IMG/VR virus record: IMGVR_UViG_3300043446_004613
Span: 124,001-188,000 of that record
Strand: one strand, 5' to 3'
Length of the DNA stretch: 64,000 nt
Shown: piece after piece, positions 1 through 64,000 of the stretch
Position numbering within the stretch: position 1 is the first letter of the stretch
Layout of the letters: each line of letters opens with the position of its first letter
The notes under the pieces: model-generated
Told to the model about the DNA's origin: nothing
Database searches by the model: none
What the model saw: only the letters and a program-made list of their open reading frames with translations
Made by a program: the position numbers and the translations under genes

Positions 1-44
1 TCTTCGCCTTGGTATAACCGTAATCGACGGAGCCATCCGTACTT

Positions 45-980
45 TTGACATCTAATTTTATGCGTAGCCTAATTGCAATCAAAACCTATCGCCGACTCCA
101 CGCCCTCAAAGCTATGATGTCGGGCATCGAACAACACTGTCCGCAGTATCACTGCATTATCAGCGAAGACTGCGGTCAGCGTGATGGAACGACAGATTTC
201 ATTACTAAAGGCCGTGTCGGCACAGCTGTGCCGGAACTGCTGTCGACAAAGCATGTCGTTGAAAGCGGCGACGCTAACTTCATTAACGCAGATGTATACA
301 CTGGAGACGTAAATCTGGGTGTTACAGGCAACAACAACCGTTTGCTCAAGCTGTTCATGGATGGCGAGTGGGATCACCTGCTGCTGTGCGATGACGATTT
401 GCTCGTGACGGGTGATTTCGTTGAAGCATACGCGAACGCCCATGCAGACCTTGGTGTGGACATGTTTTGCTTCTGCGACTTCACTGAAGCATCTCCAGCC
501 ATATCCGGTGCCCCGGAAACGTATAAATGGACTACTTATCCGATGCGCGGTTATCAAGTAAAGTTTCTACCCCGCTTCACCGGCATCATGATGTCGGTAA
601 CACGCAGCCTCATTGAAAAGATAGGCTACATGGATGCCGAGTTCGGCAAGTTTGGAGAAGAACACTGCGACTGGACAATTCGTGCGCGTATGGCAGGCGG
701 CATACGTCTGAACAACACGGATATGAATTGTTTGGACATCGCCCATAACCGCCTGACCCATCAAAACGTACAGACCAGTATGTCAGGTTCAGCGCGTAAG
801 CACGCTGATCAAGAAGCCCACGTCGCTATGCAGCGGGCTGCCTATGAATACCGTTTGCGTCACTATTACCGGCCCTTCCGTCTTACCTATCCAGTGATGG
901 CGGCAGGCCATTCCGGTGTCGGCGTGCCCTGCCGCCAGCTGGATCAGATCGGCTATAGACTCGTGAACGCCCCTGCGTAG
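45..980 (+). CDS. glycosyltransferase family 2-like protein
   Basis: N-terminal LIAIKTYRR/IISEDCG, DxD motif (LLCDDD), C-terminal GYMDAEFGKFGEEHCDW typical of GT2; the real start may be ATG at 60. Confidence 0.7.
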   Translation: MTSNFMRSLIAIKTYRRLHALKAMMSGIEQHCPQYHCIISEDCGQRDGTTDFITKGRVGTAVPELLSTKHVVESGDANFINADVYTGDVNLGVTGNNNRLLKLFMDGEWDHLLLCDDDLLVTGDFVEAYANAHADLGVDMFCFCDFTEASPAISGAPETYKWTTYPMRGYQVKFLPRFTGIMMSVTRSLIEKIGYMDAEFGKFGEEHCDWTIRARMAGGIRLNNTDMNCLDIAHNRLTHQNVQTSMSGSARKHADQEAHVAMQRAAYEYRLRHYYRPFRLTYPVMAAGHSGVGVPCRQLDQIGYRLVNAPA

Positions 981-983
981 TTA
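977..983 (+). promoter_or_regulatory. GTAGTTA upstream motif (first of 15 copies, see findings)
   Basis: GTAGTTA ends 4 nt before the GTG at 988; its TAG is also the stop of the upstream gene. Confidence 0.55.
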
Positions 984-987
984 GGCT

Positions 988-1635
988 GTGACTAAGAATC
1001 CGCATCTGAAGAAATTACTCGGCGAATCGGAACACGACGAGGTTCACCGCTACGCCGATGCTATGCAGCAAACGCCGCAGAACGGACGCGAAGCATACCC
1101 AGATCAGCCTGAGCTTGCCTCTGCGTTTGATCGGCTGCATTTGCAGGATAAGTCGTTGGACGAACTGCGCGACATGGTTGCCAATCAAGCGCTAAACGGC
1201 TTTGAGCTTGAGGTCGTAAACAACGAGATCGAGTTTTTGAGCGGACTCTCTGAAAATCTCGAAGATCAGCAGAATATGCCCGCACGTCCAAAAGACGAGA
1301 CGCAGGACGACACGCCGATCAAGCCGAAAAGTAACAAGGCGGCCAGCTTCGGAAACGTCAACGTGGAACTGGCTCCGAGCGTGCGGGAATTGATCGGTCT
1401 TTGGAAGCGCGGCGAGCACATGGCAGTTGCCGCCCGCTTGATGTTCACGCCAGCGAGCTATGTCGATTTCATTGCGTTATCTTTTACCATTGGTCAAGCT
1501 GGTGCAATGGAATTGGCTGGTTTACTGGATGAACTTTCAGATACCGAAAATATGCGACCGCCGTCCACCCCGCCAGAGTACAAAGAATTGCTTCAAAAAG
1601 TCGCAGGAGCAAACGCAGAGGAAAACGTTATATGA
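988..1635 (+). CDS. hypothetical protein, candidate internal head protein
   Basis: 215-aa ORF, N-terminal HLKKLLGE motif, overlaps next start. Confidence 0.6.
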   Translation: MTKNPHLKKLLGESEHDEVHRYADAMQQTPQNGREAYPDQPELASAFDRLHLQDKSLDELRDMVANQALNGFELEVVNNEIEFLSGLSENLEDQQNMPARPKDETQDDTPIKPKSNKAASFGNVNVELAPSVRELIGLWKRGEHMAVAARLMFTPASYVDFIALSFTIGQAGAMELAGLLDELSDTENMRPPSTPPEYKELLQKVAGANAEENVI

Positions 1636-2399
1636 GCAGCAACCCCCTTTTAGCCCGCGCCCTTGGTGAATCAACCGGCGATGTCGTGCCGGTTCTCGCC
1701 AATGTACCGCGCAGCACGCAACGCAGTCGTCTTGAGCGCCTGCGCCAGCGCCGTGATCCAGAAGGTATTGAATCCAAAAATGAAAGCCATCGGCGCGACA
1801 TCTCGCGCCTGATCGGTGAATCTGAAACCGATGAGCAGCAAAAGCGCAGCGATAGCGTTATCCCGGACGAAGCAGAGGAGATTGATAAGAGCGCCTACAC
1901 TGTAGGCAAGCCGATTGATCCGCCCAAGAAAGTCGTGCAGGAACCGTCGCATCCAACAGCTGATAAGGAGAAGTACATTACTCCGGCATCTGCTTTGACT
2001 GCTCCCGATGCGACACCGCAGGCCACGCAGCCGCTAGACGCTTCACAGGTACCGATGCCCGGCGCATCCGGGCCTCAGCGATTTAGCGCATCCGACCTTG
2101 AAAAAGCCCCGGCAGCCCCAGCAGCCGGAAAAACGACAGCTGAAATCGATCCGCTGTCTGTACTACTTGGTCATGGTCGGGTACCGCGCCCTGCGCCCGA
2201 AATGCAAACGTTCCAGCAGGCAGGCAACATCAGCACTGAAGAAGCCCAGCGCATGGTTGGCGTACAGCCGATGCTTGCCGAGGAGGCCAAATCTCGAGCA
2301 GCAGCGGCGCTTCAACAGGGCGGCGTACCGATGCCTGAACCGAGCGCGCCAACAGACGGAAAGCGCGTTTTGGAAGCTTTCCGTCGTTTTGTCGTATGA
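1632..2399 (+). CDS. Pro/Ala-rich hypothetical protein, candidate internal head protein
   Basis: 255 aa; LARALGE and ISRLIGE motifs; 4-nt (ATGA) overlaps with both neighbours. Confidence 0.6.
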   Translation: MSSNPLLARALGESTGDVVPVLANVPRSTQRSRLERLRQRRDPEGIESKNESHRRDISRLIGESETDEQQKRSDSVIPDEAEEIDKSAYTVGKPIDPPKKVVQEPSHPTADKEKYITPASALTAPDATPQATQPLDASQVPMPGASGPQRFSASDLEKAPAAPAAGKTTAEIDPLSVLLGHGRVPRPAPEMQTFQQAGNISTEEAQRMVGVQPMLAEEAKSRAAAALQQGGVPMPEPSAPTDGKRVLEAFRRFVV

Positions 2400-2911
2400 A
2401 AGCCGATGTCATCGCGTTTAAGCTGCTAGAGGCTGACGGCGAATACGTACCAGAAGGGTATGAGTTGCTGGACACGGTTGACGTTGGCGACTACACGCTG
2501 AAGCTGTGGCAGGGTGAAGGGCACGTTCGCGGCGTTGCCGTTAAATTTTACGAAATTAGCCTGAACGCTCACGGGCGCTCTTTTGCTCCTGAAGAGCAAA
2601 ATAAGAAGTTTGCGACAACGATGGCGATGCCTGCGCGTAGCGTTATGCGCGTTGTAGGTGAATGGATCAAACGCTACGGCGGTCTGTACATTGGTAGCTA
2701 TTCTCCGCGAAAGCTGGCTACATACCACCACATGTTTAAGCGCTATCTTCCCCAGCTGAAGGTCAGCGATCCGTTCGCTCCGTTCGATGAGTGCGAAGGT
2801 AAACCCGAGTATTTCACCGTAAACAGCATGCCATCAGCTTTAGAACGTGCGCTCGCTGAAGCAATAAAACGCTACGATGCGCAAGTTAAACGCGGGCAAG
2901 ATCAGCGATGA
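2396..2911 (+). CDS. hypothetical protein
   Basis: 171 aa, N-terminal VIAFKLLE motif; may continue by a 1-nt shift into 2877-3059. Confidence 0.6.
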   Translation: MKADVIAFKLLEADGEYVPEGYELLDTVDVGDYTLKLWQGEGHVRGVAVKFYEISLNAHGRSFAPEEQNKKFATTMAMPARSVMRVVGEWIKRYGGLYIGSYSPRKLATYHHMFKRYLPQLKVSDPFAPFDECEGKPEYFTVNSMPSALERALAEAIKRYDAQVKRGQDQR

Positions 2912-3059
2912 TAACCGTAACGAGTATGCGGAACAGATCGTTGAACAGGTTATCGTAGACTCTGACCTGCTTTCCACCGATGACGTTGAAACAATCGACA
3001 CGTTTAACCATGTTTTAGCCAAGCTGCTGGCGTATGCGTCAGGCAGTCCGGTAGCTTGA
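2877..3059 (+). CDS. short ORF, possibly the frameshifted C-terminus of 2396-2911
   Basis: 60-aa acidic helical-looking ORF overlapping the previous gene in the +1 frame. Confidence 0.3.
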   Translation: MRKLNAGKISDDNRNEYAEQIVEQVIVDSDLLSTDDVETIDTFNHVLAKLLAYASGSPVA

Positions 3060-3078
3060 CCTATAACCACTTAAATCC

Positions 3079-3369
3079 ATGTCTGATCTGCCATTACCCA
3101 ATCTCGGTGTGCCTGTTGTAAACAACGAGCTACACGTGCGCATACACCGCGAGATGTTTTCGGATTTCTTCACCATAATGCTGGATGACAATTCTAGCGA
3201 AGAGCTTGAAATTGAACCTCTTAGGGAATGGTTTAAGGTGCGTGGCGCGAACATGGATTCGATTGATAAGGTGCTCGACCATGTCTGGAATTTTGGTTAC
3301 GCGGAAGTCCTGATCTCCAACCCAAAAACACCTAAGCACCTGCGCCTTCCGCATGAGCCGGACATTTAG
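3079..3369 (+). CDS. hypothetical protein
   Basis: 96-aa ORF filling the gap before the protease gene. Confidence 0.55.
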   Translation: MSDLPLPNLGVPVVNNELHVRIHREMFSDFFTIMLDDNSSEELEIEPLREWFKVRGANMDSIDKVLDHVWNFGYAEVLISNPKTPKHLRLPHEPDI

Positions 3370-3483
3370 TAGACACCGGGCACCTGCAAGCCTCTGTAGA
3401 CGTAAGTGACGTAGCAAAAGTCTATTGGAAGTCCAATCGTATTAGGTGCGTTAAGCCAGTGTAAACGGTCGCTAGGGAGAAGT

Positions 3484-5178
3484 ATGCGTTGTTACGTACG
3501 CAGAATTTCTTGTATGCGACAATACCTTATTGAAGGCATAACGGGCGCGTTTCCGTTCATTGTGGATCGGAACAAAACTCCGGTAACGGAGAGTCGCCCC
3601 AACGGCGGTAGCTTCACCCGCATCCCCGGACGTTTCAGCGTTTGCGACTGTGTCAACGGCAACAATCGCCGTTACAGCAAGCGTGTCTGGGAAAAGAACC
3701 TCACTGAAGGCTCAGTCCTACAGGAGTCCATCAAGCGCAACGCTGCTTTCGGCCTCCTCGAACACCCCAAAGACGGTATTGTCACTCTTCTCTCTCCGAT
3801 TTCCCACCACGTTACCAAAGCAGAAATGGTTGAAACCCGCGATGCCTCCGGCAAGCCGGTTTATGAAGTCTGCGGCGAAATCGTCATTTTCAATACCGAT
3901 GAAGGCCGCAAGTTGACCGCTTTGATCGAAGGCGGCTACAACCCGCTCGTCTCCAGCCGTGGTTACGGCTCTCTGAACAAAGCCAGCGACGGTGTTGATG
4001 AAGTCGCTGAGGACTTTGTCTGCGAAGGTTGGGACGTGGTAATCAAGCCGAGCTTTGAGCAGGCTGAACTGACTCCGGCCCGCAGTACTTCTACGGCCAC
4101 TATGGCCACCCCCGTCGCTCCTAACCCGCAAGCTGAATCTAAACAGCCTGCGCCCGCTACAGTGACGGAAACCAAACAAAATTTGAAGGAGTCGACGCCT
4201 TCAACTGGTGCGGATAAACCGACCAGCGTAACCACAAACAAAAATAACACTATGGAACTGAACACATTGAAGTCGCAGATCGAGAGCCTCCGCTCCGCTG
4301 ATGCTGCGAAACCCAATCGGTTCGCTGAGTCCATGACGAAAGTCGAGGAACTGCACCAGCAGGTTGCTGAGTGGGCCGCTGCCGATCCCAAACGTTCTTG
4401 GGAAGCGCAGAAGCTCCACAAGTCCCTCGACTCCATCGGCGAAGGACTCACTGCGACCATTAACCGTCCCGCTGACACCGCTCGTAAGCTCAGCGAGAAC
4501 AACAACAAGCTGCTTCGCGTTATCGACGCCGTCGCCAAGACTGCCGTCACTTACAAGAAGAAGCTCGGCGAAGCCCTCAAATCCGACGGCAGCCGCGTCA
4601 AGATGATCGAAGAACTGACCCGTCGCGGTCAGGGCTGGCAGCGTATCGCCGAGAGCCGTAAGCAAAAGCTCATGGTTCAGGAAAAAGATTTCGATACCGC
4701 GTGCGAAGCGCTCGACATCATGGCCCAGCGCTATCACGAAGACGTGACCGAACTCGGTCGTCGCCTCATCGTCCTTGAATTCAAGGAGAAGGCCCAGACG
4801 CCTGAAATCCAGAAGTCGCTCAAAGAAGCGACCCGTCTGCGTCACATCGTTACCATCCGCGAACGGCTGGAAGGTAAAAAGAAACCCGTCTCTGAAACCT
4901 CTGCGGAAGGCAAGCAGCCCAAAGAAGGCGAGCAGCCTAGCCACGAAGGCATCAAGGACGAGAAGCAAAAGGGCGCTGGCAGCCCTGATGCTGGCAAGGT
5001 TGCTGAAGAACCCGGCAAGGTGAAAACCGAGTCGAAGGCTCCCGGCGACGCGGCCAAAAAGACTCAGACCGTTTCTGAGTCACAGGTGCTGAAGACGGAT
5101 CGCGCTGACATCAGTGTCCGCTCGGTCAATGAATCGGTGGAACTGGTGCGTCGGCTTAGCACCGCACCCGCCAAGTAA
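3484..5178 (+). CDS. prohead core protease (T4 gp21-like) fused to a coiled-coil scaffold region
   Basis: NGNNRRY, GLLEHP, VSSRGYGS and GWDVVIKPSF motifs of the gp21/U9 family, followed by about 300 aa of charged helical sequence; directly upstream of the MCP; likely start 3514. Confidence 0.88.
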   Translation: MRCYVRRISCMRQYLIEGITGAFPFIVDRNKTPVTESRPNGGSFTRIPGRFSVCDCVNGNNRRYSKRVWEKNLTEGSVLQESIKRNAAFGLLEHPKDGIVTLLSPISHHVTKAEMVETRDASGKPVYEVCGEIVIFNTDEGRKLTALIEGGYNPLVSSRGYGSLNKASDGVDEVAEDFVCEGWDVVIKPSFEQAELTPARSTSTATMATPVAPNPQAESKQPAPATVTETKQNLKESTPSTGADKPTSVTTNKNNTMELNTLKSQIESLRSADAAKPNRFAESMTKVEELHQQVAEWAAADPKRSWEAQKLHKSLDSIGEGLTATINRPADTARKLSENNNKLLRVIDAVAKTAVTYKKKLGEALKSDGSRVKMIEELTRRGQGWQRIAESRKQKLMVQEKDFDTACEALDIMAQRYHEDVTELGRRLIVLEFKEKAQTPEIQKSLKEATRLRHIVTIRERLEGKKKPVSETSAEGKQPKEGEQPSHEGIKDEKQKGAGSPDAGKVAEEPGKVKTESKAPGDAAKKTQTVSESQVLKTDRADISVRSVNESVELVRRLSTAPAK

Positions 5179-5215
5179 CAAGTAAGCCATCCAACAACAA
5201 AACTAACGAACTACT

Positions 5216-6679
5216 ATGGTAATTCTCACTGAAAGTGGAAGACCGGTATTGGCGTCTGATGGCGGGCACATCTCCCGTTTCATGGACGTCTTGGAGTGGG
5301 GCTATCGCCTCGCTGAAACATCGTTGGGCATCCCTGAAAAGAACTCACGCGGCCTTTGGGAAGCGCGGGGCTGGAAGGAATTTGTCCAACACATGCCTGA
5401 GCACAAGCGTCCTTTGGCCGCAATCATGCTCGAAAACTGCCGCAGCCGTTTTGGCCGCCTCGATGAAGTGACTCGTACCACGTCACTCGGCACGTTCGAT
5501 AAATGGATTTTCCCCATTATCGCCAACATGTCCGAGAACGACGTGATCGACCAGCTTGTCGCGCTCCAGCCGATGGCAGGCCCGGTGAGCCAGATCGTCT
5601 ACATGGACATCGTCACTGGCCGTCGCAAAGGCCGTACTCCCGCAGGTGCCCCGATGTGGCGTGCCTTGCAGGGCGCGGTTGACCGCGACGACGACGGCGA
5701 TGAAGTCGTTCAGGACGAAACCGGCACTGCGTCGAGCGGTGGCGTGTTCATCCTCGAATGGACGCCTATCCGTCCCGGTACCGTCACAGGTTCCTACAGC
5801 ACCGTGAACTTTGCTGACGACGGCAACGGTCAGATCATCAACGTAGCCACCAACGCCGCGATCGGTACAGTCGTGTACCAAGGCACTGGCGCTGGCACCG
5901 TGACGATCGCCGGGGCAGCCAACACGGACTACTCCGTGACCTACGCGTTCAATTCTGAAGGCAACCTCGCCATTCAGGATTACGAAATGAAGCTTTCCAG
6001 CACTCCGGTGACTGCGAAAGTGATGAAGCTCAAGACCCTGTGGTCTGAGGAAGCCGACCAGAACCTTCAGGCGATGTACAACATCAAGGCCGAAAGCGTT
6101 CTGCTCAACGCGCTCACCAACGCCCTCCAGTATCAGAAACACCGCCAAGTGATCTTCGATCTCCGCGCCAAAGCTGATGCCGGTTTCGTTGTCTGGGATG
6201 CGATCGCTCCGTCTGGTGTCAACTACCAGACCCACAAGTTCAGCATCATCGACGCGTTCGAGACTGCATCGAACTTCATCTACGGCGCTACGAACATGGT
6301 TGCCGGTAACTGGTTGCTGCTTGGCCTCCAAGCCGCTACCGTGGTTGCCACGCTGCCGCAGTTCGTGCCGAAGAACAACCGCGTGCAGATGCAGGGTATC
6401 ACCTACATCGGCGATCTTGGCAACAAGAAGGTCTTCGCTGACCCGCACTATCCGACTAACGAGTTCCTCGTCGGTCACAAGGGTGACCAGTTCCTGACCA
6501 CCGGCTACGTGTTGGCCGAATATCAGAAGCTGTACACCACCCCTGACGTGGTGCTGCCGGACTTCATCCATCAACGTGGCTTTGCGACGAGCTTCGCCCG
6601 GAAGATGGTTAACAGCAAGATGTACTGCCGTGGCCTCGTTCAGAATAGTCCAACGGCGTTCGGCCAAACGATTGGCTAA
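5216..6679 (+). CDS. major capsid protein (T4 gp23-like)
   Basis: DQLVALQPMAGPVSQIVYM motif, KLKTLWSEEADQNLQAMYNI segment, strongly biased codons, position after protease/scaffold, own terminator. Confidence 0.92.
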   Translation: MVILTESGRPVLASDGGHISRFMDVLEWGYRLAETSLGIPEKNSRGLWEARGWKEFVQHMPEHKRPLAAIMLENCRSRFGRLDEVTRTTSLGTFDKWIFPIIANMSENDVIDQLVALQPMAGPVSQIVYMDIVTGRRKGRTPAGAPMWRALQGAVDRDDDGDEVVQDETGTASSGGVFILEWTPIRPGTVTGSYSTVNFADDGNGQIINVATNAAIGTVVYQGTGAGTVTIAGAANTDYSVTYAFNSEGNLAIQDYEMKLSSTPVTAKVMKLKTLWSEEADQNLQAMYNIKAESVLLNALTNALQYQKHRQVIFDLRAKADAGFVVWDAIAPSGVNYQTHKFSIIDAFETASNFIYGATNMVAGNWLLLGLQAATVVATLPQFVPKNNRVQMQGITYIGDLGNKKVFADPHYPTNEFLVGHKGDQFLTTGYVLAEYQKLYTTPDVVLPDFIHQRGFATSFARKMVNSKMYCRGLVQNSPTAFGQTIG

Positions 6680-6698
6680 GAGTAAGCTGAAAATTCAT

Positions 6699-6727
6699 AA
6701 ACCCCGCAGGAAACTGCGGGGTTTTTT
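6699..6727 (+). terminator. Rho-independent terminator of the MCP gene
   Basis: aaaccccgcag-GAAA-ctgcggggttt hairpin followed by a T tract, 20 nt after the MCP stop. Confidence 0.9.
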
Positions 6728-6856
6728 GTTGCTTTATTTTGCTAACTAGCTAAAAGTAAGCTGGTGCAGGCAGGTAAGCTCAAGCTTGACCAGTTTCGGG
6801 AATATGTGAAGCGTGCGCTGACAACCAAGCTGTAGATAGTTACATAAAATATAATG

Positions 6857-6884
6857 TTGACTTTCAGCGCCGGGCGCTTACTCT
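6857..6884 (+). promoter_or_regulatory. sigma70-like promoter, probably giving a leaderless transcript
   Basis: TTGACT-N16-TACTCT, with the -10 box ending 6 nt before ATG 6891. Confidence 0.45.
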
Positions 6885-6890
6885 TACACC

Positions 6891-7268
6891 ATGCTATTTG
6901 AACCGACGGCCACCAACATCACCAAGCGCTACTTTGTAGACCGCGATGGCGTGCCGACATCCCGGATGCAGAACCGGCCCGGCATGGGCCACTTTGAGAT
7001 CGCGCAGTCTGTTGTAAATCTTGATCCGAATACTGATCTGTACCAGCAGATGTTTGCTTTGAAATACCTGCGCGTAGGCGAAGATGCGGCGAGCAATACG
7101 CTGTACGTCGACGCTCCTGTCAGCAGCGCGGATAAGCTCACTACGCGTCAACGGCGCTGGCTAAAGGACAAACAAGCGGAAGGCTGGAAAGTCGAGTTCA
7201 ACAATCGCTCGTTTGTTGAGGCCCGCGACACCCGCGCCACGCAGGTTGTAAAGCAGCTGCTCGGGTAG
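6891..7268 (+). CDS. hypothetical protein
   Basis: 125 aa, ends in ATQVVKQLLG motif. Confidence 0.6.
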   Translation: MLFEPTATNITKRYFVDRDGVPTSRMQNRPGMGHFEIAQSVVNLDPNTDLYQQMFALKYLRVGEDAASNTLYVDAPVSSADKLTTRQRRWLKDKQAEGWKVEFNNRSFVEARDTRATQVVKQLLG

Positions 7269-7275
7269 TTAGACT

Positions 7276-7518
7276 ATGCTGCATAAACGTGCCAATCAAA
7301 TCCGTACCCGGATCACGCAAATTGAACGTGAATTAGACAACGACCACGATGGTCAGCCTACCGCGCCGCTGACTCGCGAACTCGAAGACCTGCGTAACGA
7401 ACTCGCTTTCATTGAGGCCGACATCCCGCGTCGCACAAATGGTCGTTTTTTGGAAGGCCAGAACCCGCATAATACGACTCCTGCTGGGGCGCTGGTTTCC
7501 AAGATGCTTGATGCCTGA
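7276..7518 (+). CDS. hypothetical protein
   Basis: 80 aa, short coiled coil, ends GALVSKMLDA; GTAGTTA upstream. Confidence 0.55.
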   Translation: MLHKRANQIRTRITQIERELDNDHDGQPTAPLTRELEDLRNELAFIEADIPRRTNGRFLEGQNPHNTTPAGALVSKMLDA

Positions 7519-7523
7519 ATGAT

Positions 7524-8027
7524 ATGCTCTCCGCCGCTTTCATTGTAAACCGCCTGCTTGAAACCAGCGTCAATGACCATGTTCTGGTAAAAAGCAAAGG
7601 CTTGGTGCTGCTTAAAATGTCCATGATTGCGCAGTACTTGCTTGATAAGAATCGTTACCCTGATCTGCCTGAAGCTGCCGTGCAGGCTGAAATCAAAAGT
7701 GCCCGTTTGACGGCGGCTCAAGTCGACAACATTCTGGATGACGACGACGAAAAAGCGGAACGATCCGAAGCCAAAGCAGACGGTACAATCGATCAGTACT
7801 GGCAATCCAAGTGTGAAGATATTGCTGATAGCGTTGCTAACGACATTCGCAGAAGTGCCGGAATTAAAGAACCGACGTGGCAACAATGGAAGCAGGGCAA
7901 CGCTCACTATTTTAAGACTCCGTCCGGTGAAATCCTCACCGCGCAAACCGCAGAAGAGTACTGGGCAATTCAGGCCAGAATCGGAAAACAACGCGTTACT
8001 TTATGCTCTCCGCCGCTTTCATTGTAA
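7524..8027 (+). CDS. hypothetical protein
   Basis: 167 aa starting MLSAAFIVNRLLE. Confidence 0.6.
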   Translation: MLSAAFIVNRLLETSVNDHVLVKSKGLVLLKMSMIAQYLLDKNRYPDLPEAAVQAEIKSARLTAAQVDNILDDDDEKAERSEAKADGTIDQYWQSKCEDIADSVANDIRRSAGIKEPTWQQWKQGNAHYFKTPSGEILTAQTAEEYWAIQARIGKQRVTLCSPPLSL

Positions 8028-8042
8028 AGCGCCTGCTCGAAA
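7524..8042 (+). repeat. 40-bp direct repeat (7524-7563 and 8003-8042) encoding the N-termini of two adjacent genes
   Basis: atgctctccgccgctttcattgtaaa(c/g)cgcctgct(t/c)gaaa, 2 mismatches. Confidence 0.9.
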
Positions 8043-8500
8043 ACGACGATGATGACATCGGTCGCTATATCGACGCAGCAGCCCACCAGCTACGCTACGG
8101 CGCAAAGATGCTGGCAACACAACCGACATCTGCTGATCCTGTAACGTATACGCATTTTGATTGCTGGTCTGACACAGGCGACGACGAAGATGATGGCGGC
8201 GAAGTTTGGAACTGGGACAGCGATCAAGCCGTAGCTCAGGTAGGTGTGCTGTGCGACGAATGGGTGACCATACCCGGCGTTGATGCGGATAAAATTCGAC
8301 AGATACAGCGCAATTATCTAGCACTGGGTATCGAAGGGCCTGCCGACTATGGTTGTCCCGGACAGGCCGATGCGTTCAACGAGTTTGCTAAAGTTTTTAT
8401 TGAAGCTGGCTACAGTGTCTACCTAAGTGACAGCATGTTTGAAGTTTACGATCCCGAAGAATTATCGGAAGAGGACAACGTATCGGATGATGAGCTATGA
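8003..8500 (+). CDS. acidic hypothetical protein
   Basis: 165 aa starting MLSAAFIVKRLLE. Confidence 0.6.
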   Translation: MLSAAFIVKRLLENDDDDIGRYIDAAAHQLRYGAKMLATQPTSADPVTYTHFDCWSDTGDDEDDGGEVWNWDSDQAVAQVGVLCDEWVTIPGVDADKIRQIQRNYLALGIEGPADYGCPGQADAFNEFAKVFIEAGYSVYLSDSMFEVYDPEELSEEDNVSDDEL

Positions 8501-8904
8501 GCGGCTGCAACCAACCATCAGCTTTACCCGGAAGCCAGCGCACTGTTCCATGTGGAACAAGTGTAGACGGTCGCATCTTCCTATGCTCCAACTGCCACAT
8601 GAGCGAGTCCGGCCCGCGTAAAGCCAGCCGAATCGTAGAATCTCTCTTGGAGGATGAAGGTGAACTTAACGCGCAAAGCTACGTCGATGAATTACCTCGC
8701 ATCATCGACGACTGGCATGATCTTGCCGGTGATGACTGGATGGAATGGATGGAGATAGTGCGTGAGATCGATGGCGACCTGCCTGAAGAAGAACAGATGA
8801 CCAGCAAGGAAGCCGATCGGCTGGCTGGCCAGATTTATCGGGCGCACAACGGTGAACTACAGGCAGCGCGGGCAGCTTTTGGATTGGAAACCGGTGCCAG
8901 CTAA
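8497..8904 (+). CDS. hypothetical protein
   Basis: 135 aa, ATGA overlap with upstream gene, contains ASRIVESLLE. Confidence 0.55.
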   Translation: MSGCNQPSALPGSQRTVPCGTSVDGRIFLCSNCHMSESGPRKASRIVESLLEDEGELNAQSYVDELPRIIDDWHDLAGDDWMEWMEIVREIDGDLPEEEQMTSKEADRLAGQIYRAHNGELQAARAAFGLETGAS

Positions 8905-8938
8905 GCATGTGATTAGATCACGTGCTAGTAGTTAGAGC

Positions 8939-9157
8939 ATGAACGCTACAATTCGTAAAGTCATCGGCGAGATGCAAGAGCCGCACCCGGAAACGGATAT
9001 GTCTAACCCCGAGGAAAAGCGTGAGGTCGTGCTGGCCCGTAAGATCAAGCACTGCATTGGCGCACGTAAGGGCACCGCCGAAGATTACCGGGAAGCTCTC
9101 AAGCAGGCCGAGCGTTACGCTGACGAAATTATCACGATGCACGGACAGCAGCCTTGA
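8939..9157 (+). CDS. hypothetical protein
   Basis: 72 aa, TIRKVIGE N-terminus, GTAGTTA 4 nt upstream. Confidence 0.55.
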   Translation: MNATIRKVIGEMQEPHPETDMSNPEEKREVVLARKIKHCIGARKGTAEDYREALKQAERYADEIITMHGQQP

Positions 9158-9161
9158 TTCG

Positions 9162-9821
9162 ATGCCACAGTCCAAAGCCCATAGCGTAGTTTCGCACCTG
9201 CTTGAAGCGATGGAGGTTCGGCTGGACGGTTACGATTACCCGGTGGCTGTATACTTGATTGATCTGAAGGATAAGCAGACCGTCAAAAGCGGGTACGCTT
9301 ATTTCTCCCGGCCCTACCGTGACTGGCCGATCCCGGAGTCTTTCACGTACTTGATCGGCACAGAGAAACCTGCCCGGAAGTCCATCGCGATCCAAGCGAT
9401 TATCAACTTTGTAGACGGCCCGGCGACTGCTGCCAAGGTTACCGACGTGGACGAAGACTATAAGGCGTTTCTGCGTGACTATTACAAGCCATCGCAGCTG
9501 GACGACTACAAGTACTTTTCCAACTGTGCGCTGCAATGGGCGAAGCAGAACAAAATCATGCGTCCGGGGTACATAATGCAAGACGAACTGGACAGTTACA
9601 CGTACCCTATTCCAGAGCTACAGGCGCTTGTCAAATGGAGTTCTGACAACTGGCGCATGTCCGACCACTTTGGTTTGTTCCAAGGCAACTCTGGCGCTAC
9701 CCATGTCAGACTCACGCTCTACATCAGTGTAGACTACGCCGGTATACCGGACGAGCCGGATGCCGAAGCAGTCGAACGGTTGCTTCCTTACTTGGGGAAT
9801 GAAGGAGGGCGCAATGGCTGA
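9162..9821 (+). CDS. hypothetical protein
   Basis: in-frame ATG of ORF 9021-9821 just after the upstream stop; AHSVVSHLLE motif. Confidence 0.6.
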   Translation: MPQSKAHSVVSHLLEAMEVRLDGYDYPVAVYLIDLKDKQTVKSGYAYFSRPYRDWPIPESFTYLIGTEKPARKSIAIQAIINFVDGPATAAKVTDVDEDYKAFLRDYYKPSQLDDYKYFSNCALQWAKQNKIMRPGYIMQDELDSYTYPIPELQALVKWSSDNWRMSDHFGLFQGNSGATHVRLTLYISVDYAGIPDEPDAEAVERLLPYLGNEGGRNG

Positions 9822-10068
9822 ATTCACTCCTTGGCAGTTGACGCGCCGTCCCGAAGTAACCACACGAAAGAAAGAGGTTTTTGCGCGTGATCTCTACAAC
9901 TTTAGCGGACGCAGTGAGACGCAAGGCGCAAATAACCCGAAGGTAGGTATCCCAAGCATGGGGCCGCACGCTGCCGGGGCTATCCCGCCAACCAAGTATC
10001 CGACAGTAGTTGCCACCGAAGTTATCACCACCGGCACGCTGGGCACGGAATACGGAAACAATTTATGA
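9814..10068 (+). CDS. small hypothetical protein whose 3' end is duplicated at 11324-11404
   Basis: GGAGG SD before ATG 9814; the second copy differs only at synonymous sites, showing the frame is coding. Confidence 0.7.
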   Translation: MAEFTPWQLTRRPEVTTRKKEVFARDLYNFSGRSETQGANNPKVGIPSMGPHAAGAIPPTKYPTVVATEVITTGTLGTEYGNNL

Positions 10069-10145
10069 GTATAAGCGCACACAGGCTTGTCGACATGCTG
10101 GATAAGATTAGAGCCGATGAAGCCAGCGCCGCCTGTGATCAATAA
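10065..10145 (+). pseudogene. 5' stub of a phage gene interrupted by the rml insert
   Basis: ATGA-coupled start, MSISAHRLVDMLD motif like neighbouring phage proteins, then runs into antisense rmlB sequence and stops. Confidence 0.55.
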
Positions 10146-10151
10146 ATTCAT
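10090..10151 (-). pseudogene. rmlB: 5' fragment of dTDP-glucose 4,6-dehydratase
   Basis: MNLLITGGAGFIGSNLIQH is the RmlB Rossmann start; similarity ends after about 20 codons. Confidence 0.8.
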
Positions 10152-10166
10152 AGTGACAGTTGAAGA

Positions 10167-11114
10167 TTATTCCGGCTTCCAGTTTTTCAACGAGTGTTCG
10201 AGCGCTTCTTCTACGCTACGAACTTTGATACCTGTAGATTTCAATTTAGAAACATCCATGATGCAATTGGAGCGCGGCGTCTTAGCGGCGACTTTGTAAA
10301 ACTCATCGTCATTCGCCCAGAACTCAAATTTCCGCGCGGGCTTCAGGTGCTTTTCAATGAGTGCTACAACGTGCCGCGTGGTGACATAGCCTTCATTGGT
10401 GAGGTTGTAAACGCCGAACGGGGCGCGGCGTTCCCATAAATCCAGACAGATGCTCGCGAACTCGGCGCGGTGCGAAATGGAATTTACGTTTTCGTAAGCC
10501 TTCACATAACGCTGCACTTTGCTCAAGTAATTGCGTTTATTGTCAAATTCATCGAACGGAATCCGCAATCGCCAGACGTAGCTCTGACCAATACCTGCCA
10601 TCGCTTCCTCACCCAGCGCCTTGGTGCCGCTATAAAAACTACACGGCTGGTCGCGAAAGGAAAAATTCGGAGTATCGTTTTCGGTGAAACCGAAAATAGA
10701 GGAGGATTTCTGCTCAGCCAAAGCATGCAGGTACGACTTAGTCATATCCTTCTCCACACGCATCTTTCCGTTCTCCAAAATTTTGGCTCCGCTGTAGATG
10801 CAACCAGAAGAGACGTGTCCCCACGGAATTCCCGCCGCCGCACACGCGTGAGCGATGGTCTGGGGTAGCAGCGTATTCCCGACCAGCGTGCCAGCCTTGT
10901 CCAACTCGCAGGCATCCACATTCGGTTTTCCGGTGTAACCCGCGCAGTTAGCCACAAACTCTGGCTTTTTGGCTCGCAAAAATTCCAGCAATAAATCAAA
11001 GCGGGAATAATCCACCTGACTACGCGAAAGGGTGATGAACTCTTTTTTACGACGGCGTAATTCCGTAACGAATGCTTCGCCGATATAGCCAGTGGCTCCG
11101 AGAAGTAGAATCAT
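10167..11114 (-). CDS. rmlD: NAD(P)-dependent nucleotide-sugar epimerase/reductase (RmlD family, NRS/ER-like)
   Basis: GATGYIG, CAGYTGKPNVDACE, HVSSGCIY and FYSGTK (YxxxK) motifs; lies between rmlA and rmlB fragments. Confidence 0.85.
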   Translation of the reverse strand: MILLLGATGYIGEAFVTELRRRKKEFITLSRSQVDYSRFDLLLEFLRAKKPEFVANCAGYTGKPNVDACELDKAGTLVGNTLLPQTIAHACAAAGIPWGHVSSGCIYSGAKILENGKMRVEKDMTKSYLHALAEQKSSSIFGFTENDTPNFSFRDQPCSFYSGTKALGEEAMAGIGQSYVWRLRIPFDEFDNKRNYLSKVQRYVKAYENVNSISHRAEFASICLDLWERRAPFGVYNLTNEGYVTTRHVVALIEKHLKPARKFEFWANDDEFYKVAAKTPRSNCIMDVSKLKSTGIKVRSVEEALEHSLKNWKPE

Positions 11115-11120
11115 TTTTTT

Positions 11121-11322
11121 TTATTGCAGACGTTTGGCTTCGGCGATGACCTCTGTTTCCAGATAAGCGCGATATTCGCAATTTGGCATCAGGCTTACGA
11201 TTTTTTTCTAACTGAGTCAGCGTAACGATACCCGAGCGGAACGCTGCTTCTTCGGGACAGCCAATCTTGATGCCCGCGCGTTTTTCAATCGTCTGCACAT
11301 ACGCGCTCGCATCATGCAGGCT
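11121..11322 (-). pseudogene. rmlA: 3' fragment of glucose-1-phosphate thymidylyltransferase with a +1 frameshift
   Basis: SLHDASAYVQTIEKRAGIKIGCPEEAAF matches the RmlA C-terminus; removing one A from the 7-nt run near 11201-11207 restores LEKIVSLMPNCEYRAYLE...KRLQ*. Confidence 0.85.
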
Positions 11323-11449
11323 ACCGCCAACCAAATACCCAACAGTGGTCGCTACGGAAGTAATCACCACCGGCACGCTGGGAACCGAATACGGAAATAA
11401 TTTAAGATGAACTGCACATGCCTCAACCTTGGTGTGTAGTTATAGTGCT

Positions 11450-11680
11450 ATGAACGTAAACTATAATCCAAACGCTCGCTACGACATGGGTGCTAATGCC
11501 GCAGGCTGTGACCGTGTGTCGAATCAAAGCACACTGAACTCAGGCAGCGCCAAAGGGCTGGCCAGTGACAATGCACTATCCAGCGCGAACTTGCGTGCTG
11601 GTTTTAGTGCTGCTGGTAATCAGCGCACCAACAGCGGCCCCAACGTGGCCGGTGCTCCGCGCAGTATCAACGGCACCTAG
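11450..11680 (+). CDS. small Asn/Gly/Ala/Ser-rich hypothetical protein
   Basis: ATG 7 nt after GTAGTTA, biased codons. Confidence 0.5.
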   Translation: MNVNYNPNARYDMGANAAGCDRVSNQSTLNSGSAKGLASDNALSSANLRAGFSAAGNQRTNSGPNVAGAPRSINGT

Positions 11681-11877
11681 GTGTCGCTCAGCAGTCTTTT
11701 CTTGATGCGGTCGCAACGAGAACGTAGCCCGTCCATTACGTCGGGCCACTTCTCGTCTTCCGCTACTTCTGCGGTCAGATCGAAGCGCACGTTCTCGAAG
11801 TTACCGGTGTTCACTGTCAGCCCGTAGCTGACGCGGACAACTTTACCGGGAATTTTCTTTTTGGGCTGCGCTTCCAT
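11677..11877 (-). CDS. hypothetical protein
   Basis: 66 aa from ATG 11877; VSYGLTVNTGNFENVRFD resembles small phage proteins. Confidence 0.5.
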   Translation of the reverse strand: MEAQPKKKIPGKVVRVSYGLTVNTGNFENVRFDLTAEVAEDEKWPDVMDGLRSRCDRIKKRLLSDT

Positions 11878-11881
11878 ACAC

Positions 11882-12565
11882 TTAACGATGGCACCAAACA
11901 CTTTTACCTAGTAAGCGTACGTGAGGACTGTGTAAAAGACGGCAATAGCAGGCAGTACGTGTTATCTTATCGCCAGTTTTTTCAGTCCACGCTGTTAGTA
12001 CTTCTTTAGTACTGATACGTGGCTTTACGCTAATAGTTGCGAGCACAAAGTCATCAAAAGCAGCCGTACTGGCTGTCTTCCAATGCCTGCGCTGTTTAGT
12101 CACAAGTGCCGACTTATCATCCGCACTAGCTGGTTTAAGGCCGTTAATCGCACGAGTATACTCATCAATTTGGCTAGTGAGTTCTGCGATTTCGTTTATT
12201 AGCTTAGCCTTGGTAACATTGATTGATTCCAACTGCGCATTTTTGCGTTTAAGCGTAGATTCCGCTGTTGTGATACGTATCGAAAGTTCATCTTTAAGTG
12301 ACATAGCTTTTTGAATTTGCGCCGAAGGTTTAGTTAAAAACACGTGGGCGCTTTGAAGAATAGTGGACTTGGAGATGGTATCAGCCGTAAAGCCGCTATC
12401 CGCCAAGCTTTCGGTTAAATTGACGATGTCAGAAGAAACGTCTACAGTCGTGCGATCTGGCCGCAGTATTCCGACTAGAACCTGCGAAAGCTTTTGACGC
12501 AATGACGGGTCTTTTTCAACCACATCGCGCACCTTGATGTAAAATCTGAAGGATACTCTTTGCAT
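11882..12565 (-). CDS. hypothetical protein with coiled coil and possible C-terminal winged HTH
   Basis: C-terminal 227 aa of ORF 11882-12748; AT-rich; the upstream part overlaps the DUF932 gene and is ignored. Confidence 0.55.
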   Translation of the reverse strand: MQRVSFRFYIKVRDVVEKDPSLRQKLSQVLVGILRPDRTTVDVSSDIVNLTESLADSGFTADTISKSTILQSAHVFLTKPSAQIQKAMSLKDELSIRITTAESTLKRKNAQLESINVTKAKLINEIAELTSQIDEYTRAINGLKPASADDKSALVTKQRRHWKTASTAAFDDFVLATISVKPRISTKEVLTAWTEKTGDKITRTACYCRLLHSPHVRLLGKSVWCHR

Positions 12566-12576
12566 AAGATTTAGAT

Positions 12577-12602
12577 AGGGGCTGACCCGAAGGCCAGCCC
12601 CT
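12577..12602 (-). terminator. stable hairpin (terminator or mRNA stabiliser) after the DUF932 gene
   Basis: aggggctggcc-TTCG-ggtcagcccct on the minus strand, C(UUCG)G loop, weak U tract. Confidence 0.55.
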
Positions 12603-12608
12603 GTGATT

Positions 12609-13733
12609 TTAGTTGCGCAAAAAGTCCGATGGCGGCAGTTCCATGATCTTTCCACCCAAGCGTTCAATGTCCACAGCGCGGTCGTAGCTGGGCACATCTT
12701 CTGCCAAACGGGTAACTGCGTTGACCAAGCCGTACTGGCTGAAGTCACCGCCCTGTGCGAAATGCAGGAGCATGTTGGCTTTTTCCTGTTCGATCAGGTC
12801 AAAACGATCGGCAACGGCTTCCACGACCTTGCTCACGTCCGTGGCGTCTTTAGCCAGTTGAACGTTCTGCAACTTGCGCAGCCGTTCGATGTTTTCGTTG
12901 AACTTGATCTGATCGAGTGCGCCGGAAACAACGTCACTAACTTTGGCCCAGAAAGCTTTGTCATCGAGCTTGCGTGTTTCGTCGCTGAACAGTTCAGAGG
13001 TGTTTTCGTCGCCCCAGATTTCACCCTCGTTACGGCGACCGACATGGTGACGCTTGAGGGTACGCTGCAAGATAAGGCCGTTGGTGCAGACCAAATCGTG
13101 CATGATCGGATCGACAAAAATTGAACCGTTGCCTGTTTCAGAATTACCGATGATGACCCCGGCTTCGACGGTGCGCTGGATACGGTTGTGGGTGCCGATC
13201 TTCACATTCTGGTCGATGATGGCTTGGATGCGTGGGGTTGAAGCTTGGATATAGAAACGCTTCTCAGTGATCTCAGCGCTGCGGATAATGCAGCCTGCTT
13301 CCTTGAGCTTGGGCATGACAGCAGCGAAAAGGTCGAAGTTGTCGAGAATACGGTAACGGTCGCTCAGGAAGGCGCGAGCGATCTTGTGGCCGTTGCAGAG
13401 GGTGCGCAACATCCGGCGTTCCGGCTTGGAGGCGAACCAGTGGTTTACGTTGCGGCAGAGAAGCTCAGGAGCTTCGGTGCGCATGCGTTCGGCATACTTT
13501 GCCGGAATACCGACGCGGGCGGCGATTTGCTCAAGGCACTGTACAGTGGGCTTGAACACTTGTTGTTGCTGATTGACGGTAAACTGAAGGCCCACATCGG
13601 GGGTACCTTCGGACTCTGGTGGTTCGACTACCGTCATGCTCAGGGCACTGGTGTCAGCGACGAAATCCCGTTTGGTACGGTTCTCCTCAAGGATTTGCTG
13701 GCTGAGGTCTTGCAGTGAACGTCCTGCTTTCAT
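12609..13733 (-). CDS. DUF932 family protein
   Basis: RAFLSDRYRILDN, NSETGNGS and LVCTNGLI motifs typical of DUF932. Confidence 0.75.
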   Translation of the reverse strand: MKAGRSLQDLSQQILEENRTKRDFVADTSALSMTVVEPPESEGTPDVGLQFTVNQQQQVFKPTVQCLEQIAARVGIPAKYAERMRTEAPELLCRNVNHWFASKPERRMLRTLCNGHKIARAFLSDRYRILDNFDLFAAVMPKLKEAGCIIRSAEITEKRFYIQASTPRIQAIIDQNVKIGTHNRIQRTVEAGVIIGNSETGNGSIFVDPIMHDLVCTNGLILQRTLKRHHVGRRNEGEIWGDENTSELFSDETRKLDDKAFWAKVSDVVSGALDQIKFNENIERLRKLQNVQLAKDATDVSKVVEAVADRFDLIEQEKANMLLHFAQGGDFSQYGLVNAVTRLAEDVPSYDRAVDIERLGGKIMELPPSDFLRN

Positions 13734-13808
13734 GATATGTCTTTCTTTTAGTTTTATGGCCGTTAGTTGTTGCCTTGACTGGTCGGCCCGCCAGCCAAGG
13801 ATGGGTAC

Positions 13809-13836
13809 ACTGTATACAAAGTTTTTTAACGGTCAA
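13809..13836 (-). promoter_or_regulatory. sigma70-like (early) promoter for the DUF932 gene
   Basis: TTGACC-N16-TACAGT on the minus strand with an A/T-rich upstream tract. Confidence 0.45.
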
Positions 13837-13886
13837 CACCAAAAAACATAAAACTAGAACTTTTTTGCGGGTAGTTAAAGTAGCGT

Positions 13887-14294
13887 ATGCCTGCAAAATC
13901 TGAAAAACAGCGTAAGTTCCTAAACTGGAAATTTGGCCACAAATGGGTCAAGAACCATCACTTTGACAATCCCGGCAAACTGCCGAAGAAAGTCAAAAAG
14001 GAAGAGGCTTTGACGGCCCGTGCTATGTTTGGTCGCCTACAAGAGCGCGACGACGCGCCAAGCTTGCCCTTGGGCAAAGCCGGTCATGCGTATTCGCGCA
14101 TGGATAAGAGCGACATTATGGAGCAGCCCGGCGGTACGTCCAAGAAGTGGCACAAAAGCGTCGCGTTGCGCAAAGAGGTGACCAACCAGCAGGACGTCAA
14201 AGGCTTTCCGAGCATGGACAAGGTCGGCAAGGTGCCGCACGCCATGAAGGAAGCACTGACGTCAGCGCAGGTTGTCAGCGCGATGCTGGACTAA
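13887..14294 (+). CDS. basic hypothetical protein
   Basis: MPAKSEKQRKF start seen in many phage proteins; ends SAQVVSAMLD; GTAGTTA upstream. Confidence 0.6.
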   Translation: MPAKSEKQRKFLNWKFGHKWVKNHHFDNPGKLPKKVKKEEALTARAMFGRLQERDDAPSLPLGKAGHAYSRMDKSDIMEQPGGTSKKWHKSVALRKEVTNQQDVKGFPSMDKVGKVPHAMKEALTSAQVVSAMLD

Positions 14295-14653
14295 AGTTCG
14301 GGCGCAGGCCCGACCCATGCACCATGTTTACGGCGGCACTCGTCAAGATCAAGGCACTCTTGCTCAAATTTGCGCCGTTCCTCGGCACGCCGAGCGGGGG
14401 CTTGGGCAAGCTCAAGCGCTTTAGCCTCTGCGTGCTTAGCCGCATGGCGCTTAACGTCGTATTGGAACAGCATGCTGCCAACGCCGTAAAGGAAACCGTA
14501 GACCGGATTGATTGTGCTAAGGATGACTCCTGTCGCAACTTGATCCCACCTAAACCGGCGACTGTTCTGGATGCTTTCAAGCAGCACGCTTTCAGGGCCG
14601 CCGGGATTGTCAGCGGCAGCCCGTTCAACCGTCAAGACATCGTTGTCATTCAT
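14291..14653 (-). CDS. hypothetical protein, possible membrane segment
   Basis: 120 aa with a hydrophobic stretch; strand choice uncertain because a + strand ORF also spans it. Confidence 0.35.
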   Translation of the reverse strand: MNDNDVLTVERAAADNPGGPESVLLESIQNSRRFRWDQVATGVILSTINPVYGFLYGVGSMLFQYDVKRHAAKHAEAKALELAQAPARRAEERRKFEQECLDLDECRRKHGAWVGPAPEL

Positions 14654-14699
14654 GGTTTCAACGTATACGCATGTGTGTAGTTAGTCAACATTATATTTT

Positions 14700-17048
14700 A
14701 TGGCAACCGATTTTGCAGACATTGTAAAGCAGGCGGAGTTTTTGGGAAAACGCCTGACTGAGTCACAAAAAGCCGGTGATGCGCTTGAAAAGGCACTTTC
14801 CGGGGCTGCTGCGACTGTCACTGAGTTTACTGTGATGCAGAATGTGATGGCTCGGATGGTCGAGTCTTCGTCTGTATTAAGCTCTTCGTGGAACCTGATT
14901 AAAAACAGCAGCAAGAGTCAGGCTGAATTGTTGAAGCGGCAGGTCGACCTTACAGCGTCCAAAAACTTTTTTGAAAAAGAGCTTCTTACCGCTACAGGTG
15001 CTCAAGCCAAACTAGCGCAGGAACTTTACGATTCAGCTGAGCACGAGCTAGGAGTGCTCAGGCTTCAACGGCAAGTAAACGCCGAGCTTAACAAGCTCGG
15101 CAGTGTCCGGTTAACGATGCTGAAAGCATACATCGATGCCGGTAAACTTTTGTGGTCTAATGAGCGCAAGCTTAACGAGCAGCTTATCGAAGCCAACTCG
15201 TCCCATGCTCAGCGCACAAAGCTGCTTGAATCCAGTCTCATGCTTCAAGTGCAGACCGGTCTTTCATACGATAAGATCACAGAAGCTGCACGGGCACTGG
15301 TTTCCTATAACATGGATACGGCAGACAGCTTTGGTGAAAATCTGAAGCTGGTGGCACAGCTTAATACCGGGGTCGGTGTTTCCGTAAATGAGAGCGCCCA
15401 CCTTGCGGCTGTTGTGGAACGCCAAGTGAATGGTTCATTCAAGGATGTAGCCGAGACGGTTAGCCAGCTTGTCGATGATACGGCTCTAGCTGGCGATGAG
15501 GCCGCTAAGCTCGCTGCCAATCTCGGTACGGCAATGAGTCGTTTGCGTCCGGGCATTGCTTCCGCAGGCATCGCTGAAGTCACTAGAATTGTCGGAAAAT
15601 ACGAAGGTGCGCTAAAAGAGATTGGTGGACAGTCAGGCGCGTTCCAGCAGCTTATCACGTCGCTGACGACGCCAGAAGGTCTTGCTGGTGCTGGTGCTCT
15701 GGGCGTCAGTCCTGAATTTCTCGCTACGTCTAACGGCGTGCAAGATGTCATGAACCGTTTTGCCCGCTACGGTGACATGCTGGTCGGACAATCACAGGGC
15801 TGGGAACGTCAGATGCGTTTACAGGCGCTGGCGCAGATGTTCGGCGTATCTGCTGATCAAGCGAATCAGATGTTGATTGCGATCAAGCGGGCGAATGACG
15901 AGCAAATCGGGCAGATCAGTACGCAAGAGCGCTGGCGCAATCAGATGAGCGCTACGAACCAAGGAATTACACGACTGGGTAATTCACTTGCCGCGTTGCT
16001 TCAAGGAAGTATGTATCCGCTTGTGCGCTTTGTAGGCTGGGCAGCTAACGGCTTAGCCGATTGGATAAACAAAATTGCTGAATACAAGGACGTTGTATAC
16101 GGTGCTGGCATCGTATTGATGGGTGGCGCGGTCTTGCTGACCATTCGCTTGGCCAGCCTTGCCAAGTCACTTTATCAAGCAGCCATAGCTTCTGCTGTAT
16201 ACCAAAATACGCTTGGTAAAGCGGGTATTCCGGGATTAGGCGGCGGTTCAATCAAAAGCATTTTAATGACGCTAGGAACATCAGTCGTGACGTTTGGCAA
16301 AGATATAAAAACATGGGTTAGCTCAGCTAGTAATCTAAATTCACTCAGAAACTTGCCGAACATGTTGCGCATAGCCTTGATGAATTTCCAACTAACAGGT
16401 GTTCGTGGAATATGGTCTGTGCTAAGCGGTACCTTTCGGACGGCTGCACCTCGGTTGGCAATGGGTATCGGTGCTGATCTAGCTCTTGGTGCGGCTCCAC
16501 TGGTTTTTGCTGGGATCATGCTCAAAAAGATTTACGATGTAAACAAACAGTCTTTGGAAGATCAACGCGCTGCCAATAAAGTCATAATCAACCGCGAGAA
16601 GATGCTGGAAGATCAGACTCGTCGGCGCATTTATTCCGCTGCCCGTGCCGGTGACGCTTCCGAGGTTGAACGCTTATACGTCAAGCTCGCTCAGCAGGCC
16701 AACGCTAAGTTCAGTGACCTAAAAGACCCGCGTGCGCGTAAACAGGCGCAGGAAAACTGGCTTAATGAGCAGATGCAGGGTGTTAAACGTGATGTTGAAG
16801 TCGGCATGGCAACAAAGTTGATGTTTACGCCTATGGCTGAACGGACGCCCGAGCAAAAGCGCGAATCAACGGACATGCTGAAAGCTAACGAAAAGCTTGT
16901 AAAAATAAACGAAGCGCAGGAAAAGGTTTTGACCCGTACGTATAATAGCTCGGTTGAGCGCATGGAAGAGGAACGCATTGAACGGGCGAAAATGGGGGTA
17001 TGGGCAACTTCTGTTGATTACTGGAGCCGCCTCGGCGGAGATGAATAA
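14700..17048 (+). CDS. tail tape measure-like protein
   Basis: 782 aa, Ala/Leu/Gly-rich helical, hydrophobic central segments, myophage context. Confidence 0.7.
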   Translation: MATDFADIVKQAEFLGKRLTESQKAGDALEKALSGAAATVTEFTVMQNVMARMVESSSVLSSSWNLIKNSSKSQAELLKRQVDLTASKNFFEKELLTATGAQAKLAQELYDSAEHELGVLRLQRQVNAELNKLGSVRLTMLKAYIDAGKLLWSNERKLNEQLIEANSSHAQRTKLLESSLMLQVQTGLSYDKITEAARALVSYNMDTADSFGENLKLVAQLNTGVGVSVNESAHLAAVVERQVNGSFKDVAETVSQLVDDTALAGDEAAKLAANLGTAMSRLRPGIASAGIAEVTRIVGKYEGALKEIGGQSGAFQQLITSLTTPEGLAGAGALGVSPEFLATSNGVQDVMNRFARYGDMLVGQSQGWERQMRLQALAQMFGVSADQANQMLIAIKRANDEQIGQISTQERWRNQMSATNQGITRLGNSLAALLQGSMYPLVRFVGWAANGLADWINKIAEYKDVVYGAGIVLMGGAVLLTIRLASLAKSLYQAAIASAVYQNTLGKAGIPGLGGGSIKSILMTLGTSVVTFGKDIKTWVSSASNLNSLRNLPNMLRIALMNFQLTGVRGIWSVLSGTFRTAAPRLAMGIGADLALGAAPLVFAGIMLKKIYDVNKQSLEDQRAANKVIINREKMLEDQTRRRIYSAARAGDASEVERLYVKLAQQANAKFSDLKDPRARKQAQENWLNEQMQGVKRDVEVGMATKLMFTPMAERTPEQKRESTDMLKANEKLVKINEAQEKVLTRTYNSSVERMEEERIERAKMGVWATSVDYWSRLGGDE

Positions 17049-17050
17049 TT

Positions 17051-17908
17051 ATGCCTGACGAAACGATTAGACGTGATGAGCGCTTACTGTGTGGCAGGCT
17101 CGTAGCGCTGCCCAGCACAGGCGGTGATTTACTGAAGTCATTCAGTGAAAACGCAGGATTCCAAAACATCATAAGCATCGACTTTCCGGCGATGCCTGAT
17201 GTTGTTGAACTGGCGCGTACGGCTGATTACAAGGTGAACTACAACATGGTTCTGCCTGACGGTATTCACCAGTATACCGGAACTAAGCCGCTGGAGATAC
17301 CGATCAGCTTCAAGCTTCATGCGTTTGACAAGCAGTACTGTAAGCACGGTGCGCGAACGCTGCTCCAGTTAGCTGCACGGTTGCACTCGTTTGTCCTGCC
17401 TATAAGCAGCTTTGACAAAAACGCTTCAATTAGCGCACGTGTACCGGAGACTGGCGAGACGTCTGGAAAATCTAACGATGCTCAGCAGCAGGCAGCCGCA
17501 TCGCAGGAAACTGTCTGGGAAGTAAGCGGAACCGGTAACAAAAACGGCGCTATATTCTCGCCCATAACCTGCTTTTTGCACCTTATGTACATCGGTGCAA
17601 ACGATCCCGGCATATCAGCCATAGGTTATGTTCGCGATGTAAACGTAAAGCTGTCCGGGCCTTGGCTGCGCGGCCCAGACAACAGCTTCAATCTACCGTC
17701 ATCGGCAGAGTATTCGTTTACGTTCGTACACCGGCCAAATCACAATAATTCGACAAGCTACACGTCGAGCCAGAATCCCGTATCTATCGCCGAAGGCGGT
17801 CAAGCGTACGCCGATACGGTTAAGGATCGTTTGTTTAATACACGCGATCTGGTTCAGGCAGCCAATTATCAGGGCTTCACATCTAATCCCGAAGGCAGAA
17901 CAAGTTAG
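17051..17908 (+). CDS. baseplate/tail-tube initiator-like protein
   Basis: follows the tape measure; beta-rich with ISFKLH and VNVKLSG...SAEYSFTF pattern of tube-fold proteins. Confidence 0.5.
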   Translation: MPDETIRRDERLLCGRLVALPSTGGDLLKSFSENAGFQNIISIDFPAMPDVVELARTADYKVNYNMVLPDGIHQYTGTKPLEIPISFKLHAFDKQYCKHGARTLLQLAARLHSFVLPISSFDKNASISARVPETGETSGKSNDAQQQAAASQETVWEVSGTGNKNGAIFSPITCFLHLMYIGANDPGISAIGYVRDVNVKLSGPWLRGPDNSFNLPSSAEYSFTFVHRPNHNNSTSYTSSQNPVSIAEGGQAYADTVKDRLFNTRDLVQAANYQGFTSNPEGRTS

Positions 17909-19854
17909 CGCCAGCGGGCTGAACTGTATACACTCCCGGATTCGCTTACTTTCTCGACCAAAAGCACGTGGTCAGCGTAATTCGCTGCTACCGGGTTGTG
18001 ATCGACTAGAAACACAAGGATGCCGAGGCGCTGTGCTACTTCTTTCATGTAGGAATAGATGCTGTGGCAAACCTTTGGGTCTTGATGGGGCACGATCTCA
18101 TCATACCAGCGGTAACCGACACGACGTGATACCTGACCTACTTCCGAAAGGGTTTCTGCGATGATGAAGTTTGTTAGTCCGGCTTCTCCTTTCGAGCTAC
18201 CGCTCAAGTCTTTGTCCCCGAGCTTATTGTCCACTTCAATGTTCAGCTGGGCTTTCTCAAGACCGCTGGCAAGTTCACGGGTCGTGCTATAGCGCACTTC
18301 GATTGTACCGCCTGTCATGGCCGCGCTGATCCGGCGAGCTTCTTTGTTCAGCGGTGCAATCGCATCGCGCAGCACCATGTTCGGTATGCCGTACGGTGAA
18401 AAGGCCACGTTCCAGTACTCCAGAACCTTTATAGTGTCCTGATCATCGACAAGCGCCGCCGCTGCTGTTGCCAGCTTCTCTTTGGCCTGCTTCAGTGCGT
18501 CCTTGCGGTCGTTGTAGCGCACTTCGGCAGTCTTCAGCGCTGAGTCGGAAGGCCCGCTCTGCATACGGGCTGCCTCTAGCTCATAATCGCGGATTTCAGA
18601 CGTCGCCATCGCAATTCCCTGCTCCAACTCTTCAACCTGATCCGCGTAGTTTTCAACGTCAGCTTTGGCAGATAATTCCCGGTGTTTTTTGGCTACATCG
18701 CGATACTGGGTGTTAAGAGTCACGACGGTCTGCTCTGCCTTAACCCACTGTGCCTGCGCTTTTTCTGATGCTGCTTTGGCAACCTCCACGGCTTCGGCTA
18801 GTTCAACCTTACGGGCCTCGTCAATCTGACCCATAGGCCGTTTGCATGTCGGACACATACGAGCAGCGTTGACGTAGTTGCTGTATGCGGTACGTGCTTC
18901 ATGCAGGCAGATACCGGCAGCTGACCGCGCTTTGTCTAGCGGTTTACGCGCTTCTTCTGCCTGTTGAATGGCTTCCTCGATCTCGTGCATGCTGATCTCA
19001 AGCGCATGCGATTTATCGGCCCGTTCCTGCTCCATCTTGCGCAGCTGCTTGGCGATGCGGTCAATCTCGGCCTTTGCGTCTTGGATACTCTGTTTTTTAG
19101 TGTTGACGGCTTTCTCGATATTTTTGATCATGCGCTCGTTTTGGCGCACTGCCTCTTCGTAGTTTGTACGCTCTTGCGTATAAGCTGCTTTTGCAGTTGA
19201 AAGCGCGATGGCGGCCTGCTTTTCGGTGTCGAGTGCGACGCGGTGATTTGTCTCAGATTGATCCAGTGTACGACGATACTTCCCCAAAAAGCGCTTGCTG
19301 GCTTCGTGGTACTCATTCCACGGCGGTTGGCGCAGACTGGCCATTACCAGTTCAACAGAGTCTGCCTGTCCAAGTTTGTTGAACTTGATGCTGTCGCCGT
19401 CAATAAAAGCCGTCCATCCGGCAAGAAGGGGCGAAACGCCCAAAAGCTTGCTCAATTCACTGCGCGTCTGTTGAATCGTGCCGCGTTCAACCTTTTTAGA
19501 GTCATACGTGTAGCGCAAAGCTTCACCGGTTTTACTCATTTCCTTGCACTTATAGCCGGATTCGACGACTAGGGGCTTGCCGAGCAGGGTTGCCTCTACC
19601 TTGACGTAAGTATCCCCGGCTTTCTCGGAACTGAACTGTTTCAGCGACGTAAATCTGCCGTTGACGCCCAAGAGCGTACGACTGACGGCTTCGCCAATGC
19701 CGGTCTTACCGCTTCCGACAGATAGAAGCGCCCCGCCAGAGGCGTTGTTTACGCCTTGCACCAGCACCAAGCCTTTCTCTGGGAAGGTCAGGTCAACGCT
19801 GCGAAATTTCATCCAATTACGGATTGTGACTCGATCAAGTTTTAGGTCTACCAT
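17905..19854 (-). CDS. sbcC: SbcC/Rad50 (gp46-like) ATPase
   Basis: NWMKF start, Walker A ending GSGKT, long coiled coil with CPTC hook, LSG signature, WYDE Walker B, VDH switch. Confidence 0.88.
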   Translation of the reverse strand: MVDLKLDRVTIRNWMKFRSVDLTFPEKGLVLVQGVNNASGGALLSVGSGKTGIGEAVSRTLLGVNGRFTSLKQFSSEKAGDTYVKVEATLLGKPLVVESGYKCKEMSKTGEALRYTYDSKKVERGTIQQTRSELSKLLGVSPLLAGWTAFIDGDSIKFNKLGQADSVELVMASLRQPPWNEYHEASKRFLGKYRRTLDQSETNHRVALDTEKQAAIALSTAKAAYTQERTNYEEAVRQNERMIKNIEKAVNTKKQSIQDAKAEIDRIAKQLRKMEQERADKSHALEISMHEIEEAIQQAEEARKPLDKARSAAGICLHEARTAYSNYVNAARMCPTCKRPMGQIDEARKVELAEAVEVAKAASEKAQAQWVKAEQTVVTLNTQYRDVAKKHRELSAKADVENYADQVEELEQGIAMATSEIRDYELEAARMQSGPSDSALKTAEVRYNDRKDALKQAKEKLATAAAALVDDQDTIKVLEYWNVAFSPYGIPNMVLRDAIAPLNKEARRISAAMTGGTIEVRYSTTRELASGLEKAQLNIEVDNKLGDKDLSGSSKGEAGLTNFIIAETLSEVGQVSRRVGYRWYDEIVPHQDPKVCHSIYSYMKEVAQRLGILVFLVDHNPVAANYADHVLLVEKVSESGSVYSSARWR

Positions 19855-19886
19855 ACTCTTCAAAGAACAGGATGTAGTTAATCCGA

Positions 19887-20663
19887 ATGATACTCGCGCA
19901 CGCTATTGTTGACGTACTGCTCGAAGCCAGCCAACCGTCGGCTGGTGACGCAAAAGGTGTCTATGTTTTTGGTCGAGGATTACCGGCAAGTGGTTATCCA
20001 GCGCCCACCTTTGAAAAGCTTATTGAGCAATTTCGCGAATACGGTTTCATCGACGCAAACGTAAAAGACAGCGCTAATTTGATGAGCCAGCTGGTAAAGA
20101 CCGGGTACACTTTTATATTTAAGCGCAGCCAGAACGACATTGAAGTGATTGGACGTATTCCAGTTGAAACGTCTGCTGCGAAATACGTAGAGCAGTATCT
20201 CGGAATGGAAGATAAAACAGTCGTTCAGTATCGGCGCGATGTGTTTGCTACGCCTACAAAGATGAGCGCTGAAAAGATTTTCTCCAAAGAGGAATCTCAA
20301 GGGATGAAGCCCCTCAACAGTTCAACGCGGATTGGCATCGGCTACGAGACGGCAAAAGAAGGCATCAAAATCGTCGAAGTCCATCAGAACGGCCCAGCAG
20401 CGCAAGCTGGTCTTAAAGCGGGGATGATTCTGACTTACGCTTGGATTGATTTTGGTCAAGGTCATGGTTCTGACTGGTACAAGCTAACCTCTGAGGAAAG
20501 CCTTGCAGTAGTGCTAAGCGCAGCCCAGCCCGGAAAACCGTTGATGCTCAAAATTCTTGTTGGAGGTACCTACCAAAATTTTCCGGTAATCCCTGTCGCA
20601 AACCAGCAGGGAGGCCCACAGAAACCGCCAGCAGCCGGTTCAACCTCCGGTTCTAAACCTTGA
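19887..20663 (+). CDS. PDZ-domain protein, candidate internal head protein
   Basis: RIGIGY...IKIVEVHQNGPAAQAGLKAGMIL is a PDZ signature; N-terminal AHAIVDVLLE. Confidence 0.65.
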   Translation: MILAHAIVDVLLEASQPSAGDAKGVYVFGRGLPASGYPAPTFEKLIEQFREYGFIDANVKDSANLMSQLVKTGYTFIFKRSQNDIEVIGRIPVETSAAKYVEQYLGMEDKTVVQYRRDVFATPTKMSAEKIFSKEESQGMKPLNSSTRIGIGYETAKEGIKIVEVHQNGPAAQAGLKAGMILTYAWIDFGQGHGSDWYKLTSEESLAVVLSAAQPGKPLMLKILVGGTYQNFPVIPVANQQGGPQKPPAAGSTSGSKP

Positions 20664-20664
20664 T

Positions 20665-22095
20665 ATGCCTCTTTGGCTCGAAGAACGCCTGACGTTTGAT
20701 AAACTGTTTCGGATCAGCGATCCGAAGCGGGTCTATCGTTCTTTTACCGTACGCGGGCCGCCACTGGAGATCGACTCCTATCAGGATGTCGTCTATTACA
20801 TCTTCAATTTCAAGTCCAGCCCAAGCACAACCGGATTACGGCATCGCGGGTACGTCAAGTTTTTCAAACCGAAAAACAAGAGTCCCAAAAGCGTGCCGCT
20901 CCAGCATTTGGATTGCTTGGTTGATTGCACGTGTCCCGACTTCCGTTATCGCTGGGCATGGGCAAACAAGCAGCGCCAAAGCAGCGTTGTCGGCCCGAAC
21001 TCGCTTAATCAGGCGTGGAATAAAGCGCCGCGTAAAACGAATCCATCCGGTAAGCCGGGTCTGTGCAAGCACATCTTGGCGGCGCGGCAGTACATCTACG
21101 GTTTGATGTCCGCGTTCCCCGGTGATGAACCAGATACGGCATATAAGCTTGACCGTCTGACCAAATACGCGACCAAACGCTGGACTGATTTTGAAGGTCA
21201 GATGCAAGCAGCCAAGGAGCGTGAAAAAGAAATTCGCCGTCGGCGCGAACAGCGTAATCTTGGCCAGCTGCCACTGACACCACCACCGTTACCTGCTGCC
21301 TCAAAGGCTCCAGCGTCTACACCTGTACGGCCAGTGTCTACAGAACCGAGTGTCGATGCTGTGAAGTCAGCACCGCAGGCGCAAAAGCCCAAGGCGACCA
21401 CGGCGTTCAAAAGCGCATCACCGGAACCTTTGCCTACCGATGTTACCGCTAAAAAGCCTGCTACACCGCAGCAAAAACAAGTTTCCGTTAAACCAGCACT
21501 GACACCGACATCGAAGCCGAAACGTGTGATCGGAAACCGTATCGTGCAGCCGTATAATCCTAGTGACAAGTACTGGATCAAACCAGAGGAGGCACTGCTG
21601 TGTGTGCCGATACGCGATATTATTTTGGAGAGTGTAGTTAGTGCGAACGGTAAAAGTATGAGCAACATCAAAGAAGCCATCAAACTCGTCGAGGAACTGG
21701 AAGCTGACGAAATTCAGCTTGGTGACGAAATGCCTGCAACTGACATGGGCTTGGGTAGCGACATCGGCGGTGAAACGCTGGAACCGAGCGAACCTGCCGT
21801 CAGTGACAGCGCTATCGGTGCCGATACGGAAGGCGACACGGCGCTTAGCCTCCTCCGCTCCATCAAAACCTCTCTTGAACAGATTGCCGCCGCAGTCGCT
21901 CCTGTCGACGCTCTCCCTGCCCCCGGTGAAGCCGGTGAAGGCGTGGAAGGTGCCGAAGAAGCTCCGATGCCCGGCATGCCTCCCGCTGATCTCGGTGCCG
22001 AAGCCGCTGCCGAGGGTGAAACCCCGGAAGAGGAAGAAGCCGAGCACGAAGACGACGAAGCCGAAGCTGAAGCTGAAGGCGAAGAAAAAGAGTAA
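20665..22095 (+). CDS. SWIM zinc-finger protein with Pro/Lys linker and acidic tail
   Basis: VDCTCPDF...LCKHIL (CxC...CxH); possible internal start at 21658. Confidence 0.65.
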   Translation: MPLWLEERLTFDKLFRISDPKRVYRSFTVRGPPLEIDSYQDVVYYIFNFKSSPSTTGLRHRGYVKFFKPKNKSPKSVPLQHLDCLVDCTCPDFRYRWAWANKQRQSSVVGPNSLNQAWNKAPRKTNPSGKPGLCKHILAARQYIYGLMSAFPGDEPDTAYKLDRLTKYATKRWTDFEGQMQAAKEREKEIRRRREQRNLGQLPLTPPPLPAASKAPASTPVRPVSTEPSVDAVKSAPQAQKPKATTAFKSASPEPLPTDVTAKKPATPQQKQVSVKPALTPTSKPKRVIGNRIVQPYNPSDKYWIKPEEALLCVPIRDIILESVVSANGKSMSNIKEAIKLVEELEADEIQLGDEMPATDMGLGSDIGGETLEPSEPAVSDSAIGADTEGDTALSLLRSIKTSLEQIAAAVAPVDALPAPGEAGEGVEGAEEAPMPGMPPADLGAEAAAEGETPEEEEAEHEDDEAEAEAEGEEKE

Positions 22096-22113
22096 CCATT
22101 TACATTCGACACT

Positions 22114-22572
22114 ATGAACCCCGGTGAATATACAAGCCCGCTTGTTCGCAAGACGCTGGTTCAGTGTCCTGTTGTTTCCGGTTACGTGACTTCGCGCCTG
22201 TACACGCAGGACGATTATCCGCCGACCATTTCCGGCGGTACGACTGCGACGAACATGCTCGTGACGTTTGAGAACGTGGGTAACACCCAGTTCGCCGTTT
22301 ACTTGCGCGAAACCAACGACCGGAGCATCAGCGGCATCCGCTACAACCTGACCGATAATCCGGTCAATCTGGTACCCGGCGGTCAGCAGACCAAAATGCT
22401 CAGTGGCACCCGCAGCTTCCTTGAAGTGTATTGCTCTGGAACTACGGCTGGCCAGCTGCGTATGCAGATCGACTCGCAACGTCGTTGGAGTGAACTTGGG
22501 TTTGCGAAGGATGATCCGTTCTATCCGCCGCAGCTGTGGCAAGCCACGGTTCTTCCCGGCCCGATCACTTAA
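22114..22572 (+). CDS. putative virion beta-sandwich protein (paralog of 33345 and 50680 genes)
   Basis: shared hhhxNxGxN motif; biased codons. Confidence 0.55.
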   Translation: MNPGEYTSPLVRKTLVQCPVVSGYVTSRLYTQDDYPPTISGGTTATNMLVTFENVGNTQFAVYLRETNDRSISGIRYNLTDNPVNLVPGGQQTKMLSGTRSFLEVYCSGTTAGQLRMQIDSQRRWSELGFAKDDPFYPPQLWQATVLPGPIT

Positions 22573-23892
22573 TCAAACCGGTTTTCCGGTACTTGCGTCC
22601 GCCACGATCGCATAGGTTGTGGCGGACGACTGTTTTCCGGCACCGCGTGTGCGTTCTGAGGATTGGACTTCAGGGATGCTTGGGAAGTAACCCGGCGCTT
22701 GGCTTTCAGGAACTAGCTGGTTTTGCGCGTTCTGTACGGTAAGACTTTGATCCTGACCGCGAAATTCTCCGCGCTGCAATGTATACACCGAGTGAACAGA
22801 CTGCTTTCTTACGATGTGTAGCGCTTCTGTTACAAGGTAGTATCCGCTGTGGCTGCTGGCACGATCGGACTGCTGCGTCATCGATACGTTCAGCAAATCA
22901 CCGTGCCGAATAGTGATTGTCTTCTCAAGCTCGACAGTACAGACGAAAGTTTGCTGGCGTGCCCGCTGATACTGATACTGGGCGATTGCAGCAGCTTCGG
23001 CGGCCCCGTTATCGGACAGGTGGTAGGACATGGTGTACTGCCCATTCGGCACACTGCTGTACTGATAGATGTTATCTGAAAGCTTGAGTGCTTTTTCAGG
23101 CAAACTGGACACCTCTTTGGTTTCACCTGTCTTGGGATCGTACTGAATGATGCGCAATCCGGCGAGGCCTGTATCCCAAAGAACAGGTTCCTGACTCCGA
23201 TCGACTACGTTCAAGCTCGTGCCGTAAACGCTGTAGTAGTCCATCAAACGCACCGTAGATTGGTAGTCTGGCGTATGAAAATGCAGCACGTTATCGCGGA
23301 TGAAGAAGTAGTACCCTCCGTGCCCGACTGTGTTGACTGCACGCGGTAAAAGGCGCTCGATAACAAAACGCGTATCATCGATGAAAGTCTGGTAGTAGAT
23401 GAAGTCCCCGCTCGTTTCTTCCACCACGCAATCGAGCTTGTTTTCAGCGGCGATCGCTTTGACGATGTCACTGATCTTGCCTTTGCGGGCTACTACTTTA
23501 TTAGAGCGCTCAATTCGTAACAGGTCATTTGCAGTCTTGAATACGATCGTATGGCCAGACGTGTTAGCTATACCTTCAAATTTGCTGCTGTAGCATACGA
23601 TGATGTGTTGTTGCCAAGGCAGCCAGTACATTTTGGTGGGTGTGCCGAAACCAAGGCGAAATTCCAGCACCGGGTCTGCATCAGCCATAACCTGCTTTAC
23701 GCTCTCAACAAAAGCCGGGTCGTTCGTCGTAAAAGTGTGTGTACAAAAGCCCGTAGACATCATGCTTTCGCGCAATTCGGCTTGGTAAAGGGTAACAACG
23801 TTCGGATTGAACACGAGCGTCTTGTTGTCCTTCAAAACCAGCTTATACTGTAGCTGAGCTTGACCTTCTAGGGCTTGAACGGTTTCAGGCAT
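22573..23892 (-). CDS. baseplate hub protein (gp27/GPD-like)
   Basis: ISDIVKAIA, DTRFVIERL, YYFFIRDNVLHF and GYYLVTEALH pattern of hub/late-control D proteins. Confidence 0.72.
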   Translation of the reverse strand: MPETVQALEGQAQLQYKLVLKDNKTLVFNPNVVTLYQAELRESMMSTGFCTHTFTTNDPAFVESVKQVMADADPVLEFRLGFGTPTKMYWLPWQQHIIVCYSSKFEGIANTSGHTIVFKTANDLLRIERSNKVVARKGKISDIVKAIAAENKLDCVVEETSGDFIYYQTFIDDTRFVIERLLPRAVNTVGHGGYYFFIRDNVLHFHTPDYQSTVRLMDYYSVYGTSLNVVDRSQEPVLWDTGLAGLRIIQYDPKTGETKEVSSLPEKALKLSDNIYQYSSVPNGQYTMSYHLSDNGAAEAAAIAQYQYQRARQQTFVCTVELEKTITIRHGDLLNVSMTQQSDRASSHSGYYLVTEALHIVRKQSVHSVYTLQRGEFRGQDQSLTVQNAQNQLVPESQAPGYFPSIPEVQSSERTRGAGKQSSATTYAIVADASTGKPV

Positions 23893-23903
23893 AATGTATA
23901 CAG

Positions 23904-24212
23904 TCAGCCCTCATCCACAGCCACAAAACTGCGTTCAAGCAGTTCGAGAACATGGCTGGATAGGCCGACATCGTACAACGCGATTGACGCATCGTCGATT
24001 TCGATTGCGTCGATCATGCGCTCAACGGTGTTACTGTTGGCAAAAATCATGGAACATTCGGAAGCGCTCAGTTCGATGCCATCTTCTGCGACTGCCGCTT
24101 CATCGTTTGGATAAATCACGGCTTTTGACGTTTTAACCACGTCAACGTCGCTCTGGATGTGCTCAGAGCTAAGGTCTTCCAACAACTGTACAAGTGCGTT
24201 TGGTTTTTTCAT
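23904..24212 (-). CDS. hypothetical protein
   Basis: starts MKKPNALVQLLE. Confidence 0.5.
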   Translation of the reverse strand: MKKPNALVQLLEDLSSEHIQSDVDVVKTSKAVIYPNDEAAVAEDGIELSASECSMIFANSNTVERMIDAIEIDDASIALYDVGLSSHVLELLERSFVAVDEG

Positions 24213-24232
24213 TCTGCTAGAATAGTTACGGT

Positions 24233-24787
24233 GTGACATTCAACGAGCGCAAAGAGTGGCAATACGACATGGCTCAGTACGGTCTGGCTGATACCCAAAC
24301 CGCGCTGAAGATACACGCGGAGTACATCAACAAGATGTCTCCCCGGCCATATCCCAAATTCTATGAGATCGACCGCCGCTCTGAGCGCTACGATGACCTT
24401 TGGCACGTACCGTTGGACGATAGAACCAAGTTTAGCCGGGTTATTGATGAACTTCCGGTCATCGTTCAAGCGGAGCGCCCGGACTGGCGTTTGACACGTG
24501 TCGGTATCGTACCGCAGCAAAAATACAAGGTCTGGATGTCCAATCTCGGCCTACAGGCTGCGAACTACTTTCCAACCCGTGGTGACATCATGTACTACAA
24601 TGGTTATCGGAACATGATCATCAATGTGGTGATTGAGCCGACATCCATGTGGATGCAGACCAATGTCTGGCTGGGCCTGCTGGTCGAAACAACCATTCCG
24701 GCGGACGGCGATGCGCGTCCGTTGGTCAGCCCGAACGAACCAGCGCCGTCAGAACGTATACAAACACGCCCGCTGCCTGAAGCATGA
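24233..24787 (+). CDS. putative neck/head-closure protein
   Basis: 184-aa beta-rich protein with PTRGDIMYYNG motif, upstream of the tail terminator and sheath. Confidence 0.45.
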   Translation: MTFNERKEWQYDMAQYGLADTQTALKIHAEYINKMSPRPYPKFYEIDRRSERYDDLWHVPLDDRTKFSRVIDELPVIVQAERPDWRLTRVGIVPQQKYKVWMSNLGLQAANYFPTRGDIMYYNGYRNMIINVVIEPTSMWMQTNVWLGLLVETTIPADGDARPLVSPNEPAPSERIQTRPLPEA

Positions 24788-25131
24788 TAATGGACGCGCT
24801 AAAGCGGACTATCGACCAGTCGATTAAGACACGACTGGCGAACCCAGCGCAACGTAAACAGGTTGTAGACACCGTGCTGGCAGGATTTGAGCATCTGCGT
24901 AAAAATCCAGTGCCCGATTTGCCCGAGCGCACGCAAAAACTACGCCAGCGCGTTGAAAAGCTGGCGCAGGAAGTAGCGGTAGAGTTTTCCGGTGATAAGC
25001 TCGTAGTTAAGGTGGCCGGGGCGTCAGAGTCGTTGTTGGTAGAGCTTAGACGCGGCACAAACTGGTATGCGCCGTGGGAAGAGATTGACGTGATTGTTCT
25101 GGCTGCGATATTAAAAGACCCAAGCAAGTAG
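24784..25131 (+). CDS. hypothetical (possible head-tail) protein
   Basis: 115 aa, ATGA coupled, ELRRGT motif. Confidence 0.5.
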   Translation: MIMDALKRTIDQSIKTRLANPAQRKQVVDTVLAGFEHLRKNPVPDLPERTQKLRQRVEKLAQEVAVEFSGDKLVVKVAGASESLLVELRRGTNWYAPWEEIDVIVLAAILKDPSK

Positions 25132-25140
25132 TTAAGTCAA

Positions 25141-25404
25141 ATGAAAGACCTCAAAAAGATCATTTCGGAATCCGTCGTGAACGGCGGCAAGAACTATGTG
25201 AGCGAAGCCGTGAACCAGATTCTCGGCGAAGACGTCTCTAGCGGCCAAACGGTCGCAGTTGTTGACGATCCGATCAGCGGTATGACCGGTGCCAAAGGCA
25301 AGGTCAAATCCATCAGCGACTCCAATCCCGGATTCGCGGACGTGGAGCTTGAAAACGGCACCACGGTGAAGATGCAGACTTCGCTGCTCGTTCCCGTCAA
25401 GTAA
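25141..25404 (+). CDS. small SH3/KOW-like protein, probably abundant
   Basis: GQTVAVV...GAKGKVKSI...ADVEL pattern; own upstream motif and terminator; biased codons. Confidence 0.55.
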   Translation: MKDLKKIISESVVNGGKNYVSEAVNQILGEDVSSGQTVAVVDDPISGMTGAKGKVKSISDSNPGFADVELENGTTVKMQTSLLVPVK

Positions 25405-25422
25405 CACCGTGAGTTATTTTGC

Positions 25423-25468
25423 CAGCGAGCACGGCGGCTAAAAAGGCTGCCGTGCTCGCTGTTTCTTT
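25423..25468 (+). terminator. Rho-independent terminator
   Basis: 16-bp stem cagcgagcacggcggc / gctgccgtgctcgctg followed by tttcttt. Confidence 0.8.
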
Positions 25469-25488
25469 ACAGACCCGTAATTAAGTGT

Positions 25489-26562
25489 GTGAACGTACCG
25501 AATTGGAAAGGTAACACGCTGAACACGCAGGCCGGTGCCTTGGCTGGCACCAGTATGCGTTATCATGAACTGGCGCTCCAACAGTGGCTGAACACAGTGT
25601 TCAAACTGCGCTGGGGCGTGCCGGTGCCTGTTGTATTCTCTACACCGATGGACGCGTTCAGCGCGTTCAACAAGCTCTGGGCCGAAAACGACAACGTGTT
25701 CAAATACCTGTTGGACGTAAAAGACGAGGAAGGCCGACCGGTGTATCAGCCGTATCCACAGCCGGTGCGCTACCCGATCATAAGTGTATACAGAAAAGGC
25801 TGGAAGCTGCGTCAGTCGCATAACTTCTCGATTCACCGGATGCGCTACATCAACTGGCCCACGGTCAGCAGCACCGGCTCAAGTGTATACGGGCGACCCG
25901 ATCAAGGTGATAACCTTACCCAGTGCAACATGGGTCACGTGACAACGAGCCGTTTTCCGATGGCTTTCGATTACCGTTTCCAGATCGATCATTTTTGTAA
26001 CCGCCCGGATACGCAGGCATTTTATATTTCGCAGCTGTTCCGCGAATTTTGGCGTACAGGAGGCCCGACGATGCAGACATGGATCGTCGTGAATTATCCC
26101 GGTTTAGGCTCAAAGCTTGTTCGACTTTATGTCGACGGTGAAATCCAGAACATGACGCCGGAAGAACCGGAAGATGGCAAGAGCGTTGAATTTCGCACCA
26201 GTTTCACCGTCGTGCTGGAAGGTTACGATATTGACCTCGATTATCAGATTTATCCGACGCTATGGAAACTGGTGCTGCGCAGCGGAAGCGTTGATCCGGC
26301 GGCACTGACTGACGCGTTTAACGCACTAACCATAGACATGCGCGAACAGCCGGATAATAGCGTCGTAAACTATCGCAGCAAGATGGGTGCGATGCCACCT
26401 GAAGGCGATTGCCCGCAAAAACTGCGTGACGCTCGCTTGGAGCGCGAGCAGGTACAGGTTACCGTGCTTGAAGCATTACAGGTTACAACGCAAGGGCCTT
26501 CCGGTTATCCGCCAGCAGCCGGAGTTACCGCTTTCGGTACTGCTTCACTAGCTTCAGTGTAA
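25489..26562 (+). CDS. tail terminator/completion protein (gp15-like)
   Basis: position before the sheath; PMAFDYRFQID and FRTSFTVVLEG segments resemble gp15-type folds. Confidence 0.55.
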   Translation: MNVPNWKGNTLNTQAGALAGTSMRYHELALQQWLNTVFKLRWGVPVPVVFSTPMDAFSAFNKLWAENDNVFKYLLDVKDEEGRPVYQPYPQPVRYPIISVYRKGWKLRQSHNFSIHRMRYINWPTVSSTGSSVYGRPDQGDNLTQCNMGHVTTSRFPMAFDYRFQIDHFCNRPDTQAFYISQLFREFWRTGGPTMQTWIVVNYPGLGSKLVRLYVDGEIQNMTPEEPEDGKSVEFRTSFTVVLEGYDIDLDYQIYPTLWKLVLRSGSVDPAALTDAFNALTIDMREQPDNSVVNYRSKMGAMPPEGDCPQKLRDARLEREQVQVTVLEALQVTTQGPSGYPPAAGVTAFGTASLASV

Positions 26563-26670
26563 ACACCCGCGAGTACGTGGCGTTGCGTTAAGTGCGCTGA
26601 ATGATACTGGTAGTTAAAAGTGTGAGCGCGGTTTTAATAGATTAGCGCGTAGTTAAGACAGCAAAAGATT

Positions 26671-28968
26671 ATGACGATTACACCAAAAACCTTTCCGGGG
26701 GTTTACACGACTATTGTCGACAAATCCTTTTTTACTCCGGCGACCAGCCGCTTCAAACCCGGTTTGCTCGGTGTCGCCTCAAAAGGGCCGTTTGACGTGC
26801 CAACCCCGGTGCAGTCACTCAAGGACTTTGTCAACGCGTTTGGCCGTCCGATCACGACGACCTACTCGACGGACGCGACCAGCCGCATCACGACCCCAGA
26901 CGGTAACGGCTACTTTCTCGCTGACGCCGTGGACGCGATCACGGATTACACCGACGCGATCACGATCGTGCGCATCGGTAACCGCTACACGGAACTTCAA
27001 CCTTCCGACGCAATTTCCGGTGCAAACAACTACACGGTGTACAGCCCGTCAAACGCACCTCGGATTCAGCAGCTGATCGTGGATAACGACGGCCCGGTAT
27101 ATCTGCGTCTTACGCAGCCCGGCCTCCACTCGACAGTCAATGTTCTGGCTATCTCAGCCACAGGTACAACCATTGCGCTTGACCCGAGCAGCGACGGTAT
27201 GGCTGACGCCTACGGCCCCAATGCGACGATCTCGTACAGTCTTACGGACAAGGCAGCCAATAAAGCGGAAGGCGTTCTCTACGCTTACACCTACGGCACC
27301 GATGCAACTGACTATGCAGACGCGCTATTCACGTCTGTCGGTTCCATCTCTGGCAACAAGAATCAGTTCCAGTTCTACTGCGCATCTGATGCGGACAACA
27401 TTGCTGTCGGTGATGTTTTCAAGATCAAGGAAACGAACAAAGACACGTCGTACGAAGTGCGTGTTCGCGGTTTGCTCATTGACTACCTGAACAACAACGC
27501 TGGTACGGTCTATCTTGAAAAGACGGACATGCCGCAGATCGGCTATCAAGCGCTGCCGTTGCAAGACAACTACTCCAATGCCCAGCTGTACAAGCCCACC
27601 GGCAAGCTTCCGGCTCTTCGCCTCAAGGCGACCACGGAAGGCACATGGGCCAACGGCGCAAATTCCTCGCAAGGTCTTTACCTGCGCGTACGCCCCGGTT
27701 CTGACGGCGGTACCAAGAAGCTTGAAGTCTACTGGGATTCAGCGCTTGTTGAAACCCACGACAATATCACAGACGATCCGGCTGATACCGTCAATTTCTG
27801 GGAAGCCCGCTTGGCCAAAGGCAAGAGCCAGTTCGTTTACCTCGACGAAGATGCAGGCGTTACCGACTTGATTACCGGAGATTGGACTTGCGCCAACACG
27901 GTTCATCCGTGGGATGCCCGTTTCTTCGGCACTACCGCAACTCCCGGCCTGCCGGTTCCGATGCCGCTCGGTGCAACCAACGCCGGTATCTTGAACGTCG
28001 CAGTGAATACCATCGAAGACACTGGCGGTCAGTTTATCAATGGTTACAACGGCGAAAATCCGAACGATTCCGACTGGATTGGTACGCTCGACCCGACGAC
28101 AGACACCATGACCGGTATCCGTGCTTTTGAAGACACCGACACGGTTGAAATCAACTATCTCGCCGCGCCGATGGACAACATCAGCTTTGCGGTGATGGAA
28201 CAGATGGGCCGTACCTGCGCCAAGGTCAATGCGATGGCCGTTTGCGACGTGCCTGCTCAGTACAACGCTCGCGAAGCGATTGACTGGCACAATGGCAAGC
28301 TGCCGACTCAGGACGGTACCCGGATCGACAACCGCAACGTTGCGGTCTATTGGAATTGGTTCATGCGCACCAATAGCTGGGCTGAAACAAAGTTTGTGCC
28401 TCCGACGGTTGGATTGCTGGCACGTACCGGCTACACCTTCAACGCGGACAAGCCGTGGTATGCTGTCGCTGGCGAAACTCGCGGCTATCTCCAGATGGCT
28501 GAAAAGGTCGCGTTTGACCGCGTGTCTGATGACACCAAGCAGGCGATGTACGGTAACGGCAACAGCATTAACCCGATCCTCAAGATCAAGGGCAACCACT
28601 ACCTGTACGGTGAACGCACAATGCAACGTGCCGAAAGCAAGCTTACGGCAGTTCATAACGTTGTTCTCGTGAACTGGGTTGTAACCGGTATGGCGAACGT
28701 CGCCCGCCGCTTCGTGTTTGATCCGAACGACGCTGAATTGCTGATCCAGCTGAAGCTGGCGTTCACCGAGTTCCTTGACCGCATCGCTAACGATCGCGGC
28801 ATCGAACAGTACAATCTGGTCATGGATGATCGGAATAACACGGCTGAGACTCGCAATAACCGCGAAGTTTTAGTCGACTTGGAGATTATTCCGACCGACG
28901 TGGCGGAACGTATCTACATCAACGCGACTGTTCGCGAAAGCGGCGCAGTCCTGAACCGTTTAGTCTAA
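26671..28968 (+). CDS. contractile tail sheath protein (gp18-like)
   Basis: FPGVYTTIVD start; WYAVAG.TRG, INPI, YGERT and FVFDPND C-terminal sheath motifs. Confidence 0.93.
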   Translation: MTITPKTFPGVYTTIVDKSFFTPATSRFKPGLLGVASKGPFDVPTPVQSLKDFVNAFGRPITTTYSTDATSRITTPDGNGYFLADAVDAITDYTDAITIVRIGNRYTELQPSDAISGANNYTVYSPSNAPRIQQLIVDNDGPVYLRLTQPGLHSTVNVLAISATGTTIALDPSSDGMADAYGPNATISYSLTDKAANKAEGVLYAYTYGTDATDYADALFTSVGSISGNKNQFQFYCASDADNIAVGDVFKIKETNKDTSYEVRVRGLLIDYLNNNAGTVYLEKTDMPQIGYQALPLQDNYSNAQLYKPTGKLPALRLKATTEGTWANGANSSQGLYLRVRPGSDGGTKKLEVYWDSALVETHDNITDDPADTVNFWEARLAKGKSQFVYLDEDAGVTDLITGDWTCANTVHPWDARFFGTTATPGLPVPMPLGATNAGILNVAVNTIEDTGGQFINGYNGENPNDSDWIGTLDPTTDTMTGIRAFEDTDTVEINYLAAPMDNISFAVMEQMGRTCAKVNAMAVCDVPAQYNAREAIDWHNGKLPTQDGTRIDNRNVAVYWNWFMRTNSWAETKFVPPTVGLLARTGYTFNADKPWYAVAGETRGYLQMAEKVAFDRVSDDTKQAMYGNGNSINPILKIKGNHYLYGERTMQRAESKLTAVHNVVLVNWVVTGMANVARRFVFDPNDAELLIQLKLAFTEFLDRIANDRGIEQYNLVMDDRNNTAETRNNREVLVDLEIIPTDVAERIYINATVRESGAVLNRLV

Positions 28969-28972
28969 TCTT

Positions 28973-29614
28973 ATGTCAAAGATGAACTTCAACAATACGT
29001 TCGGCGCTATTTCAGACGCCAACGCTATTGACCTGCAACGCAGCGACCTGTGGAAAGTGGACATTGTCTTGCCACAGGTGCTGAACGCGAACTGGAACGA
29101 CAACGTGCAGTTCTTGCTCGAAAAGTTTCCGTTCCCGACCCGCGAACGCGAAATGATCGAGGTCAAGTACATGCAGCAGACCAACTTCATTATCGGGAAG
29201 GACACTCCGACAAACGCCATCGAAATTCCCGTCCGCTACGCTTTCGGTGTCAAAGTCGTCGAAGCGCTCGAAAAATGGAATTGGCTCGTTGCCAACCCGA
29301 TCACAGGTGGTATCGGTCTGACCTCGCAATGCAAAGCCAAAGGCAGCATGCGCTGGGTTGTACCGAACATGCAGAACCAAGTGAACGCCCTGAGCAACAA
29401 CGTTGCTGCCGGGGAGAACACGATGGACGACGGCTTGGTTTACAACCTTGAGGGCTGCATCATCAAAGGACTCAAATACTCAGATGCTGACATGACGCAG
29501 AGCGGTTATGTGAACATCATGTTCAATCTCCAGATCGATCGCTACTATCCGGCTGGCAAGTCTCGCAACGGCGCTCTGGATGACACAATCGTCAATCCTG
29601 TTGTTGCGCGGTGA
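28973..29614 (+). CDS. tail tube protein (gp19-like)
   Basis: directly after the sheath; FPTREREMIEV and YSDADM..VNIMFNLQID tube pattern. Confidence 0.8.
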   Translation: MSKMNFNNTFGAISDANAIDLQRSDLWKVDIVLPQVLNANWNDNVQFLLEKFPFPTREREMIEVKYMQQTNFIIGKDTPTNAIEIPVRYAFGVKVVEALEKWNWLVANPITGGIGLTSQCKAKGSMRWVVPNMQNQVNALSNNVAAGENTMDDGLVYNLEGCIIKGLKYSDADMTQSGYVNIMFNLQIDRYYPAGKSRNGALDDTIVNPVVAR

Positions 29615-30012
29615 AAATTGACGTATACAGCGAAGCGGTACTTCGGGTGCTCCCCGAAGTACCTGATCTCCCTCTGGAGGCACCGCCTGCGGAGGGCTTC
29701 GATCTTGTCGATGTCTGCATCTGTCCGGCCTGCGGCGGCCAAGACGCCGCTGTGAAGAAAGTGGAGGATGCGGAAGTTGCTAAATGCCCACAGTGCCAGT
29801 GTGAATTCTCGCCACGCTTGGAAGCTGTATCGGCGCAAGTCATTCGCCGTATTGGTGAGCACCGTGCCCGGCGCATGAGCCGCTTCCTTGAGTCATTGCC
29901 GTTGAATCCACCGCCGGGTGTAAATCCAAAAGATTACTCACTTTTCCGTAAAATCGTCGATACTGAGCCTTTGGCTGTTGAAAACCCTGAATCCGAACTT
30001 GAAAATGAATAA
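29611..30012 (+). CDS. zinc-ribbon protein
   Basis: CPACG...CPQCQ pairs. Confidence 0.55.
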   Translation: MKIDVYSEAVLRVLPEVPDLPLEAPPAEGFDLVDVCICPACGGQDAAVKKVEDAEVAKCPQCQCEFSPRLEAVSAQVIRRIGEHRARRMSRFLESLPLNPPPGVNPKDYSLFRKIVDTEPLAVENPESELENE

Positions 30013-30781
30013 ACTTATCGAAGCTGCTGTTGTTGAACCGCAGTACAGCAAAACAGAGCGTGAATTTGATCCTCGTCATCTCATGAGCAAGCTAGATGCT
30101 ATACATCGCCGCTTTGTAGATGAGCGCGTAGCTGGCTTTACGACTCCTGAAGGTGTCACTCACCCACCCTGTTCACGTGAAGAGGCTGAAGCTCGTTGGG
30201 CTAAAGCGGAGCAGGCCTTTATGAACGCGCTTTCAGGAAACGTTGCACCTGAGCACCGTGAAAACAGTAAAAGTTTGCAGCATAAGCTGGGACTTACCCG
30301 GCCTAAGTTAACAGGCGCGATTTACCGCGATGATCCAACCGTTCCAGACACGGAACCAGAAACTGACTGGGAAAGCTACGAAAAATCGTGGCATAAGCAG
30401 GAAAGTAACGTGAGCGCTGTCGTGCGTACGCTTGTAACCGAAGCGATCGATATGCCTACGCCCGAGTGGGAAATAGATAAACATTTTTTTGATCAGGCAC
30501 TGCACAGTATCCGCAGCCGCTTTGTAGATGAGCGCGTATCTGGTTTTATGACGCCTGACGGTGTCAAACATCCGCCGGTTTCGCGTGAAGAGGCGGAAGC
30601 TCGTTGGGCTAAAGCAGAGAATGTTTTCAAAAAAGCGCTTATGAATCCATCGCCAAAAGCGGCGAAAAGCTTGAAACTTGGACGTAAACTCAGCCCGTAC
30701 GAGCGCGGCATGCGCGATGAGCCTTCGCTACGTCGCGGCGAGTCAAAATCCAGTTCTATCGTGCGGAAGATGATTTCTTGA
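30005..30781 (+). CDS. internal-repeat hypothetical protein
   Basis: two copies of RFVDERVxGFxTPxGVxHPPxSREEAEARWAKAE. Confidence 0.65.
   Translation: MNKLIEAAVVEPQYSKTEREFDPRHLMSKLDAIHRRFVDERVAGFTTPEGVTHPPCSREEAEARWAKAEQAFMNALSGNVAPEHRENSKSLQHKLGLTRPKLTGAIYRDDPTVPDTEPETDWESYEKSWHKQESNVSAVVRTLVTEAIDMPTPEWEIDKHFFDQALHSIRSRFVDERVSGFMTPDGVKHPPVSREEAEARWAKAENVFKKALMNPSPKAAKSLKLGRKLSPYERGMRDEPSLRRGESKSSSIVRKMIS
30110..30618 (+). repeat. about 100-bp intragenic direct repeat (30110-30210 and 30518-30618)
   Basis: same-frame repeat, period 408 nt. Confidence 0.85.
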
Positions 30782-30783
30782 AC

Positions 30784-31320
30784 ATGAAGCGTCCTGAAGG
30801 ATTACTAACCATCAGCGGCATCAAGGATGCCGAAGGTAAACCGCTGTCTACACAGCAAGCGGTTGACTATGGTTGGATCACGCCTTCTGCCGGAAACTTT
30901 GCTGGCTGGGGTCTTGCACGCCACGAAGTGCCTTTGGGTAAAAACCTCTTTGTGGATCAAGGGCGTCAACTCGTCGCCTACGCTTTTGGTTTCCGCAGCC
31001 CTATCTCTGACTACACGGTTCAGAAGTTTGGAGTTGGCACTGGAACTACACCGGCCAAAGTTACCGATGTTGCCCTTCAAGCGCCGATCACGCTAAGCAA
31101 TAGCTCTACGCTCAAAAACATCGATTCCGTCGATTTCCTAGCACCATTTGTTGTGCGGGTGTCTTTCACGCTAGGAAACGACGACGCCAACGGTTACATC
31201 ATCAGCGAGATGGGCCTGTTCAGCGGCGGCAGTGCGCTGATTGCGCGTAAAGTCCGCAGCGTAAGCATCAACAAAACTTCCGACTACTCTCCGACATTGA
31301 CGTGGCGCATCCGGTTCTAA
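30784..31320 (+). CDS. tail-fibre/baseplate attachment protein (tail-collar fibre N-terminal-like)
   Basis: FGVGTGTTPA.VTDVAL, ISEMGLF and KTSDYSPTLTWRIRF pattern. Confidence 0.65.
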   Translation: MKRPEGLLTISGIKDAEGKPLSTQQAVDYGWITPSAGNFAGWGLARHEVPLGKNLFVDQGRQLVAYAFGFRSPISDYTVQKFGVGTGTTPAKVTDVALQAPITLSNSSTLKNIDSVDFLAPFVVRVSFTLGNDDANGYIISEMGLFSGGSALIARKVRSVSINKTSDYSPTLTWRIRF

Positions 31321-31324
31321 TTCG

Positions 31325-31331
31325 GTTCTTA
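31325..31331 (+). promoter_or_regulatory. GTTCTTA upstream motif (one of 9 exact copies, see findings)
   Basis: ends 5 nt before ATG 31337. Confidence 0.55.
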
Positions 31332-31336
31332 CCGGC

Positions 31337-31999
31337 ATGGAACACTCGCTATTAACGGTACCTCAGTTTGCACAGCATGTGCAGGACGCTATAGACAAAG
31401 CCTCTAAAAATGAGCATCGGCTCGACGATGAAACGCTGGCCGTAAAAGGATTCAGCACCGCGCACATGCGGAAGTTATACAACAACCTGTGCGCATATCC
31501 GGGCATGACTTACCTTGAAATAGGGCTTTGGTGTGGCGCGTCTTTCACAGCGGCGTGCTGTAATAACAAGCAACTTACCGCTTACGGAATCGAAAACTTT
31601 GATCAGAGTTTCGGCCTCGACAGTGTTCGCTACGAGTTGACTGTCAACCTCAACAACTTAAAGGCCAAGGCGGGTGATATAACAACACTGTTTACAGACT
31701 GCTGGCAGTGCGGCCCGGAACAGATCAAGCAACCTGTCGACTACTTTTTCTACGACGGTCATCACGACACACAGTGGCAGCTTAAAGCGCTGCCTCATTT
31801 CTTGCCCTGCATGTCGAACGTGTTTTTGTACGGTGTCGACGACTATAACTGGCCTGCTGTCCGCAAAGGCACAGAAGAAGCTTTCAGCAACCTTGCCGAC
31901 AAAATTGTAACAGAGCGCTCATGGGTGTGGGAAACACCCGGAAATGACGATCCAACGTTCCATAACGGTTTGGCGCTTTTTCTGTGCCGTAAGGTATGA
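31337..31999 (+). CDS. class I SAM-dependent methyltransferase (Methyltransf_24-like)
   Basis: YLEIGLWCGAS, FFYDGHHD and VDDYNW motifs. Confidence 0.8.
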   Translation: MEHSLLTVPQFAQHVQDAIDKASKNEHRLDDETLAVKGFSTAHMRKLYNNLCAYPGMTYLEIGLWCGASFTAACCNNKQLTAYGIENFDQSFGLDSVRYELTVNLNNLKAKAGDITTLFTDCWQCGPEQIKQPVDYFFYDGHHDTQWQLKALPHFLPCMSNVFLYGVDDYNWPAVRKGTEEAFSNLADKIVTERSWVWETPGNDDPTFHNGLALFLCRKV

Positions 32000-32760
32000 T
32001 CTCTGTTGTCGTAAACCTCGATACGCGTCCCGGATGGAAACTAGAAGCGACTCTGGCAACAAGTACGCTCAACGGAACACGCTCAGTCGATTTTTTCACT
32101 GAGGGCTTGATCAATAAGCGAAAATTCTTTGCAGGACATGAAATCGAACTGATTGCTTACGTAGACGAGCACGAGCCTCTGGATGTTGCCGTAAGCGGCG
32201 CGGATAAGCTGGTGGTTGTACCACACAGCAAGGAACGCTACCGCTGGAACGACCATGTTTATCTGGATGCGCTGGCACACGCACAAGGCGACTACGTCTG
32301 TCACTTTGATCAGGATACGGTGGCGTTTTGTGTTGATGGTGCTGTTATCGAGCAATACCTCAAGTTGCTTGACTCCGGCGTCGCTAACTTTGTCAGCCTC
32401 CCTTTGCCATCTGAGCGGACAGATACCTATTGGTGGGCCAGCACACGGTTTTTCATCACCAAGCGGGAATTTTTACCGCTGGACGAAATTCGTCACTACA
32501 TCACTGATCCGCAGGCTCTCGTTGAAAAATACCGTTGGCCCGGAATATCTTCTTTCCCGTGCTTAGAGCACCTGCTTGGAGCAATGAACGCAGGTAAAGT
32601 GCTCTATCCGGTTCAAGATGGTAAGGCTCACATCTACTCATGGTACAACTATCGTCAGGGTGTGCTCGCTGATATGAACCGATTGAGCTACCCAGAGGTC
32701 TGTGCTTTCATTGAAAGCAAATGCGGTACCGGCGGTGCTGGTGAGCTTTACCTGAAATGA
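31996..32760 (+). CDS. putative GT-A fold glycosyltransferase
   Basis: ISVVVNL start, DYVCHFDQD (DxD); sits between two methyltransferases. Confidence 0.5.
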   Translation: MISVVVNLDTRPGWKLEATLATSTLNGTRSVDFFTEGLINKRKFFAGHEIELIAYVDEHEPLDVAVSGADKLVVVPHSKERYRWNDHVYLDALAHAQGDYVCHFDQDTVAFCVDGAVIEQYLKLLDSGVANFVSLPLPSERTDTYWWASTRFFITKREFLPLDEIRHYITDPQALVEKYRWPGISSFPCLEHLLGAMNAGKVLYPVQDGKAHIYSWYNYRQGVLADMNRLSYPEVCAFIESKCGTGGAGELYLK

Positions 32761-33338
32761 AAACGATTATTCACGTCGGCTGCGGCCCGATCTACATGGA
32801 GTCTGATAGGAACTACCGCTGGATAAACATGGACATCAATCCAGCTTTTAAGGCGGATATTACAGGTGATTGTAGACAGCTTAGCGTTCTGATTGGGAAT
32901 AACGTCGGTGACTACTTGTGGTCGTGCCATCATCTGGAGCATCTGCCTTACCCGGACGGTGTCCAAGAGACATTGCGCCAGTTCCTAGCGGTGCTTAAAC
33001 CCGGAGGAATTGCGCGTATCGCCACACCTGACCTTGAAACAGTAGCGCAGGCTTACTGTGACGGCAGCAGCTTGAAGTTCATCTACGGCGAAGACTTCAA
33101 GGGCTACGCGCATATCGACTGTCCGGCGGAGCGGTTCTTGTTTTTCATGCGTGCGTGGGAACACACGTTTATCCCCGATTTCGTCCTTTTGTCTACACTT
33201 ATGCGTGAAGCAGGCTTTGAAAACGTCCGCCGTTGTACCGCAAATCAAAGCGCCATACCCGGCTGGTGCCATGACCGGTTTCAATCTGAGAGCCTATACA
33301 TTGAAGGACAGAAACCTGCGCAGACCGAGTGTATTTAG
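32757..33338 (+). CDS. class I SAM-dependent methyltransferase
   Basis: IHVGCG, NMDI, HHLEHL and LKPGGIARIATPD motifs. Confidence 0.82.
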   Translation: MKTIIHVGCGPIYMESDRNYRWINMDINPAFKADITGDCRQLSVLIGNNVGDYLWSCHHLEHLPYPDGVQETLRQFLAVLKPGGIARIATPDLETVAQAYCDGSSLKFIYGEDFKGYAHIDCPAERFLFFMRAWEHTFIPDFVLLSTLMREAGFENVRRCTANQSAIPGWCHDRFQSESLYIEGQKPAQTECI

Positions 33339-33344
33339 ATCAGT

Positions 33345-33698
33345 ATGATGATTCACGTTACAGATTCACAGGTGGTCGGCGAAACCCAGAGCACGCTTTT
33401 CAGTGTGCTTCAGTCGGGGCCGATCAACATGGCCCTTTTCATCAAAAATTCAGGTGTAAACACGATGAACTACCGCTTGCAGGAGTTCAACGGAACCGCT
33501 TGGGTTGACCTCGGTAACTCCGGCAGCGACTACTACAACACTTTGTCACCAAACGAAGTGAAGTTGGTTAAGGTCGTTTCATCGTACCCGCAGGTACAGA
33601 TGGTCGGCAACGCTTCCGGCGGCGCGTTCTTGGAGTTCTCAATCGACCGCTACTTCAACCGTCCTTCGGGCGGGGCGCTGCCGATTCTGAACCTCTAA
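33345..33698 (+). CDS. putative virion beta-sandwich protein (paralog of 22114 and 50680 genes)
   Basis: MALFIKNSGVNTMNYRLQEFNG motif. Confidence 0.55.
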   Translation: MMIHVTDSQVVGETQSTLFSVLQSGPINMALFIKNSGVNTMNYRLQEFNGTAWVDLGNSGSDYYNTLSPNEVKLVKVVSSYPQVQMVGNASGGAFLEFSIDRYFNRPSGGALPILNL

Positions 33699-34519
33699 TC
33701 TGAGTAGTAGGGGTAGACCTGACGATAATACAGGTCAATCTGCGGGACATCGAGTTTATCGACTTCAGCAGGTTTGCGTAGTTTCAAATGTGCCGGGCTT
33801 GGAACGCCCGGCACATCGTTTCTAAGCAATGTGCGCTCAAGGGCGACGTAGAATTCATCGGCTTGCGTAGGCGGAAGCTGACTGACGATTGTATCCATCG
33901 CTTCTTGAAACTTCATTTCCGGTGTAACAGCCTCAAACAGTTTCCGGCACTTCTTTTCGCCGTAACCGTGTACACCCTTGATGTTGTCGACAGAGTCACC
34001 CGTAACCGCCAGCGAAAGCGCAATCTGACTGGGACGCTTGATGTTTGGGAATTTCTTCAGGATCGTGGCTCGTGACAGAACAGCCTTATCGTGCAGCGAA
34101 TAATACTGGCAGCGTTCAGACATCAGCTGCATCAGGTCTTTGTCGCCTGATACGATGTATACGATGTCTTCCGGTGCTTTTTGGGCGCATACCGTGGCTA
34201 CGATGTCGTCGCCTTCAGCAGAGTCATTCTCCACGTTAGCTGCCCCGAGTATTTCACGCAGAATCTCCTTTAGGCGGTCTTTTGTCGCGTGGTAAGCTGG
34301 AGGCTTTGGGTCGCGATTTTTCGCTTTATTTTGCTGGCCGTCCCATGCGAACAAGATGCGATCAAACGTAAGCCCGATCTTGTTCGTGCCCGGATTCAGG
34401 AGCAGTAGCACGGAATTGATCGCCAGCCGCAAGGCTTCGCGAGGATCAGGGTTGTTGCGCTGGGCAGCAAACCACGACCTCGCGTAGAGACTGTTGGCGT
34501 CAAATACTAAGTCAGTCAT
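33695..34519 (-). CDS. 5'-3' exonuclease / flap endonuclease (PolI N-terminal, T4 RNase H-like)
   Basis: VFDANSL, AWDG, EGDD, SGDKDLMQL and GDSVDNIKGV.GYGEK motifs; ATG 34519. Confidence 0.9.
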   Translation of the reverse strand: MTDLVFDANSLYARSWFAAQRNNPDPREALRLAINSVLLLLNPGTNKIGLTFDRILFAWDGQQNKAKNRDPKPPAYHATKDRLKEILREILGAANVENDSAEGDDIVATVCAQKAPEDIVYIVSGDKDLMQLMSERCQYYSLHDKAVLSRATILKKFPNIKRPSQIALSLAVTGDSVDNIKGVHGYGEKKCRKLFEAVTPEMKFQEAMDTIVSQLPPTQADEFYVALERTLLRNDVPGVPSPAHLKLRKPAEVDKLDVPQIDLYYRQVYPYYSD

Positions 34520-34695
34520 CGTTTTGAGGCTTGTCGATTTTCTTCTTCTACGCGTTCGTTGCGCCAAACGGCAAACTGTTTAAGGATGTCGTCCGGCAAA
34601 TCGTTCATGATTAGCGATAGACCTTTACCGTCCCACGCTAAGTCGAACATCAGGCGGTATCTGGCGATGCGGCTCGTCCGAGCCGCTTCAACGAA
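34516..34695 (-). CDS. +1-frame extension of the tail assembly chaperone (or small separate gene from ATG 34650)
   Basis: 59 open codons starting at the TTTTTTC run and ending in an ATGA overlap with the exonuclease start. Confidence 0.6.
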   Translation of the reverse strand, partial: FVEAARTSRIARYRLMFDLAWDGKGLSLIMNDLPDDILKQFAVWRNERVEEENRQASKR

Positions 34696-35452
34696 AAAAC
34701 TCGCTATCGAAGCTCAACGGAAACGTGAACGAGCGACCGCACGCTGCTTCATCGCACTTGTGCGGAATGTTCGTATCAAGGTGTGGCGTGATCTTACGTC
34801 CCTCATCGTCAAGGAACTTACAATCACGCGGACTCAACGCACGGAACCACTGAATCATTTCATCCAAATTATCCGGCTTACTGTCGTTGATCTCAACGAT
34901 ACGTAGAATCGTACGCAGTTCACCATCAGGCACCGCATCGCGATTCGCACGCTGGCCGATAATGACCTTCTCGTCGGCGATCAATAGCGGACGCAGTTTA
35001 ACAACGTCCTTCACATCCGGCAGTGTAACCGTGTCGTAGCCGGGATAGCCGACAGCTTTTTCGCCAATTTTTCCAAGCTCGTCTGGAACTTTTATCGTCT
35101 CTTCAGTCTTGCTACCGCAGTACGGACACTGAGCAGTGTATACAACTGCCCCGTCCGTAGTCAAGGCACGACTGACAAGAAGCACCACATTGATTTCATC
35201 GGCCACGAAGTTGTCCAGCTTGCCGCCGTTCAAATCAGCTACCTGTCCGAGCAGGCCGAAGATCAAGTCTTGGCGGGAGAGCTTGCGCAGGTTGTCAACG
35301 ATCCACTGGTCAATCGTATTATCCCAAGGGTAAATCGTCAGCTTTCCACCCGCCCACGCAGGATCGTTGAATCCCTTGGAGAGAAGCGTGATTTCTTTCT
35401 TATACTGCTGGCGGCGCGGCGTCAGCGACTTCAGATTGGTTTTAATAGCCAT
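34688..35452 (-). CDS. baseplate hub / tail assembly chaperone (T4 gp26-like)
   Basis: CPYCG, VKLRPLLIADE, and C-terminal C...ACG...PLSFDSEFF. Confidence 0.7.
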   Translation of the reverse strand: MAIKTNLKSLTPRRQQYKKEITLLSKGFNDPAWAGGKLTIYPWDNTIDQWIVDNLRKLSRQDLIFGLLGQVADLNGGKLDNFVADEINVVLLVSRALTTDGAVVYTAQCPYCGSKTEETIKVPDELGKIGEKAVGYPGYDTVTLPDVKDVVKLRPLLIADEKVIIGQRANRDAVPDGELRTILRIVEINDSKPDNLDEMIQWFRALSPRDCKFLDDEGRKITPHLDTNIPHKCDEAACGRSFTFPLSFDSEFFR

Positions 35453-35472
35453 ACAAGGTAGAACGGCAAAAG

Positions 35473-36189
35473 TCAGGTTTTAGGCAGATAAATCGGATCG
35501 GTGATAGGCTGTGGTTCAGCCTGAACTGTTCCTTGCACGTTAGCCGTGATATTCCCGCCTGTAACGAAGTCGCTAAGCTGGGTTTGCGGGAAGTTGATAA
35601 CCGGTACTGGTATCGGCACTTTAACCATGATTGGCGGCGGTGCAGGAAACGGTATTGTGACGGTATAGTCGGCACCCACAGCGATGTTTGGAAGTTCCAG
35701 TTGAAAGGTCGGCACATCGACAACAACTGGTGTCTTTTTAGCCACCAGCTGGATGTTCAGCACGATGACAAACCCAATCTTGATCACGATGCTGACGGTA
35801 AGCTCTGGGATAGCCTGCACCAGTTTTATCGCGTCATTTACGATGTTCTGCACTCGTTTTACGATATTTGACGTAAGCCAGAGAGTTGCCTCTGGAATAC
35901 CGAGAGCCGTCAGTGCAGGGAGGACGAAATCGCCCAAAAGGTTGAGGTTAAGGCTCAGGTTAAGGAATGGAACAGGAATCTGAACGACGATCGTGTAGTT
36001 GTATGCGGCGGTAGCGCCACTGTCTGTACGGATTACAGTGCTGTCCGTCGTTACACCGTAGGACGTCAATCCGGCACTACTGGTCAGCGTGCTTGTTCCG
36101 TAGTTGCCGTTCAGCGTAAAAGTTGGATTGTCCAGTGTCGGGCCGGTATAGCTGGCACTGTTGGTTCCTGAATCGTATACAGTAGGCAT
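35473..36189 (-). CDS. hypothetical baseplate-associated protein
   Basis: 238 aa directly after the spike gene; Thr-rich start, hydrophobic middle, Pro-rich end. Confidence 0.5.
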   Translation of the reverse strand: MPTVYDSGTNSASYTGPTLDNPTFTLNGNYGTSTLTSSAGLTSYGVTTDSTVIRTDSGATAAYNYTIVVQIPVPFLNLSLNLNLLGDFVLPALTALGIPEATLWLTSNIVKRVQNIVNDAIKLVQAIPELTVSIVIKIGFVIVLNIQLVAKKTPVVVDVPTFQLELPNIAVGADYTVTIPFPAPPPIMVKVPIPVPVINFPQTQLSDFVTGGNITANVQGTVQAEPQPITDPIYLPKT

Positions 36190-36190
36190 G

Positions 36191-37213
36191 TTAAATAGTA
36201 CGGGTTGTCAGTGATCCAGTATCCAGCGGCGGTGCTCCAATCGGTGTTCCGGTAGGCTCACCGTCCTTTCCGTTATAGTGCGTGTGGGCTGTGATCCATT
36301 CCAGCATTGCCGGGGTTAGCATCATAACCTGATACTGAGCTTGCGTGCCTAGCGCGATGGCTGCGCTATTCATGACGAACTGCGGGGCGTTCATGGACAG
36401 TTTTGTGGCTTCACACACAACGCCTGTTCCACCAGCCGAGCCTATATGCGCTTTCGTAGCTTCCAGCGCCAAACTTGATCCGCCAGCTGAATTCAGTGAA
36501 ACATTGCCACTTTCGTCGATAATAAACGTCGCGCCGGAGGCGGTACTGATAACTGTGGAAGAAGCTTCGACGCTGATCATCGTGGAGCCGACCATCATCG
36601 TTAAGCGCTCCGACGCCCGCATAAGCACACTCGTGGCCGCGTTCAAGATGACGGTTTTGGCCGACATCACGCCTGTTTCAAGAGATTGGATGACGGCGGT
36701 TCCATTCAAGTCGTTCAGGGTCATCCGTTGACCCTTTGGCGTTTGTATGGAGGCCTGTCCGCCGCTTTCACTGGTACTTTCCTGTAGCAGCAGTTGATAG
36801 CCTTCCTTGGTGGTCATAACCAAGGAATCGGTTTTTAGCTCAATACTGTGCCCGTAGCGTGTCCAAATGGCCCGATCCGGGGCATTGTTCGTGTACTCGT
36901 TGAGCTTTAAGTTGCTGTGGTCGTTGTCTGATTGAACGGCCCATTCCCAGATTGGTTTTTCCGGTTCACCATCCAGAAAACGTACCCAGACCTTGTCGCC
37001 TTTCTCTGGTAAATGACTGAATCCGCCTGATTTGCTGGAGCCACCGGCAGGCATACCAGCAGGCAGTGCCCACGGCAAATCGTTGGTAGGCACGTAACCG
37101 CTACCCGTAGACAAAGAGCCGTATACGTGCGGAACGCGCACTTTTAACCGACCGACTTGGCGCGGATCAGCCGTCGACTCAACGATTCCAGCGTATGTGA
37201 ACCCGTAATTCAT
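36191..37213 (-). CDS. baseplate central spike (gp5/gpV/VgrG OB-fold plus beta-helix)
   Basis: DPRQVGRLKVRVP, LPWA, PEKGDKVWVRFLDGEPEKPIW, C-terminal HTH apex motif. Confidence 0.88.
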   Translation of the reverse strand: MNYGFTYAGIVESTADPRQVGRLKVRVPHVYGSLSTGSGYVPTNDLPWALPAGMPAGGSSKSGGFSHLPEKGDKVWVRFLDGEPEKPIWEWAVQSDNDHSNLKLNEYTNNAPDRAIWTRYGHSIELKTDSLVMTTKEGYQLLLQESTSESGGQASIQTPKGQRMTLNDLNGTAVIQSLETGVMSAKTVILNAATSVLMRASERLTMMVGSTMISVEASSTVISTASGATFIIDESGNVSLNSAGGSSLALEATKAHIGSAGGTGVVCEATKLSMNAPQFVMNSAAIALGTQAQYQVMMLTPAMLEWITAHTHYNGKDGEPTGTPIGAPPLDTGSLTTRTI

Positions 37214-37232
37214 TCTCTATTGTAGTTACAGC

Positions 37233-38066
37233 ATGGCGCGTCAGATCGACATAAGCACACAAGTAAATCTCTGGGGCAAGGCGACCGACCAAACGGTTGG
37301 ACTTGTACCTCAGCGAAGCGACTTGTTTTACGTTGACTTCAGAAACGCTGTGCGGGGTATAAACGCCACAGGCGCTTCACCGCGCCCTATCGACCCGGCC
37401 AGCATCCTGCCGCAATTTGTACGATCCACCACCTTACCAGAGAACAGACTAAAACCAGAAACTGTACGCCGGGATAGTGTGCCATACAACATGCCCTCGT
37501 GGGACGATCCGCTCGATCCGGTAAAAGTGGTGTTTTTAATGAGTAATTCTGACGATGTCAGTAAAAACGACCTTATATCCGTACTGGATACGTGGTTGAA
37601 ACTGACACGTGCCGGTCGTGGTTCTCGTCAGGATGGATACGGTAATTCTGGATACGTACTGTTGAACAGCAACTACTCAATCGACTATACGTTCGACGTG
37701 AGTATTCACCTACTGCGCGGTACACTGCTCAATGCTTCCAATACAGCAGCTAACACCTCAAATGCAAGAGTCATGGCTGTAAACAACGAGATTCAGCGGC
37801 ACCGTCGAAAAGCAAAAGGCTTGGCGCAAATGGGTAAACCCATACCAAAATCGATACAGAAGCAGCTTGCGTCATCACCCGGCGCAGTTAACAACATTGT
37901 CGAAACCGGCATGACTATCGATGCTACGTGGATCATGTACAACGCATGGATCGGCGGCTACAAGCTTTCTGACCTGAACACCGCAGAAACCGGGCTGGTC
38001 ACGGTTGAGGCCACGTTCTATACAGAAGCGTTTGAGCGCAACGATGCTCTGAGCAATCAACTATGA
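37233..38066 (+). CDS. tail-tube-like baseplate protein (gp54/gp19 paralog)
   Basis: VRSTTLP, DPVKVVF and YKLSDLN...TVEATFY tube-fold pattern. Confidence 0.55.
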   Translation: MARQIDISTQVNLWGKATDQTVGLVPQRSDLFYVDFRNAVRGINATGASPRPIDPASILPQFVRSTTLPENRLKPETVRRDSVPYNMPSWDDPLDPVKVVFLMSNSDDVSKNDLISVLDTWLKLTRAGRGSRQDGYGNSGYVLLNSNYSIDYTFDVSIHLLRGTLLNASNTAANTSNARVMAVNNEIQRHRRKAKGLAQMGKPIPKSIQKQLASSPGAVNNIVETGMTIDATWIMYNAWIGGYKLSDLNTAETGLVTVEATFYTEAFERNDALSNQL

Positions 38067-39232
38067 ATCTATCCACGCCGACGCTTAACGCGCTTGCCAA
38101 GTTAAGACCGCCGTTCGCACGGTCGGCTACTTTCTTATACCCGTTCACAAACGAAGGCTTGGTAAACCCCGGAATCACTGTGCAGATGCCTGCCGGTGAG
38201 CCGGTCGTTGCCGCAGGTGCTGGAACGGTCGTTGATGTATACAGGCAGCTTCCGATCTACCAAGTTTCCGACAATACGCTGCTAAAAGCGGTGGTTTACT
38301 ACGTGGTCATTGCCCACGGCGGACTGGTGTTCACTACCGTCGCAGGTCTTTCTGGCGTGAACGTCGTTAAAGGTTCGACTGTTCAGCGCGGCCAGCGCAT
38401 CGGCACGATGTCTAGTGACAATCTGTTTGTAGCGGCTCAAATCGACAACAAGGCGATAAATCCGCTGACATTAAATAAGCACTGGGCAATCCAGAACTCG
38501 GCGTTTGTCGTCGGTCAGGGAAATAAGATTCGATTCGCTCCTGATCAACTGCTGCGCGATTTGAGTAATGGCATCGTGGTGTTCCTGCATAACGGTATAA
38601 AATATTTCAAGCAAGCAGTCGCGCCTACACCTTTTCTGGTCAATATTGCGTTTAATGGCGACGGTACAAAGACCGGGAGCGCAGCTACTGGCATCACCGC
38701 TGATGACTACTGGAACGATTATCTGCCTGAAGACTTTCAAGCACTTGTAGACTCTGCATGCTATTACCCTTACCTAGGTTCATTTGGGATACAAGCATAC
38801 GACTTCACTGCACAGCCGGTGCTCCACCTGAGCGATTACGCAGGTAATCGCAATCAGGTACTGCTTGAGCGCGTTGCTCCGATGCTTTCGGCAGCAAATA
38901 GCGGTTTGAGTTGGGATGCTATGCTTGCCCGCTGGATTGGTGGTTATCTCGGGCCAGTACCCTACGAAAATATCTTTCGCCTGCGTAACGTTCCACCGGG
39001 AACGTATACACTTTACCTGTACGCTAATGCAGGAACGCTTGGCAGCGCCAGCACGTTTTACGTGTCAATCAACAGCGGTACGCCGACAGTATTGACCAAC
39101 AATCCTGTGCTGACACCCGCTTTCATCGAACACTACAACTACGTAAAAATTGATGTTACGCTTGCACGCAACGACGCCCTCACAATCAAGACAATCGGTT
39201 ATCTGTCAGGATTGCAGCTTCAGCGGATTTAG
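38063..39232 (+). CDS. degenerate M23/LytM-like domain plus beta-sandwich domain, probably virion-associated
   Basis: GEPVVAAGAGTV...VVIAH...VVKGSTVQRGQRIG matches the M23 fold but the HxxxD and HxH ligands are missing. Confidence 0.55.
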   Translation: MNLSTPTLNALAKLRPPFARSATFLYPFTNEGLVNPGITVQMPAGEPVVAAGAGTVVDVYRQLPIYQVSDNTLLKAVVYYVVIAHGGLVFTTVAGLSGVNVVKGSTVQRGQRIGTMSSDNLFVAAQIDNKAINPLTLNKHWAIQNSAFVVGQGNKIRFAPDQLLRDLSNGIVVFLHNGIKYFKQAVAPTPFLVNIAFNGDGTKTGSAATGITADDYWNDYLPEDFQALVDSACYYPYLGSFGIQAYDFTAQPVLHLSDYAGNRNQVLLERVAPMLSAANSGLSWDAMLARWIGGYLGPVPYENIFRLRNVPPGTYTLYLYANAGTLGSASTFYVSINSGTPTVLTNNPVLTPAFIEHYNYVKIDVTLARNDALTIKTIGYLSGLQLQRI

Positions 39233-39813
39233 ACCGTAGCGCCGATGTCAATCAGGCTGCCTTGGCTACGATCATGGAAAAACGGTGACGGAAAAATCAC
39301 CGCACTATTGAACTTGCGCCAAAAATAAAGATCATCAGGGAACCCGTCGAATTCTACCGAGCGAAAGCGCAGCGCCGCTTCTGGTGTTATCCAGTATGCC
39401 ATGCAGCAGCCGTTTATGCCGGACGATTTATCATTCGTGTAAAGGCCGTAACCGAATCCAAGATCAGCAACCTTACTGTACGCATTTACATCGAATTCGC
39501 GCCCGTGGAGGCTGATAAAATCGAATCGGTAGAGGTGGGAAAAAGCCTCAAGCGCTATCCTTTGCCAGTGGTTACTGATAGGCACGGCATCGTCTTCAAA
39601 AACCAAGGCCGGGCCAACGGCTTCCGCTAGAGCGTCTTGGTGCCCGCGAAAAGCCCGCAGGTGACCTACCTTGTTTGGCACGATATTGTGCTGGTCGACC
39701 CACCCATCCGGCAGTTCGTAGTCAGCGCAGAAATGCTGGTTGTAGTTCAAGCCGCGCAGGTGCGGCAAAATAAGCGCTTTGCGCTTTGTGTTTGCGACAA
39801 CGATTATGTTCAT
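39229..39813 (-). CDS. glycosyltransferase family 25-like
   Basis: GHLRAFRGH, ALVFEDDA and AYWITPEAA motifs. Confidence 0.7.
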   Translation of the reverse strand: MNIIVVANTKRKALILPHLRGLNYNQHFCADYELPDGWVDQHNIVPNKVGHLRAFRGHQDALAEAVGPALVFEDDAVPISNHWQRIALEAFSHLYRFDFISLHGREFDVNAYSKVADLGFGYGLYTNDKSSGINGCCMAYWITPEAALRFRSVEFDGFPDDLYFWRKFNSAVIFPSPFFHDRSQGSLIDIGATV

Positions 39814-40817
39814 GACCAGATACCTGCTTCACGGAGTGCTGGCACAACGTGCTCTTCCATGTATACACTGTTAATGTAGCGCCTTGCTTGCACACAGCCT
39901 GCAACATAGATTCGATACAGGTTTGCGTGGAGCGCCTGCTCAATTTTGTCTACAGCAGCTTTGACATCTATCCAGTGCGGAGGATTGCGATTGGGCCGCG
40001 TAAGGTTGGGTAAAACCACGCAGTTAACGCCATCTGTCCAAGGGTACGTAAAATCCACGGGAGACTCTTGCATAGCCATGACGCTATTAAAACTGGCTTC
40101 AGCATGGCGAAAACATTTCCAAGACGCACCCCGTAGGCATAGCGACAACTTGGCCTTGCTTTGATACGCCATCAAAGTGTCCAAAGGTATACGGCGGTAA
40201 TGCGGTGTATACAGAATCGCTGTTTGGCGCTTATGCCCTTTTGCAAAAGCGTAGTCCAAGTCCTCAAGCGACGTACACAGACCATTGCACAGCTTTCTTT
40301 TAACAAGTTCAGCGTGTAAAAGCGGACGATCACACGAGCTAAAGCCGTATGAGTAGAATATGTCAATCGGACGTGCGTTAAATGCCTCTTCAGTATCCGG
40401 CTCGTGTGGAGAAAAAGTACTCGTAAAGTCGATAACCTTGAGCGGGAACGCTGTTGTTGGAACAGTGCGCTTGGAGAATTCGCGCTTAAAGTAAAGCTTC
40501 ACTGCTGGGGCAAGATCAGCACAAGGCTTGTAGGCGCTCAACTTGCCGGGCCAGTTAAAGCTGTTGGTCAGAATTATTTGATAATCGTTTTCGCACTCAA
40601 GGTAGTCAAACACGACAACGGGTTTACCTGACAGCAGCACAGCTTTTACAGTTTCCGGGTCACACACGTATTCAGGGTGCCATGTCCAAAGGTAAAAAAC
40701 GACGTCGGCCTCGTTCAAAGAGGTGACAAACTCTGAGTCGCGTAAACCTTTTACACGATCAAGCACGAAGCCATCGACTTCGACGTTGCCGCATGTTGTG
40801 GAGTAGACTTTCACCAT
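39810..40817 (-). CDS. GT-B glycosyltransferase (exostosin/GT47-like)
   Basis: LYFKRE, RPIDIF and SKAKLSLCLRG...CFRHAE motifs. Confidence 0.6.
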   Translation of the reverse strand: MVKVYSTTCGNVEVDGFVLDRVKGLRDSEFVTSLNEADVVFYLWTWHPEYVCDPETVKAVLLSGKPVVVFDYLECENDYQIILTNSFNWPGKLSAYKPCADLAPAVKLYFKREFSKRTVPTTAFPLKVIDFTSTFSPHEPDTEEAFNARPIDIFYSYGFSSCDRPLLHAELVKRKLCNGLCTSLEDLDYAFAKGHKRQTAILYTPHYRRIPLDTLMAYQSKAKLSLCLRGASWKCFRHAEASFNSVMAMQESPVDFTYPWTDGVNCVVLPNLTRPNRNPPHWIDVKAAVDKIEQALHANLYRIYVAGCVQARRYINSVYMEEHVVPALREAGIWS

Positions 40818-41461
40818 TGGCCTTCTCCAACAAAGTTATAGGCGACATCTTCCGATATTCCGTTTACACCGCTGCCGTATATTCCGATGTGCTGTGCTAG
40901 TGAGTGCTTGGTGGCAATCTTGCGCTCAAACACCTTACTGATGCAATGATCCCAGTTATGAACCCACCAGCTGACGGGCATCTCATCAAACACGCACTGG
41001 GCTGTAGCACGATCGACGAATTGAATTGCACCGCCTACGCCATCCACCACCACCCAATCTTCGTGCTCTTCGTAGACCTTCTGCGTAACAGAGCGGTATC
41101 CGGTGAGCACCGTTCGGCGGTGCGGGTCTTTTGTGACCTCCCACAGCTGGCGTAGGCGATAATCGAACTGAGCGCCAAGGAGCAGATCGTTGTCCATCGC
41201 TAACAGGTAACGATACTGCTCAGGCGAACTCAAAAAAGCTTTGTAGCGGTTGTACGCTGCCATACCGACACCCACATGTTCGACATGCTGCTGCACTGGC
41301 CAGTCCCAGCGGGACAGAAAATCTACGCCGTACTTTTCGCTCTTGTCGTCGATGATCAAGACGTCGCTGGCAGCGCTTTTGTTGCGCTTTAAGCTGTCCA
41401 ACGTAATTCCTGTCAGATCGCGGCGATTCCACGTAGACACGATGATGAGGATGTCTTTCAT
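40811..41461 (-). CDS. glycosyltransferase family 2
   Basis: IIVSTWNR, LIIDDKS and MDND (DxD) motifs. Confidence 0.78.
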   Translation of the reverse strand: MKDILIIVSTWNRRDLTGITLDSLKRNKSAASDVLIIDDKSEKYGVDFLSRWDWPVQQHVEHVGVGMAAYNRYKAFLSSPEQYRYLLAMDNDLLLGAQFDYRLRQLWEVTKDPHRRTVLTGYRSVTQKVYEEHEDWVVVDGVGGAIQFVDRATAQCVFDEMPVSWWVHNWDHCISKVFERKIATKHSLAQHIGIYGSGVNGISEDVAYNFVGEGQW

Positions 41462-42336
41462 GCCATGATGCGGAAATGTGTCCGCGTATTGTCTTCCTCA
41501 AAGATGTCGAGCTTGGTCTGGCTATAGGAGCGCTGCCACGATTCTTCAGTTGTGTTCTCGCCCGTCTGTCCAACGTGCCACGCACGGTTAACAAGAGCTA
41601 CCGCATGAGAAAATCCAGCTAGACGCAAGGCCAGCGCCATAGCCCCGTCTTGACTTGATACAGGGCGTGACGTGAAGTACTCCTTGGCTGGCCAATGAAC
41701 CGGAAACGGTCGATTGCCGCAATGGACAGGCAGGCGCTCAGCAATACCACGCATCCAGTCGCCGATGCGGGCGATGTCGCGATCTTTGTAGGGGCACTGG
41801 AGGAAGCGCTGGACATATTCTTGCATCCACGGACGGGTTAAAATCCAGCACTCGCGGCTCATCATGTGATTACACAAGCTATAGCCGCAGTCCGATACCA
41901 GTCCGAGACTGGCTTGCTTTTCTTCCAGCGGCATGTTGCAGAATACGGCTGTGCTGACAACACACTCGTTGCTGTAGTTGGCTTTTATCCAAGCCATCAT
42001 GTTCTGCAACAAAGTCATCAAGTGCGGAGACATGCGGATGTCGTCCTCGACGTAAAATACCCGGTCAAACTTGCACTCTTCAAACAGATAGCGTTTAGCC
42101 TCGTACACGTTTCGACCGATACCGTAGTGCTCTGGGCGCATCAGCAGGTGCAACCCCGGAATCTTTGCCCGTATAGCGATGGCTGCGTTTTCATACTGGG
42201 CAGCGTCAGGGCCTCCGTCGCACGCCAGAACGACCGGCATGCCCATGCGTACCTGCGGAAATGCCAGCACGTCTTGCAGCACTTGAGCAAGCATGCCGGG
42301 TCGGTTATAGCACGGTATTAAAATAGCGGTCTTCAC
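41458..42336 (-). CDS. glycosyltransferase, GT-A fold (GT2-like)
   Basis: ILIPCYNRP, LACDG, GIGRNV and YVEDD motifs. Confidence 0.75.
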   Translation of the reverse strand: MKTAILIPCYNRPGMLAQVLQDVLAFPQVRMGMPVVLACDGGPDAAQYENAAIAIRAKIPGLHLLMRPEHYGIGRNVYEAKRYLFEECKFDRVFYVEDDIRMSPHLMTLLQNMMAWIKANYSNECVVSTAVFCNMPLEEKQASLGLVSDCGYSLCNHMMSRECWILTRPWMQEYVQRFLQCPYKDRDIARIGDWMRGIAERLPVHCGNRPFPVHWPAKEYFTSRPVSSQDGAMALALRLAGFSHAVALVNRAWHVGQTGENTTEESWQRSYSQTKLDIFEEDNTRTHFRIMA

Positions 42337-44057
42337 GCGACAACGGTAGAACGTTTCACCGCAAAGAACCGAATTTCCTCGCCGTTACCGGATGCCCATA
42401 CTTTTTCGATCTCTGCATCAATCTCTTCGGTCTTCATGACGCGGTTTTCGCGCTCTTGGATTAAACGGCGCAGTTCGTTTAAGTCGTAATCGCCTGTATG
42501 CGTGTACACACGGAGTACGTCAAAACCGAACTTCTCAAGCGTCGCTTTCAAAGTTGCCGGACTGTAGTGGACATAGTGCGTGTTGACGTCCAGCCATTGC
42601 CATTTTTCTTTGCGCTGTTCGCTACAATACGATTCGATGTTAGGAACGATACCGGCGAAAATGCCTCCTACTTTTAAGAGTTTGCACACACGGCTTAAAA
42701 CCTCAGCTGGCTTGGAAAGGTGCTCGAACGTGTGGATAGCGACAATCACGTCAAGGCTGTCGGCATCAATCGCACAATCCAGCAGTTCGTCGCAGGTGGT
42801 AGGTATGCCGAGCACAGAGTTGCTAAAATTGGCCGCCTTGTAGCAAACGTCGATACCCTGCGGCGTGAATCCCTTCTCGCGAGCATTTACCATGAAGGCA
42901 CCCCAGCCGCAGCCAATGTCCAGCATCTTACCGGGCGGTTTGGCGAATTCCATAAGCTGCTGCATGAAGTAGTCACGACGCAGTCCGCTCGTACGGATGT
43001 CGTCAAAATTCTTCGGCAGGCGCATGTGTGAGTGGTCATCGGCGTACTGCTGATAATAGAGCATCGTCTGCTCATGATCCGGGTGCGTGCGCAGATACAC
43101 GAGATTGCAGCTTGGGCACTTTACGATGTCAGTCTGCGCTCGATGCTGCGGAGCGTTGGCGGCATCTGCGTCGCAGATGGGACATTTTGTTAACACGGTA
43201 TTCATAGATTTTTTGTATAGTTTTGGTATATGAACAATAGCGCTTTCGCCGTAAATCGCGTTGCGCCGGTTGAAAATGCAGTTCGGGCCTTCGAGCCACA
43301 CTTCGAGCATGCTGTCGTGCTTCAAGCCTTCACAGATGGCGTAAGGCAGCGACTGGTTTCCAATGTACAAGCGGCAACCCGCTATGAGACGCGCAAGTTC
43401 AAGGAAGTCTTTTGTCGGCAAATACGTCAAATAACCCCAGTCAGCAACGAACGCGTTGTACTCGCTAGGCAATCCGACAAAGGCCGCTCTTTTGCCGTGA
43501 CGCTCCATGATCTTCGCCCACGGAAAATCAGAATTACGCCAACGCGGGCTGCGGTGGATAAGAACTGGATAGTCATTTAGCTCAGTGGGAGTGTCGATCG
43601 TAAGCCACGCGGATTGACAGGCATCTAGCGGCACTTTGAACGTGTATAGATGAGCTTCCGCTAGGTTGAGTCGCCGTGCGCCTTCCGCCATTTTGGTGTG
43701 CTCCGTCAGCAGGTATTCACGGAACTGGTTCAAGTCGATGTCGATTTCAGGGGCTTTTTCTACAAAGCTCAGTTCGTGGATATACGGTTGCATTTCCAGC
43801 AGAGGTCGCATTACTTCTACATGCTCTGCTGTCATCGACAAACGTGTCTTGTGTTGAACACTTGGGCCGATAAACAAGCTGCCGCCGCCCATCGCTTTTA
43901 TGGTCGGCAGCGCGTAAATGATGTCGCCAAAGTCACCGCTATGGAAAAACGAAAGACGGTGCTTCAGTGGAATGACGACGCTTCTTTCGGCAGACACGGG
44001 ATCAAAGTGTTCTGCTTTTAGCTTTTTAGCGATGTATTCAAACGATTTCACTAGCAA
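42333..44057 (-). CDS. fusion of a GT9-like glycosyltransferase and a Zn-binding class I methyltransferase
   Basis: HSGDFGDIIYALP and LIAGCRLYIGNQS (GT9-like); CPIC...CPSC, LDIGCGWG, HTFEH (methyltransferase). Confidence 0.75.
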   Translation of the reverse strand: MLVKSFEYIAKKLKAEHFDPVSAERSVVIPLKHRLSFFHSGDFGDIIYALPTIKAMGGGSLFIGPSVQHKTRLSMTAEHVEVMRPLLEMQPYIHELSFVEKAPEIDIDLNQFREYLLTEHTKMAEGARRLNLAEAHLYTFKVPLDACQSAWLTIDTPTELNDYPVLIHRSPRWRNSDFPWAKIMERHGKRAAFVGLPSEYNAFVADWGYLTYLPTKDFLELARLIAGCRLYIGNQSLPYAICEGLKHDSMLEVWLEGPNCIFNRRNAIYGESAIVHIPKLYKKSMNTVLTKCPICDADAANAPQHRAQTDIVKCPSCNLVYLRTHPDHEQTMLYYQQYADDHSHMRLPKNFDDIRTSGLRRDYFMQQLMEFAKPPGKMLDIGCGWGAFMVNAREKGFTPQGIDVCYKAANFSNSVLGIPTTCDELLDCAIDADSLDVIVAIHTFEHLSKPAEVLSRVCKLLKVGGIFAGIVPNIESYCSEQRKEKWQWLDVNTHYVHYSPATLKATLEKFGFDVLRVYTHTGDYDLNELRRLIQERENRVMKTEEIDAEIEKVWASGNGEEIRFFAVKRSTVVA

Positions 44058-44598
44058 AACGGGTTACGTAATGAGCCGCACTGTCGATTTCTGTCACGAT
44101 CTCGAACTGTTTCCTGAACTCCACAGGGTTTTCTGTAAAGCTCGCTGGAAAGAACCGGTAAAATCCCCAGCAATCACGATGACCTTCTACGATCACAAGC
44201 TTTCTGTCTTTTAACGCATAGACCCGCTGTTGGCGCAGTAAAGTGATCGAGTTCTTGGCCCGTTTGTCCATGTGTGCCCGGATATAGGCTGGATCGTAAA
44301 CAGCATCAGGTAGCCAGTTGAAGCACCATTCACCGATGGCATTATCGCGGCAAAGCTGAAGCATTGCCGGTACGGATTGGCGGCTGAGTTGAATCTCCAG
44401 AAAGTTAGGCCACCGCTTAAACCAAGGCTTGAGCTTGCTATTGGTCGTATTGTATACAACCATCTGCTTATTCGGCCAGTCTTGGTTGTAAAATGAAGCG
44501 ATGCTTGCTCTCGCGGCGGTTAGCTGCTGGGGACGGGTAAACGCCATGAGTCCCGATGCGATCGGGTATTCAATCCAACTGGTGTCGTTCTCAGGCAC
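44038..44598 (-). CDS. degenerate GT2-like protein
   Basis: TRPQQL...SF.NQDWPNKQMVVYN and GEWCFNW.PDAVY pattern, but no intact DxD. Confidence 0.45.
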   Translation of the reverse strand: MPENDTSWIEYPIASGLMAFTRPQQLTAARASIASFYNQDWPNKQMVVYNTTNSKLKPWFKRWPNFLEIQLSRQSVPAMLQLCRDNAIGEWCFNWLPDAVYDPAYIRAHMDKRAKNSITLLRQQRVYALKDRKLVIVEGHRDCWGFYRFFPASFTENPVEFRKQFEIVTEIDSAAHYVTRFASEIV

Positions 44599-44618
44599 AC
44601 GACAAAGAACGGTTTTTG

Positions 44619-44810
44619 TCAGTTGGATACTGGCGTGATCGGTGGCATCTGCTGCGGCATGCCTTGCGTCTGGTTTTGCGCAGCCATGCGTTGGGCTAGT
44701 TCGACACCGAAACCGACCTGATGGCTACGGTCAATCGTAGGCAGCTGGCTGTCCGAAGCAGGTGCGGTGTACTTTTGTGCCGTATCAATGAATTTGTTAA
44801 TATCGTTCAC
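44619..44810 (-). CDS. small hypothetical protein
   Basis: 63 aa from GTG, GTTCTTA 5 nt upstream. Confidence 0.45.
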   Translation of the reverse strand: MNDINKFIDTAQKYTAPASDSQLPTIDRSHQVGFGVELAQRMAAQNQTQGMPQQMPPITPVSN

Positions 44811-44830
44811 AGTTCTAAGAACAAGATAGC

Positions 44831-45889
44831 ATGATCGGGCCGGTACTAAAGCAGGAAATTGAGAATACGTTCATCGTGGTGCGCGAAAAGTGTACCACCC
44901 TCGAATTGGTATTCTGCTGCCCCGAGTGCGGCGATAAGACAGGCCATCGCAGCGTAAACCTCAAGTCCGGCAAGACTTTCTGCTGGAAATGCAACAAGGG
45001 CAAGAATAACAAAGGGAACTTTGTTGCGTGGGCGCGGGCGCTCGGTTTCCATTTTACGGCAGATACAGGGGCGAATAACGTTCCGGTTGAACAACTGCTT
45101 TATGCTGAAGATCAGCAGGAATCGGTTGTTCCCGTTATCCAAGAGGTGAAGCTGCCTGAAGGTTTTACACCAATCGCCCGGACACCCAAGAGCGTATACA
45201 CTAAGTTGATAACCAAGATGGCTGCACGTAAAAACCTAGACTACGCTGCATTTGCTGAAGCAGGAGCCGGTTATACCCCAGCCCACCCAAAATGGGAGCC
45301 TTTCTGCATTTTTCCGGTGCAAGAGTACGGTTTGACGGTCTACTACCAAGGGCGCACTTATGTAGACGTGCCGGGGGAGACAACCAAGAAATTTCCAAGT
45401 CGGAACGAGGTAACTTTTGGTGCTGGTAACTGGGTGTACAACATCGATACCGTTCGTGAGCAACAGCCGGAAATTGTTGTCATCGTGGAATCCATATTGA
45501 ACGTGCTGTCGTTGCGCAAAAAGCTTCGGCAGCTTGGCTGGAAAAATATCGTTCCTGTCTGTGTTTTTAAGCACCACCTAAGCCAAGTACAAGCACTTAA
45601 ACTACTGCGTTGCCAAGGTGTTCAAGAGTTCTGCATGCTGTTTGACCACGATGCGATCGATAAAACGTGGCAGAGTGTCAGCGCGATTGCGAACAAGAAG
45701 GTCGTGACGATCGCTGAGATGCCGTTATTAGACGGCAATAAGAAATGCGATCCAAACGACGATGTGGACGCCGCGATAAACGCAATCGAAAATCGTCAGC
45801 TGTATACAGCTTCGAGCTTCAGCCGTAAAATGCTGGAGGCAGATGATCCGAGAATTTTTAGTATCACATCACGAAATATCTGTTCTTAG
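44831..45889 (+). CDS. DNA primase (zinc finger plus Toprim)
   Basis: CPECGD...CWKC zinc finger, VIVESILN and LFDHDA (DxD) Toprim motifs. Confidence 0.8.
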   Translation: MIGPVLKQEIENTFIVVREKCTTLELVFCCPECGDKTGHRSVNLKSGKTFCWKCNKGKNNKGNFVAWARALGFHFTADTGANNVPVEQLLYAEDQQESVVPVIQEVKLPEGFTPIARTPKSVYTKLITKMAARKNLDYAAFAEAGAGYTPAHPKWEPFCIFPVQEYGLTVYYQGRTYVDVPGETTKKFPSRNEVTFGAGNWVYNIDTVREQQPEIVVIVESILNVLSLRKKLRQLGWKNIVPVCVFKHHLSQVQALKLLRCQGVQEFCMLFDHDAIDKTWQSVSAIANKKVVTIAEMPLLDGNKKCDPNDDVDAAINAIENRQLYTASSFSRKMLEADDPRIFSITSRNICS

Positions 45890-45893
45890 CACC

Positions 45894-46520
45894 ATGAACG
45901 TAAATCTATTCGGCCACCGTTGTCTCGTTGAATTCACACGTCTGAAAACGACGAGCAAAATCGTTATCCCTGACGCAGCCCAAACGCACGATACCCACCG
46001 CATCGGTATTGTTCGCTTTATCGGCGACGGTAAAGTGAAAGGCAAAGATGAACCAGTGCCCTCGTTGGTAAAGCCCGGTGACATGGTCATGTTCCAGATG
46101 AATCAAGTCATGGAGAACACGCAGAAGTATGTCGCTGATGGCAAGCACTACATGAACTTGCTTCAAACGGAGTTGGTGTGCCGGATCAATGGTGAAGATA
46201 TGTCCATCGACAACCTTGAAGCGCTTGGTGACTACACCATCCTCAAGCACTTTGTGCGTGAAGCGTCGGATACCATCATCCTGCCTGATAGCGTTGCCCG
46301 CCAGAACGCCAATGAATTCATCTATTTCAAGCTTTTGAAGAAAGGCTCAACTGTCGATCTGCCGATTAACGTCAATGATGAACTTATCGTCAATTTTGGC
46401 CGCCTTACGCCGATGTTTATCGTCACCAGCGGTCTTGAAGGTACCCGTAACGAGGAATACTGCTACACAAGCAAGGAATGGATCGACGCCGTCGTTTTCA
46501 ATGTCGACACCACACGTTAA
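45894..46520 (+). CDS. groES: co-chaperonin with two tandem GroES-like domains
   Basis: LFGHRCLV...IVIPD...IGDG...VKPGDMV and ALGDYTIL...IILPD...INVNDELI. Confidence 0.72.
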   Translation: MNVNLFGHRCLVEFTRLKTTSKIVIPDAAQTHDTHRIGIVRFIGDGKVKGKDEPVPSLVKPGDMVMFQMNQVMENTQKYVADGKHYMNLLQTELVCRINGEDMSIDNLEALGDYTILKHFVREASDTIILPDSVARQNANEFIYFKLLKKGSTVDLPINVNDELIVNFGRLTPMFIVTSGLEGTRNEEYCYTSKEWIDAVVFNVDTTR

Positions 46521-46551
46521 GCGCGGTACGACCGATCTCTGCGCCGGGGAG

Positions 46552-46758
46552 ATGGTTTGGGGAAAGACGTCCTTGCGGATGTCGAAAGCGCAGTTTCGTA
46601 GGCAGTGCCCTGAGTGCGGTCGGCGCGAAATTTGGGTACCGGCGCGGGGAGCCGCGAAAGGTTACTGGTCAGTTGTTGATCTTCACAATCTCGAACAGCG
46701 AAGCCCAGAATGGCTTGCTTCGCATTTGATGTCTTGGATAACAGGCGACCGTAGTTAA
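46552..46758 (+). CDS. small hypothetical protein
   Basis: 68 aa with CPECG. Confidence 0.35.
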   Translation: MVWGKTSLRMSKAQFRRQCPECGRREIWVPARGAAKGYWSVVDLHNLEQRSPEWLASHLMSWITGDRS

Positions 46759-46761
46759 TGC

Positions 46762-49700
46762 GTGATCGAGCTATTCGTCAATGATGCCCCTTTACCGGCG
46801 TCTCTAGCTGCTAATGCCAATTACACGCTAACCGTTCGTTTGAACGGTGCTGTGGTGTTGCCGTTAAATTGGTCGGTCACCGATGGCACCTCTACAGTCG
46901 CCGAGGGTGCGTCCAGCCCGGTAAAGTTTCAACCTGTAAGTCCGGTACCGCACACGATCGTTGTCCGGGTGATGGGTGAATTCGATTTGCCGCAAACCTA
47001 TGCCCAGACGGTAAATATTGTTGCACGGGGAAGCAGTGCGCAAGCCGGTGTGAACTGGAGCAACCTGATCTTTACGCCCGGCGAAAACATCACAGCCGTC
47101 ATTCAAGCCCGCGACAGTGTAGGTGCGCCTCCCCAAAGCATCCTCTGGACACTTTACCGGAACGGTGTCGAAGTGTTCAAGAGCAGCGGTTCATCCGTGA
47201 ATTACAGTGGTTCAGCGAGCGGTCTTTATCGGTTACGTGGAACGGCTTACTGCAACGATGGATCACAGCTTAGTTTCGACAGTACGGTGCAGTGCTCAGG
47301 TTCGGTTAATGTACGTCACAATCTTCCTGTGCCGGAGTTTGGAGGTAGTTTGGTTTATCTAGGATCGGTGTATACACAAACACTAGCTGCTAACGGCGGT
47401 ACAGCTACCAGCTTGCCGCAACAGATTGCTAGCGTCACCGAAGAAATTTTCCTGCTTCCGGGCACTACGCACTGGACTTTTGATATTGATCCCGGTGCCG
47501 GGCCTCTTGCGGATGAAGTCGTGTTGCGCACGCAAAAAGGTAACTGGTGCTTGAACGGTTTGTCTGGCGGATTGGCTGGTGAAACGGTCGGTTATGACTA
47601 CGGTTACATGCCGACATACATCCCCGCACCGGCAGACCAACACCTGCGTATCACAACGGACACTTTCAGCGTAAGCAGTTTGACCTATAGCGGTTACACA
47701 TCACGGTTGCGCTTAAACTGCTACCGCACCGTGCCTCAAGGCATCTACCGTTACGAGCGCTGCACTAATTCTGACCTGCCGGGTGGCGAAGGTCGGCGTA
47801 ATCGGCGCTGGGCCGCTATCATCACTGAGATGGATGTGCAAACTGACGCCAACACGCGCCTTGACCGCATGGGTGTCGGTGAAAGCCTTACACACTACAC
47901 TACGGTAGATGCTACCAGTGTTCCGTTGATGAATCTTGCCACGAACGGCGCACCGAATCCGATCCAAGCAAATACCGGACTCTTTTACACTGACAGTAAC
48001 TTGTACGCATTTTACGAGTCCGACGGGAAGTACGAGCTAAGCGCTCACGCCATCGCTGCGATTGAAGGTGTACGTCCTTGCTGCATGTCCTTATTGACGT
48101 TCGGCAACACACGTCCGCTGATCAACAACCGGATCAAGCGTTTAACTGGAAAGTTGAGTGTTTATCTTACGGATGGATCGGTAATGGCTGGTTCTGTGAT
48201 CAATGTAACCTTGCTTCGGCAGGAAGGATTAGCGTCAACAATAATTCCTGTAAATGTAACGGAAACTGCTTACGCGGACGACTCCAACACCCTACTTCGT
48301 GTGGGTCAGGCTGAGATCAATATCAGTGACTTTCAGTTCAGCGAGACTGGGCTGGTTATGTCTTTTTCTGTTGACGAGTCCGGTGTCACGGATTCGACGC
48401 CAAATCCGCTGCCTACGCCGATAAGCAGCCCGGATAACATCTACTCGCCGGTTTGGGGACGCACTGTAGTTTACGAAGGGGCTTGCTACACAAACCCAGT
48501 GTACGTTCCGGTATTTGACGGCGAGGGTGTGCTTGTAACGCCAATCGGCGGCTGTCAGACGCCAATCTGTGGCCCGGCAGCGCTTTACTGTTACACCTCG
48601 CTGGAATCACCAGTCACCAAGATCAACGTGGCACAGCCTTTTGGATTTCCTGCCCCGTTTGTCGCCTATGGCGCAGCCCCTGCACGTTGTTATGGTGATC
48701 CTAAAGCGCAGGCGTACTATAACGGCACAAACGTGTCTACAGCGGCGTTCACTGGAACGCAAGCGATTGACCTTTGGGCATATCAAACCACAGACTTTTG
48801 CGGAGAATCCTATCTCTATAACGCCTGCGTAGCATCCGCAGCGTACGCAGCTTCACTGGTAGTTGTTTATCCTACTGCGTCAACACCGCATGCTTACTTG
48901 AGCTATGGCGACCGCCTATACACGTTCGCCGGTACCGTGGATGACTACGGTTCGCGGATGCTCGTTTCCGCTGCTGACGTCATGCCTGCGCTGGATTGTG
49001 AACTAAACGCATCCGTCAACGGCGACTCAGTTGTATACATTGATACCCAGACAGGCATTGAAGTTCCGGTTCGTTTTGACCACCTAGCTGAAGGTATCGC
49101 GCATTACGGAGTAGCCAGCGAGATCATTGACGACTGGAACGACGGTGTAACCGATGGTCGTCGTTCGGTCGGGTTGAATCGCGCTGACACGCTCATCTAC
49201 AGCAGCACCGGCACAGGTAAGCTTATCTTTGACGTCGGGCTGGCTTACCCCAAGAGCCTCGTGCGCGAGCGTGCCGGAGTCCTGACCGCCTACACGATGC
49301 CGTCTGCCACTTATCGCCAGCTGGTTCAAGTGATCCCCGGAGACAAGGTCTATCTGCGCGTTTCTGATGCCTATGGCCGTCTGCCGCATCAGTTGACCGG
49401 TAAAACGGTAGCAGTCAGCTGGCAGGCTATACCTGCACTGCCTCGGCTATACCATGCTGCGCTGCTTGAATACGAAGGCAGCAGCGCCATAAACGCGGTC
49501 GGTTTTTGTGCGTACACCAACCAAGGTGAATACGTTTTTTATGGAACGCTGCCGTATAAAGGCTCGATGTCTGGCCCGGTCAATCCAGACAGTATTGTTA
49601 CAGTCACAGCTGAAGGTACGGAGTACAATCTTATCAGCGCTTCTGCGGTAGGCGACGTTAACTCTTACGAGCTTACGCACCTGCCGGATTACGCAGGCCA

Positions 49701-50070
49701 GCTGCTCAACGGCCCGTTCCTATTCAAGTTTTACGCCGGGCGTGAAGCCTTTGGTGCGCATGGCGAGATGGATGTATGGCTCGATACTGACGGCGAATTT
49801 CCAAATTACTTCCGTGCAGGACAGTTCAGCGCCTTGTCCGTTGGAACATATCGGCGTGACGTGGCTCCAACAGACACGCACCGTAATAGCTTTGCCGTGG
49901 CTGCTTCGGAAACGGTCGTAGATGCCGTATGGCCGCAGCTGGCGGTTGCTGCCGATGGTGAAGTCATTTCAGCCTACAATCCGACCGGTTATTTCGTATA
50001 CGGAGGTAAAACCTTCAATGCTGTTGCACCTGATCCCGGTTTATCTTACTCGATCATCCGGCTGGCATGA
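46762..50070 (+). CDS. large beta-rich virion protein (fibre/baseplate; PKD/Ig-like N-terminus)
   Basis: 1102 aa, Ser/Thr/Gly/Tyr-rich, Cys pairs, GTAGTTA upstream. Confidence 0.6.
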   Translation: MIELFVNDAPLPASLAANANYTLTVRLNGAVVLPLNWSVTDGTSTVAEGASSPVKFQPVSPVPHTIVVRVMGEFDLPQTYAQTVNIVARGSSAQAGVNWSNLIFTPGENITAVIQARDSVGAPPQSILWTLYRNGVEVFKSSGSSVNYSGSASGLYRLRGTAYCNDGSQLSFDSTVQCSGSVNVRHNLPVPEFGGSLVYLGSVYTQTLAANGGTATSLPQQIASVTEEIFLLPGTTHWTFDIDPGAGPLADEVVLRTQKGNWCLNGLSGGLAGETVGYDYGYMPTYIPAPADQHLRITTDTFSVSSLTYSGYTSRLRLNCYRTVPQGIYRYERCTNSDLPGGEGRRNRRWAAIITEMDVQTDANTRLDRMGVGESLTHYTTVDATSVPLMNLATNGAPNPIQANTGLFYTDSNLYAFYESDGKYELSAHAIAAIEGVRPCCMSLLTFGNTRPLINNRIKRLTGKLSVYLTDGSVMAGSVINVTLLRQEGLASTIIPVNVTETAYADDSNTLLRVGQAEINISDFQFSETGLVMSFSVDESGVTDSTPNPLPTPISSPDNIYSPVWGRTVVYEGACYTNPVYVPVFDGEGVLVTPIGGCQTPICGPAALYCYTSLESPVTKINVAQPFGFPAPFVAYGAAPARCYGDPKAQAYYNGTNVSTAAFTGTQAIDLWAYQTTDFCGESYLYNACVASAAYAASLVVVYPTASTPHAYLSYGDRLYTFAGTVDDYGSRMLVSAADVMPALDCELNASVNGDSVVYIDTQTGIEVPVRFDHLAEGIAHYGVASEIIDDWNDGVTDGRRSVGLNRADTLIYSSTGTGKLIFDVGLAYPKSLVRERAGVLTAYTMPSATYRQLVQVIPGDKVYLRVSDAYGRLPHQLTGKTVAVSWQAIPALPRLYHAALLEYEGSSAINAVGFCAYTNQGEYVFYGTLPYKGSMSGPVNPDSIVTVTAEGTEYNLISASAVGDVNSYELTHLPDYAGQLLNGPFLFKFYAGREAFGAHGEMDVWLDTDGEFPNYFRAGQFSALSVGTYRRDVAPTDTHRNSFAVAASETVVDAVWPQLAVAADGEVISAYNPTGYFVYGGKTFNAVAPDPGLSYSIIRLA

Positions 50071-50618
50071 TTTAGAATCTCAGCGGCATCCTGCACGGTA
50101 GGTGGAGCGGCTTTCTTCGTGAAGGCGCTGCGGACTTTTTCGTCCTTTTCACAGATAATAGACAGCGCTCCCAGTACGTTTTCTACGATATAGCGGGCGA
50201 TGTCCTGTTCCGTTTTGGGTACCGGCACGTAGATCACTTGATGATTTTCCACGATCAGCTGCACCGTAAGTTCTGCACCAAGTACATCACTGGCTTTTAC
50301 GACTTTCGCGTTGACCTTGTGGATCGGTGTACCGTCAGGCGCTTTGCCTACGACTTCATTCGTATAAGTGTAACCGGGGAAGGATGTAACAAAAGCAACA
50401 CGCTGTGGTTCAGCTATTTTTAGATCGATAAGGATACCGGACTTTTCGTAGGCATACGTGGTTGTGCTTCCTTCCACGAGTGACGTGAATTCGCGCTGTT
50501 TCATAAACACATCGAGTGCCAGCAAGGCAAATCGATACTGCTGATGGCGCTGACCAGACAAGAGTCTGGCCTTGCTGTCTGAGGCCGCTAGGGAACTGCT
50601 TGCCGGTACTATGTCCAT
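50046..50618 (-). CDS. hypothetical protein
   Basis: C-terminal 190 aa of ORF 50046-51176; ATG 50618 has GTTCTTA 6 nt upstream. Confidence 0.55.
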   Translation of the reverse strand: MDIVPASSSLAASDSKARLLSGQRHQQYRFALLALDVFMKQREFTSLVEGSTTTYAYEKSGILIDLKIAEPQRVAFVTSFPGYTYTNEVVGKAPDGTPIHKVNAKVVKASDVLGAELTVQLIVENHQVIYVPVPKTEQDIARYIVENVLGALSIICEKDEKVRSAFTKKAAPPTVQDAAEILNHASRMIE

Positions 50619-50631
50619 ACAGGCTAAGAAC

Positions 50632-50656
50632 AAAAAAGCCGCCCCGAAGGGCGGCT
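50632..50656 (-). terminator. Rho-independent terminator
   Basis: agccgccc-TTCG-gggcggct followed by T tract on the minus strand, after gene 50680-51207. Confidence 0.88.
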
Positions 50657-50679
50657 CGTGATCTACGCAGACGGCTCGA

Positions 50680-51207
50680 TTAGATGGTCGTGCCGTTGGG
50701 ATTGATGTTACCGGGGCCTGCGTTGATGTTGGCAACGGTAGAGGCTGGGCCAGTAACAGAACCCCACTGCTTGATGAGTTCGTTGCGGCACCAACCTTCG
50801 TCGTAGCCCCAAGCGCGGCGGCCCGTGGCAACGATGTCGATCTGCGCACCGCGCAGGTCGGACTTGTTGCGAAGAACAGCCGAGATGTTGACGGAGGTGT
50901 TGCCAGAGCCGAAGAACGCCACGCGCTTGCTAACAAGCGTGTAGTGACGGGTGACAGTACCACCGGGAGCCACTGCGAAGCCACGGAATCCAGCAGTGAA
51001 CGGAGACGCGGTGTAGGTCGTGTCGATTGTGGCGAAGCCGGAGGGCGACGTTGTACCGTCATATTGACCGAGACGGATGTAAGCGGTGTTAGGCCCCGTG
51101 TTTTCAAACACGAAGTCGATTGCGCCCAGCCGGTCATTGGCGGATTCGGCATAACCTTGGAACACGTTGGCGTCAACGCCGAACGGTACAGAGGATACTT
51201 GGTTCAT
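50680..51207 (-). CDS. abundant virion protein, candidate capsid decoration protein
   Basis: strong codon bias, (CAA)n leader, own terminator, paralog motif FVFENTGPNT. Confidence 0.6.
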   Translation of the reverse strand: MNQVSSVPFGVDANVFQGYAESANDRLGAIDFVFENTGPNTAYIRLGQYDGTTSPSGFATIDTTYTASPFTAGFRGFAVAPGGTVTRHYTLVSKRVAFFGSGNTSVNISAVLRNKSDLRGAQIDIVATGRRAWGYDEGWCRNELIKQWGSVTGPASTVANINAGPGNINPNGTTI

Positions 51208-51335
51208 AGTGATGTTTTGGTTTGTTGTTGTTGTTGTTTATCAGCCAGCCACATGACCGGCATTTGTTGCACCATAACAACGTGTTCACTGCCTACTGCA
51301 TCGAACACTGTTGAAATTCAATGCGCTTAGACGTA

Positions 51336-52358
51336 TCAGCCATTCAATACGTGCCCGCTCATCTCGATCATCTCATCTTCATTCAGGCTGATTCCAACTT
51401 TTGATGGCGGTACTGACTTCAAATAGCGGCGAAGCGTGCCTTCAAACGAGAAATCCGTTTGTTCCGTCTGCTCCTCTGGTGCCTGTTCTTCGTATTTGTA
51501 TTCGGCGACTGCGCGGTTGAACAGCGGATGCCGGAAAAACTGCTCGGATTCGTCGTGGCTGGTCAGCACGACGCGGTAGCGATCCTCGCTGGCTGTGCCT
51601 ACAGAAGTCATGAACTCTGTCAGCGACAGCGTGCGGTATTGCGGGTATCCGGTAAGAGGAACCCACTTCACGGAACAGGTATCAGTGTCTACAATAGCGA
51701 CGCGCTTATCTTGACCGGCTTCACCCCAGTCCTGCTGAAAAGGTGAGCCGATATAGTGGATTTTACTCGTGAGTGACTGGGGCATGTGAATGTGTCCCAT
51801 CAGCACTAGGTTGCACGCAGAAAGCAACTTTTGCGGCACGCCTGTCAGCGCTTTGGCATTATTGAAAAAGGAGCCTTCAATCTCAAAGTGCCCGAATAAT
51901 ATAACCGGGCCTGCACAAGCACCGAGTTTTTTATCGATCCACTCACAGAGCTTCTTATAGTCGCCGGGATAGGATGCAAAAAGCAGGTTCACGTCGTCTA
52001 CTATTTCGTGCCGATAGCGGTCAACTACGGTAAAGCTGTGGTCGAACAAACGGCGATTGTTGACCGAAGCATCGCGTAGGTATTGCTCATGGTTTCCGGT
52101 CAGTTTCCAGCGCGGGCAGTCTGGCAGACCAGCGATGCCCGAGCCAAGTACCTCAACAGTCGTCATCGGTATCGATGACCGATCATCTGTTGTGTCCCCT
52201 AGATCGACTATTCCATCGCAACCTTCCGCCGTGTATATCTCGGCGATGTCCTTAAAGAACTTTTGCGTTCGATAGTGCTGGAGTGTTGTGTTGGGCTTCG
52301 TGAAGCAGAGTTCGTCGCCGTCAGTGGCCTGTAGATCAGCGTAGCATAGCAGTTTCAT
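51336..52358 (-). CDS. sbcD: SbcD/Mre11 (gp47-like) nuclease
   Basis: ADLQ, DLGDTTD, GNHE, GHF, GHIH and YIGSP metallophosphoesterase motifs. Confidence 0.85.
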   Translation of the reverse strand: MKLLCYADLQATDGDELCFTKPNTTLQHYRTQKFFKDIAEIYTAEGCDGIVDLGDTTDDRSSIPMTTVEVLGSGIAGLPDCPRWKLTGNHEQYLRDASVNNRRLFDHSFTVVDRYRHEIVDDVNLLFASYPGDYKKLCEWIDKKLGACAGPVILFGHFEIEGSFFNNAKALTGVPQKLLSACNLVLMGHIHMPQSLTSKIHYIGSPFQQDWGEAGQDKRVAIVDTDTCSVKWVPLTGYPQYRTLSLTEFMTSVGTASEDRYRVVLTSHDESEQFFRHPLFNRAVAEYKYEEQAPEEQTEQTDFSFEGTLRRYLKSVPPSKVGISLNEDEMIEMSGHVLNG

Positions 52359-52439
52359 GCTTTTTAAGAACAGCGTCTGCTTGAAGTTCAATCAGGAAAG
52401 ATGCGTTAAGGGGTTTGCTGTTATTGGTTCTTATTGAAA

Positions 52440-52661
52440 GTGGAACTTACATTGATGACAAAGCTATATTCACTGGCTGTAAACAGACAGGAAGTCTGTC
52501 GGGTCGAAATTGAAGCCCCGGCATGGCTGCCGGTAACGCCGCGTGTACCGAAAGAATGGCTGCGCGGAGTCGTCACCAAGGCGCTTCACCGCTATTTTTC
52601 TGAGTCGTCCCTGTATTTAGATTGTCATGACCGAAGCACGCGCAGCACAATTTTTAATTGA
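52440..52661 (+). CDS. small hypothetical protein
   Basis: GTG 6 nt after GTTCTTA. Confidence 0.4.
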   Translation: MELTLMTKLYSLAVNRQEVCRVEIEAPAWLPVTPRVPKEWLRGVVTKALHRYFSESSLYLDCHDRSTRSTIFN

Positions 52662-53004
52662 AGACCTGCCCTTTAAGCTCAAGAAAGCAGGGGCAGACGA
52701 GAAAGTCTCAGCCGTAGCCAACCGGATGGCTTTGCAGGTCTTTAGTGTCCCTTCGTTGCAGGCTTTTCTTTCTGACTGGAGCGTCACCGATAAAGGCTGT
52801 TCTGACGGTGCCGTGAAAGTTCAGCTGGACTTTTTGCGTTTGCCGCAGGAAATCATCCCCGAGCTTGAGAAATTACTGTGCGTTGACCAGTTCAAGAACC
52901 ACCGGCTGCTAAAATACATCAAGAACGGTCAAGCGCGTACAGGGCTGGAGATTGAGATCAGCCCGAAAGACCTGCCGGGTACGCCTTACAACTATGCCTT
53001 CTGA
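52627..53004 (+). CDS. hypothetical protein
   Basis: 125 aa, RAAQFLIE start. Confidence 0.55.
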   Translation: MTEARAAQFLIEDLPFKLKKAGADEKVSAVANRMALQVFSVPSLQAFLSDWSVTDKGCSDGAVKVQLDFLRLPQEIIPELEKLLCVDQFKNHRLLKYIKNGQARTGLEIEISPKDLPGTPYNYAF

Positions 53005-53302
53005 TGAAGCCAAGAAAGTGGCAGGCACCTACGTTCCCGATGAAGTGAACAAGCTGTCAGAAACGATGGCTTGGCTTACCAAGGAATGTCGTTCTGGCTC
53101 TCTTTCTGAGCACGTAGCTCAATTCTGCAACGAGCAGCGTGAGTTTATAGACAAATCGCTGGTGATCGTTGAAAACGTCACCAGCGACTGTATACACTGT
53201 AGAATTCCCTGCCGCTGCTACGACCACGAAGATGCAGGCACTTTTCCGGTCGATGTCCGCTTCACGCTTAATCCGAAGACGGGGGCGTGTGCTCGGATTT
53301 AA
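52994..53302 (+). CDS. hypothetical protein
   Basis: 102 aa with a Cys cluster. Confidence 0.45.
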   Translation: MPSDEAKKVAGTYVPDEVNKLSETMAWLTKECRSGSLSEHVAQFCNEQREFIDKSLVIVENVTSDCIHCRIPCRCYDHEDAGTFPVDVRFTLNPKTGACARI

Positions 53303-53559
53303 CCGATCTTTTCGTGGTCAACCAGACGATCTGCCGGATTTTTGTATACAAGGCGGCCATCAATGAAGTCATTGACCACCTTACGGGCCTGTTGATTCAG
53401 TGAATTCACGCCGGTAGCTTCGCCGCGCTCGAAGATTTCGGAAAGCTTGCCGTGCTTGTCGCCGCTGAGGCGGAAGCTGACAACGTGTGGATGTGTGATC
53501 GCCTCGCGTTGAACGGCGGCGCTTTTCTTTGTTTTTGGTGCTTTAGTGTTTTTAGCCAT
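53299..53559 (-). CDS. putative ribbon-helix-helix DNA-binding protein
   Basis: HVVSFRLS...KLSEI...SLNQQARKVV pattern; GTTCTTA upstream. Confidence 0.5.
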   Translation of the reverse strand: MAKNTKAPKTKKSAAVQREAITHPHVVSFRLSGDKHGKLSEIFERGEATGVNSLNQQARKVVNDFIDGRLVYKNPADRLVDHEKIG

Positions 53560-53611
53560 ACCTCTAAGAACAGCATTTTGAGAATTTTCTGTTCTCGTAG
53601 TTAAAGATATT

Positions 53612-55585
53612 ATGGCTGATACCAAAACCAGCAGTTTGTTGCGCTACATGGGACTTACGGGTTCGAGTGGGGCGCACACCGGTTCTCTAGTGCCTCGTGC
53701 CCAAACGCCCGACGCCGATCAACGGCTATGGCAGGAATTTCAAGATGCCGGTCGTGTAAGCGATCCTGAAATCTGGACGAAGTTCAATTCCATGATGAAG
53801 CGTCCGACGACGTTCGACGCGATGCTTCAGATGTGGGATGAGATGAGTCAGTGGGACTTGCTGGCGGCAGCGCTCGTCGAAATTGTCGATGAAGCAACGC
53901 AGGCCGATGCCAACAGCCCCGGCACGTTATGGTACCAGTGCAACGATACGGCTTTTGAGGAAGAACTGAACGACATGCTTGTTCGCCTCGATGTCGAGTC
54001 CTTGATTCAATCTCAGGTCTGGTATATCGCCGCGATGGGTAATCACTTCGAGAAATTGGAGTACGCACCGCACGACGGCATCATCGGGATGTCTTTTGTT
54101 CACCCAATGGAGATGCGTCGCTACTGGCTGGAGCGCAACCGCAAATGTATCGGATTCCGCTGGCTAAACCATAAACCGAACAAAGAAGACGTTTTTGTAC
54201 AGCCCGACAACTCGACGCCGGTTGAACGTGTTTCAATGGCCAGCGGCCAGAACGTCGAAGATTTGTGGTATCCGTGGGATTTTATGCACTTTCGCCGCAT
54301 GTTCCGCATGCGCATGAGTGAGCACGGTGAACCAATTTTTTCTGAAGCTGACGGCATCTATAAGAAGCTGCGCTTAGCTGTTGACCAGATGGTCGTCTGC
54401 CGTGCGCAAGTTCAACCTGATCGTTACGCGGTCAGCATCGACACACAAGAGCAACCGCCGATTGAGCAAATGAAAACGGTGCAGCGCTGGCGTCAGACGC
54501 TACGCAGCAAGCTGGCGTTCGGGCAGGTTGGATCGCCGAACGAGATGAATAGTGCCAGTGACTTTACGGCTTATTACAACGCGCTGGCTTTGGACACCAT
54601 GCTGTACATTGCACAGCCCAAAGGTTTCAACAACGTCATCACCAAGCTGCCCGGTACAGCAGACGTGCCTGATGTATACGACATCGAGCTTTTAACCGAC
54701 CTTTTCTACAGCATCATCGGCATGCCAAAGTCATGGTTCAGTAACCAAGGTGGTGGCGGCGGTGGCGGCGGTGAAACACCGTCCGGTCGTGCGTTGCTCG
54801 CTCAAGACATCCGTTTCCTGCGCAAGATCAAGTCCATCCGCAAGCCGATTACCAACTGTTACCAGTGGCTGGCTTACTTCCACGCCGTACTGAAAGGCAA
54901 GGATGTCAGCAAGCTCGACATCAAGGCCATGATGCCTCAGATCGGCAGTCTGGAAGAGCAGATGAAGATGGAAATGCTCGGTATCCAAGCCGACATCTTG
55001 CAGAAGCTAGGTGACGTCATGGAGCAGTACAAGTTGCCCAAGGAAGCGTGGATTGACGTCGTTTTCAAGCGCTACATGCACCTTCCAGACGAAGTTGTTT
55101 CTGTTTTCATGACGGCGCTGCCCTCTGAAATCGAGCAGCAGGAAGAGAGTCTTGGTCGCAAGGGTGCGCCCAAGATGGATAAACTGATCGAAGAGATCAA
55201 CGCCAAGATCGGCAATAGCCGTGAAGGTCAGGCAGCCATGAACATGCTGCGGGAGGTCTACTACAAAGAGAAGTTGCCGCAGGAACCGAAGACCAAGTGG
55301 ACAAAGGAACGTGTCCTTGAGCGTGCGCCGATGAAAGAGAACGACGTTGTTGTATCAAGCTTTGGTCGCCATCCGTTTGAGCTTAAACGCCGCACAAATT
55401 CTGACGGAAAACTCTCCGAGAGCAAAGTCGGCGAAAATGGTGCTGCCGGGGTCATCCAAGCCAAAGTCGATGCTAAGTCTGCGGGCTGGGACGATGACGG
55501 CGCTACGAAGCCTGTCAACGAGTCACAATCAGGTTCCGGCGAGGGCATGGGCGGCCCGTCCGTGTACCGTAAATGGATCGGCTAA
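53612..55585 (+). CDS. portal protein (T4 gp20-like)
   Basis: AALVEIVDEA, MHFRR, YKKLRLAVDQMVVCR..VQPDRYAVSID, ITKLPG, LAQDIRFLRKI. Confidence 0.9.
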   Translation: MADTKTSSLLRYMGLTGSSGAHTGSLVPRAQTPDADQRLWQEFQDAGRVSDPEIWTKFNSMMKRPTTFDAMLQMWDEMSQWDLLAAALVEIVDEATQADANSPGTLWYQCNDTAFEEELNDMLVRLDVESLIQSQVWYIAAMGNHFEKLEYAPHDGIIGMSFVHPMEMRRYWLERNRKCIGFRWLNHKPNKEDVFVQPDNSTPVERVSMASGQNVEDLWYPWDFMHFRRMFRMRMSEHGEPIFSEADGIYKKLRLAVDQMVVCRAQVQPDRYAVSIDTQEQPPIEQMKTVQRWRQTLRSKLAFGQVGSPNEMNSASDFTAYYNALALDTMLYIAQPKGFNNVITKLPGTADVPDVYDIELLTDLFYSIIGMPKSWFSNQGGGGGGGGETPSGRALLAQDIRFLRKIKSIRKPITNCYQWLAYFHAVLKGKDVSKLDIKAMMPQIGSLEEQMKMEMLGIQADILQKLGDVMEQYKLPKEAWIDVVFKRYMHLPDEVVSVFMTALPSEIEQQEESLGRKGAPKMDKLIEEINAKIGNSREGQAAMNMLREVYYKEKLPQEPKTKWTKERVLERAPMKENDVVVSSFGRHPFELKRRTNSDGKLSESKVGENGAAGVIQAKVDAKSAGWDDDGATKPVNESQSGSGEGMGGPSVYRKWIG

Positions 55586-56346
55586 TGTCACTGCGCATAA
55601 CCAACTTAAACGGGGTAAACCTCATCGAGCAACCACCAGAGACGGTAGCAGTTGCTGCTTATCCGGTAACCGGCGGTGCCGCAAACATCCAGTGTTTGTT
55701 GATTGAGGACTCAGCCCTGCCGGTTGACTACATCACCGGTACGCTTTACTGGGATGATGGCTCATTACCGGTTGTATACAACGGTACCAGCGCAGGCACG
55801 ATTGTCATTGATGCGACCCGTAACCTACAGCCCGGACAATACGTGGCGCGGGTGGAGGCGCACAATTATGCGGTGATACCGGAGGACTGCGGACGACCGC
55901 ACTGGAACACTGTCAGCGTAAACTTTGGATTCTATGTCCAACCGATTGATAAGCAACCGGTCAAGACGCCGTTGATCTACGGCCCGATTCTGCCAAAGGA
56001 CACCGGTTATCCGAACCAAGACCAATGGAACTGGAATCGCGGTGAAGACATTGAGATTCTTGCTTCTTCTGTAAAGATGCTGCTCACCACGCGCAAAGGC
56101 GAGCGGATCATGCAGCCGGGTTACGGTACCAATCTGCACGCCATCTTGTTCGAGCTTCAGACCACCGGTATTGAAACATTGGTTCAGCAAGAGATTGTAG
56201 ACGCGCTGGTGCTTTGGGAGCCTCGTGTGAGTTTACGTTCTATACTTGTGGAACGAACGGCAGAACGTGACGTAACAGTGACTGCCGATTTCGTCAGTAA
56301 ACTGAACCAACGGGATTTTACGATCCCAATGACATTCAACACGTGA
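55585..56346 (+). CDS. baseplate wedge protein with C-terminal gp25 domain
   Basis: SVKMLLTTRKGERIMQPGYGTNL...WEPRV gp25 signature, preceded by a PKD-like domain. Confidence 0.85.
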   Translation: MSLRITNLNGVNLIEQPPETVAVAAYPVTGGAANIQCLLIEDSALPVDYITGTLYWDDGSLPVVYNGTSAGTIVIDATRNLQPGQYVARVEAHNYAVIPEDCGRPHWNTVSVNFGFYVQPIDKQPVKTPLIYGPILPKDTGYPNQDQWNWNRGEDIEILASSVKMLLTTRKGERIMQPGYGTNLHAILFELQTTGIETLVQQEIVDALVLWEPRVSLRSILVERTAERDVTVTADFVSKLNQRDFTIPMTFNT

Positions 56347-56702
56347 ACGAAATTGACGCGAAAACGTTTGACCGGCGGACTTTTATCGATCGGTACATGA
56401 AAGAAGGTGGATTGACGTACAGTCAAGCCTGCCGCCTGCACACCGTAACCTGTAACGTATTTGAAGAGGCTATCATCACCGGCAGTAAAGTTACCATCGG
56501 GCGTGTTGGAGCCATCGTTCCCTGCTGGCGTTCACCGCGAGAAATCCAGATGCACTTTCGGCGGACGGGCCAGAAGGTCGAAAAAGGTGTTCACCGCACT
56601 TTTTTCATGGACGGACGCTACGAGTTCAAGTTCCGCCTCTACCGGCGATTCTTGGAATCTCGGAACCTAAAGTGGATGGTAGATATGCCGGTCAGTAGTT
56701 AA
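56343..56702 (+). CDS. HU/IHF-like DNA-binding protein
   Basis: EAIITGSKVTIGRVG...RSPR arm...FKFR pattern. Confidence 0.65.
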   Translation: MNEIDAKTFDRRTFIDRYMKEGGLTYSQACRLHTVTCNVFEEAIITGSKVTIGRVGAIVPCWRSPREIQMHFRRTGQKVEKGVHRTFFMDGRYEFKFRLYRRFLESRNLKWMVDMPVSS

Positions 56703-56708
56703 AAGCGT

Positions 56709-58043
56709 ATGGCAATAAAACCACTCGATTTACCGGCAGCAGCTGGTGTTGATTATAGCGGCGGCGATGTGCGGCACTTCTCGCAAGGTGACGCTGTTAA
56801 CGTGCCCGGCTTGAGCGCCCCGACACGCAATCTAGCTGAGCGCGACAATCTTATCGGGGAAAAAGTCAACGAGATCATCAGCACGGTGAACAACCGCGAA
56901 CAGTTTGTTCCCCTGCCGGTAATCCGCACCACCGTACCTCCCGGCGAAGAGATCATCGTCACAAATTACCGTATTCCGGCAGGCTATGAATCGCGGGTGC
57001 TTAACGCAGTCATCAGCGCCACGCCAACCAGCAATCTGGCGCAGCTGAACGTCTATTACTCGGATACGTATGGCGGTTCGACGGGTACAGCTGTGGTTAC
57101 AACCACACCTAGCAGCGAATTCAACGGTGACGTCAATTTTTATCAGACCGGCGAATTCATCGTTTCACTGAAAAACACTGGAGCCGCCACGCTCGAACTG
57201 GCCGCCAGCTTGATGCTGACGATGCGTCCGTTGGGTGCTGAAGGTACGCTTCTTGTCGGCACGGTCATCCAAGGCGAACAAGGGCCTCCCGGCCCGAAAG
57301 GTGCGCCCGGCCCGCAGGGGCCTCCCGGTACCGGCGGTGTTGGTTCTCCCGGCATGATCTGGCGCGGCGCTTGGTTGAACGCTACAGGCTACCTGACAAA
57401 CGACGTGGTCAGCTATGACTACAGCGGAACGTACGGGTCTTGGATTTGCCGTAATGCTCATGTGTCATCGCTGGGTGTTAACGATCCGGCTGTTGATCCG
57501 GCCACTTGGAATTTTGTTAGCTACGGTATCTATGCCCAAGGCCCCGCAGGCCCTACAGGCCCTACCGGTGGTGAGCCTGTGTTCAGCCAGCAAGACATCA
57601 GCGGTACGATCTTTACGTCGAATACCTACGTGTCGCGTCCGTACAGTGCCGATTACACGGCAGGTGTCGTATCAGCTGCGAGCACTAAATATCCGATTGC
57701 TGTGCGTGAATCGGTCATCACTAACGCTTCAGGTACGATCGGCTTTGCTTTTCTGGAAGCTTCCTACAAGACATGCTTCAGCGGAAGTCTGTCTATCATA
57801 CTACCGAACAAGGCGTTCAACGGCGCGGCTGCGAACTACAACACGTCCAGCATCAGCCTTCAAGTAGCAGCGGCAGGTACATTCGTGTCCGCAGGTACAG
57901 CCACGAACTCTTCAGTTTCCGGCGGGGTTTATTCCAAGCTGTTTGAGCAGACAACGTACAGTTACGGTTGGGGTATCAAGGTGCTGTCACCGGACGCGCT
58001 TCCAATGTCATTCCTGATTTCTGGCGTTCAGTCCGTTCCTTGA
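56709..58043 (+). CDS. tail fibre-like protein with collagen-like Gly-X-Y repeats
   Basis: GEQGPPGPKGAPGPQGPPG and GPAGPTGPTG; WRGAW...Y..NDVVSY module. Confidence 0.75.
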   Translation: MAIKPLDLPAAAGVDYSGGDVRHFSQGDAVNVPGLSAPTRNLAERDNLIGEKVNEIISTVNNREQFVPLPVIRTTVPPGEEIIVTNYRIPAGYESRVLNAVISATPTSNLAQLNVYYSDTYGGSTGTAVVTTTPSSEFNGDVNFYQTGEFIVSLKNTGAATLELAASLMLTMRPLGAEGTLLVGTVIQGEQGPPGPKGAPGPQGPPGTGGVGSPGMIWRGAWLNATGYLTNDVVSYDYSGTYGSWICRNAHVSSLGVNDPAVDPATWNFVSYGIYAQGPAGPTGPTGGEPVFSQQDISGTIFTSNTYVSRPYSADYTAGVVSAASTKYPIAVRESVITNASGTIGFAFLEASYKTCFSGSLSIILPNKAFNGAAANYNTSSISLQVAAAGTFVSAGTATNSSVSGGVYSKLFEQTTYSYGWGIKVLSPDALPMSFLISGVQSVP

Positions 58044-58368
58044 TGAACTGAAGGTAGCTGGGAAAAGTACAGTCAGGAAAAAGGTCATCCACTGAAATTT
58101 TAAGCTGTTCCGCTATGCGGTTCATCGCTTCATCGTCTTTACCTTCACGGTGTAAGCGAACAAGTTCCAGATCAAAAGCTGCCAGCGCCTGCCAATCGTA
58201 GCTGCTGCGCTCCTCAGCCCTCATGACCAATGTTCCTTGGGTGTGGTGATAAGCTGCAACCAATATCGGCCATTCCCGAAGCACATAAGCAAAAACCCGG
58301 CGCATATCGTCTTTTTCGTCCTGCGTCCACGCGTGAACGTTTTTAACATGCGCACAGATTGTGTTCAT
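57976..58368 (-). CDS. hypothetical protein
   Basis: 130 aa, ATGA coupled to the upstream minus-strand gene. Confidence 0.5.
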   Translation of the reverse strand: MNTICAHVKNVHAWTQDEKDDMRRVFAYVLREWPILVAAYHHTQGTLVMRAEERSSYDWQALAAFDLELVRLHREGKDDEAMNRIAEQLKISVDDLFPDCTFPSYLQFIKERTERQKSGMTLEARPVTAP

Positions 58369-59504
58369 ATCGGAGGCCCCGGCGGATAGTAATAGTTGTC
58401 AGAGTAGACCGGATCATTCGCCAGTGTGATACGCGAAGCCGATTGATTCGTATCAGGGCCGGAAAATATCCAGCTGCCATCCTCGTCGTTACAACGGAAA
58501 TAGCACCAATTTGTATACGTTGATCCAGCCGCGTTCGTAAACTTACCCCGCACCAAAGCTCCGGGTTGACCACTGTTATTGCCTGAAGCTGTCCTGATAA
58601 CAAGTTCGTACGGGTATTCCGCAGTTCCGACCATCTTCGAGTGTGTATTAACCCAGCTTACTTGAGCCGGTACAGCGGTAAATCCTGTGCTGTATACAAG
58701 AGATACCCATTCGCCTGAGCCTAAAAGCGGATCAGTTGGGCCGGTAGGCACGTAGCTGTTGAGTTGCCATTCAAAAATGTACGGAAGGGTACCGCCAGCA
58801 GGCAAATTAACGTAGAAGTAACCAAACTGGGTATCATCACGCCCCATCGAGCAGTAGTTGCAGTTAGTTCCGATCAAAGTCGTTATCCCCGGAAAAGCCG
58901 GACGTACCGGCTGTAGCGGGCCGCCCAGTCTGCGACTGCATGGAAGCAAAAGCTCAACGCCGTCTACGATGATACGCGCAAGGTAATCCGCAACCCGATG
59001 GCCTGCGCTATCGACCGTGACCTGTGGGATCACTTGGTACAAGCCGCCGCTGTGTGTTTCCCAGTGTGCTTCCTGCGTGTGCGGCAGCAGCACCTGCGTA
59101 TTCGTATTGATCAAGTCTTGCTCGTCTTGTGGTGTGAAGTCGGTGACCCACGCAGTACCTCCGGGCGCGGTGGTAATCGTCGGCGTGTTGAGCGTGCGGC
59201 TTATGCCTGTCTCGGGGTCTTTACCCGGAAGTGACGTGGCTTCAATCGGAACAAAGTAGTTGATGCGGTTGTAGTTCAGCACCATGTAGTAGCGACCAAC
59301 GCGATCACCGTGGCTGTCCAGATACATGCTTACGTCGTTACCGGCGGCATCGTAGTAGGGCACCGGCAGGTAGCGCAAGTTGATGCCGTGCGCTTTAGAC
59401 AGCGAAGCGTTAGCGTGCTTGAACAAGTTGTTTACAAGCTCAGTCTGTGCCGCTTTTATCTGCTCAAGTCGCGCACGGGTAACGAGATTTTGTTGTGAAG
59501 CCAT
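58365..59504 (-). CDS. virion/fibre protein with an Ig-like C-terminal region
   Basis: 379 aa, YIFEWQ...GKFTNAAGS Ig-like strands. Confidence 0.55.
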   Translation of the reverse strand: MASQQNLVTRARLEQIKAAQTELVNNLFKHANASLSKAHGINLRYLPVPYYDAAGNDVSMYLDSHGDRVGRYYMVLNYNRINYFVPIEATSLPGKDPETGISRTLNTPTITTAPGGTAWVTDFTPQDEQDLINTNTQVLLPHTQEAHWETHSGGLYQVIPQVTVDSAGHRVADYLARIIVDGVELLLPCSRRLGGPLQPVRPAFPGITTLIGTNCNYCSMGRDDTQFGYFYVNLPAGGTLPYIFEWQLNSYVPTGPTDPLLGSGEWVSLVYSTGFTAVPAQVSWVNTHSKMVGTAEYPYELVIRTASGNNSGQPGALVRGKFTNAAGSTYTNWCYFRCNDEDGSWIFSGPDTNQSASRITLANDPVYSDNYYYPPGPPI

Positions 59505-59507
59505 AGG

Positions 59508-60638
59508 TTATCCAAGGGGCGGCAGAATCACGTTAGTTCCGGCGCTGCTTATACTGGCAGGCCCGGATATGTGGGCCAGCCCGTACATCGCGAAATTGAA
59601 GAATCCTTTCCAGAAACTGTTATGTGCCACGTAGCCATTGACCACGTACACGTCGGTAGGTTCAACATCCAGATTGTAGGTTTCAACATGTCCGCGCACG
59701 TATGACATGCGATCGATCGTTACCGACATCCCATCTTTCCAGAGAAGGTCGCCAACAACCAAGTCCTGAACCTGACGAAAAGCCCAGATGCCAGAGCGAC
59801 AGGTAAGCAGCGGATGTTCGTAAGTAACACGAAGGTCGAGCAACTGAAAGTAACCGGTGAACTGCTGATGCAGGACGCGCTTGACCGTTGATGGTGACGC
59901 ACGCATCACCAGTTCCTTAGCCGACCACGTTTTCCACGCGTCCTCGTTATCTGGATTTAGGCCGTTGATCTTGTATGACATGACCTTGTCGCCGACTTTG
60001 ACATCGCAGATGAGCTTTTGCGTGCCATCAGCCATTGTAACCGGCGTGTCTGGCAAAAAGCAGCCGTCTTTGTGGTATCTGAAACCTGAACTGATCGGCG
60101 ATACCGTCAAATGCGCGGAACTGCTGACCGTTGTTCCGTAGCTGTTCGATACGACTACATCGTAATTTCCACTGTTCGCTGTAGTGCAATACGGTATGAG
60201 GTAAGCGGCTGTATTTCCGTTAGCTACGTTTGTGCCGTTGAAACGCCACTGATAGCTCATTTCCACCGGGCTGATAGCTTTAACCACAAACTCTGCCGGA
60301 TCAGTTGTATACACAGATAGCGGCTCCGGTTGGCGCACAATGTACGGCGTGCTTCCAACCTCGTAGGCTGTCGAACCGGATATGATTGCAGGCAGTGTAA
60401 AGGCAGCATCGCCGGTACCGTCTACGTTGGTACCTGTCAGCTGCACCCGCAGCAGAAAAGCGCCGTTTATGGTATGACCCGTGTCGTGCTCAGCGAAAGT
60501 TGTGCCGTAAAAGCGCACTTGATTATGAGCGCCCCAGTCCCCAGATGCGTGGGCGGCGGCGGAGTTCTCGTAACCGGTAACGGCTTGATAAACGGCAGCT
60601 TCGCTGGCAGACGTCAGTATGTTTACGTTCTGCCGCAT
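59508..60638 (-). CDS. Ig-domain virion protein containing a Hint domain
   Basis: IVRQP...SYQWRFNG...NSGNYDVVVSN I-set-like Ig domain, then a Hint domain and a 36-aa tail. Confidence 0.8.
   Translation of the reverse strand: MRQNVNILTSASEAAVYQAVTGYENSAAAHASGDWGAHNQVRFYGTTFAEHDTGHTINGAFLLRVQLTGTNVDGTGDAAFTLPAIISGSTAYEVGSTPYIVRQPEPLSVYTTDPAEFVVKAISPVEMSYQWRFNGTNVANGNTAAYLIPYCTTANSGNYDVVVSNSYGTTVSSSAHLTVSPISSGFRYHKDGCFLPDTPVTMADGTQKLICDVKVGDKVMSYKINGLNPDNEDAWKTWSAKELVMRASPSTVKRVLHQQFTGYFQLLDLRVTYEHPLLTCRSGIWAFRQVQDLVVGDLLWKDGMSVTIDRMSYVRGHVETYNLDVEPTDVYVVNGYVAHNSFWKGFFNFAMYGLAHISGPASISSAGTNVILPPLG
59619..60062 (-). mobile_element. 148-aa mini-intein / Hint domain without endonuclease
   Basis: starts CFLPDT, block B TYEH (TxxH), block F TYNLDVE, ends HN with +1 Ser. 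Confidence 0.8.
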
Positions 60639-60645
60639 GTTTTAA

Positions 60646-61104
60646 TTATTCGCGTGGCGGCTCAGGCAAAGCAATCTCTTCTTCGCCAGCACCTTCAGGT
60701 GAAGCCAGTTGTTCGGCTGTTTCTGCCTCGCTGGGTTCTTCGCCGGGTTCAGGCAGACCAGCTTCTGGGCCGCCTTCGACCGGAGCTTCCATGCTCTCAG
60801 GCTCTTGTGTCGGCACCTCTTGCGCGTCTTCTGGCGCACCGGCATCTGGCGGCGCATTAGGCGGGAGCGGGATAGCCATATCGCTTTCCGCATCACCTTC
60901 GCCCTCACCTTCACCCTTGCCTTCATCCTCCTCTTCGCCGGGGCCGGGCACGCGTTCCATGTACCACTGCCATTCCGCGTTGAGTTCGTCGGCAACAGGA
61001 TCACTGTGGTTATTGGCCAGCGCTGCTGCGATCGCCTCGATTTGACCCCAGCTAAGTTCTAACTTATAATCGTTATAAGTTTTTTTAATCTTTTCGAGTT
61101 TCAT
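60646..61104 (-). CDS. acidic Glu/Pro-rich hypothetical protein
   Basis: 152 aa with a low-complexity C-terminal half. Confidence 0.6.
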   Translation of the reverse strand: MKLEKIKKTYNDYKLELSWGQIEAIAAALANNHSDPVADELNAEWQWYMERVPGPGEEEDEGKGEGEGEGDAESDMAIPLPPNAPPDAGAPEDAQEVPTQEPESMEAPVEGGPEAGLPEPGEEPSEAETAEQLASPEGAGEEEIALPEPPRE

Positions 61105-61290
61105 GGTTTTGCTTTATTTTTGTGTAAACGCGGACGCACCAGTCGTAAAACTCGGCCAAGCTGTTATCGCTTTTAGCATAGTTGCATACTTTACAGCAGG
61201 GAACTGCGTTTTCAGGAACGTACGCCATATCATTATCTACACGATCAAGATCGCTATAGTTAAAGCCGCCGTTTATTCCGTAGCCGTGTA
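61085..61290 (-). pseudogene. remnant of an HNH endonuclease gene
   Basis: frame reads DLDRVDNDMAYVPENAVPCCKVCNYAKS...EFYDWC, the C-terminal half of phage HNH nucleases; no N-terminal part. Confidence 0.6.
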
Positions 61291-61326
61291 TAAGAACAGA
61301 ATCGGCGGCTTGCTGTTCTTAACACC

Positions 61327-62463
61327 ATGAATCTGATCACATTCAATGACCCGATCACAATCGCCTTCAAGAAAAGCGCCGGTGGCGTCACTCAAACCTT
61401 TGAAGCCAACCGTCCATACCTGATCGCCAATGCGCAGATTGAGCGCATCATGCGCGATCAACAAGTCAGCGGACGCGCTTACAAAATCAGCCGCGCCGAC
61501 ACACGTATTCCGAACGCGCATAAAGCCGCTTTCAACCGTAATGACAGCGTTCTGATCTACAACGGCAGCGGCGGCTACGGCGACCAGATTTTGACTTGGC
61601 CGGTGGCGCGTTATCTTGCCAATCAGGGTTTGAAAGTCCACGTCTTAACTGACCCCGGCAACAACGTATGCTGGTGGGGATTTGACTTCGTCAAGACGGT
61701 GAACACGATTCCGTTGCTTTGGGAGACTGTTCAGCTATATGACCACTTCATCCACTGGGAGGCGGTGGTTAACATGGACGAGCATCAGGATCAGGAGCAT
61801 CCGATTGACATGATGTTCCGCAAGATAGGCTACGATCCGGCGGATATTTCGGCTGAGGACAAGTGCGTGCGCCCTGTGTTTACGCCAAGTGAACTAGGCA
61901 CCTTGAACAAATACGTGACTTCCGGCAAGCGCGTCGGTCTTTACCAGCTATCCAGTGCCAATCCAGTGCGCTGCCTGCCTGCGGCGGACAGCGTGTTCTT
62001 GATCATGAAGATTGCTGAAGCCTATCCTGACATTCACTGGCTCTGCCTGCATGACGAGTTTGTGCCCAAGGAGTACAAAGAGACACTGGCTGTTGAAATT
62101 ACCAAGCGCGGTTTTACGAATGTGGAAGGTTTTACGGCTCCTAATCTGCGCGAACTGTGGGCGCTGACAGAGCACGTGAATGTGGTTATCAGCCCTGACA
62201 GCATGATGGCCCACATCGCCGGAGCTTTCGGTACTCCCTGCGTAGGTCTTTGGGGGCCGATGTCACCGGAAAGTCGGATGAAATACTACAAGAACCACCA
62301 CCCGATCTACCATCGCGAGTTCTGCCCGCACAGCCCCTGCTTTGTATACAGTAACACATTCCCGAAATATTGTCCGCCTCGCGCAAATCGCAATGTCTGC
62401 GACGTTATGGCCGGTATTTCGCCTTCGGAAGTGATTAGCGCTATCGGTCACATCTGTAGATAG
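61327..62463 (+). CDS. glycosyltransferase family 9 (heptosyltransferase-like)
   Basis: GGYGDQILTWP and VISPDSMMAHIAGAFGTPCVGLWGP signature. Confidence 0.85.
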   Translation: MNLITFNDPITIAFKKSAGGVTQTFEANRPYLIANAQIERIMRDQQVSGRAYKISRADTRIPNAHKAAFNRNDSVLIYNGSGGYGDQILTWPVARYLANQGLKVHVLTDPGNNVCWWGFDFVKTVNTIPLLWETVQLYDHFIHWEAVVNMDEHQDQEHPIDMMFRKIGYDPADISAEDKCVRPVFTPSELGTLNKYVTSGKRVGLYQLSSANPVRCLPAADSVFLIMKIAEAYPDIHWLCLHDEFVPKEYKETLAVEITKRGFTNVEGFTAPNLRELWALTEHVNVVISPDSMMAHIAGAFGTPCVGLWGPMSPESRMKYYKNHHPIYHREFCPHSPCFVYSNTFPKYCPPRANRNVCDVMAGISPSEVISAIGHICR

Positions 62464-62597
62464 TTCATGAACGATGAACCGATAAATACTGAGTATATTG
62501 ATCCCGAGGCTGAACGCTATCGGTCACATCTGTAGATAGTTCATGAACGATGAACCGTTAAATCCTGAGCATCTTGATCCCGAAGCTGAACGCTATC
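62439..62597 (+). repeat. 76-bp tandem duplication bounded by CGCTATC
   Basis: CGCTATC at 62439, 62515 and 62591; first 43 nt identical, 5 substitutions in the remainder. Confidence 0.92.
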
Positions 62598-63271
62598 TCA
62601 GCCAGCTTCCGCCCGCGCCGCCAGACGATACGCTTCAAGGTGTCGTTTCCGCGCTGCAACCGTTGGGCATTACAGAGCTTAAGGTGCAATATTCCGGCTA
62701 TGGTGACAGTGGAGACATCGACTACATCAGCATAGAGCCGTCTGACATCGTTTTGCCGGATAAGTTCGATGAAGTGGTTAAAGACGTTGCGTGGAAAACA
62801 GCCTACAATCTACACTCCGGATTTGAGAATAACGAAGGTGGTCAAGGTCATGTAACTTTTGATTTTAACGATAGAACGGTCACGGTATATCACACAGACA
62901 ATGTTGAGTTCGACGAGGAACTGAACATGCCGAATTTACCTTTGCCGGAAGAATTTCGGGAATACACTGGGGATGACGGATCGTGCTACATTAGCTTCTA
63001 CATGGGCAGCGATGGTGATGTCTACTTCAATGATAAAACTGAAGGCATCGATGAAGATGCAAACAATGTTGGGGCTATTTCAACGCTTGTTTTTGATAAC
63101 GCAGACTTAGGGGAAAATGATTCCTACTCTGGAGCAGTGCGCTGGCAAAATGGCTCAGACACCTGCTCTATCAGAGGCACGAAATCATGGACAGCGACTG
63201 ACGAGGATAATGCCTCTGTAAACACGTATACGTTCGATGAAATTTTAGCGAATGAGCAGCTAGGTACCTAA
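62543..63271 (+). CDS. acidic DUF6878-like protein
   Basis: LGITELKVQYSGYGDSG and GFENNEGGQG motifs. Confidence 0.6.
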   Translation: MNDEPLNPEHLDPEAERYLSQLPPAPPDDTLQGVVSALQPLGITELKVQYSGYGDSGDIDYISIEPSDIVLPDKFDEVVKDVAWKTAYNLHSGFENNEGGQGHVTFDFNDRTVTVYHTDNVEFDEELNMPNLPLPEEFREYTGDDGSCYISFYMGSDGDVYFNDKTEGIDEDANNVGAISTLVFDNADLGENDSYSGAVRWQNGSDTCSIRGTKSWTATDEDNASVNTYTFDEILANEQLGT

Positions 63272-63291
63272 CCGGAGGAGTTACCTTAAAC

Positions 63292-63681
63292 ATGGCCACA
63301 TCTTACCACCACGCAGTGAGCAGCGCCCGTAAGTGGGGCGGTAAACCGGATGATTACATCAAGGTTCACACGTGGTTTGATGAATCGAAGATGTTCATGG
63401 CCGATTTCCGGCACCGCGCATTGCGTCACCATGCTGAAGGTATCTTCATGGCTGAACGCTTGTTCGGTACAGTCATCATCAATTCCTTGGGTCGGGAGAT
63501 ACCTGTGCGTTGGATCGGAGAGCAGCATGTGCTTGAAGACCTTGGGTTTATCCCTTCCATGCAAGATTGGTTTGAGCACATCACCCCGGTTCATTGGATG
63601 CGGAACACCAAAAAGCTTCCCGTTGAGATTGAAGCAGAGAAAGCGGCCAAAGCAGCTGCAAAAGCACGTAGTGCGAAGTAA
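63292..63681 (+). CDS. DUF6915-like protein
   Basis: HHAVSSARKWGG, WFDESK, RHRALRHHAEG and EQHVLED motifs. Confidence 0.7.
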   Translation: MATSYHHAVSSARKWGGKPDDYIKVHTWFDESKMFMADFRHRALRHHAEGIFMAERLFGTVIINSLGREIPVRWIGEQHVLEDLGFIPSMQDWFEHITPVHWMRNTKKLPVEIEAEKAAKAAAKARSAK

Positions 63682-63753
63682 TTGTTGATTATTGTTGACG
63701 GTTACTATACCGTCGAGGTGCGACGTTTTTCTGGTTCTTAACGTCGGCCCGCT

Positions 63754-64000
63754 ATGATCACACTTTACGAAAACGCTACGCATGTCACCGTCACCGGTAA
63801 CGCGCAAGAGATTGACGAGCTTGTAACCACTTTCCGCTTCCGCCCGGATGGGTACTTCTTTGCTCTCAGCTACCAGCGTAATGTAAAAAGCCAAGGCGAA
63901 GAAGGCTGGGATGGCTACACCTACCCTTTACAGCGCACCGGCAGGACAGCGGCCCGCGCTCTGCGCGGACGTAAAGACGAAATCATCCGGGCAGCCAAGA
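63754..64000 (+). CDS. 5' part of a probable UvsW-like helicase (cut by window edge)
   Basis: FRFRPDGYFF..SY...GWDG resembles the UvsW N-terminus; GTTCTTA upstream. Confidence 0.5.
   Translation, partial: MITLYENATHVTVTGNAQEIDELVTTFRFRPDGYFFALSYQRNVKSQGEEGWDGYTYPLQRTGRTAARALRGRKDEIIRAAK

What the first reader, a model, noticed from the sequence alone, without database searches (positions are those of the whole stretch)
45..62463. Phage-encoded glycan assembly line: about 9 glycosyltransferase and 3 methyltransferase domains among virion genes
Seen: GT-like ORFs at 45, 31996, 39229, 39810, 40811, 41458, 42333, 44038 and 61327, spanning GT2, GT25, GT47-like and GT9-like types; SAM methyltransferase domains at 31337, 32757 and the C-terminus of 42333; a nucleotide-sugar epimerase/reductase at 10167. 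Known: some mycobacteriophages glycosylate capsid/tail proteins with a few GTs, and chloroviruses and mimiviruses build methylated virion glycans, whereas DNA-glucosylating phages need only one or two enzymes. Inference: this many families suggests a complex, O-methylated oligosaccharide on the virion, or remodelling of host LPS/capsule. This is the best candidate here for an undescribed system.
Basis: partly seen in the sequence, partly recalled or inferred. Interest (0 to 1): 0.82.

Follow-up and report, generated by a model that had tools for sequence, protein, structure and literature searches.

The report
Sugar-building gene set in giant phage
A roughly 211-kb freshwater T4-like phage carries an unusually large, strain-variable set of soluble sugar-adding and sugar-decorating enzymes among its particle genes, but similar gene islands are already known in aquatic T4-like phages and sequence alone cannot say what the sugars are attached to.

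Summary
The window is bases 124001-188000 of a 211,113-bp freshwater T4-like myovirus contig. Of nine claimed glycosyltransferase (GT) domains, eight are supported: GT2/GT-A at 45, 31996, 40811 and 41458; GT25-like at 39229; a GT-B like RXYLT1/GT47 at 39810; GT9 at 61327; and a compact GT9-like domain at the N-terminus of 42333. ORF 44038 is weak. The methyltransferases at 31337 and the C-terminus of 42333 are supported; 32757 is weak. ORF 10167 is an RmlD-type reductase.

The set extends past the window: another GT9, another GT2, two sulfotransferases and a polysaccharide pyruvyltransferase lie to its left.

It is not one assembly line. There are four dispersed loci. One is a strain-specific insertion, one is a variable cassette at a fixed hotspot, and two are conserved in synteny.

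All the enzymes are soluble. No DNA-hypermodification partner genes were found in about half the genome.

The acceptor is unresolved: virion proteins 0.4, host envelope glycoconjugates 0.33, DNA 0.08. GT-rich islands are already described in pelagimyophages, cyanomyophages and moraphages, so this is a new member of a known kind. Two by-products: a large Pfam-less GT9-like family, and a candidate late-gene motif, GTAGTTA.

The parts
45..980 (+). GT-A / GT2-like glycosyltransferase lying directly upstream of the head module
   Evidence: phrog_2456 glycosyltransferase 1.1e-21. Pfam Glyco_tranf_2_3 3.1e-4, below cut-off. DDD motif. A 63% identical copy sits at the same place before the protease and capsid genes in L106.
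10167..11114 (-). RmlD-type NDP-4-keto-6-deoxyhexose reductase, possibly a bifunctional epimerase/reductase; of bacterial origin
   Evidence: PF04321 1.4e-26 and TIGR01214 4.9e-24, below the equivalog cut-off. GxxGxxG and YxxxK motifs. 80-92% identical to more than 120 clusters, including proteins of bacterial MAGs. In one bacterium it sits between an NTP-transferase and a 4,6-dehydratase with no RmlC.
31337..31999 (+). Class I SAM methyltransferase (Methyltransf_24 type); first gene of a strain-specific island
   Evidence: PF13578 3.8e-6, 28.2 bits against a cut-off of 26.3. The island is absent from 10 relatives.
31996..32760 (+). GT-A fold glycosyltransferase; middle gene of the island
   Evidence: No Pfam, PHROG or NCBIfam hit. 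Atlas model TM 0.58-0.65 to GT2 clusters; nearest cluster is viral, with 180 members. DQD motif.
32757..33338 (+). Probable class I SAM methyltransferase (weak); last gene of the island
   Evidence: Methyltransf_23 1.3e-4, below cut-off. VGCG motif I. No match among solved structures.
39229..39813 (-). GT25-like glycosyltransferase
   Evidence: 3 of 60 homologues carry PF01755, and one is named a GR25 LPS glycosyltransferase. E73-D74-D75 invariant.
39810..40817 (-). GT-B fold glycosyltransferase resembling RXYLT1_C / Exostosin-GT47 / Glyco_trans_1_2
   Evidence: Atlas features 0.96-0.97 and structure TM 0.65-0.71. No sequence-family hit.
40811..41461 (-). GT2 glycosyltransferase
   Evidence: PF00535 5.6e-5, 23.6 bits against 23.3. 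DND motif.
41458..42336 (-). GT2 glycosyltransferase
   Evidence: PF13641 5e-6, 27.1 bits against 27; also weak PF00535 and GNT-I hits. EDD motif.
42336..43040 (-). C-terminal class I SAM methyltransferase domain of the 574-aa fusion protein
   Evidence: Methyltransf_23 5.8e-22. Full-length AF2 model pLDDT 89.6. Top PDB matches are the NDP-sugar C-methyltransferases MtmC and KijD1, but generic methyltransferases score about the same.
43083..43193 (-). Cys4 zinc-ribbon linker of the fusion protein (CPICD...CPSC)
   Evidence: Sequence. Weak zinc-finger family hits at residues 285-350. Small beta strands in the model.
43203..43970 (-). Compact (~240 aa) GT9-like GT-B domain of a family that has no Pfam model
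   Evidence: AF2 model pLDDT 93.6. Top PDB matches are all GT9 structures or the GT9-related heptosyltransferase TibC. Viral matches at TMq 0.74-0.78 include Pithovirus and Klosneuvirus proteins. 188 relatives in IMG/VR. 3474 representatives in the 50%-identity library. Fused elsewhere to GT1/GT4, GT25, DUF5672, GH130-like and TylF/Methyltransf_24 domains.
44038..44598 (-). Possible short GT-A-like protein (weak), always next to or fused with the GT9-like domain
   Evidence: Atlas features 0.95 to phage GT2 clusters, 168 shared features. No family hit. hhalign against the 40811 family was negative. A single Asp is conserved at the expected DxD position. Fused to the GT9-like domain in L014.
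61327..62463 (+). GT9 (heptosyltransferase-family) glycosyltransferase, conserved after the portal and baseplate block
   Evidence: PF01075 2.6e-10. Weak heptosyltransferase I/II/III NCBIfam hits. GD and DS..H motifs. 42-78% identical copies in synteny in 11 relatives.

Best explanation
The window belongs to a ~211-kb freshwater T4-like myovirus that carries a dispersed, partly strain-variable toolkit of soluble glycan-building enzymes.

Content:
- at least 8-9 glycosyltransferase (GT) domains in the window and at least 11 in the genome, of GT-A/GT2, GT25-like, GT9 and GT9-like, and RXYLT1/GT47-like GT-B types;
- three SAM methyltransferases;
- a bacterial-type RmlD-like 6-deoxyhexose reductase;
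- just outside the window, two sulfotransferases and a polysaccharide pyruvyltransferase.

Proposed mechanism:
- Host nucleotide-sugars, partly tailored by the phage reductase, are added stepwise in the cytoplasm by the soluble GTs.
- The methyl-, sulfo- and pyruvyl-transferases then decorate the sugars.
- The product is a decorated heteroglycan containing 6-deoxyhexose.

My preferred acceptor is the phage's own structural proteins, so that the glycan ends up on the virion. Known precedents are mycobacteriophage capsid and tail glycosylation, and the methylated, pyruvylated rhamnose-containing fibril glycans of Mimivirus.

Shown: enzyme folds and families, solubility, gene positions, and conservation pattern. 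Inferred: the order of reactions, the sugars used, and the acceptor.
For: Enzyme identities.

All GTs and MTs lack hydrophobic segments, and the window encodes no polytopic membrane protein such as a flippase, polymerase or initiating transferase.

The genes sit inside or beside virion modules:
- GT2 45-980 ends 7 nt before the head operon.
- The 31337-33338 island lies inside a gap-free same-strand run from the sheath gene to 33698.
- GT9 61327 follows the portal, gp25 and collagen-like fibre block in 11 relatives.
- The sulfotransferases and pyruvyltransferase lie next to neck gene gp13.
- In relatives L014-L020 the cassette is co-directional with the baseplate genes that follow a GTAGTTA motif.

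In about 20 unrelated smaller phages the GT9-like gene lies next to the large terminase or the portal.

The GT9-like domain's closest structural relatives include giant-virus proteins from Pithovirus and Klosneuvirus (TMq 0.74). Their hosts have no LPS. Virus-encoded GTs in giant viruses build virion glycans carrying rhamnose, O-methyl and pyruvate (PMC8456856).

TibC, a protein O-heptosyltransferase, is among the top PDB matches.

A candidate acceptor, a protein with collagen-like G-X-Y runs, lies at 56709-58043.
Against: - No experiment or read data bear on the acceptor.
- No T4-like phage has been shown to glycosylate its virion.
- The capsid, tube and sheath proteins have no Ser/Thr-rich C-terminal extension like the mycobacteriophage acceptors.
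- The main cassette 39229-44598 and the reductase are on the minus strand, which carries none of the GTAGTTA motifs found before structural genes. Their timing may therefore be early or middle.
- GT9 61327 is followed on the same strand by a helicase.
- GT9, GT25 and pyruvyltransferase families act mainly on LPS and polysaccharides in bacteria. LPS-core GTs are also soluble, so solubility does not exclude a host-envelope target.
Confidence: 0.4

Rival explanations
1. Host envelope remodelling. The soluble GTs act at the cytoplasmic face of the inner membrane on lipid A-core or undecaprenyl-linked intermediates, and host machinery exports the product. Infected cells then display an altered LPS core, O-chain or exopolysaccharide. 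This would block superinfection or stop progeny adsorbing to doomed cells.
For: - GT9, GT25, GT2 and polysaccharide pyruvyltransferase are typical LPS and polysaccharide families.
- The GT25-like gene has a 38% identical homologue inside a bacterial multi-GT cluster.
- The reductase is 80-92% identical to bacterial rhamnose-pathway genes.
- Strain-level variability of the cassette resembles O-antigen diversity.
- This is the explanation given for pelagimyophage and cyanomyophage GT islands (PMC7029224, PMC12801897).
- The cassette and the reductase share a strand with DNA-metabolism genes and lack the motif seen before structural genes. That fits early expression.
Against: - Surface seroconversion is proven only for temperate phages. 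No integrase or lysogeny gene was seen in the parts inspected.
- There is no flippase, polymerase, initiating transferase or Gtr-type membrane protein.
- Pre-existing receptors are not removed by new synthesis during a lytic cycle.
- The GT9-like family also occurs in giant viruses of eukaryotes.
- Part of the set is embedded in a late-looking tail operon.
Confidence: 0.33
2. DNA glycan hypermodification. Some of the GTs attach mono- to trisaccharides to a hydroxymethylated base in phage DNA to evade restriction and other defences, as in T-even phages and the C5-methyltransferase/TET-associated GT clusters.
For: - The phage is T4-like, with Gp23, S77 protease, T4-type portal, gp25 and gp13.
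- Phage GTs of GT-A and GT-B folds related to LPS enzymes can put hexose, HexNAc or heptose on 5hmC, and such clusters can lie among structural genes (bioRxiv 10.1101/2023.12.21.572611).
- About 105 kb of the genome was not inspected.
Against: - No cytosine C5-methyltransferase, TET/JBP dioxygenase or thymidylate-synthase-like hydroxymethylase was found by Pfam in the ~105 kb inspected, including everything next to the GTs.
- Known DNA glycans need one to three GTs, not eleven.
- Sulfotransferases, a polysaccharide pyruvyltransferase and sugar-type methyltransferases have no known role on DNA.
- The replication module uses PolA and DnaB rather than T4-type enzymes.
Confidence: 0.08
3. No common pathway. 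The loci are independent accessory genes gathered at different times, with different and possibly unrelated targets: part on the virion, part on the host surface, part on small molecules or defence-related substrates.
For: - There are four loci with different conservation: a strain-specific island, a variable hotspot cassette, and two syntenic conserved genes.
- Strand and neighbours are mixed.
- The reductase was recently acquired from bacteria.
Against: - Within the cassette, genes overlap by 4-20 nt, which suggests co-translation.
- The GT9-like domain recurs as a fusion or neighbour of methyltransferases and other GTs across hundreds of phages. That points to joint action, at least for the cassette.
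Confidence: 0.15

Closest known systems
GT-rich hypervariable islands of aquatic T4-like myoviruses: the pelagimyophage 'host recognition cluster', cyanomyophages such as S-SCSM2R and P-SSM2, and moraphage core GT groups
   Same: Large T4-like or jumbo aquatic phages. Many GTs and sugar-nucleotide genes are interleaved with structural modules. Content varies between relatives. Function is unproven (PMC7029224, PMC12801897, PMC12619734).
   Different: This is a different clade: the capsid protein is under 30% identical to any sequenced phage, and it is from freshwater. The repertoire is dominated by GT9 and GT9-like enzymes rather than GT8. It includes a GT9-like / zinc-ribbon / methyltransferase fusion, sulfotransferases and a pyruvyltransferase.
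Mycobacteriophage virion glycosylation (Che8, Corndog, Myrna; Freeman et al. 2023, known to me only through citations in PMC12619734 and PMC11256854)
   Same: Phage-encoded soluble GTs lie next to capsid and tail genes.
   Different: Those phages have two to a few GTs, and the acceptors are C-terminal extensions of the capsid and tail-tube subunits. No such extension is present here. Virion glycan is demonstrated there and not here.
Giant-virus virion glycan machineries: Mimivirus fibril polysaccharides and the chlorovirus capsid glycans with the GT-GT-methyltransferase protein A064R
   Same: Many soluble virus-encoded GTs, GT-methyltransferase fusions, rhamnose-type sugar synthesis, and O-methyl and pyruvate decorations (PMC8456856; the A064R architecture is from my own knowledge). 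The GT9-like domain has TMq 0.74 matches in Pithovirus and Klosneuvirus.
   Different: Those are eukaryotic viruses with complete nucleotide-sugar pathways. This phage has only one sugar-tailoring enzyme in the inspected half. The product is unknown.
LPS inner-core heptosyltransferases WaaC and WaaF (CAZy GT9) and the protein heptosyltransferase TibC
   Same: GT-B fold and N-terminal G-D motif. These are the best structural matches for the 42333 N-domain. 61327 passes the Pfam GT9 threshold.
   Different: The N-domain is about 90 residues shorter, gets no Pfam hit, and has an invariant N-Q-S where GT9 has D-S/T-G. Donor and acceptor are untested.
C5-methyltransferase / 5mYOX-dependent DNA glycan clusters and T-even DNA glucosyltransferases
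   Same: Phage GTs related to LPS enzymes, sometimes among structural genes.
   Different: The partner enzymes were not found in the inspected half of the genome. There are far more GTs here, plus sugar-decorating enzymes.

Membership tests
GT9 (Pfam PF01075, CAZy GT9) - ORF 61327 | Sequence match above the curated Pfam threshold | tested here: met
   40.5 bits against a cut-off of 22, E 2.6e-10
GT9 - ORF 61327 | N-terminal G-D motif and C-terminal D-S/T-G..H nucleotide-sugar motif | tested here: met
   GYGDQIL and PDSMMAHIAGAFGTP in the sequence
GT9 - N-terminal domain of ORF 42333 | Sequence match above the curated Pfam threshold | tested here: not met
   No Pfam, PHROG or NCBIfam hit in residues 1-350. 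None of 68 homologues has a Pfam hit on this domain. BLASTP against 61327 found nothing.
GT9 - N-terminal domain of ORF 42333 | GT-B fold most similar to solved GT9 enzymes | tested here: met
   Model pLDDT 93.6. Ranks 1-28 in the PDB search are GT9 structures or TibC, E 1.8e-7 to 3e-4.
GT9 - N-terminal domain of ORF 42333 | Catalytic and donor-binding D-S/T-G motif | tested here: not met
   An invariant G-N-Q-S replaces it. The N-terminal G-D motif is kept.
GT9 - both proteins | Use of ADP-heptose as donor | not testable with these tools
   Needs an enzyme assay
GT2 (PF00535 / PF13641) - ORFs 40811 and 41458 | Pfam threshold and DxD motif | tested here: met
   23.6 bits against 23.3 and 27.1 bits against 27. 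DND and EDD motifs. Both pass only narrowly.
GT2 - ORF 45-980 | Pfam threshold and DxD motif | tested here: inconclusive
   Pfam 21.3 bits, below the cut-off of 27, but phage GT families match at 1.1e-21 and a DDD motif is present.
GT2 / GT-A - ORF 31996 | GT-A fold and DxD motif | tested here: met
   Atlas structure TM 0.58-0.65 to GT2 clusters. DQD motif. No sequence-family membership.
GT2 / GT-A - ORF 44038 | GT-A fold or sequence match, and DxD motif | tested here: inconclusive
   Only language-model similarity. hhalign against a window GT2 family was negative. Only one Asp is conserved.
GT25 (PF01755) - ORF 39229 | Sequence match and acidic E-D-D motif | tested here: inconclusive
   No direct hit. 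3 of 60 homologues carry PF01755. E-D-D is invariant. The profile found only Mimivirus R655 in the PDB, at E 0.34.
GT47 / RXYLT1-like GT-B - ORF 39810 | GT-B fold close to Exostosin/RXYLT1_C families | tested here: met
   TM 0.65-0.71 to clusters carrying PF24785, PF03016 or PF13524. This is fold level only; there is no sequence-family hit.
dTDP-4-dehydrorhamnose reductase RmlD (TIGR01214) - ORF 10167 | Equivalog score and SDR catalytic motifs | tested here: inconclusive
   84.9 bits against a cut-off of 224. Motifs present. The bacterial operon context lacks RmlC, which suggests a bifunctional epimerase/reductase type.
Mycobacteriophage-type virion glycosylation | GT genes adjacent to capsid and tail genes | tested here: met
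Mycobacteriophage-type virion glycosylation | Ser/Thr/Ala/Gly/Pro-rich C-terminal extension on the capsid or tail-tube subunit | tested here: not met
   The C-termini of the capsid, tube-region and sheath proteins are ordinary.
Mycobacteriophage-type virion glycosylation | Glycan detected on virions | not testable with these tools
   Metagenomic phage with no isolate
C5-MT/TET-dependent or hmC-dependent DNA glycosylation | A cytosine C5-methyltransferase plus TET/JBP dioxygenase, or a dCMP/dUMP hydroxymethylase, in the genome | tested here: inconclusive
   None found in the ~105 kb inspected. About 105 kb was not inspected.
Gtr-type O-antigen seroconversion (gtrABC) | Polytopic membrane flippase and membrane GT, in a temperate phage | tested here: not met
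   No multi-span protein in the window. No integrase seen in the inspected regions.

The most novel reading that the evidence does not exclude
A bacteriophage builds, with its own soluble enzymes alone, a giant-virus-like decorated heteroglycan coat on its virion. The glycan would contain 6-deoxyhexose and be O-methylated, sulfated and pyruvylated. It could sit, for example, on the collagen-like fibre protein at 56709-58043 or on the capsid. The Pfam-less compact GT9-like domain, shared with Pithovirus and Klosneuvirus, would be a virus-wide protein-glycosylating enzyme family.
Probability: 0.3. Interest if true: 0.8.

Novelty: new member of a known kind. Interest (0 to 1): 0.5.

Why it matters
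If the glycan sits on the virion, this would extend phage particle glycosylation from actinobacteriophages to T4-like jumbo phages of aquatic bacteria. It would also link phage and giant-virus glycan machineries through a shared enzyme family.

If the glycan sits on the host, it would be a concrete case of a lytic phage rewriting the cell surface.

Either way, what the abundant GT islands of aquatic myoviruses do is still an open question. This genome offers a compact, well-defined cassette to test: GT2-like, then the GT9-like / zinc-ribbon / methyltransferase fusion, two GT2s, a GT-B and a GT25.

The GT9-like domain family has about 3,500 representatives at 50% identity and no Pfam model. It deserves a family definition and a biochemical assay.

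Tried and rejected
- Near-identical DNA search of phage GenBank records: no match. tblastn of the 574-aa fusion against phages: no match.
- T4 late promoter TATAAATA: 0 sites.
- Sigma-70 promoter and terminator scan of 28.5-47 kb: counts equal to shuffles, so uninformative.
- BLASTP of the 42333 N-domain against GT9 61327: nothing.
- Sequence searches of solved structures gave nothing useful: N-domain as a single sequence and as a profile, GT25 profile, 61327, 46762, 14700, 58365, 32757 and 31337.
- Foldseek with the full-length fusion was swamped by methyltransferase hits, so the N-domain had to be modelled alone.
- hhalign of the 44038 family against the 40811 family: negative.
- Pfam on 20 neighbouring ORFs of the head and tail regions: almost all orphans.
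- RNA runs: only a soil metatranscriptome holding 4% of capsid-gene words, and nothing laid on the island.
- Laying DNA contigs on the island showed it present at about 24x depth with no island-less form.
- I first took 46762-50070 for a tape-measure gene with a chaperone frameshift upstream. The upstream gene is a Cpn10 co-chaperonin, so I dropped that reading.

Full report
WHAT THE WINDOW IS

The window corresponds to bases 124001-188000 of a 211,113-bp viral contig, IMGVR_UViG_3300043446_004613 (JGI Ga0451716_0000011). I derived the offset. Near-identical contigs occur in a second JGI sample and in two freshwater-metagenome runs.

It is a T4-like myovirus. The marker genes are:
- an S77 prohead protease at 3484 and a Gp23-family major capsid protein at 5216;
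- a tail sheath at 26671;
- a baseplate hub OB domain at 36191 and an M23 peptidase at 38063;
- a T4-type portal at 53612 and gp25 at 55585;
- gp13 just left of the window.

It is far from any sequenced phage. There is no nucleotide match, and the capsid protein is under 30% identical to any phage record. Most neighbouring ORFs are orphans. Replication genes left of the window are PolA and DnaB, not T4-type.

CHECK OF THE OBSERVATION

Direct family matches support:
- GT2 for 40811 and 41458, GT9 for 61327, a strong methyltransferase at the C-terminus of 42333, and an RmlD-type reductase at 10167;
- a Methyltransf_24 domain at 31337 and a weak methyltransferase at 32757;
- phage glycosyltransferase families for 45-980.

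Four ORFs and the N-terminal 350 residues of 42333 had no hit in Pfam, PHROGs or NCBIfam. They needed other evidence.
- 39810 has a stored model that matches GT-B families of the RXYLT1 / Exostosin-GT47 / Glyco_trans_1_2 group at TM 0.65-0.71.
- 31996 has a model that matches GT2 clusters at TM about 0.6, and it has a DQD motif.
- 39229 has 60 homologues, three of which carry the GT25 domain. Its E-D-D triad is invariant.
- For the 42333 N-domain I built an alignment of 30 homologues. The AlphaFold model has pLDDT 93.6. Its 28 best PDB matches are all GT9 enzymes or the GT9-related protein heptosyltransferase TibC.
- 44038 remains weak. It has only language-model similarity to phage GT2 clusters, a negative profile comparison with a window GT2, and a single conserved Asp where DxD is expected.

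The tally is eight solid GT domains plus one doubtful, two solid methyltransferases plus one doubtful, and one reductase.

THE SET IS LARGER THAN THE WINDOW

Reading 10 kb to the left found a further GT9 of 410 aa (1.2e-7) and a 511-aa protein with a GT2 domain.

Another 10-18 kb to the left, next to neck gene gp13 and a lysozyme, lie three more glycan enzymes:
- two Sulfotransfer_4 proteins (2e-20 and 4.8e-21);
- a polysaccharide pyruvyltransferase (3.1e-9).

The genome therefore encodes at least 11 GT domains, 3 methyltransferases, 2 sulfotransferases, 1 pyruvyltransferase and 1 sugar reductase.

ANATOMY: FOUR LOCI, NOT ONE LINE

(a) Head-proximal locus. GT9 and GT2 lie on the minus strand just left of the window, and GT2 45-980 lies on the plus strand, ending 7 nt before the head operon. 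A close relative, with a capsid protein 87% identical, keeps a 63% identical GT2 in the same place.

(b) The methyltransferase-GT-methyltransferase island 31337-33338. It lies in a gap-free same-strand run from the sheath gene to 33698. In all 10 clade relatives whose DNA I fetched, the flanking genes (homologues of 30778 and 33345, 53-81% identical) are directly adjacent. The island is therefore a recent insertion in this strain. In the two source runs it is present at about 24x depth, with no island-less form.

(c) The cassette 39229-44598 on the minus strand, with overlapping genes. It lies between the M23 peptidase / baseplate block and the primase.
- Every relative has a 4-7 gene cassette at this hotspot.
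- The cassette always begins with the 44038-type protein and the GT9-like domain, separate or fused. The other members change.
- In L014-L020 the cassette is inverted relative to this phage and is co-directional with the baseplate genes.

(d) GT9 61327. It is conserved at 42-78% identity in 11 relatives, after the portal, gp25 and collagen-like protein block. In this genome it is followed by a helicase.

THE GT9-LIKE DOMAIN FAMILY

The domain is about 240 residues long and carries the motifs HSGDxGDIIY and IGNQSxP.
- No Pfam model hit it in the copy searched, and none of its 68 homologues carries a precomputed Pfam hit on this domain.
- It has 188 confirmed relatives in IMG/VR.
- It has 3,474 representatives (1,851 at E below 1e-30) in the 50%-identity library.
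- It occurs alone or fused to GT1/GT4, GT25, DUF5672, GH130-like, TylF/Methyltransf_24 or FkbM-type domains.
- A Methyltransf_11 gene is its neighbour in 16 loci, and a cytidylyltransferase in 6.
- In about 20 smaller phages it sits next to the large terminase, and in 5 next to a portal.
- Its best viral structural matches include Pithovirus and Klosneuvirus proteins at TMq 0.74.

In the window protein it is joined through a Cys4 zinc ribbon to the methyltransferase. The closest solved structures to that part are the zinc-containing NDP-sugar C-methyltransferases MtmC and KijD1. Generic class I methyltransferases score almost as well, so I do not claim C-methylation.

THE REDUCTASE

ORF 10167 is 80-92% identical to more than 120 distinct clusters, including proteins from bacterial genome bins. 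In one bacterial genome its 83% homologue sits between a nucleotidyltransferase and a 4,6-dehydratase, with no RmlC.

This looks like a recently captured bacterial gene. It is possibly of the bifunctional 3,5-epimerase/4-reductase type that makes NDP-rhamnose in three steps. That last point is an inference from the operon content. It argues that the glycan contains a 6-deoxyhexose.

WHAT THE GLYCAN IS ATTACHED TO

Nothing in the sequence settles this.

Facts that bear on it:
- No GT or methyltransferase has a hydrophobic segment. The window has no flippase, polymerase or initiating transferase. This excludes a self-contained Gtr- or Wzy-type system. It does not exclude action on LPS core, whose enzymes are also soluble.
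- No cytosine C5-methyltransferase, TET-type dioxygenase or hydroxymethylase was found in the roughly 105 kb inspected, including all GT neighbourhoods. Sulfo-, pyruvyl- and sugar-type methyl-transferases make little sense on DNA. This lowers the DNA hypermodification reading described by Pyle et al..
- Positions next to head, tail, baseplate and neck genes favour a virion target. So do the terminase/portal neighbourhood in other phages, the giant-virus relatives of the GT9-like domain, and TibC among the structural matches.
- Mimivirus shows that virus-encoded soluble enzymes can build rhamnose-containing, O-methylated and pyruvylated glycans on particle fibrils (PMC8456856).
- A possible acceptor is the protein at 56709-58043, which has two collagen-like G-X-Y runs and a Ser/Thr-rich C-terminal half.

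Against the virion reading:
- The capsid, tube-region and sheath proteins have no mycobacteriophage-style C-terminal extension.
- The main cassette and the reductase are on the strand that carries DNA-metabolism genes. That strand has none of the GTAGTTA motifs that precede structural genes.

I rank virion glycosylation at 0.4, host envelope remodelling at 0.33, unrelated mixed functions at 0.15 and DNA modification at 0.08.

COMPARISON WITH WHAT IS KNOWN, AND NOVELTY

GT-rich variable islands inside the structural regions of aquatic T4-like myoviruses have been described:
- in pelagimyophages, as a 'host recognition cluster' with many LPS-type GTs (PMC7029224);
- in cyanomyovirus S-SCSM2R, with 13 GTs in at least seven families (PMC12801897);
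- in the jumbo 'moraphages', with four core GT groups (PMC12619734).

Their function is unproven in every case. This window is a new example in a new freshwater clade, so I file it as a new member of a known kind.

Three things are specific to it:
- the GT9-heavy repertoire;
- the GT9-like / zinc-ribbon / methyltransferase fusion, from a large family without a Pfam model;
- the sulfo- and pyruvyl-transferases, which bring the toolkit close to giant-virus complexity.

VERDICT

Interest is moderate at 0.5. The finding is a good test bed for an open question rather than a new kind of system.

Noticed in passing
window, 16 sites: 977, 7265, 8928, 11436, 13871, 14677, 19874, 21634, 25003, 25128, 26610, 26649, 37222, 46751, 53597, 56695: The heptamer GTAGTTA occurs 16 times against 3.9 +/- 1.8 expected, and every copy is on the + strand. 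Thirteen copies lie 11-23 nt before a start codon, including the sheath, portal and collagen-like fibre genes. The motif recurs 11-15 nt before ORF starts in clade relatives and is absent from unrelated phage loci. The T4 late promoter TATAAATA is absent. This is a candidate late-gene promoter or translation-initiation element for the clade.
   Followed up: partly
window 62451-62485 and 62527-62561: A direct repeat of about 30 bp (CATCTGTAGATAGTTCATGAACGATGAACCG) occurs twice, at the end of GT9 gene 61327 and just before 62543. The related GTAGATAGTT also precedes 6891.
   Followed up: no
window 56709-58043 (+): A 444-aa protein has two collagen-like G-X-Y runs (GEQGPPGPKGAPGPQGPPGTGGVGSPG and GPAGPTGPTG) and a Ser/Thr-rich C-terminal half. 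It follows gp25, is preceded by GTAGTTA, and is conserved in 11 relatives. It is probably a fibre protein and a possible glycan acceptor.
   Followed up: partly
window 10167-11114 (-): The RmlD-like reductase is 80-92% identical to more than 120 distinct protein clusters, including proteins from Verrucomicrobia and Acidobacteria bins. That is far more conserved than any structural gene of the phage. It points to recent capture from bacteria and may hint at the host.
   Followed up: partly
window 43203-43970 (-) and loci L012-L089: The compact GT9-like domain belongs to a large family without a Pfam model, with 3,474 representatives at 50% identity. The family has many multidomain architectures and has members in giant viruses.
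   Followed up: yes
L108:11864-13849 (about 15-18 kb left of the window in the same genome): Two sulfotransferases and a polysaccharide pyruvyltransferase lie next to the gp13 neck gene and a 450-aa lysozyme-domain protein.
   Followed up: partly
window 59508-60638 (-) and 58365-59504 (-): Two adjacent proteins of about 377 aa. The first has weak Ig-domain and Hint / homing-endonuclease-Hint hits (4e-5), which may indicate a self-cleaving or intein-like module in a structural protein.
   Followed up: no
window 45894-46520 (+); L091:4673-14676 (right of the window); L108:1-4259: Three unusual accessory features: a 208-aa Cpn10/GroES-like co-chaperonin next to the primase; a 2,127-aa protein with a PhoD domain and a 2'-5' RNA ligase right of the window; and PolA and DnaB replication genes in a phage with T4-type structural genes.
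   Followed up: no
L008 (Logan SRR11594358_9590, 106.6-kb contig): An unrelated large phage carries an even denser glycan cluster around a GT25-like homologue: NeuB, HAD phosphatases, GT2, GT11, GT10, WavE, several methyltransferases, a radical SAM enzyme and an NTP-transferase.
   Followed up: no
L007:5736-7446 and L007:7443-8970: In the 228.6-kb relative, the orthologues of the GT9-like/methyltransferase fusion and of the two GT2 genes are called as split or merged ORFs (202+376 aa; 85+433 aa). These may be frameshifts or assembly errors. A second contig with the same GT25-like protein has them intact.
   Followed up: no

What the first reader, a model, noticed from the sequence alone, without database searches (positions are those of the whole stretch)
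977..56701. GTAGTTA sits 4-17 nt upstream of 15 start codons, mostly virion genes
TAGTTA copies start at 978, 7266, 8929, 11437, 13872, 14678, 19875, 21635 (internal start), 24223, 25129, 26650, 37223, 46752, 53598 and 56696; 14 of 15 are preceded by G. They precede the tape measure, sheath, portal, fibre and candidate internal-protein genes, which lack SD sequences. GTAATTA (25477) and GTATTTA (33331, 52613) look like variants. By rough estimate, fewer than one hit is expected by chance in such windows. Inference: a phage-specific late promoter element, functionally like T4 TATAAATA but unrelated in sequence, making leaderless or very short-leader mRNAs. In three cases the TAG is also the upstream stop codon.
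Basis: partly seen in the sequence, partly recalled or inferred. Interest (0 to 1): 0.72.

Follow-up and report, generated by a model that had tools for sequence, protein, structure and literature searches.

The report
Late promoter of a jumbo phage
GTAGTTA is very probably the late-gene promoter of an uncultivated 211-kb phage, read with a sigma factor the phage encodes, and it sits so close to start codons that the messages should have almost no leader and no ribosome-binding site.

Summary
GTAGTTA occurs 16 times in the window, all on the + strand, and 47 times in the 211-kb phage genome. About 80% of copies lie 0-17 nt upstream of a start codon in the same orientation (expected 3%). It is also the top upstream k-mer in four related metagenomic jumbo phages.

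- **Core:** nTAnTTA, with no conserved sequence upstream.
- **Start site:** a conserved pyrimidine-purine step lies 4-5 nt downstream, even when the start codon is further away. This fits a fixed transcription start.
- **Start codons:** they most often begin exactly at that purine, and GTG is common only there. The predicted mRNAs therefore have leaders of 0-12 nt.
- **Ribosome-binding sites:** Shine-Dalgarno sequences are at background level genome-wide.

Two other promoter-like classes also abut start codons. GTTCT(T/A) precedes mostly DNA-metabolism genes, and sigma70-like promoters precede small, likely early genes. Orthologues keep their class.

Outside the window the phage encodes one conserved, divergent sigma70-family protein of 336 aa inside a GTTCT-class operon. 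It is the likely reader of GTAGTTA.

No transcript 5' ends could be obtained, so the promoter role and the sigma assignment remain inferences.

The parts
977..983 (+). GTAGTTA, then 4 nt and GTG 988 (215 aa). This is the first gene of the same-strand run holding the head protease (3484-5178) and the major capsid protein (5216-6679). TAG 978-980 is the stop of ORF 45-980.
7265..7271 (+). GTAGTTA, then 4 nt and ATG 7276 (80 aa). TAG 7266-7268 is the stop of ORF 6891-7268.
8928..8934 (+). GTAGTTA, then 4 nt and ATG 8939 (72-aa ORF, not picked by my gene caller).
11436..11442 (+). GTAGTTA, then 7 nt and ATG 11450 (76 aa). Sits in a divergent intergenic region.
13871..13877 (+). GTAGTTA, then 9 nt and ATG 13887 (135 aa). 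The motif is kept before the orthologue in locus L029.
14677..14683 (+). GTAGTTA, then 16 nt and ATG 14700 (782 aa, no family match). It overlaps, on the other strand, a sigma70-like promoter (TTGACT-N15-TATACG, 14688-14662) for the divergent gene 14653-14291.
19874..19880 (+). GTAGTTA, then 6 nt and ATG 19887 (258 aa). It lies back to back with a GTTCTT copy (19868-19863, - strand) before the SbcC-like gene 19854-17905.
21634..21640 (+). GTAGTTA inside gene 20665-22095, 17 nt before the in-frame ATG 21658 (C-terminal 145 aa). An internal motif plus in-frame ATG, with a conserved N-terminus, is also present in the G003 orthologue.
24222..24228 (+). ATAGTTA variant, then 4 nt and GTG 24233 (184 aa). 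Orthologues carry GTAGTTA (G003), GTATTTA (G005) and CTAGTTA (G002). The GTG aligns with ATG in two orthologues.
25003..25009 (+). GTAGTTA inside ORF 24784-25131 with no convincing gene after it. An orphan copy.
25128..25134 (+). GTAGTTA, then 6 nt and ATG 25141 (87 aa). TAG 25129-25131 is the stop of ORF 24784-25131.
25477..25483 (+). GTAATTA variant, then 5 nt and GTG 25489 (357 aa).
26610..26616 (+). GTAGTTA, a tandem copy 39 nt upstream of the sheath copy. It is followed by a 7-codon GTG mini-ORF ending at TAG 26643-26645.
26649..26655 (+). GTAGTTA, then 15 nt and ATG 26671 (tail sheath, 765 aa; a weaker tail-tube match follows at 28973). G004 and G005 sheath orthologues carry GTAGTTA 15-16 nt from the ATG. 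The long-spacing copies in G002 and G003 belong to other genes.
33331..33337 (+). GTATTTA variant, then 7 nt and ATG 33345 (117 aa). Orthologues carry GTATTTA (G003) and GTAGTTA (G005); G004 has ATACTTA after the longest-ORF start.
37222..37228 (+). GTAGTTA, then 4 nt and ATG 37233 (277 aa). It is in a divergent intergenic region, and the motif is kept in G002, G003 and G005.
46751..46757 (+). GTAGTTA, then 4 nt and GTG 46762 (1102 aa, no family match; the 'tape measure' label is unverified).
52613..52619 (+). GTATTTA variant, then 7 nt and ATG 52627 (125 aa).
53597..53603 (+). GTAGTTA, then 8 nt and ATG 53612 (portal protein, 657 aa). It lies next to a divergent GTTCTT copy (53571-53566, - strand).
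56695..56701 (+). GTAGTTA, then 7 nt and ATG 56709 (tail-fibre-like, 444 aa). Orthologues carry GTAATTA (G002), CTATTTA (G003) and CTATTTA (G004).

Best explanation
(G)TA(G)TTA is the promoter of the late, mainly virion-gene, class of an uncultivated ~211-kb myovirus with T4-like head and tail genes.

**Proposed mechanism**
- It acts as a single -10-like element with no -35 partner.
- Transcription starts at a purine 5 nt downstream of the motif: motif, N3, pyrimidine, purine(+1).
- In the commonest arrangement that purine is the first base of an ATG or GTG start codon, so the mRNA is leaderless.
- Otherwise the leader is 1-12 nt and carries no Shine-Dalgarno sequence.

**Likely reader**
The element is most likely read by the host RNA polymerase core carrying a phage-encoded, highly divergent sigma70-family factor. 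This is a 336-aa protein at genome 114960-115970, minus strand, outside the window. It is made from an operon driven by the second promoter class, GTTCT(T/A). The order of expression would then be:
1. sigma70-like early promoters,
2. GTTCT(T/A) promoters (DNA metabolism and the sigma gene),
3. GTAGTTA promoters (virion genes).

**Shown in silico:** the motif, its position, its tolerance profile, its conservation, the pyrimidine-purine step, and the sigma fold.

**Inferred:** the promoter function, the exact start site, the late timing, and which factor reads the motif.
For: **Position and conservation**
- 38 of 47 genome copies lie within 17 nt upstream of a same-strand start (expected 1.5; p = 7e-49). 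The same holds in four relatives, with p from 1e-10 to 1e-26.
- TAGTTA is the top k-mer upstream of starts in all five genomes.

**Shape of the element**
- There is no information content from -40 to -1.
- T2, A3, T6 and A7 are essential, while G1 and G4 are replaceable.
- Among 73 copies whose start codon is at least 6 nt away, motif+4 is a pyrimidine in 79% and motif+5 a purine in 79%. Flanking positions are about 45-55% (p = 4e-7).
- Spacing peaks at 4 nt (40 of 93 exact copies). GTG makes up 43% of starts at that spacing and about 5% at 6 nt or more.

**Start codons are correctly placed**
- N-termini of orthologues align at these codons, and GTG aligns with ATG.

**Genome layout**
- TAACTAC|GTAGTTA palindromes fill the whole intergenic space between divergent genes at genome 87557-87570, and sit between opposed genes at 103662-103675, where only the + copy has a called ORF.
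- First genes of same-strand runs carry one of the three motif classes in 41 of 62 cases, against 67 of 204 internal genes.
- Orthologues keep their class: A to A 41, A to B 2, B to B 22, B to A 0.
- Genes directly preceded by the motif include the sheath, portal, fibre-like protein, two baseplate wedge proteins and a head-tail adaptor. The capsid and protease lie downstream in a motif-headed run.

**Leaderless layout is general**
- Bona fide sigma70-type promoters in relative G003 (about 22 copies of GTTTACA-N14-TGnTATAGT) are most often followed by exactly 6 nt and ATG.
- SD words are at background level.

**Sigma factor**
- PHROG 'late sigma transcription factor' matches weakly, at E 0.003.
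- Pfam Sigma70_r2 matches 10 of 37 family members and the Mor HTH matches 18 of 37.
- 49 of the 50 best PDB fold matches and 30 of 30 Swiss-Prot model matches are sigma factors.
- It is predicted to bind the E. coli beta-prime clamp helices (score 0.61, best of 3 controls 0.04). In the tool's calibration this mark was reached by 58 of 80 solved complexes and 2 of 110 mismatched pairs, and the counts hold only roughly because my own alignment was used.
- It is single-copy and conserved at 45-63% identity in all five genomes.
Against: - No 5'-end or time-course RNA data exist for this phage. Only DNA runs hold it, and one soil metatranscriptome holds relatives' capsid and protease contigs without end information.
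- A 4-nt gap between TAGTTA and +1 is shorter than the 6-7 nt usual for sigma70-family -10 hexamers. If the start were 6-8 nt downstream, as in phiEco32, the commonest ATG/GTG would not be in the transcript.
- The sigma has a region-4-like HTH domain, yet there is no -35 element.
- Which of the two phage-specific classes the sigma reads is inferred only from its gene lying in a GTTCT-class operon. No second factor was found.
- The major capsid gene has no copy of its own.
- A few copies precede no gene (window 25003 and 26610; genome 60017 and 74986).
- The family searches used here found no match to the T4 gp55 family beyond one weak PHROG hit, and a profile comparison with T4 gp55 is not significant.
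Confidence: 0.78

Rival explanations
1. GTAGTTA is a promoter, but it is read by something other than the 336-aa sigma. Candidates are an undetected small gp55-like factor, a modified host holoenzyme, or an unrecognised phage polymerase. In that case the sigma reads the GTTCT(T/A) class or another set of promoters.
For: - There are two phage-specific motif classes but only one detectable sigma.
- The sigma has a region-4-like domain that a promoter without a -35 element does not need.
- Many conserved proteins have no assigned function. Examples are the 219-aa early protein and the 233-, 301- and 364-aa proteins.
Against: - The sigma gene lies downstream of GTTCT-class promoters in a replication and recombination operon, so it cannot be needed to start that class unless it is supplied otherwise.
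- No T7-like polymerase domain and no further Sigma70_r2 were found in six frames. The multisubunit polymerase families were not searched directly.
- The large unknown conserved proteins sit among baseplate genes.
Confidence: 0.15
2. The motif works in the RNA as a processing site. A phage or host endoribonuclease would cut polycistronic late transcripts just downstream of GUAGUUA, giving each cistron a leaderless 5' end.
For: - The position is fixed and very short relative to start codons.
- Many copies sit inside same-strand gene arrays, overlapping the upstream stop codon.
- No RNA data exclude it.
Against: - Copies stand at the head of divergent genes where no other conserved promoter-like sequence exists, and back-to-back palindromes fill an entire intergenic region.
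- The pyrimidine-purine step is the known preference of transcription start sites.
- A conserved sigma factor would be left without a promoter class.
- Sigma70-type promoters in the same clade show the same abutting geometry.
Confidence: 0.05
3. The motif is a translation-initiation signal that replaces the Shine-Dalgarno sequence. It would act by pairing with rRNA or by binding a phage protein, at the place where an SD sequence would sit.
For: - It occupies -11 to -5 relative to many start codons.
- The genome has no SD signal.
Against: - Only about a fifth of genes have it, and the other genes also lack SD.
- Spacing ranges from 0 to 17 nt, and the conserved pyrimidine-purine step keeps its distance from the motif, not from the start codon.
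- The class follows gene function and is kept among orthologues.
- A second, different 7-mer and true sigma70 promoters occupy the same place before other genes.
- From my own knowledge, the motif is not complementary to the conserved 3' end of 16S rRNA. The host is unknown, so this was not tested.
Confidence: 0.03

Closest known systems
Phage T4 late promoters (TATAAATA), read by host core polymerase with gp55, gp33 and the gp45 clamp
   Same: - A single short element at about -10 with no -35 element.
- Many copies directly before virion genes, including copies inside same-strand arrays.
- The factor gene sits among replication and recombination genes.
- The phage shares T4-like head, portal, sheath and baseplate genes, and T4-like UvsX, gp32-like and gp46/47-like genes.
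   Different: - The sequence is unrelated (nTAnTTA).
- The predicted start site is 5 nt, not about 6-7 nt, after the element, and it coincides with the start codon. T4 late mRNAs have leaders with SD sequences (my own knowledge).
- The sigma is 336 aa with region 2, 3 and 4-like parts, whereas gp55 is 185 aa. A profile comparison with T4 gp55 is not significant.
- No gp33 or gp45 homologue was sought or found.
phiEco32 gp36 sigma and its single-element middle/late promoters (tAATGTAtA; PMC8948821)
   Same: A phage-encoded sigma directs host core polymerase to a single conserved element without a -35 element, located before middle and late genes.
   Different: - In phiEco32 the start sites lie 6-8 bp downstream and the sigma lacks region 4 (PMC8948821).
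- Here the start codon itself lies 4-9 nt downstream, and the sigma keeps a region-4-like HTH domain.
- The phage type is unrelated (a podovirus).
'-10 region adjacent to ORFs' giving leaderless mRNAs in Deinococcus-Thermus (TANNNT about 6-7 bp before the ORF; PMC12340547), and leaderless genes of Actinobacteria (PMC3160421, PMC4633059)
   Same: - A promoter -10 element stands where an RBS would be.
- GTG as well as ATG starts are used.
- Misannotated longer ORFs can be corrected by using the motif.
- The sigma70-type early promoters of relative G003 (TATAGT-N6-ATG) fit this pattern exactly.
   Different: - Those are host housekeeping promoters. Here the same layout is also used with two phage-specific elements.
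- It appears to cover all promoter classes of a 211-kb virus with no SD-led genes at all.
- TAGTTA ends in A, so it does not fit TANNNT.
Late promoters of the non-virion RNA polymerases of jumbo phages (AR9 AACA-N6-TA/G; phiKZ TATG with G as the start; PMC5312081, PMC7598289)
   Same: Jumbo phages with compact late promoter motifs lying within about 11 nt of the start site and no -35 element.
   Different: - Those are read by phage multisubunit polymerases. No phage polymerase was detected here (T7-like domain absent; the largest proteins have no polymerase match), and a sigma factor is present instead.
- AR9 leaders are 26-491 nt long (PMC5312081).

Membership tests
sigma70-family sigma factor (claim about the 336-aa protein, L007:6960-7970:-) | Region 2 (core binding and -10 recognition) recognisable by sequence | tested here: inconclusive
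   - The window phage's own protein misses Pfam Sigma70_r2.
- 10 of 37 family members match it (best E 5e-4), below or near the cut-off.
- PHROG 234 'late sigma transcription factor' matches at E 0.003 over residues 60-154.
- A profile search of PDB sequences found nothing.
sigma70-family sigma factor (claim about the 336-aa protein, L007:6960-7970:-) | Sigma fold: helical region 2, 3 and 4 domains | tested here: met
   - The AlphaFold model has mean pLDDT 76.
- 49 of the 50 best Foldseek PDB matches are sigma factors, aligned over 190-350 columns (best E 0.045, probability 0.98).
- 30 of 30 Swiss-Prot model matches are sigma factors (best E 0.008).
- Most named BFVD matches are phage sigma factors.
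- TM-scores are low (0.2-0.4), as expected for flexibly linked domains, and E-values are weak.
sigma70-family sigma factor (claim about the 336-aa protein, L007:6960-7970:-) | C-terminal region-4-type helix-turn-helix | tested here: inconclusive
   - The Pfam Mor family (an HTH activator) matches residues 239-306 at E 0.001, below its cut-off.
- 18 of 37 family members match it (best E 6e-6).
- PHROG 836 matches at E 1e-4.
- Sigma70_r4 itself does not hit this protein.
sigma70-family sigma factor (claim about the 336-aa protein, L007:6960-7970:-) | Binds the beta-prime clamp helices of core RNA polymerase | tested here: met
   - This is a prediction only. The score is 0.61 against 0.04 for the best of 3 controls.
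- In the tool's calibration this mark was reached by 58 of 80 solved complexes and 2 of 110 mismatched pairs. The counts hold only roughly here because my own alignment was used.
- The interface covers E. coli RpoC residues 255-298 and protein residues 37-83 and 113-124.
- The pass may reflect likeness to solved sigma-core complexes.
sigma70-family sigma factor (claim about the 336-aa protein, L007:6960-7970:-) | Confers promoter-specific initiation on core polymerase | not testable with these tools
   This needs in vitro transcription or an infected host.
T4-type late transcription system (gp55/gp33/gp45 with TATAAATA) | Promoter sequence TATAAATA centred at -10 | tested here: not met
   The element is nTAnTTA, and no TATAAATA-like word is enriched upstream of starts.
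T4-type late transcription system (gp55/gp33/gp45 with TATAAATA) | A gp55 homologue | tested here: inconclusive
   - There is one weak PHROG 234 match.
- hhalign of the family profile against T4 gp55 gives E 0.88. The 35 aligned columns do fall on the region-2.2-like segment of both proteins.
T4-type late transcription system (gp55/gp33/gp45 with TATAAATA) | gp33 co-activator and gp45 sliding clamp as a mobile enhancer | not tested
   No search for clamp, clamp loader or gp33 was made. The DNA polymerase is family A, not T4-like family B.
Leaderless-mRNA promoter layout (-10 element adjacent to the ORF) | Promoter element at a fixed, very short distance from the start codon, with no SD sequence | tested here: met
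   - The spacing mode is 4 nt for GTAGTTA.
- The mode is 5 nt after GTTCTTN.
- The mode is 6 nt for TATAGT in G003.
- SD words are at background level.
Leaderless-mRNA promoter layout (-10 element adjacent to the ORF) | Transcript 5' end at, or within a few nt of, the start codon | not testable with these tools
   No RNA run holds this phage. The indirect support is the pyrimidine-purine step at motif+4/+5.
Canonical sigma70 -10 hexamer (TANNNT) | T at the last position, 6-7 nt before +1 | tested here: not met
   TAGTTA ends in an essential A. GTAGTTT lies at gene starts in only 6% of its copies. The gap to the inferred +1 is 4 nt.

The most novel reading that the evidence does not exclude
A whole clade of uncultivated jumbo myoviruses, of about 200-240 kb and found in freshwater and soil, may run its entire gene-expression programme on leaderless or near-leaderless, SD-free mRNAs. 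All three temporal promoter classes would be built to start transcription at or next to the start codon: host-type sigma70, GTTCTTA, and GTAGTTA read by a new sigma family. The phage would support this translation mode with its own initiator tRNA, and it also carries a tmRNA. That would amount to the virus shifting translation initiation in the host towards its own leaderless messages.
Probability: 0.35. Interest if true: 0.75.

Novelty: new variant of a known kind. Interest (0 to 1): 0.6.

Why it matters
- **Annotation.** The result gives a ready-made regulatory map for a large, uncultivated and otherwise barely annotated phage clade. It covers about 50 late, about 40 middle and about 12 early promoters, and the map corrects start codons and reveals nested genes.
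- **Testable pairing.** It pairs a new, very divergent sigma family (hundreds of metagenomic members) with a candidate 7-bp target, which can be tested in vitro without culturing the phage.
- **Leaderless expression.** The near-total absence of Shine-Dalgarno sequences, promoters fused to start codons, frequent GTG at +1 and a phage initiator tRNA make this a natural system for asking how a virus can rely on leaderless translation. It could also be a source of compact promoter and start-codon parts.

Tried and rejected
- **Close isolates.** A DNA and a protein search of the phage collection with the 782-aa gene found nothing. The capsid and sheath proteins find only relatives below 30% identity, so no annotated close isolate exists.
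- **Phage polymerase.** There is no PF00940 (T7-like polymerase) in six frames. The 1370-, 881-, 725-, 986- and 657-aa unknown proteins have no Pfam or PHROG polymerase hits. An ESM Atlas look-up of the 1370-aa protein gave only chance-level GNAT hits. That protein is not conserved in relatives.
- **Sigma by sequence.** Six-frame Sigma70_r2 and PDB sequence searches failed. hhalign against T4 gp55 was not significant.
- **Extra sigma factors.** Three Sigma70_r4 hits turned out to be small, non-conserved proteins with a generic N-terminal HTH, not sigma factors.
- **Factor for the GTTCT class.** The only conserved gene behind a sigma70-like promoter (219 aa) folds confidently (pLDDT 84) but has no PDB match.
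- **Initiation factors.** No IF1 or IF3 domains were found.
- **RNA evidence.** No RNA run holds the phage. Laying a soil metatranscriptome gave only relatives' capsid and protease contigs at 80-90% identity.
- **Other motif.** A TGTA(A/G)AC word seen before protease genes of relatives is not enriched at starts in this genome.
- **Literature.** A literature search for the motif string returned only primer sequences.
- **Orthologue footprinting.** The first attempt, with small proteins against short loci, failed because those proteins diverge too fast. It was redone with whole relatives' genomes.

Full report
**1. The observation**

GTAGTTA occurs 16 times in the window, always on the + strand, against 3.9 +/- 1.8 in dinucleotide shuffles. 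The copy at 24223 is ATAGTTA. Two further GTAGTTA copies, at 25003 and 26610, were missed.

The window is bases 124001-188000 of a 211,113-bp IMG/VR virus record from a freshwater metagenome. The record has 52% G+C and CheckV rates it 93% complete.

Genome-wide there are 47 copies on both strands, each oriented like the gene that follows. I called genes with a simple codon-usage model, which gave 266 ORFs covering 94% of the genome. With those calls, 38 of 47 copies lie 0-17 nt upstream of one of the first three candidate starts of an ORF. The expected number is 1.5 (p = 7e-49).

An unbiased k-mer count in the 25 nt upstream of all starts puts TAGTTA first, at 36 observed against 0.73 expected.

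The TAG of the motif doubles as the upstream stop codon at 978, 7266 and 25129.

**2. Relatives**

No cultured phage is close. The capsid protein has a T4 gp23-like match at under 30% identity to Bacillus SP-15, Listeria, Maribacter and cyanobacterial myoviruses.

IMG/VR holds many relatives. I fetched four large ones:

| Genome | Size | Note |
|---|---|---|
| G002 | 238 kb | |
| G003 | 223 kb | |
| G004 | 230 kb | terminal repeats, complete; 66% capsid identity |
| G005 | 129 kb | fragment |

In each of them TAGTTA or GTAGTTA is again the most enriched word upstream of starts, and 52-88% of exact copies lie at gene starts (p from 1e-10 to 1e-26).

Orthologous genes keep the motif while the flanking DNA has diverged. 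The encoded N-termini align at the codon that follows the motif, and GTG in one genome aligns with ATG in another. The start codons are therefore placed correctly, and the element is under selection gene by gene.

**3. Anatomy**

- Aligned on the motif, the 40 nt upstream carry no information. There is no -35 partner.
- Pooling single-mismatch variants over five genomes shows which positions matter. T2, A3, T6 and A7 are essential: variants lie at gene starts in 7% of copies or fewer. G1 and G4 are replaceable: CTAGTTA 57%, ATAGTTA 36%, GTAATTA 57%, GTATTTA 50%, GTACTTA 50%.
- The distance from the motif to the start codon peaks at 4 nt (40 of 93 exact copies), followed by 7, 5 and 6 nt. A few copies lie at 14-16 nt, including the G000, G004 and G005 sheath genes.
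- At spacing 4 the base before the start codon is a pyrimidine in 93% of cases. GTG makes up 43% of start codons at that spacing, against about 5% at spacing 6 or more.
- Most telling, in the 73 copies whose start codon lies at least 6 nt away, motif+4 is still a pyrimidine (79%) and motif+5 a purine (79%). Neighbouring positions show no such bias (p = 4e-7).

A pyrimidine-purine step at a fixed distance from a -10-like element, independent of the ORF, is what a transcription start site looks like. It places +1 at the fifth base after the motif. The mRNAs would then be leaderless at spacing 4 and have 1-12-nt leaders otherwise.

**4. Context: three promoter-like classes and no SD**

The same k-mer screen shows two more classes.

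- **GTTCT(T/A) class.** The consensus is yCyGTTCTTA. It precedes about 40 genes, and the start codon comes 5-8 nt after the 7-mer.
- **Sigma70-like class.** An AT-rich stretch is followed by TTGAC-N17-TATAC(A), ending 6-10 nt before ATG, at about 12 genes.

Relative G003 has about 22 near-identical copies of a textbook strong promoter. It consists of an A-rich upstream part, GTTTACA, a 14-nt spacer and the extended -10 TGnTATAGT. It is followed most often by exactly 6 nt and then ATG. That is the canonical distance from a -10 hexamer to +1, so these host-type promoters are built for leaderless mRNAs.

SD-like words upstream of starts are no more frequent than inside genes in all five genomes.

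First genes of same-strand runs carry one of the three classes in 41 of 62 cases, against 67 of 204 internal genes (p = 3e-6). Several of the 21 exceptions carry degenerate versions. Back-to-back TAACTAC|GTAGTTA palindromes are the entire intergenic region between divergent genes at genome 87557-87570. A second such palindrome lies at 103662-103675, though only its + copy has a called ORF.

**5. Which genes**

- **Directly behind GTAGTTA-type motifs:** tail sheath (a weaker tail-tube match follows it), portal, a fibre-like protein, two baseplate wedge proteins, a head-tail adaptor, and the first gene of the run containing the prohead protease and the major capsid protein. There is also a 2127-aa protein and many unknowns.
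- **Behind GTTCT(T/A), or inside its operons:** DNA polymerase A, DnaB-like and two other helicases, primase, SbcC and SbcD, a RusA-like resolvase, an exonuclease, a replication initiator, UvsX-like and gp32-like proteins, and glycosyltransferases. A few non-replication genes also belong here: an endolysin-like protein and a weak baseplate-hub match.

Orthologues almost never change class: A to A 41, A to B 2, B to B 22, B to A 0 (p = 2e-15). This is the pattern of separate temporal regulons. 'Late' for GTAGTTA is inferred from gene function.

**6. The reader of the motif**

Neither a T7-like polymerase domain nor Sigma70_r2 is found in six frames. The large unknown conserved proteins lie among baseplate genes.

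One conserved protein stands out. It is 336 aa, at genome 114960-115970 on the minus strand (L007:6960-7970:-), in the GTTCT-class operon with the UvsX-like and gp32-like genes.

- It hits PHROG 'late sigma transcription factor' (E 0.003, N-terminal half) and 'late transcriptional activator' (E 1e-4, C-terminal part).
- It has about 300 metagenomic homologues of the same length. Of 37 sampled, 10 match Pfam Sigma70_r2 and 18 match the Mor HTH.
- An AlphaFold model (pLDDT 76) finds sigma factors as 49 of its 50 best PDB matches and 30 of 30 Swiss-Prot matches. It also finds phage sigma factors in BFVD. E-values are modest.
- A complex prediction places its region-2-like helices on the beta-prime clamp helices of E. 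coli RpoC. The score is 0.61 against 0.04 for the best of 3 controls. In the tool's calibration this mark was reached by 58 of 80 solved complexes and 2 of 110 mismatched pairs, and the counts hold only roughly here because my own alignment was used.
- It is single-copy in each of the five genomes.

Because its gene is transcribed from GTTCT-class promoters, the simplest cascade is:
1. host sigma70 promoters,
2. the GTTCT class, whose factor was not found,
3. this sigma reading GTAGTTA.

That last link is an inference. I give it about 0.55-0.6.

**7. Rivals**

- **Translation signal in the SD position.** This does not explain the gene-class specificity, the variable spacing, the pyrimidine-purine step tied to the motif rather than to the start codon, or the fact that true sigma70 promoters occupy the same place.
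- **RNA-processing site.** This cannot be excluded without knowing the chemistry of the 5' ends. It fails to provide promoters for divergent first genes and leaves the sigma without a target.
- **Geometry, the main internal tension.** The 4 nt between TAGTTA and +1 is short for a sigma70-family -10 hexamer. In phiEco32 the starts lie 6-8 bp after the element (PMC8948821). The sigma also keeps a region-4-like domain although no -35 element exists.

**8. Comparison with known systems**

- *T4 late promoters and phiEco32 gp36 promoters.* It works like these: a single -10-type element read with a phage sigma (PMC8948821).
- *Deinococcus-Thermus and Actinobacteria.* It works like their '-10 adjacent to ORF' leaderless layout (PMC12340547, PMC3160421, PMC4633059).
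- *T4 gp55 system.* It is not shown to be a member. The promoter sequence differs, gp55 homology is inconclusive, and gp33 and gp45 were not examined.
- *AR9 and phiKZ late promoters.* It differs from these, which are read by phage multisubunit polymerases (PMC5312081).

**9. Related observation**

The phage carries an initiator-type tRNA-Met. It has a C1-A72 mismatch and is 92% identical to the four-copy E. coli tRNA-Met gene. It also carries a tmRNA (RF00023, 127 bits). Both lie behind a sigma70-like promoter. An extra supply of initiator tRNA would fit a leaderless translation strategy, but that link is speculation.

**10. Limits**

- There are no transcript data.
- The host is unknown.
- Gene calls are my own heuristic.
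- Class labels rest on regular expressions, and some GTTCT assignments at alternative starts may be wrong.

Noticed in passing
window 19868-19863(-), 20650-20655(+), 31325-31330(+), 35464-35459(-), 44610-44605(-), 44822-44817(-), 44812-44817(+), 45882-45887(+), 52371-52366(-), 53571-53566(-), 61315-61320(+); about 40 copies genome-wide: A second promoter-like motif, GTTCT(T/A) (consensus yCyGTTCTTA), ends 5-9 nt before start codons. It mostly precedes DNA-metabolism genes: SbcC, SbcD, primase, DNA polymerase A and helicases. It is conserved in all four relatives, and orthologues never swap it for GTAGTTA. No factor for it was found.
   Followed up: partly
window 6857-6884(+) before ATG 6891; window 14688-14662(-) before ATG 14653; G003 (loci L071-L082), about 22 copies: Sigma70-like promoters (an AT-rich stretch plus TTGAC-N17-TATAC) end 6-10 nt before ATG. 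In relative G003, a near-identical GTTTACA-N14-TGnTATAGT promoter is followed most often by exactly 6 nt and then ATG. That is a textbook leaderless arrangement.
   Followed up: partly
whole genome and relatives G002-G005: Shine-Dalgarno-like words (GGAG, GAGG, AGGA, AAGG) in the -18 to -4 region of starts are at the same frequency as inside genes: 11-22% against 8-16%. The clade seems not to use SD-led initiation. The host is unknown.
   Followed up: partly
L006:9969-10045(+) and L006:10235-10652(+) (genome 99969-100045 and 100235-100652): The phage encodes an initiator-type tRNA-Met. It has a C1-A72 mismatch and is 92% identical over 77 nt to the four-copy E. coli tRNA-Met. Only two G:C pairs lie next to the anticodon loop. 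It also encodes a tmRNA (Rfam RF00023, 127.5 bits) with an unusually long 32-residue tag. A sigma70-like TTGACT-N17-TACAGT sits just upstream.
   Followed up: partly
window 21634-21660 inside gene 20665-22095: An internal GTAGTTA plus an in-frame ATG would give a separate C-terminal 145-aa product. The G003 orthologue has the same arrangement, with a conserved new N-terminus (M..K.A.KLVEELE). This looks like a nested late gene inside a GTTCT-class gene.
   Followed up: partly
window 26610-26655: There are tandem GTAGTTA copies before the sheath gene. The first is followed by a 7-codon GTG mini-ORF that stops just before the second. The sheath itself has a spacing of 15 nt to the ATG, and GTAGTTA at 15-16 nt is also seen before the G004 and G005 sheath orthologues.
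   Followed up: no
window 5170-5215, and the same place in about 40 related loci (L010-L046): The major capsid gene has no promoter motif of its own. It is preceded in every relative by a C/A-rich, G-poor stretch (aacaacaacaaa...), possibly an SD-independent translation enhancer.
   Followed up: no
genome 87557-87570 (L005:15557-15570) and 103662-103675 (L006:13662-13675): These are perfect 14-bp palindromes, TAACTACGTAGTTA, made of two back-to-back motif copies. At 87557-87570 they make up nearly the whole intergenic region between divergent genes. At 103662-103675 only the + copy has a called ORF.
   Followed up: partly
L007:6960-7970:- (genome 114960-115970): This is a very divergent sigma70-family protein of 336 aa with about 300 metagenomic homologues. 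Sources mostly label them 'hypothetical protein'. It appears to be a new phage sigma family.
   Followed up: yes
L008:15703-16362:+ (genome 203203-203862): This is the only clade-conserved gene directly behind a sigma70-like promoter. It is 219 aa and folds confidently (pLDDT 84), but it has no PDB fold match or family. It is a candidate early regulator.
   Followed up: partly
L002:10998-11537:+, L008:16421-16972:+, L009:10709-11167:-: Three small proteins with an N-terminal HTH reach the Sigma70_r4 threshold or score just below it (24.0 against 24.1 bits for L008:16421-16972). They also match generic HTH families, lack region 2, and are not conserved in relatives. They are probably regulators rather than sigma factors.
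   Followed up: partly
window 45-980(+); L007:12837-14069:-; L007:14091-15626:-: Three glycosyltransferase-like genes lie next to the replication and recombination operon. They may serve DNA or virion glycosylation.
   Followed up: no
L008:7986-14369:+ (genome 195486-201869): A 2127-aa protein preceded by GTAGTTA carries a C-terminal PhoD-like phosphatase domain (Pfam E 2e-22).
   Followed up: no
window 3600-6750: A soil metatranscriptome (run X3) holds contigs 80-90% identical to the protease and capsid genes. Relatives of this phage are therefore transcriptionally active in soil.
   Followed up: partly

Follow-up and report, generated by a model that had tools for sequence, protein, structure and literature searches.

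The internal proteins IPI-III and Alt of phage T4 are diverse and share only a capsid-targeting sequence (CTS) (PMC3012670, PMC8442874), an amphipathic stretch of about 10 residues, published as MKTYQEFIAE (PMC8442874), which lies at residues 1-12, ends in Glu and is removed by the gp21 prohead protease. In giant phages of the phiKZ/SPN3US type, many internal head proteins are processed after Glu by a gp21-related protease, and their propeptides, mostly longer than 100 residues, are thought to target the proteins to the prohead (PMC5694885). In phage P1, a myovirus that injects anti-defence proteins, an N-terminal segment of DarB is sufficient to direct a reporter into the capsid (PMC9024508). 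Encapsulin cargo-loading peptides, short terminal peptides on flexible linkers, load diverse cargo into an HK97-fold shell; the same motif is known at C-termini and, for ferredoxin cargo, at N-termini (PMC8346489). Scaffolding proteins of phages such as P22 bind the coat protein through C-terminal helices. Within this context, an uncultured 211-kb jumbo phage is of interest, because about one in ten of its proteins, otherwise unrelated to each other, carry the same ten-residue motif, mostly at their very start or very end. The window analysed here is a stretch of 64,000 nucleotides of this phage (IMG/VR record IMGVR_UViG_3300043446_004613, positions 124,001 to 188,000).

A terminal motif on unrelated proteins

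The first-pass annotation of the window described an amphipathic motif in about 18 unrelated small proteins between positions 988 and 30781, at N-termini, C-termini and internally, and proposed that it is a capsid-targeting and cleavage signal marking a large cargo of packaged, injected proteins. The observation is confirmed and is stronger than was initially stated. All 20 strings listed are present in the window at the stated places. Nine are strong matches (14-26 bits; nt 7236, 7483, 7533, 8012, 8623, 9177, 14262, 19896 and 30749) to a profile built from the genome's own instances, A-x-x-[IV]-V-x-x-L-L-E, one is intermediate (IAFKLLE, nt 2411, 8 bits), and ten are weak (under 5 bits). Six of the weak strings (HLKKLLGE, LARALGE, ISRLIGE, TIRKVIGE, AVNQILGE and SAQVIRRIGE) form a second class, hydrophobic-x-x-hydrophobic-hydrophobic-G-E, which is itself enriched in this genome (15 hits against 3.9 +/- 1.8 in shuffles) and is concentrated in head-module proteins, whereas AHRLVDMLD, NALVQLLE, LKKIISE and SAVVRTLVTE are at chance level. 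The initial count of 18 mixes two motif classes.

The regular expression [AS]..[ILV][ILV]..[LMI][LIM][EDGS] gives 23 hits in 285 predicted proteins, against 2.4 +/- 1.4 in 200 residue shuffles, and a six-frame profile scan of the 211-kb genome gives 29 hits at 14 bits or more, against 1 in reversed-string controls. The motif is genome-wide and not confined to 988-30781. About 16 copies start at residues 1-10, 7 end 0-6 residues from the stop, and about 6 are internal. Carriers share no other similarity, as blastp after masking of the tag finds no pair at E<1e-3, and synonymous codons are used freely (third-position identity 35%). It is therefore a peptide-level signal and not a DNA repeat. PHROG profiles of carrier families align only after the tag (phrog_6246 from residue 33, phrog_36523 from residue 19), and orthologues gain or lose the tag, for example in the HAD-like family.

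The same kind of N-terminal tag was found in three whole relatives (G001, G002 and G003), so that four whole genomes, including the present one (G000), each have 13-22 N-terminal tags against about 3.5 expected. Each has its own consensus: AxxIVxxLLE in G000 and G001 (G001 adds xGPDE[VL]xP[KR]xY), MSRARxILEAE[ST]P[RK] in G002 (18 hits against 1.5 expected) and I[IL]xHLLEDD in G003. Orthologous proteins carry the consensus of their own genome, while codons vary, which points to one co-evolving receptor.

Glu follows LL in 30 of 34 N-terminal tags but in only 4 of 12 C-terminal tags (p = 6e-4), i.e., it is nearly invariant only where a downstream protein would have to be released. Two upstream elements were also distinguished: GTAGTTA precedes the portal, sheath, fibre-like and other large virion genes, whereas GTTCTT[AT] precedes the DNA polymerase, helicases and SbcC/SbcD-like genes. 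The first element is present at 27 of 111 tagged genes against 98 of 1030 untagged genes (OR 3.1, p = 2e-5), and the second at 2 of 111 against 85 of 1030 (p = 0.013). However, three quarters of tagged genes lack the virion-type element, and in G002 the association is absent. An equal frequency of the motif in replication proteins had been named beforehand as evidence against a packaging role; no recognised replication protein carries the motif, so that this test is passed, and no recognised replication or major structural protein scores above 7 bits.

Head genes and tag carriers in the window

The genes concerned, all on the plus strand, are as follows.

988..1635 (+), head-module protein, upstream of the protease as T4 gp67/gp68 are upstream of gene 21, with the N-terminal second-class tag HLKKLLGE (nt 1003-1026); orthologues in G001, G002 and G003 all begin with hydrophobic-x-x-x-hydrophobic-L-G-E; GTAGTTA lies 4 nt upstream.
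1632..2399 (+), second head-module protein with LARALGE (nt 1650-1670) and ISRLIGE (nt 1800-1820), which are probable protease sites; orthologues share the N-terminal pattern and the C-terminal GDGKRxxEAFR motif.
2396..2911 (+), head-module gene found only in this genome (no homologue in G001-G003), with the intermediate N-terminal tag VIAFKLLE (nt 2411-2431; profile score 8.0).
3514..5178 (+), prohead protease (T4 gp21 type) fused to a ~285-residue helical, scaffold-like C-terminal half, a candidate receptor and the candidate processing enzyme; Peptidase_S77 (Pfam, 1.1e-17), phrog_207 head maturation protease, PDB 5JBL T4 prohead protease (4e-15); His84 and Ser147 lie in the conserved LEHP and VSSRG blocks that align to T4 gp21 and are invariant in 25 relatives; the C-terminal ESVxLVRRLS motif is conserved across the clade while the preceding linker is not; the N-terminus MRQYLIEG is conserved.
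5216..6679 (+), major capsid protein (gp23 type; Pfam Gp23, 2e-30); the true start is at 5216, as the N-terminal 22 residues upstream of the initial gene call are conserved in about 55 relatives; the conserved N-terminal stretch ends in [VI]-L-E-W-G, a possible maturation site with the same hydrophobic-L-E as the tags, and E27 is nearly invariant.
6891..7268 (+), 125-aa carrier with the C-terminal tag ATQVVKQLLG (nt 7236-7265; 19.5 bits), which ends at the stop; first gene of a variable island after the capsid gene, which is replaced by other genes in L007; no homologue in G001-G003.
7276..7518 (+), 80-aa carrier with the C-terminal tag AGALVSKMLD-A (nt 7483-7512; 18.4 bits); GTAGTTA 4 nt upstream.
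7524..8027 (+), 167-aa carrier with the N-terminal tag MLSAAFIVNRLLE (nt 7533-7562; 26.1 bits); a single-sequence AlphaFold model puts residues 4-17 in a helix followed by a coil at 18-24, at low confidence.
8003..8500 (+), 165-aa carrier with the N-terminal tag MLSAAFIVKRLLE (nt 8012-8041; 25.5 bits); its first 45 nt match those of gene 7524 at 40/45, but the next 120 nt match at only 29%, which points to recent copying of the tag alone.
8599..8904 (+), 101-aa carrier with ASRIVESLLE (nt 8623-8652; 21.6 bits); the start codon is uncertain, and with a start at 8497 the protein would be 135 aa with the tag at residue 44.
8939..9157 (+), 72-aa protein with the N-terminal second-class pattern TIRKVIGE (nt 8948-8971); GTAGTTA 4 nt upstream.
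9162..9821 (+), 219-aa carrier with the N-terminal tag MPQSKAHSVVSHLLE (nt 9177-9206; 25.0 bits); the ATG lies 5 codons upstream of the tag.
13887..14294 (+), 135-aa carrier with the C-terminal tag SAQVVSAMLD (nt 14262-14291; 18.3 bits); the tag is kept in orthologues from L007, L008, L009, L019/L020, L027 and L028 and in most of nine database homologues (clear in eight, degenerate in P0008), while the rest is 35-57% identical; V130 and L134 are invariant, and the family ends in Q, A, D, L or N; two database homologues (P0006, P0010) carry precomputed PF11450.
19887..20663 (+), 258-aa carrier with the N-terminal tag MILAHAIVDVLLE (nt 19896-19925; 24.1 bits) and a PDZ-like C-terminal domain (PDZ_2, 1e-5, below the Pfam cut-off); syntenic orthologues in G001 and G002 are 26-29% identical overall, but M1, A4, L12, E13 and A14 are invariant; the model puts residues 2-14 in a helix followed by a coil, at low confidence; GTAGTTA 6 nt upstream.
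25141..25404 (+), 87-aa protein with the second-class pattern AVNQILGE (nt 25207-25230); GTAGTTA 6 nt upstream; tblastn matches in G001 (70% identity) and G003 (45%).
29978..30781 (+), 267-aa protein in the tail module with a weak C-terminal match, SSSIVRKMIS (nt 30749-30778; 14.5 bits); membership is doubtful, and its tblastn match in G001 covers residues 164-237 and does not reach a C-terminal tag.

The proteins encoded just upstream of the protease (where T4 has genes 67 and 68), the protease itself and the capsid protein all have N-terminal hydrophobic-hydrophobic-(G)-E sites, as their T4 counterparts do. Some carriers look like effectors. These include a protein with a ParE-like toxin domain and a 450-aa lysozyme-domain protein, which has no homologue in the three relatives and is thus unlikely to be the clade's endolysin. 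In G001, carriers with a NUDIX-like box and a HAD DxDGT motif were recognised by eye, and the G000 orthologue of the NUDIX carrier matches NUDIX PHROGs.

A putative capsid address and its alternatives

The interpretation offered by the first-pass annotation is partly supported, as the T4-type head machinery that it invoked is present, whereas packaging and injection are inferred from sequence alone. The reading favoured here, with moderate confidence, is that the motif is a modular address tag working at the protein level, a two-to-three-turn amphipathic helix (A-x-x-[IV]-V-x-x-L-L) that is usually joined by an acidic, proline-rich linker to otherwise unrelated small proteins and is read by one common receptor. 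In this view, the most likely receptor is the T4-type prohead core, i.e., the protease-scaffold fusion and its neighbouring head-module proteins, or the inner face of the gp23-type shell, and tagged proteins would be loaded into the procapsid during assembly. In N-terminal tags the helix ends in hydrophobic-L-E, which fits the Glu-specific gp21-type protease; that protease would clip the tag and leave the mature protein inside the head, to be delivered with the DNA, whereas C-terminal tags would load the protein without being removed. The analysis itself establishes that the tag exists, is modular and terminal, is under peptide-level selection, evolves in concert within each genome and is associated with the upstream element of virion genes, while the identity of the receptor, the cleavage, the packaging and the injection remain inferences.

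Several findings weigh against this reading or limit it. A complex prediction of the capsid protein, the scaffold half and one carrier, the only one made, returned an ipSAE of 0.00, which is neither support nor refutation. No cultured member of the clade is known (the best cultured capsid match is 29%), carriers are not basic, and in G001 they are more acidic than the background. Many tagged genes sit in arrays of small accessory genes, which in other phages are often early genes. Moreover, a C-terminal carboxylate could replace the Glu side chain in a pure binding motif, and the Glu asymmetry therefore does not prove cleavage.

The main alternative, which is possible but less likely, is that the tag is a short linear motif docking many accessory proteins onto a hub that is not the capsid, either a host protein or a phage-built intracellular structure, in which case the resemblance to the T4 CTS would be only that of any amphipathic helix. 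Placement at either terminus on a flexible linker is typical of hub-binding motifs, and genome-specific consensus sequences fit co-evolution with any single partner, including a host protein that differs between hosts (G+C is 52, 53, 60 and 57% in the four genomes). The acidic or neutral carriers, some of them enzyme-like proteins that would work in the cytoplasm, and the arrays of small accessory genes also fit this view. However, no candidate hub was found, neither the Glu asymmetry nor the sharing of the virion-type upstream element is predicted by it, and the same pattern occurs on head-module proteins and at the N-terminus of the protease.

A degradation or processing signal, read by a host AAA+ protease or the phage protease to limit the lifetime of accessory proteins without any packaging, appears improbable. 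Degrons are short, transferable and act from either terminus, and the hydrophobic-L-E ending fits a Glu-specific protease, but it is hard to see why about 10% of the proteome, including proteins conserved across the clade, would be marked for destruction; the association with late-type elements does not fit a clearance signal for early proteins, and genome-specific consensus sequences are unexpected for a conserved host protease. It is still less likely that the tag takes the proteins to the inner membrane, as MinD- or FtsA-type amphipathic helices at a terminus do, because the helix is short, ends in Glu and is followed by acidic residues rather than the basic flanks that favour anionic lipids, and the near-invariant Ala, Val and Leu positions point to a specific protein pocket. 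Although half of the initially listed strings are at or near chance level, an artefact of chance, composition, a repeated DNA element read through in frame or a paralogous family is refuted by the shuffled and reversed controls, the free synonymous codons, the unrelated flanks, the lack of residual similarity between carriers and the conservation of the tag in orthologues and database homologues.

Comparison with described targeting signals

The tag resembles T4 N-termini read from NC_000866 (Alt, MELITELFDE; gp24, MAKINELLRE) and the published CTS in its length, amphipathic character, final Glu and N-terminal position on otherwise unrelated proteins. As in T4, a gp21-type protease and a gp23-type shell are present, and carrier gene sets differ greatly between relatives. 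Nonetheless, the register differs (hydrophobic-hydrophobic-E here, hydrophobic-hydrophobic-x-E in T4), and the carriers are not basic, as T4 internal proteins are. With about 25-30 carriers per genome rather than a handful, the putative cargo is far more numerous than in T4, packaging and cleavage being inferred here. A quarter of the tags are C-terminal and some are internal, which has no counterpart in the T4 CTS, and the consensus drifts between related genomes.

With respect to coat-binding helices of scaffolding proteins, the protease-scaffold of this clade ends in the conserved amphipathic motif ESVxLVRRLS, whose hydrophobic spacing is partly like that of the tag, but it differs at positions 8-9 (S-x instead of L-E) and its profile score is low, and any mimicry is only a conjecture. 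The phiKZ/SPN3US-type propeptides have an A/S-x-E site and no shared short tag (PMC5694885), whereas the tag described here is 10-24 residues long and stereotyped. The encapsulin peptide has an unrelated consensus (TVGSL/GSLKRS type), binds the shell protein directly and is not cleaved, whereas here the receptor is only inferred and a putative protease site is embedded in the tag. Finally, the P1 DarB signal is 10-30 residues long, with no consensus shared among the Dar proteins (PMC9024508), whereas here the consensus is shared by dozens of proteins.

Distribution and modularity of the terminal motif

The genome under study (G000) is a single virus contig of 211,113 bp with 52.4% G+C, for which a rough gene call gives 285 genes; the window covers bases 124001-188000 of this contig. 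Megablast of the head genes against cultured phages found no match, and tblastn found only 25-30% identity to cultured phages, the capsid protein being at most about 29% identical to theirs. However, IMG/VR holds 67 related loci with capsid identities of 60-96%, several of them from contigs of 200-240 kb, and three of these were retrieved whole, namely G001 (199 kb), G002 (203 kb) and G003 (238 kb). Roughly 15 near-complete genomes of the clade are present in IMG/VR.

The observation made in the first-pass annotation, i.e., that a short amphipathic motif recurs in small unrelated proteins, is confirmed, and every string listed there is present. Nine of these strings are strong, one is intermediate and ten are weak. 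Six of the weak strings follow a second pattern, hydrophobic-x-x-hydrophobic-hydrophobic-G-E, which is itself enriched in this genome (15 hits against 3.9 +/- 1.8) and is concentrated in the proteins encoded just upstream of the protease. For the main motif, a strict regular expression for the core, [AS]..[ILV][ILV]..[LMI][LIM][EDGS], hits 23 times in the proteome, against 2.4 +/- 1.4 in 200 shuffles. A position matrix built from these hits (consensus AxxIVxxLLE) and run over all six frames gives 29 hits at 14 bits or more, against 1 when the translated strings are reversed. The hits are spread over the genome rather than confined to the interval 988-30781 first noted, and they are strikingly terminal: about 16 begin at residues 1-10, 7 end 0-6 residues before the stop and about 6 are internal. 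It should be noted that one "internal" case becomes N-terminal if a GTG start preceded by the element GTAGTTA is used.

Selection acts on the peptide rather than on the DNA. All four Ala codons and all Leu codons are used, third-position identity among copies is 35% and the flanks are unrelated, which rules out a DNA-level repeat. A paralogous family was likewise rejected, as no two carriers match by blastp at E<1e-3 after masking the tag. Pfam and PHROG hits among the carriers are heterogeneous, comprising a ParE-like toxin domain, a 450-residue protein with a C-terminal phage-lysozyme domain, DUF5661, a PDZ-like domain and, mostly, nothing; where a PHROG profile matches, it aligns only after the tag. 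The ParE-like domain (PF24732, 5e-13) is combined with an N-terminal tag in a 116-aa protein (locus L069, 9532-9882, minus strand; genome 29532-29882). N-terminal copies are followed by an acidic, proline-rich linker, and low-confidence structure models of two carriers (pLDDT 60-62) say only that the tag is a helix followed by a coil. An ESM Atlas search with the tag region gave no lead, all scores being under 0.4. A literature search for DUF3008 returned nothing, and no paper describing this motif was found.

The modularity of the tag is also apparent in the region that follows the capsid gene, where two neighbouring carriers share little more than their tags:

7524-7568 and 8003-8047: 5' ends, encoding the tag, of two adjacent, otherwise unrelated genes, identical at 40 of 45 nucleotides
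6891-10068: hypervariable island formed by the nine small genes after the capsid gene

Beyond the first 45 nucleotides, genes 7524 and 8003 diverge to 29% identity, which suggests that the tag alone has recently been copied, by recombination or gene conversion at the tag-coding stretch. The island is absent or replaced in the closest relative (L007, capsid 96% identical) and has no tblastn match in G001-G003, except for its last gene (9814-10068), which matches in G001 and partly in L007.

Genome-specific variants of the tag in related phages

Two carriers illustrate the conservation of the tag within protein families:

13887-14294: carrier with a C-terminal tag
19887-20663: PDZ-like carrier with an N-terminal tag

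The C-terminal tag of the first protein is kept in orthologues from six further loci and in most of nine database homologues (clear in eight, degenerate in one, P0008), although the rest of the protein is only 35-57% identical. The PDZ-like protein has syntenic orthologues in G001 and G002 that are 26-29% identical overall, in which Met1, Ala4, Leu12, Glu13 and Ala14 are invariant. G001 as a whole has 31 profile hits against 1 in the control. Of these, 27 are at residues 3-6, and they often extend to LLE-x-G-P-D-E-[VL]-x-P-[KR]-x-Y-[LV].

Initial profile and DNA-pattern scans suggested that relatives G002-G005 lack the tag; however, this was an artefact of building the profile from one genome. 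A relaxed pattern restricted to the first ~20 residues, together with a comparison of orthologues, revealed genome-specific variants.

N-terminal hits of the relaxed pattern in four whole genomes, with the expectation taken from interior density
G000: 19 hits, 3.4 expected
G001: 22 hits, 3.8 expected
G002: 13 hits, 3.2 expected
G003: 21 hits, 3.3 expected

Each genome has its own consensus: G002 uses MSRARxILEAE[ST]P[RK] (18 hits against 1.5 expected, with varying codons), whereas G003 uses I-[IL]-x-H-L-L-E-D-D. Orthologous proteins carry the consensus of the genome in which they sit, and such concerted change across unrelated proteins is what co-evolution with a single receptor predicts. In a small sample of loci from distant relatives, with 27-31% capsid identity, no N-terminal enrichment was seen. 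Several very large proteins of G000 (725-1367 aa; genome 24625-28728, 30606-33503, 43755-46400 and 48768-50945, loci L069 and L070) have no PHROG match at all, although two of them are conserved in all three relatives.

Association with the head module and with upstream elements

The phage encodes head proteins of the T4 type, and the following features of the window are relevant in this respect:

988-3369: genes just upstream of the protease gene, as genes 67 and 68 are in T4
3514-5178: T4 gp21-type (Peptidase S77) protease fused to a helical, scaffold-like half
5125-5178: conserved C-terminal motif of the protease-scaffold fusion, [IL]-[NST]-E-S-[VI]-x-[LM]-[VA]-[RK]-R-L-S
5216-6679: gp23-type major capsid protein
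53612-55585: portal
45-980 and 42333-44051, and 2091-3569 of locus L074: glycosyltransferase-like and methyltransferase-like genes flanking the head module (weak hits), which may modify DNA or the virion
38063-39232: 389-aa protein of the baseplate module with a Peptidase_M23 domain

The assignments rest on Pfam PF03420 (1.1e-17) and PDB 5JBL (4e-15) for the protease and on PF07068 (2e-30) for the capsid protein. His84 and Ser147 of the protease, in the LEHP and VSSRG blocks that align to T4 gp21, are invariant in 25 relatives. The C-terminal motif of the fusion is conserved across the whole clade, even at about 41% protease-domain identity, whereas the preceding linker is hypervariable; it may be a coat-binding tail. 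The idea that the tag mimics this scaffold C-terminus (ESVxLVRRLS) was considered, but the similarity is too weak to claim. The M23 protein is a likely tail-associated cell-wall hydrolase and was the only one found in searches for other cell-wall hydrolases; no SLT, Amidase_2 or M15_4 domain was detected, and these searches did not identify the endolysin.

Products of the genes between 988 and 3369 begin with hydrophobic-x-x-x-hydrophobic-L-G-E in all four genomes, the protease begins MRQYLIE-G and the capsid protein has a conserved N-terminal [VI]-L-E-W-G. T4 N-termini read directly from NC_000866 have the same character (Alt MELITELFDE, gp24 MAKINELLRE, gp21 MNEPQLLIE, gp22 MLKEQLIAE), and the published capsid-targeting sequence is MKTYQEFIAE (PMC8442874). 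T4 internal proteins are described as diverse proteins that share only this sequence (PMC3012670).

When a regular expression that does not fix the residue after L-L was used, Glu followed in 30 of 34 N-terminal tags but in only 4 of 12 C-terminal tags (p = 6e-4). This fits Glu being needed where a downstream protein must be released, although a free C-terminal carboxylate standing in for the Glu side chain is an alternative reading. N-terminal tags end in L-L-E, where P3 = L and P1 = E, which agrees with the L/I-x-E context of gp21 cleavage sites; however, the register is one residue shorter than in T4 N-termini.

The clade has almost no Shine-Dalgarno sequences (30 of 285 predicted genes), and the host is probably from a lineage that makes little use of them. 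Instead, there are two conserved elements a few bases upstream of start codons. GTAGTTA[AG] lies 4-15 nt upstream of about 45 start codons, including those of the portal, sheath, fibre-like and other large virion genes and of the first head-module gene; it is 20-36-fold enriched upstream of genes, is conserved in G001-G003 and could be a late-type promoter giving nearly leaderless mRNAs, or a translation signal. GTTCTT[AT] lies 6-10 nt upstream of replication and repair genes (DNA polymerase, helicases, DnaB, SbcC and SbcD-like genes). Between SbcC and gene 19887, the two elements sit back to back in a divergent arrangement.

977-983, 7265-7271, 8928-8934, 13871-13877, 14677-14683, 19874-19880, 26649-26655, 46751-46757, 53597-53603 and 56695-56701: GTAGTTA[AG] (about 35 more in the genome)
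19864-19870 (minus strand), 52367-52373 (minus strand), 53567-53573 (minus strand) and 61314-61320 (plus strand): GTTCTT[AT] (also genome-wide before the DNA polymerase, helicase and DnaB genes)

Upstream elements of tagged and untagged genes, pooled over the four genomes
GTAGTTA (virion type): tagged 27/111, untagged 98/1030; OR 3.1, p = 2e-5
GTTCTT[AT] (replication type): tagged 2/111, untagged 85/1030; p = 0.013

An equal frequency of the motif in replication proteins had been named beforehand as an outcome that would argue against a packaging signal; no recognised replication or major structural protein contains the motif.

Interpretation and comparison with known targeting peptides

It is highly likely that the motif is a genuine, modular terminal address tag read by one receptor. 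The existence of the tag, its terminal position, its modularity, the selection on the peptide, its concerted change within each genome and its association with the upstream element of virion genes are established by the sequence comparisons, whereas the identity of the receptor, removal of the tag by the prohead protease, packaging into the prohead and delivery with the DNA are inferred. The best-supported specific mechanism is T4-like capsid targeting with protease clipping of the N-terminal copies, which appears about as likely as not. In this sense, the interpretation of the first-pass annotation, which regarded the motif as a capsid-targeting and cleavage signal, is partly supported. The capsid reading at present rests on sequence and not on virion evidence, and several points weaken it. 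Carriers are not basic, unlike the small, highly basic T4 internal proteins that travel with the DNA: the median pI of the predicted mature parts is 7.7, 5.2, 6.0 and 6.9 in the four genomes, which is not above the background and in G001 is significantly lower. Three quarters of tagged genes lack the virion-type element, and G002 shows no association. A single complex prediction that combined the capsid protein, the scaffold half and the carrier at 13887-14294 returned no answer in either direction (ipSAE 0.00).

The main rival, which is less likely but not excluded, is that the tag is not a capsid signal at all but a hub-binding motif. In this view, it could be the visible half of a phage-wide addressing system, in which about 25-30 accessory proteins per genome, tagged at either end, are recruited to one still unidentified hub, such as a phage-built compartment or complex, or a host protein, and the consensus of the tag co-evolves with that hub in each lineage.

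If the tag is a capsid-loading signal, the sequence alone gives a catalogue of the proteins that these uncultured 200-240-kb phages would deliver with their DNA. There are about 25-30 of these per genome, the sets differ almost completely between relatives, and they include toxin-like, lysozyme, NUDIX-like, HAD-like and PDZ-like proteins. This makes the open question of how giant phages choose their internal cargo directly testable with a 10-residue peptide, and the genome-specific consensus sequences offer a natural covariation experiment for finding the receptor. From a practical point of view, a short tag that loads foreign proteins from either end would be a useful handle for phage-based protein delivery in laboratory systems.

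In comparison with known systems, the tag shares with the T4 capsid-targeting sequence the gp21- and gp23-type head proteins, the terminal Glu (in the N-terminal copies) and the presence on otherwise unrelated proteins. A T4-type capsid-targeting sequence is necessary and sufficient to put a protein into the prohead and is removed by the prohead protease during maturation, properties that are inferred for the present tag only by analogy. The extreme N-terminal position of the T4 sequence, a short peptide of about 10-20 residues, is found for about 16 of 29 copies in G000 and 27 of 31 in G001, but not for the 7 C-terminal and about 6 internal copies in G000, which are foreign to the T4 sequence. 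Encapsulin targeting peptides, in contrast, work from either end of their cargo (PMC8346489), and the tag resembles them in being a terminal peptide on a flexible linker, found at both termini; nonetheless, its consensus, AxxIVxxLLE, is not of the encapsulin TVGSL / GSLKRS type (PMC8346489). Encapsulin-type peptides bind a pocket on the inner face of the HK97-fold shell protein; for the present tag, the complex prediction with the capsid protein present gave no answer on such binding. Use of both termini would extend the T4 concept towards the encapsulin mode of loading. Although the capsid-targeting sequence itself is already known, the tag is an unusual version of this idea in the number of its carriers, in its use of both termini and in a consensus that differs between related genomes.
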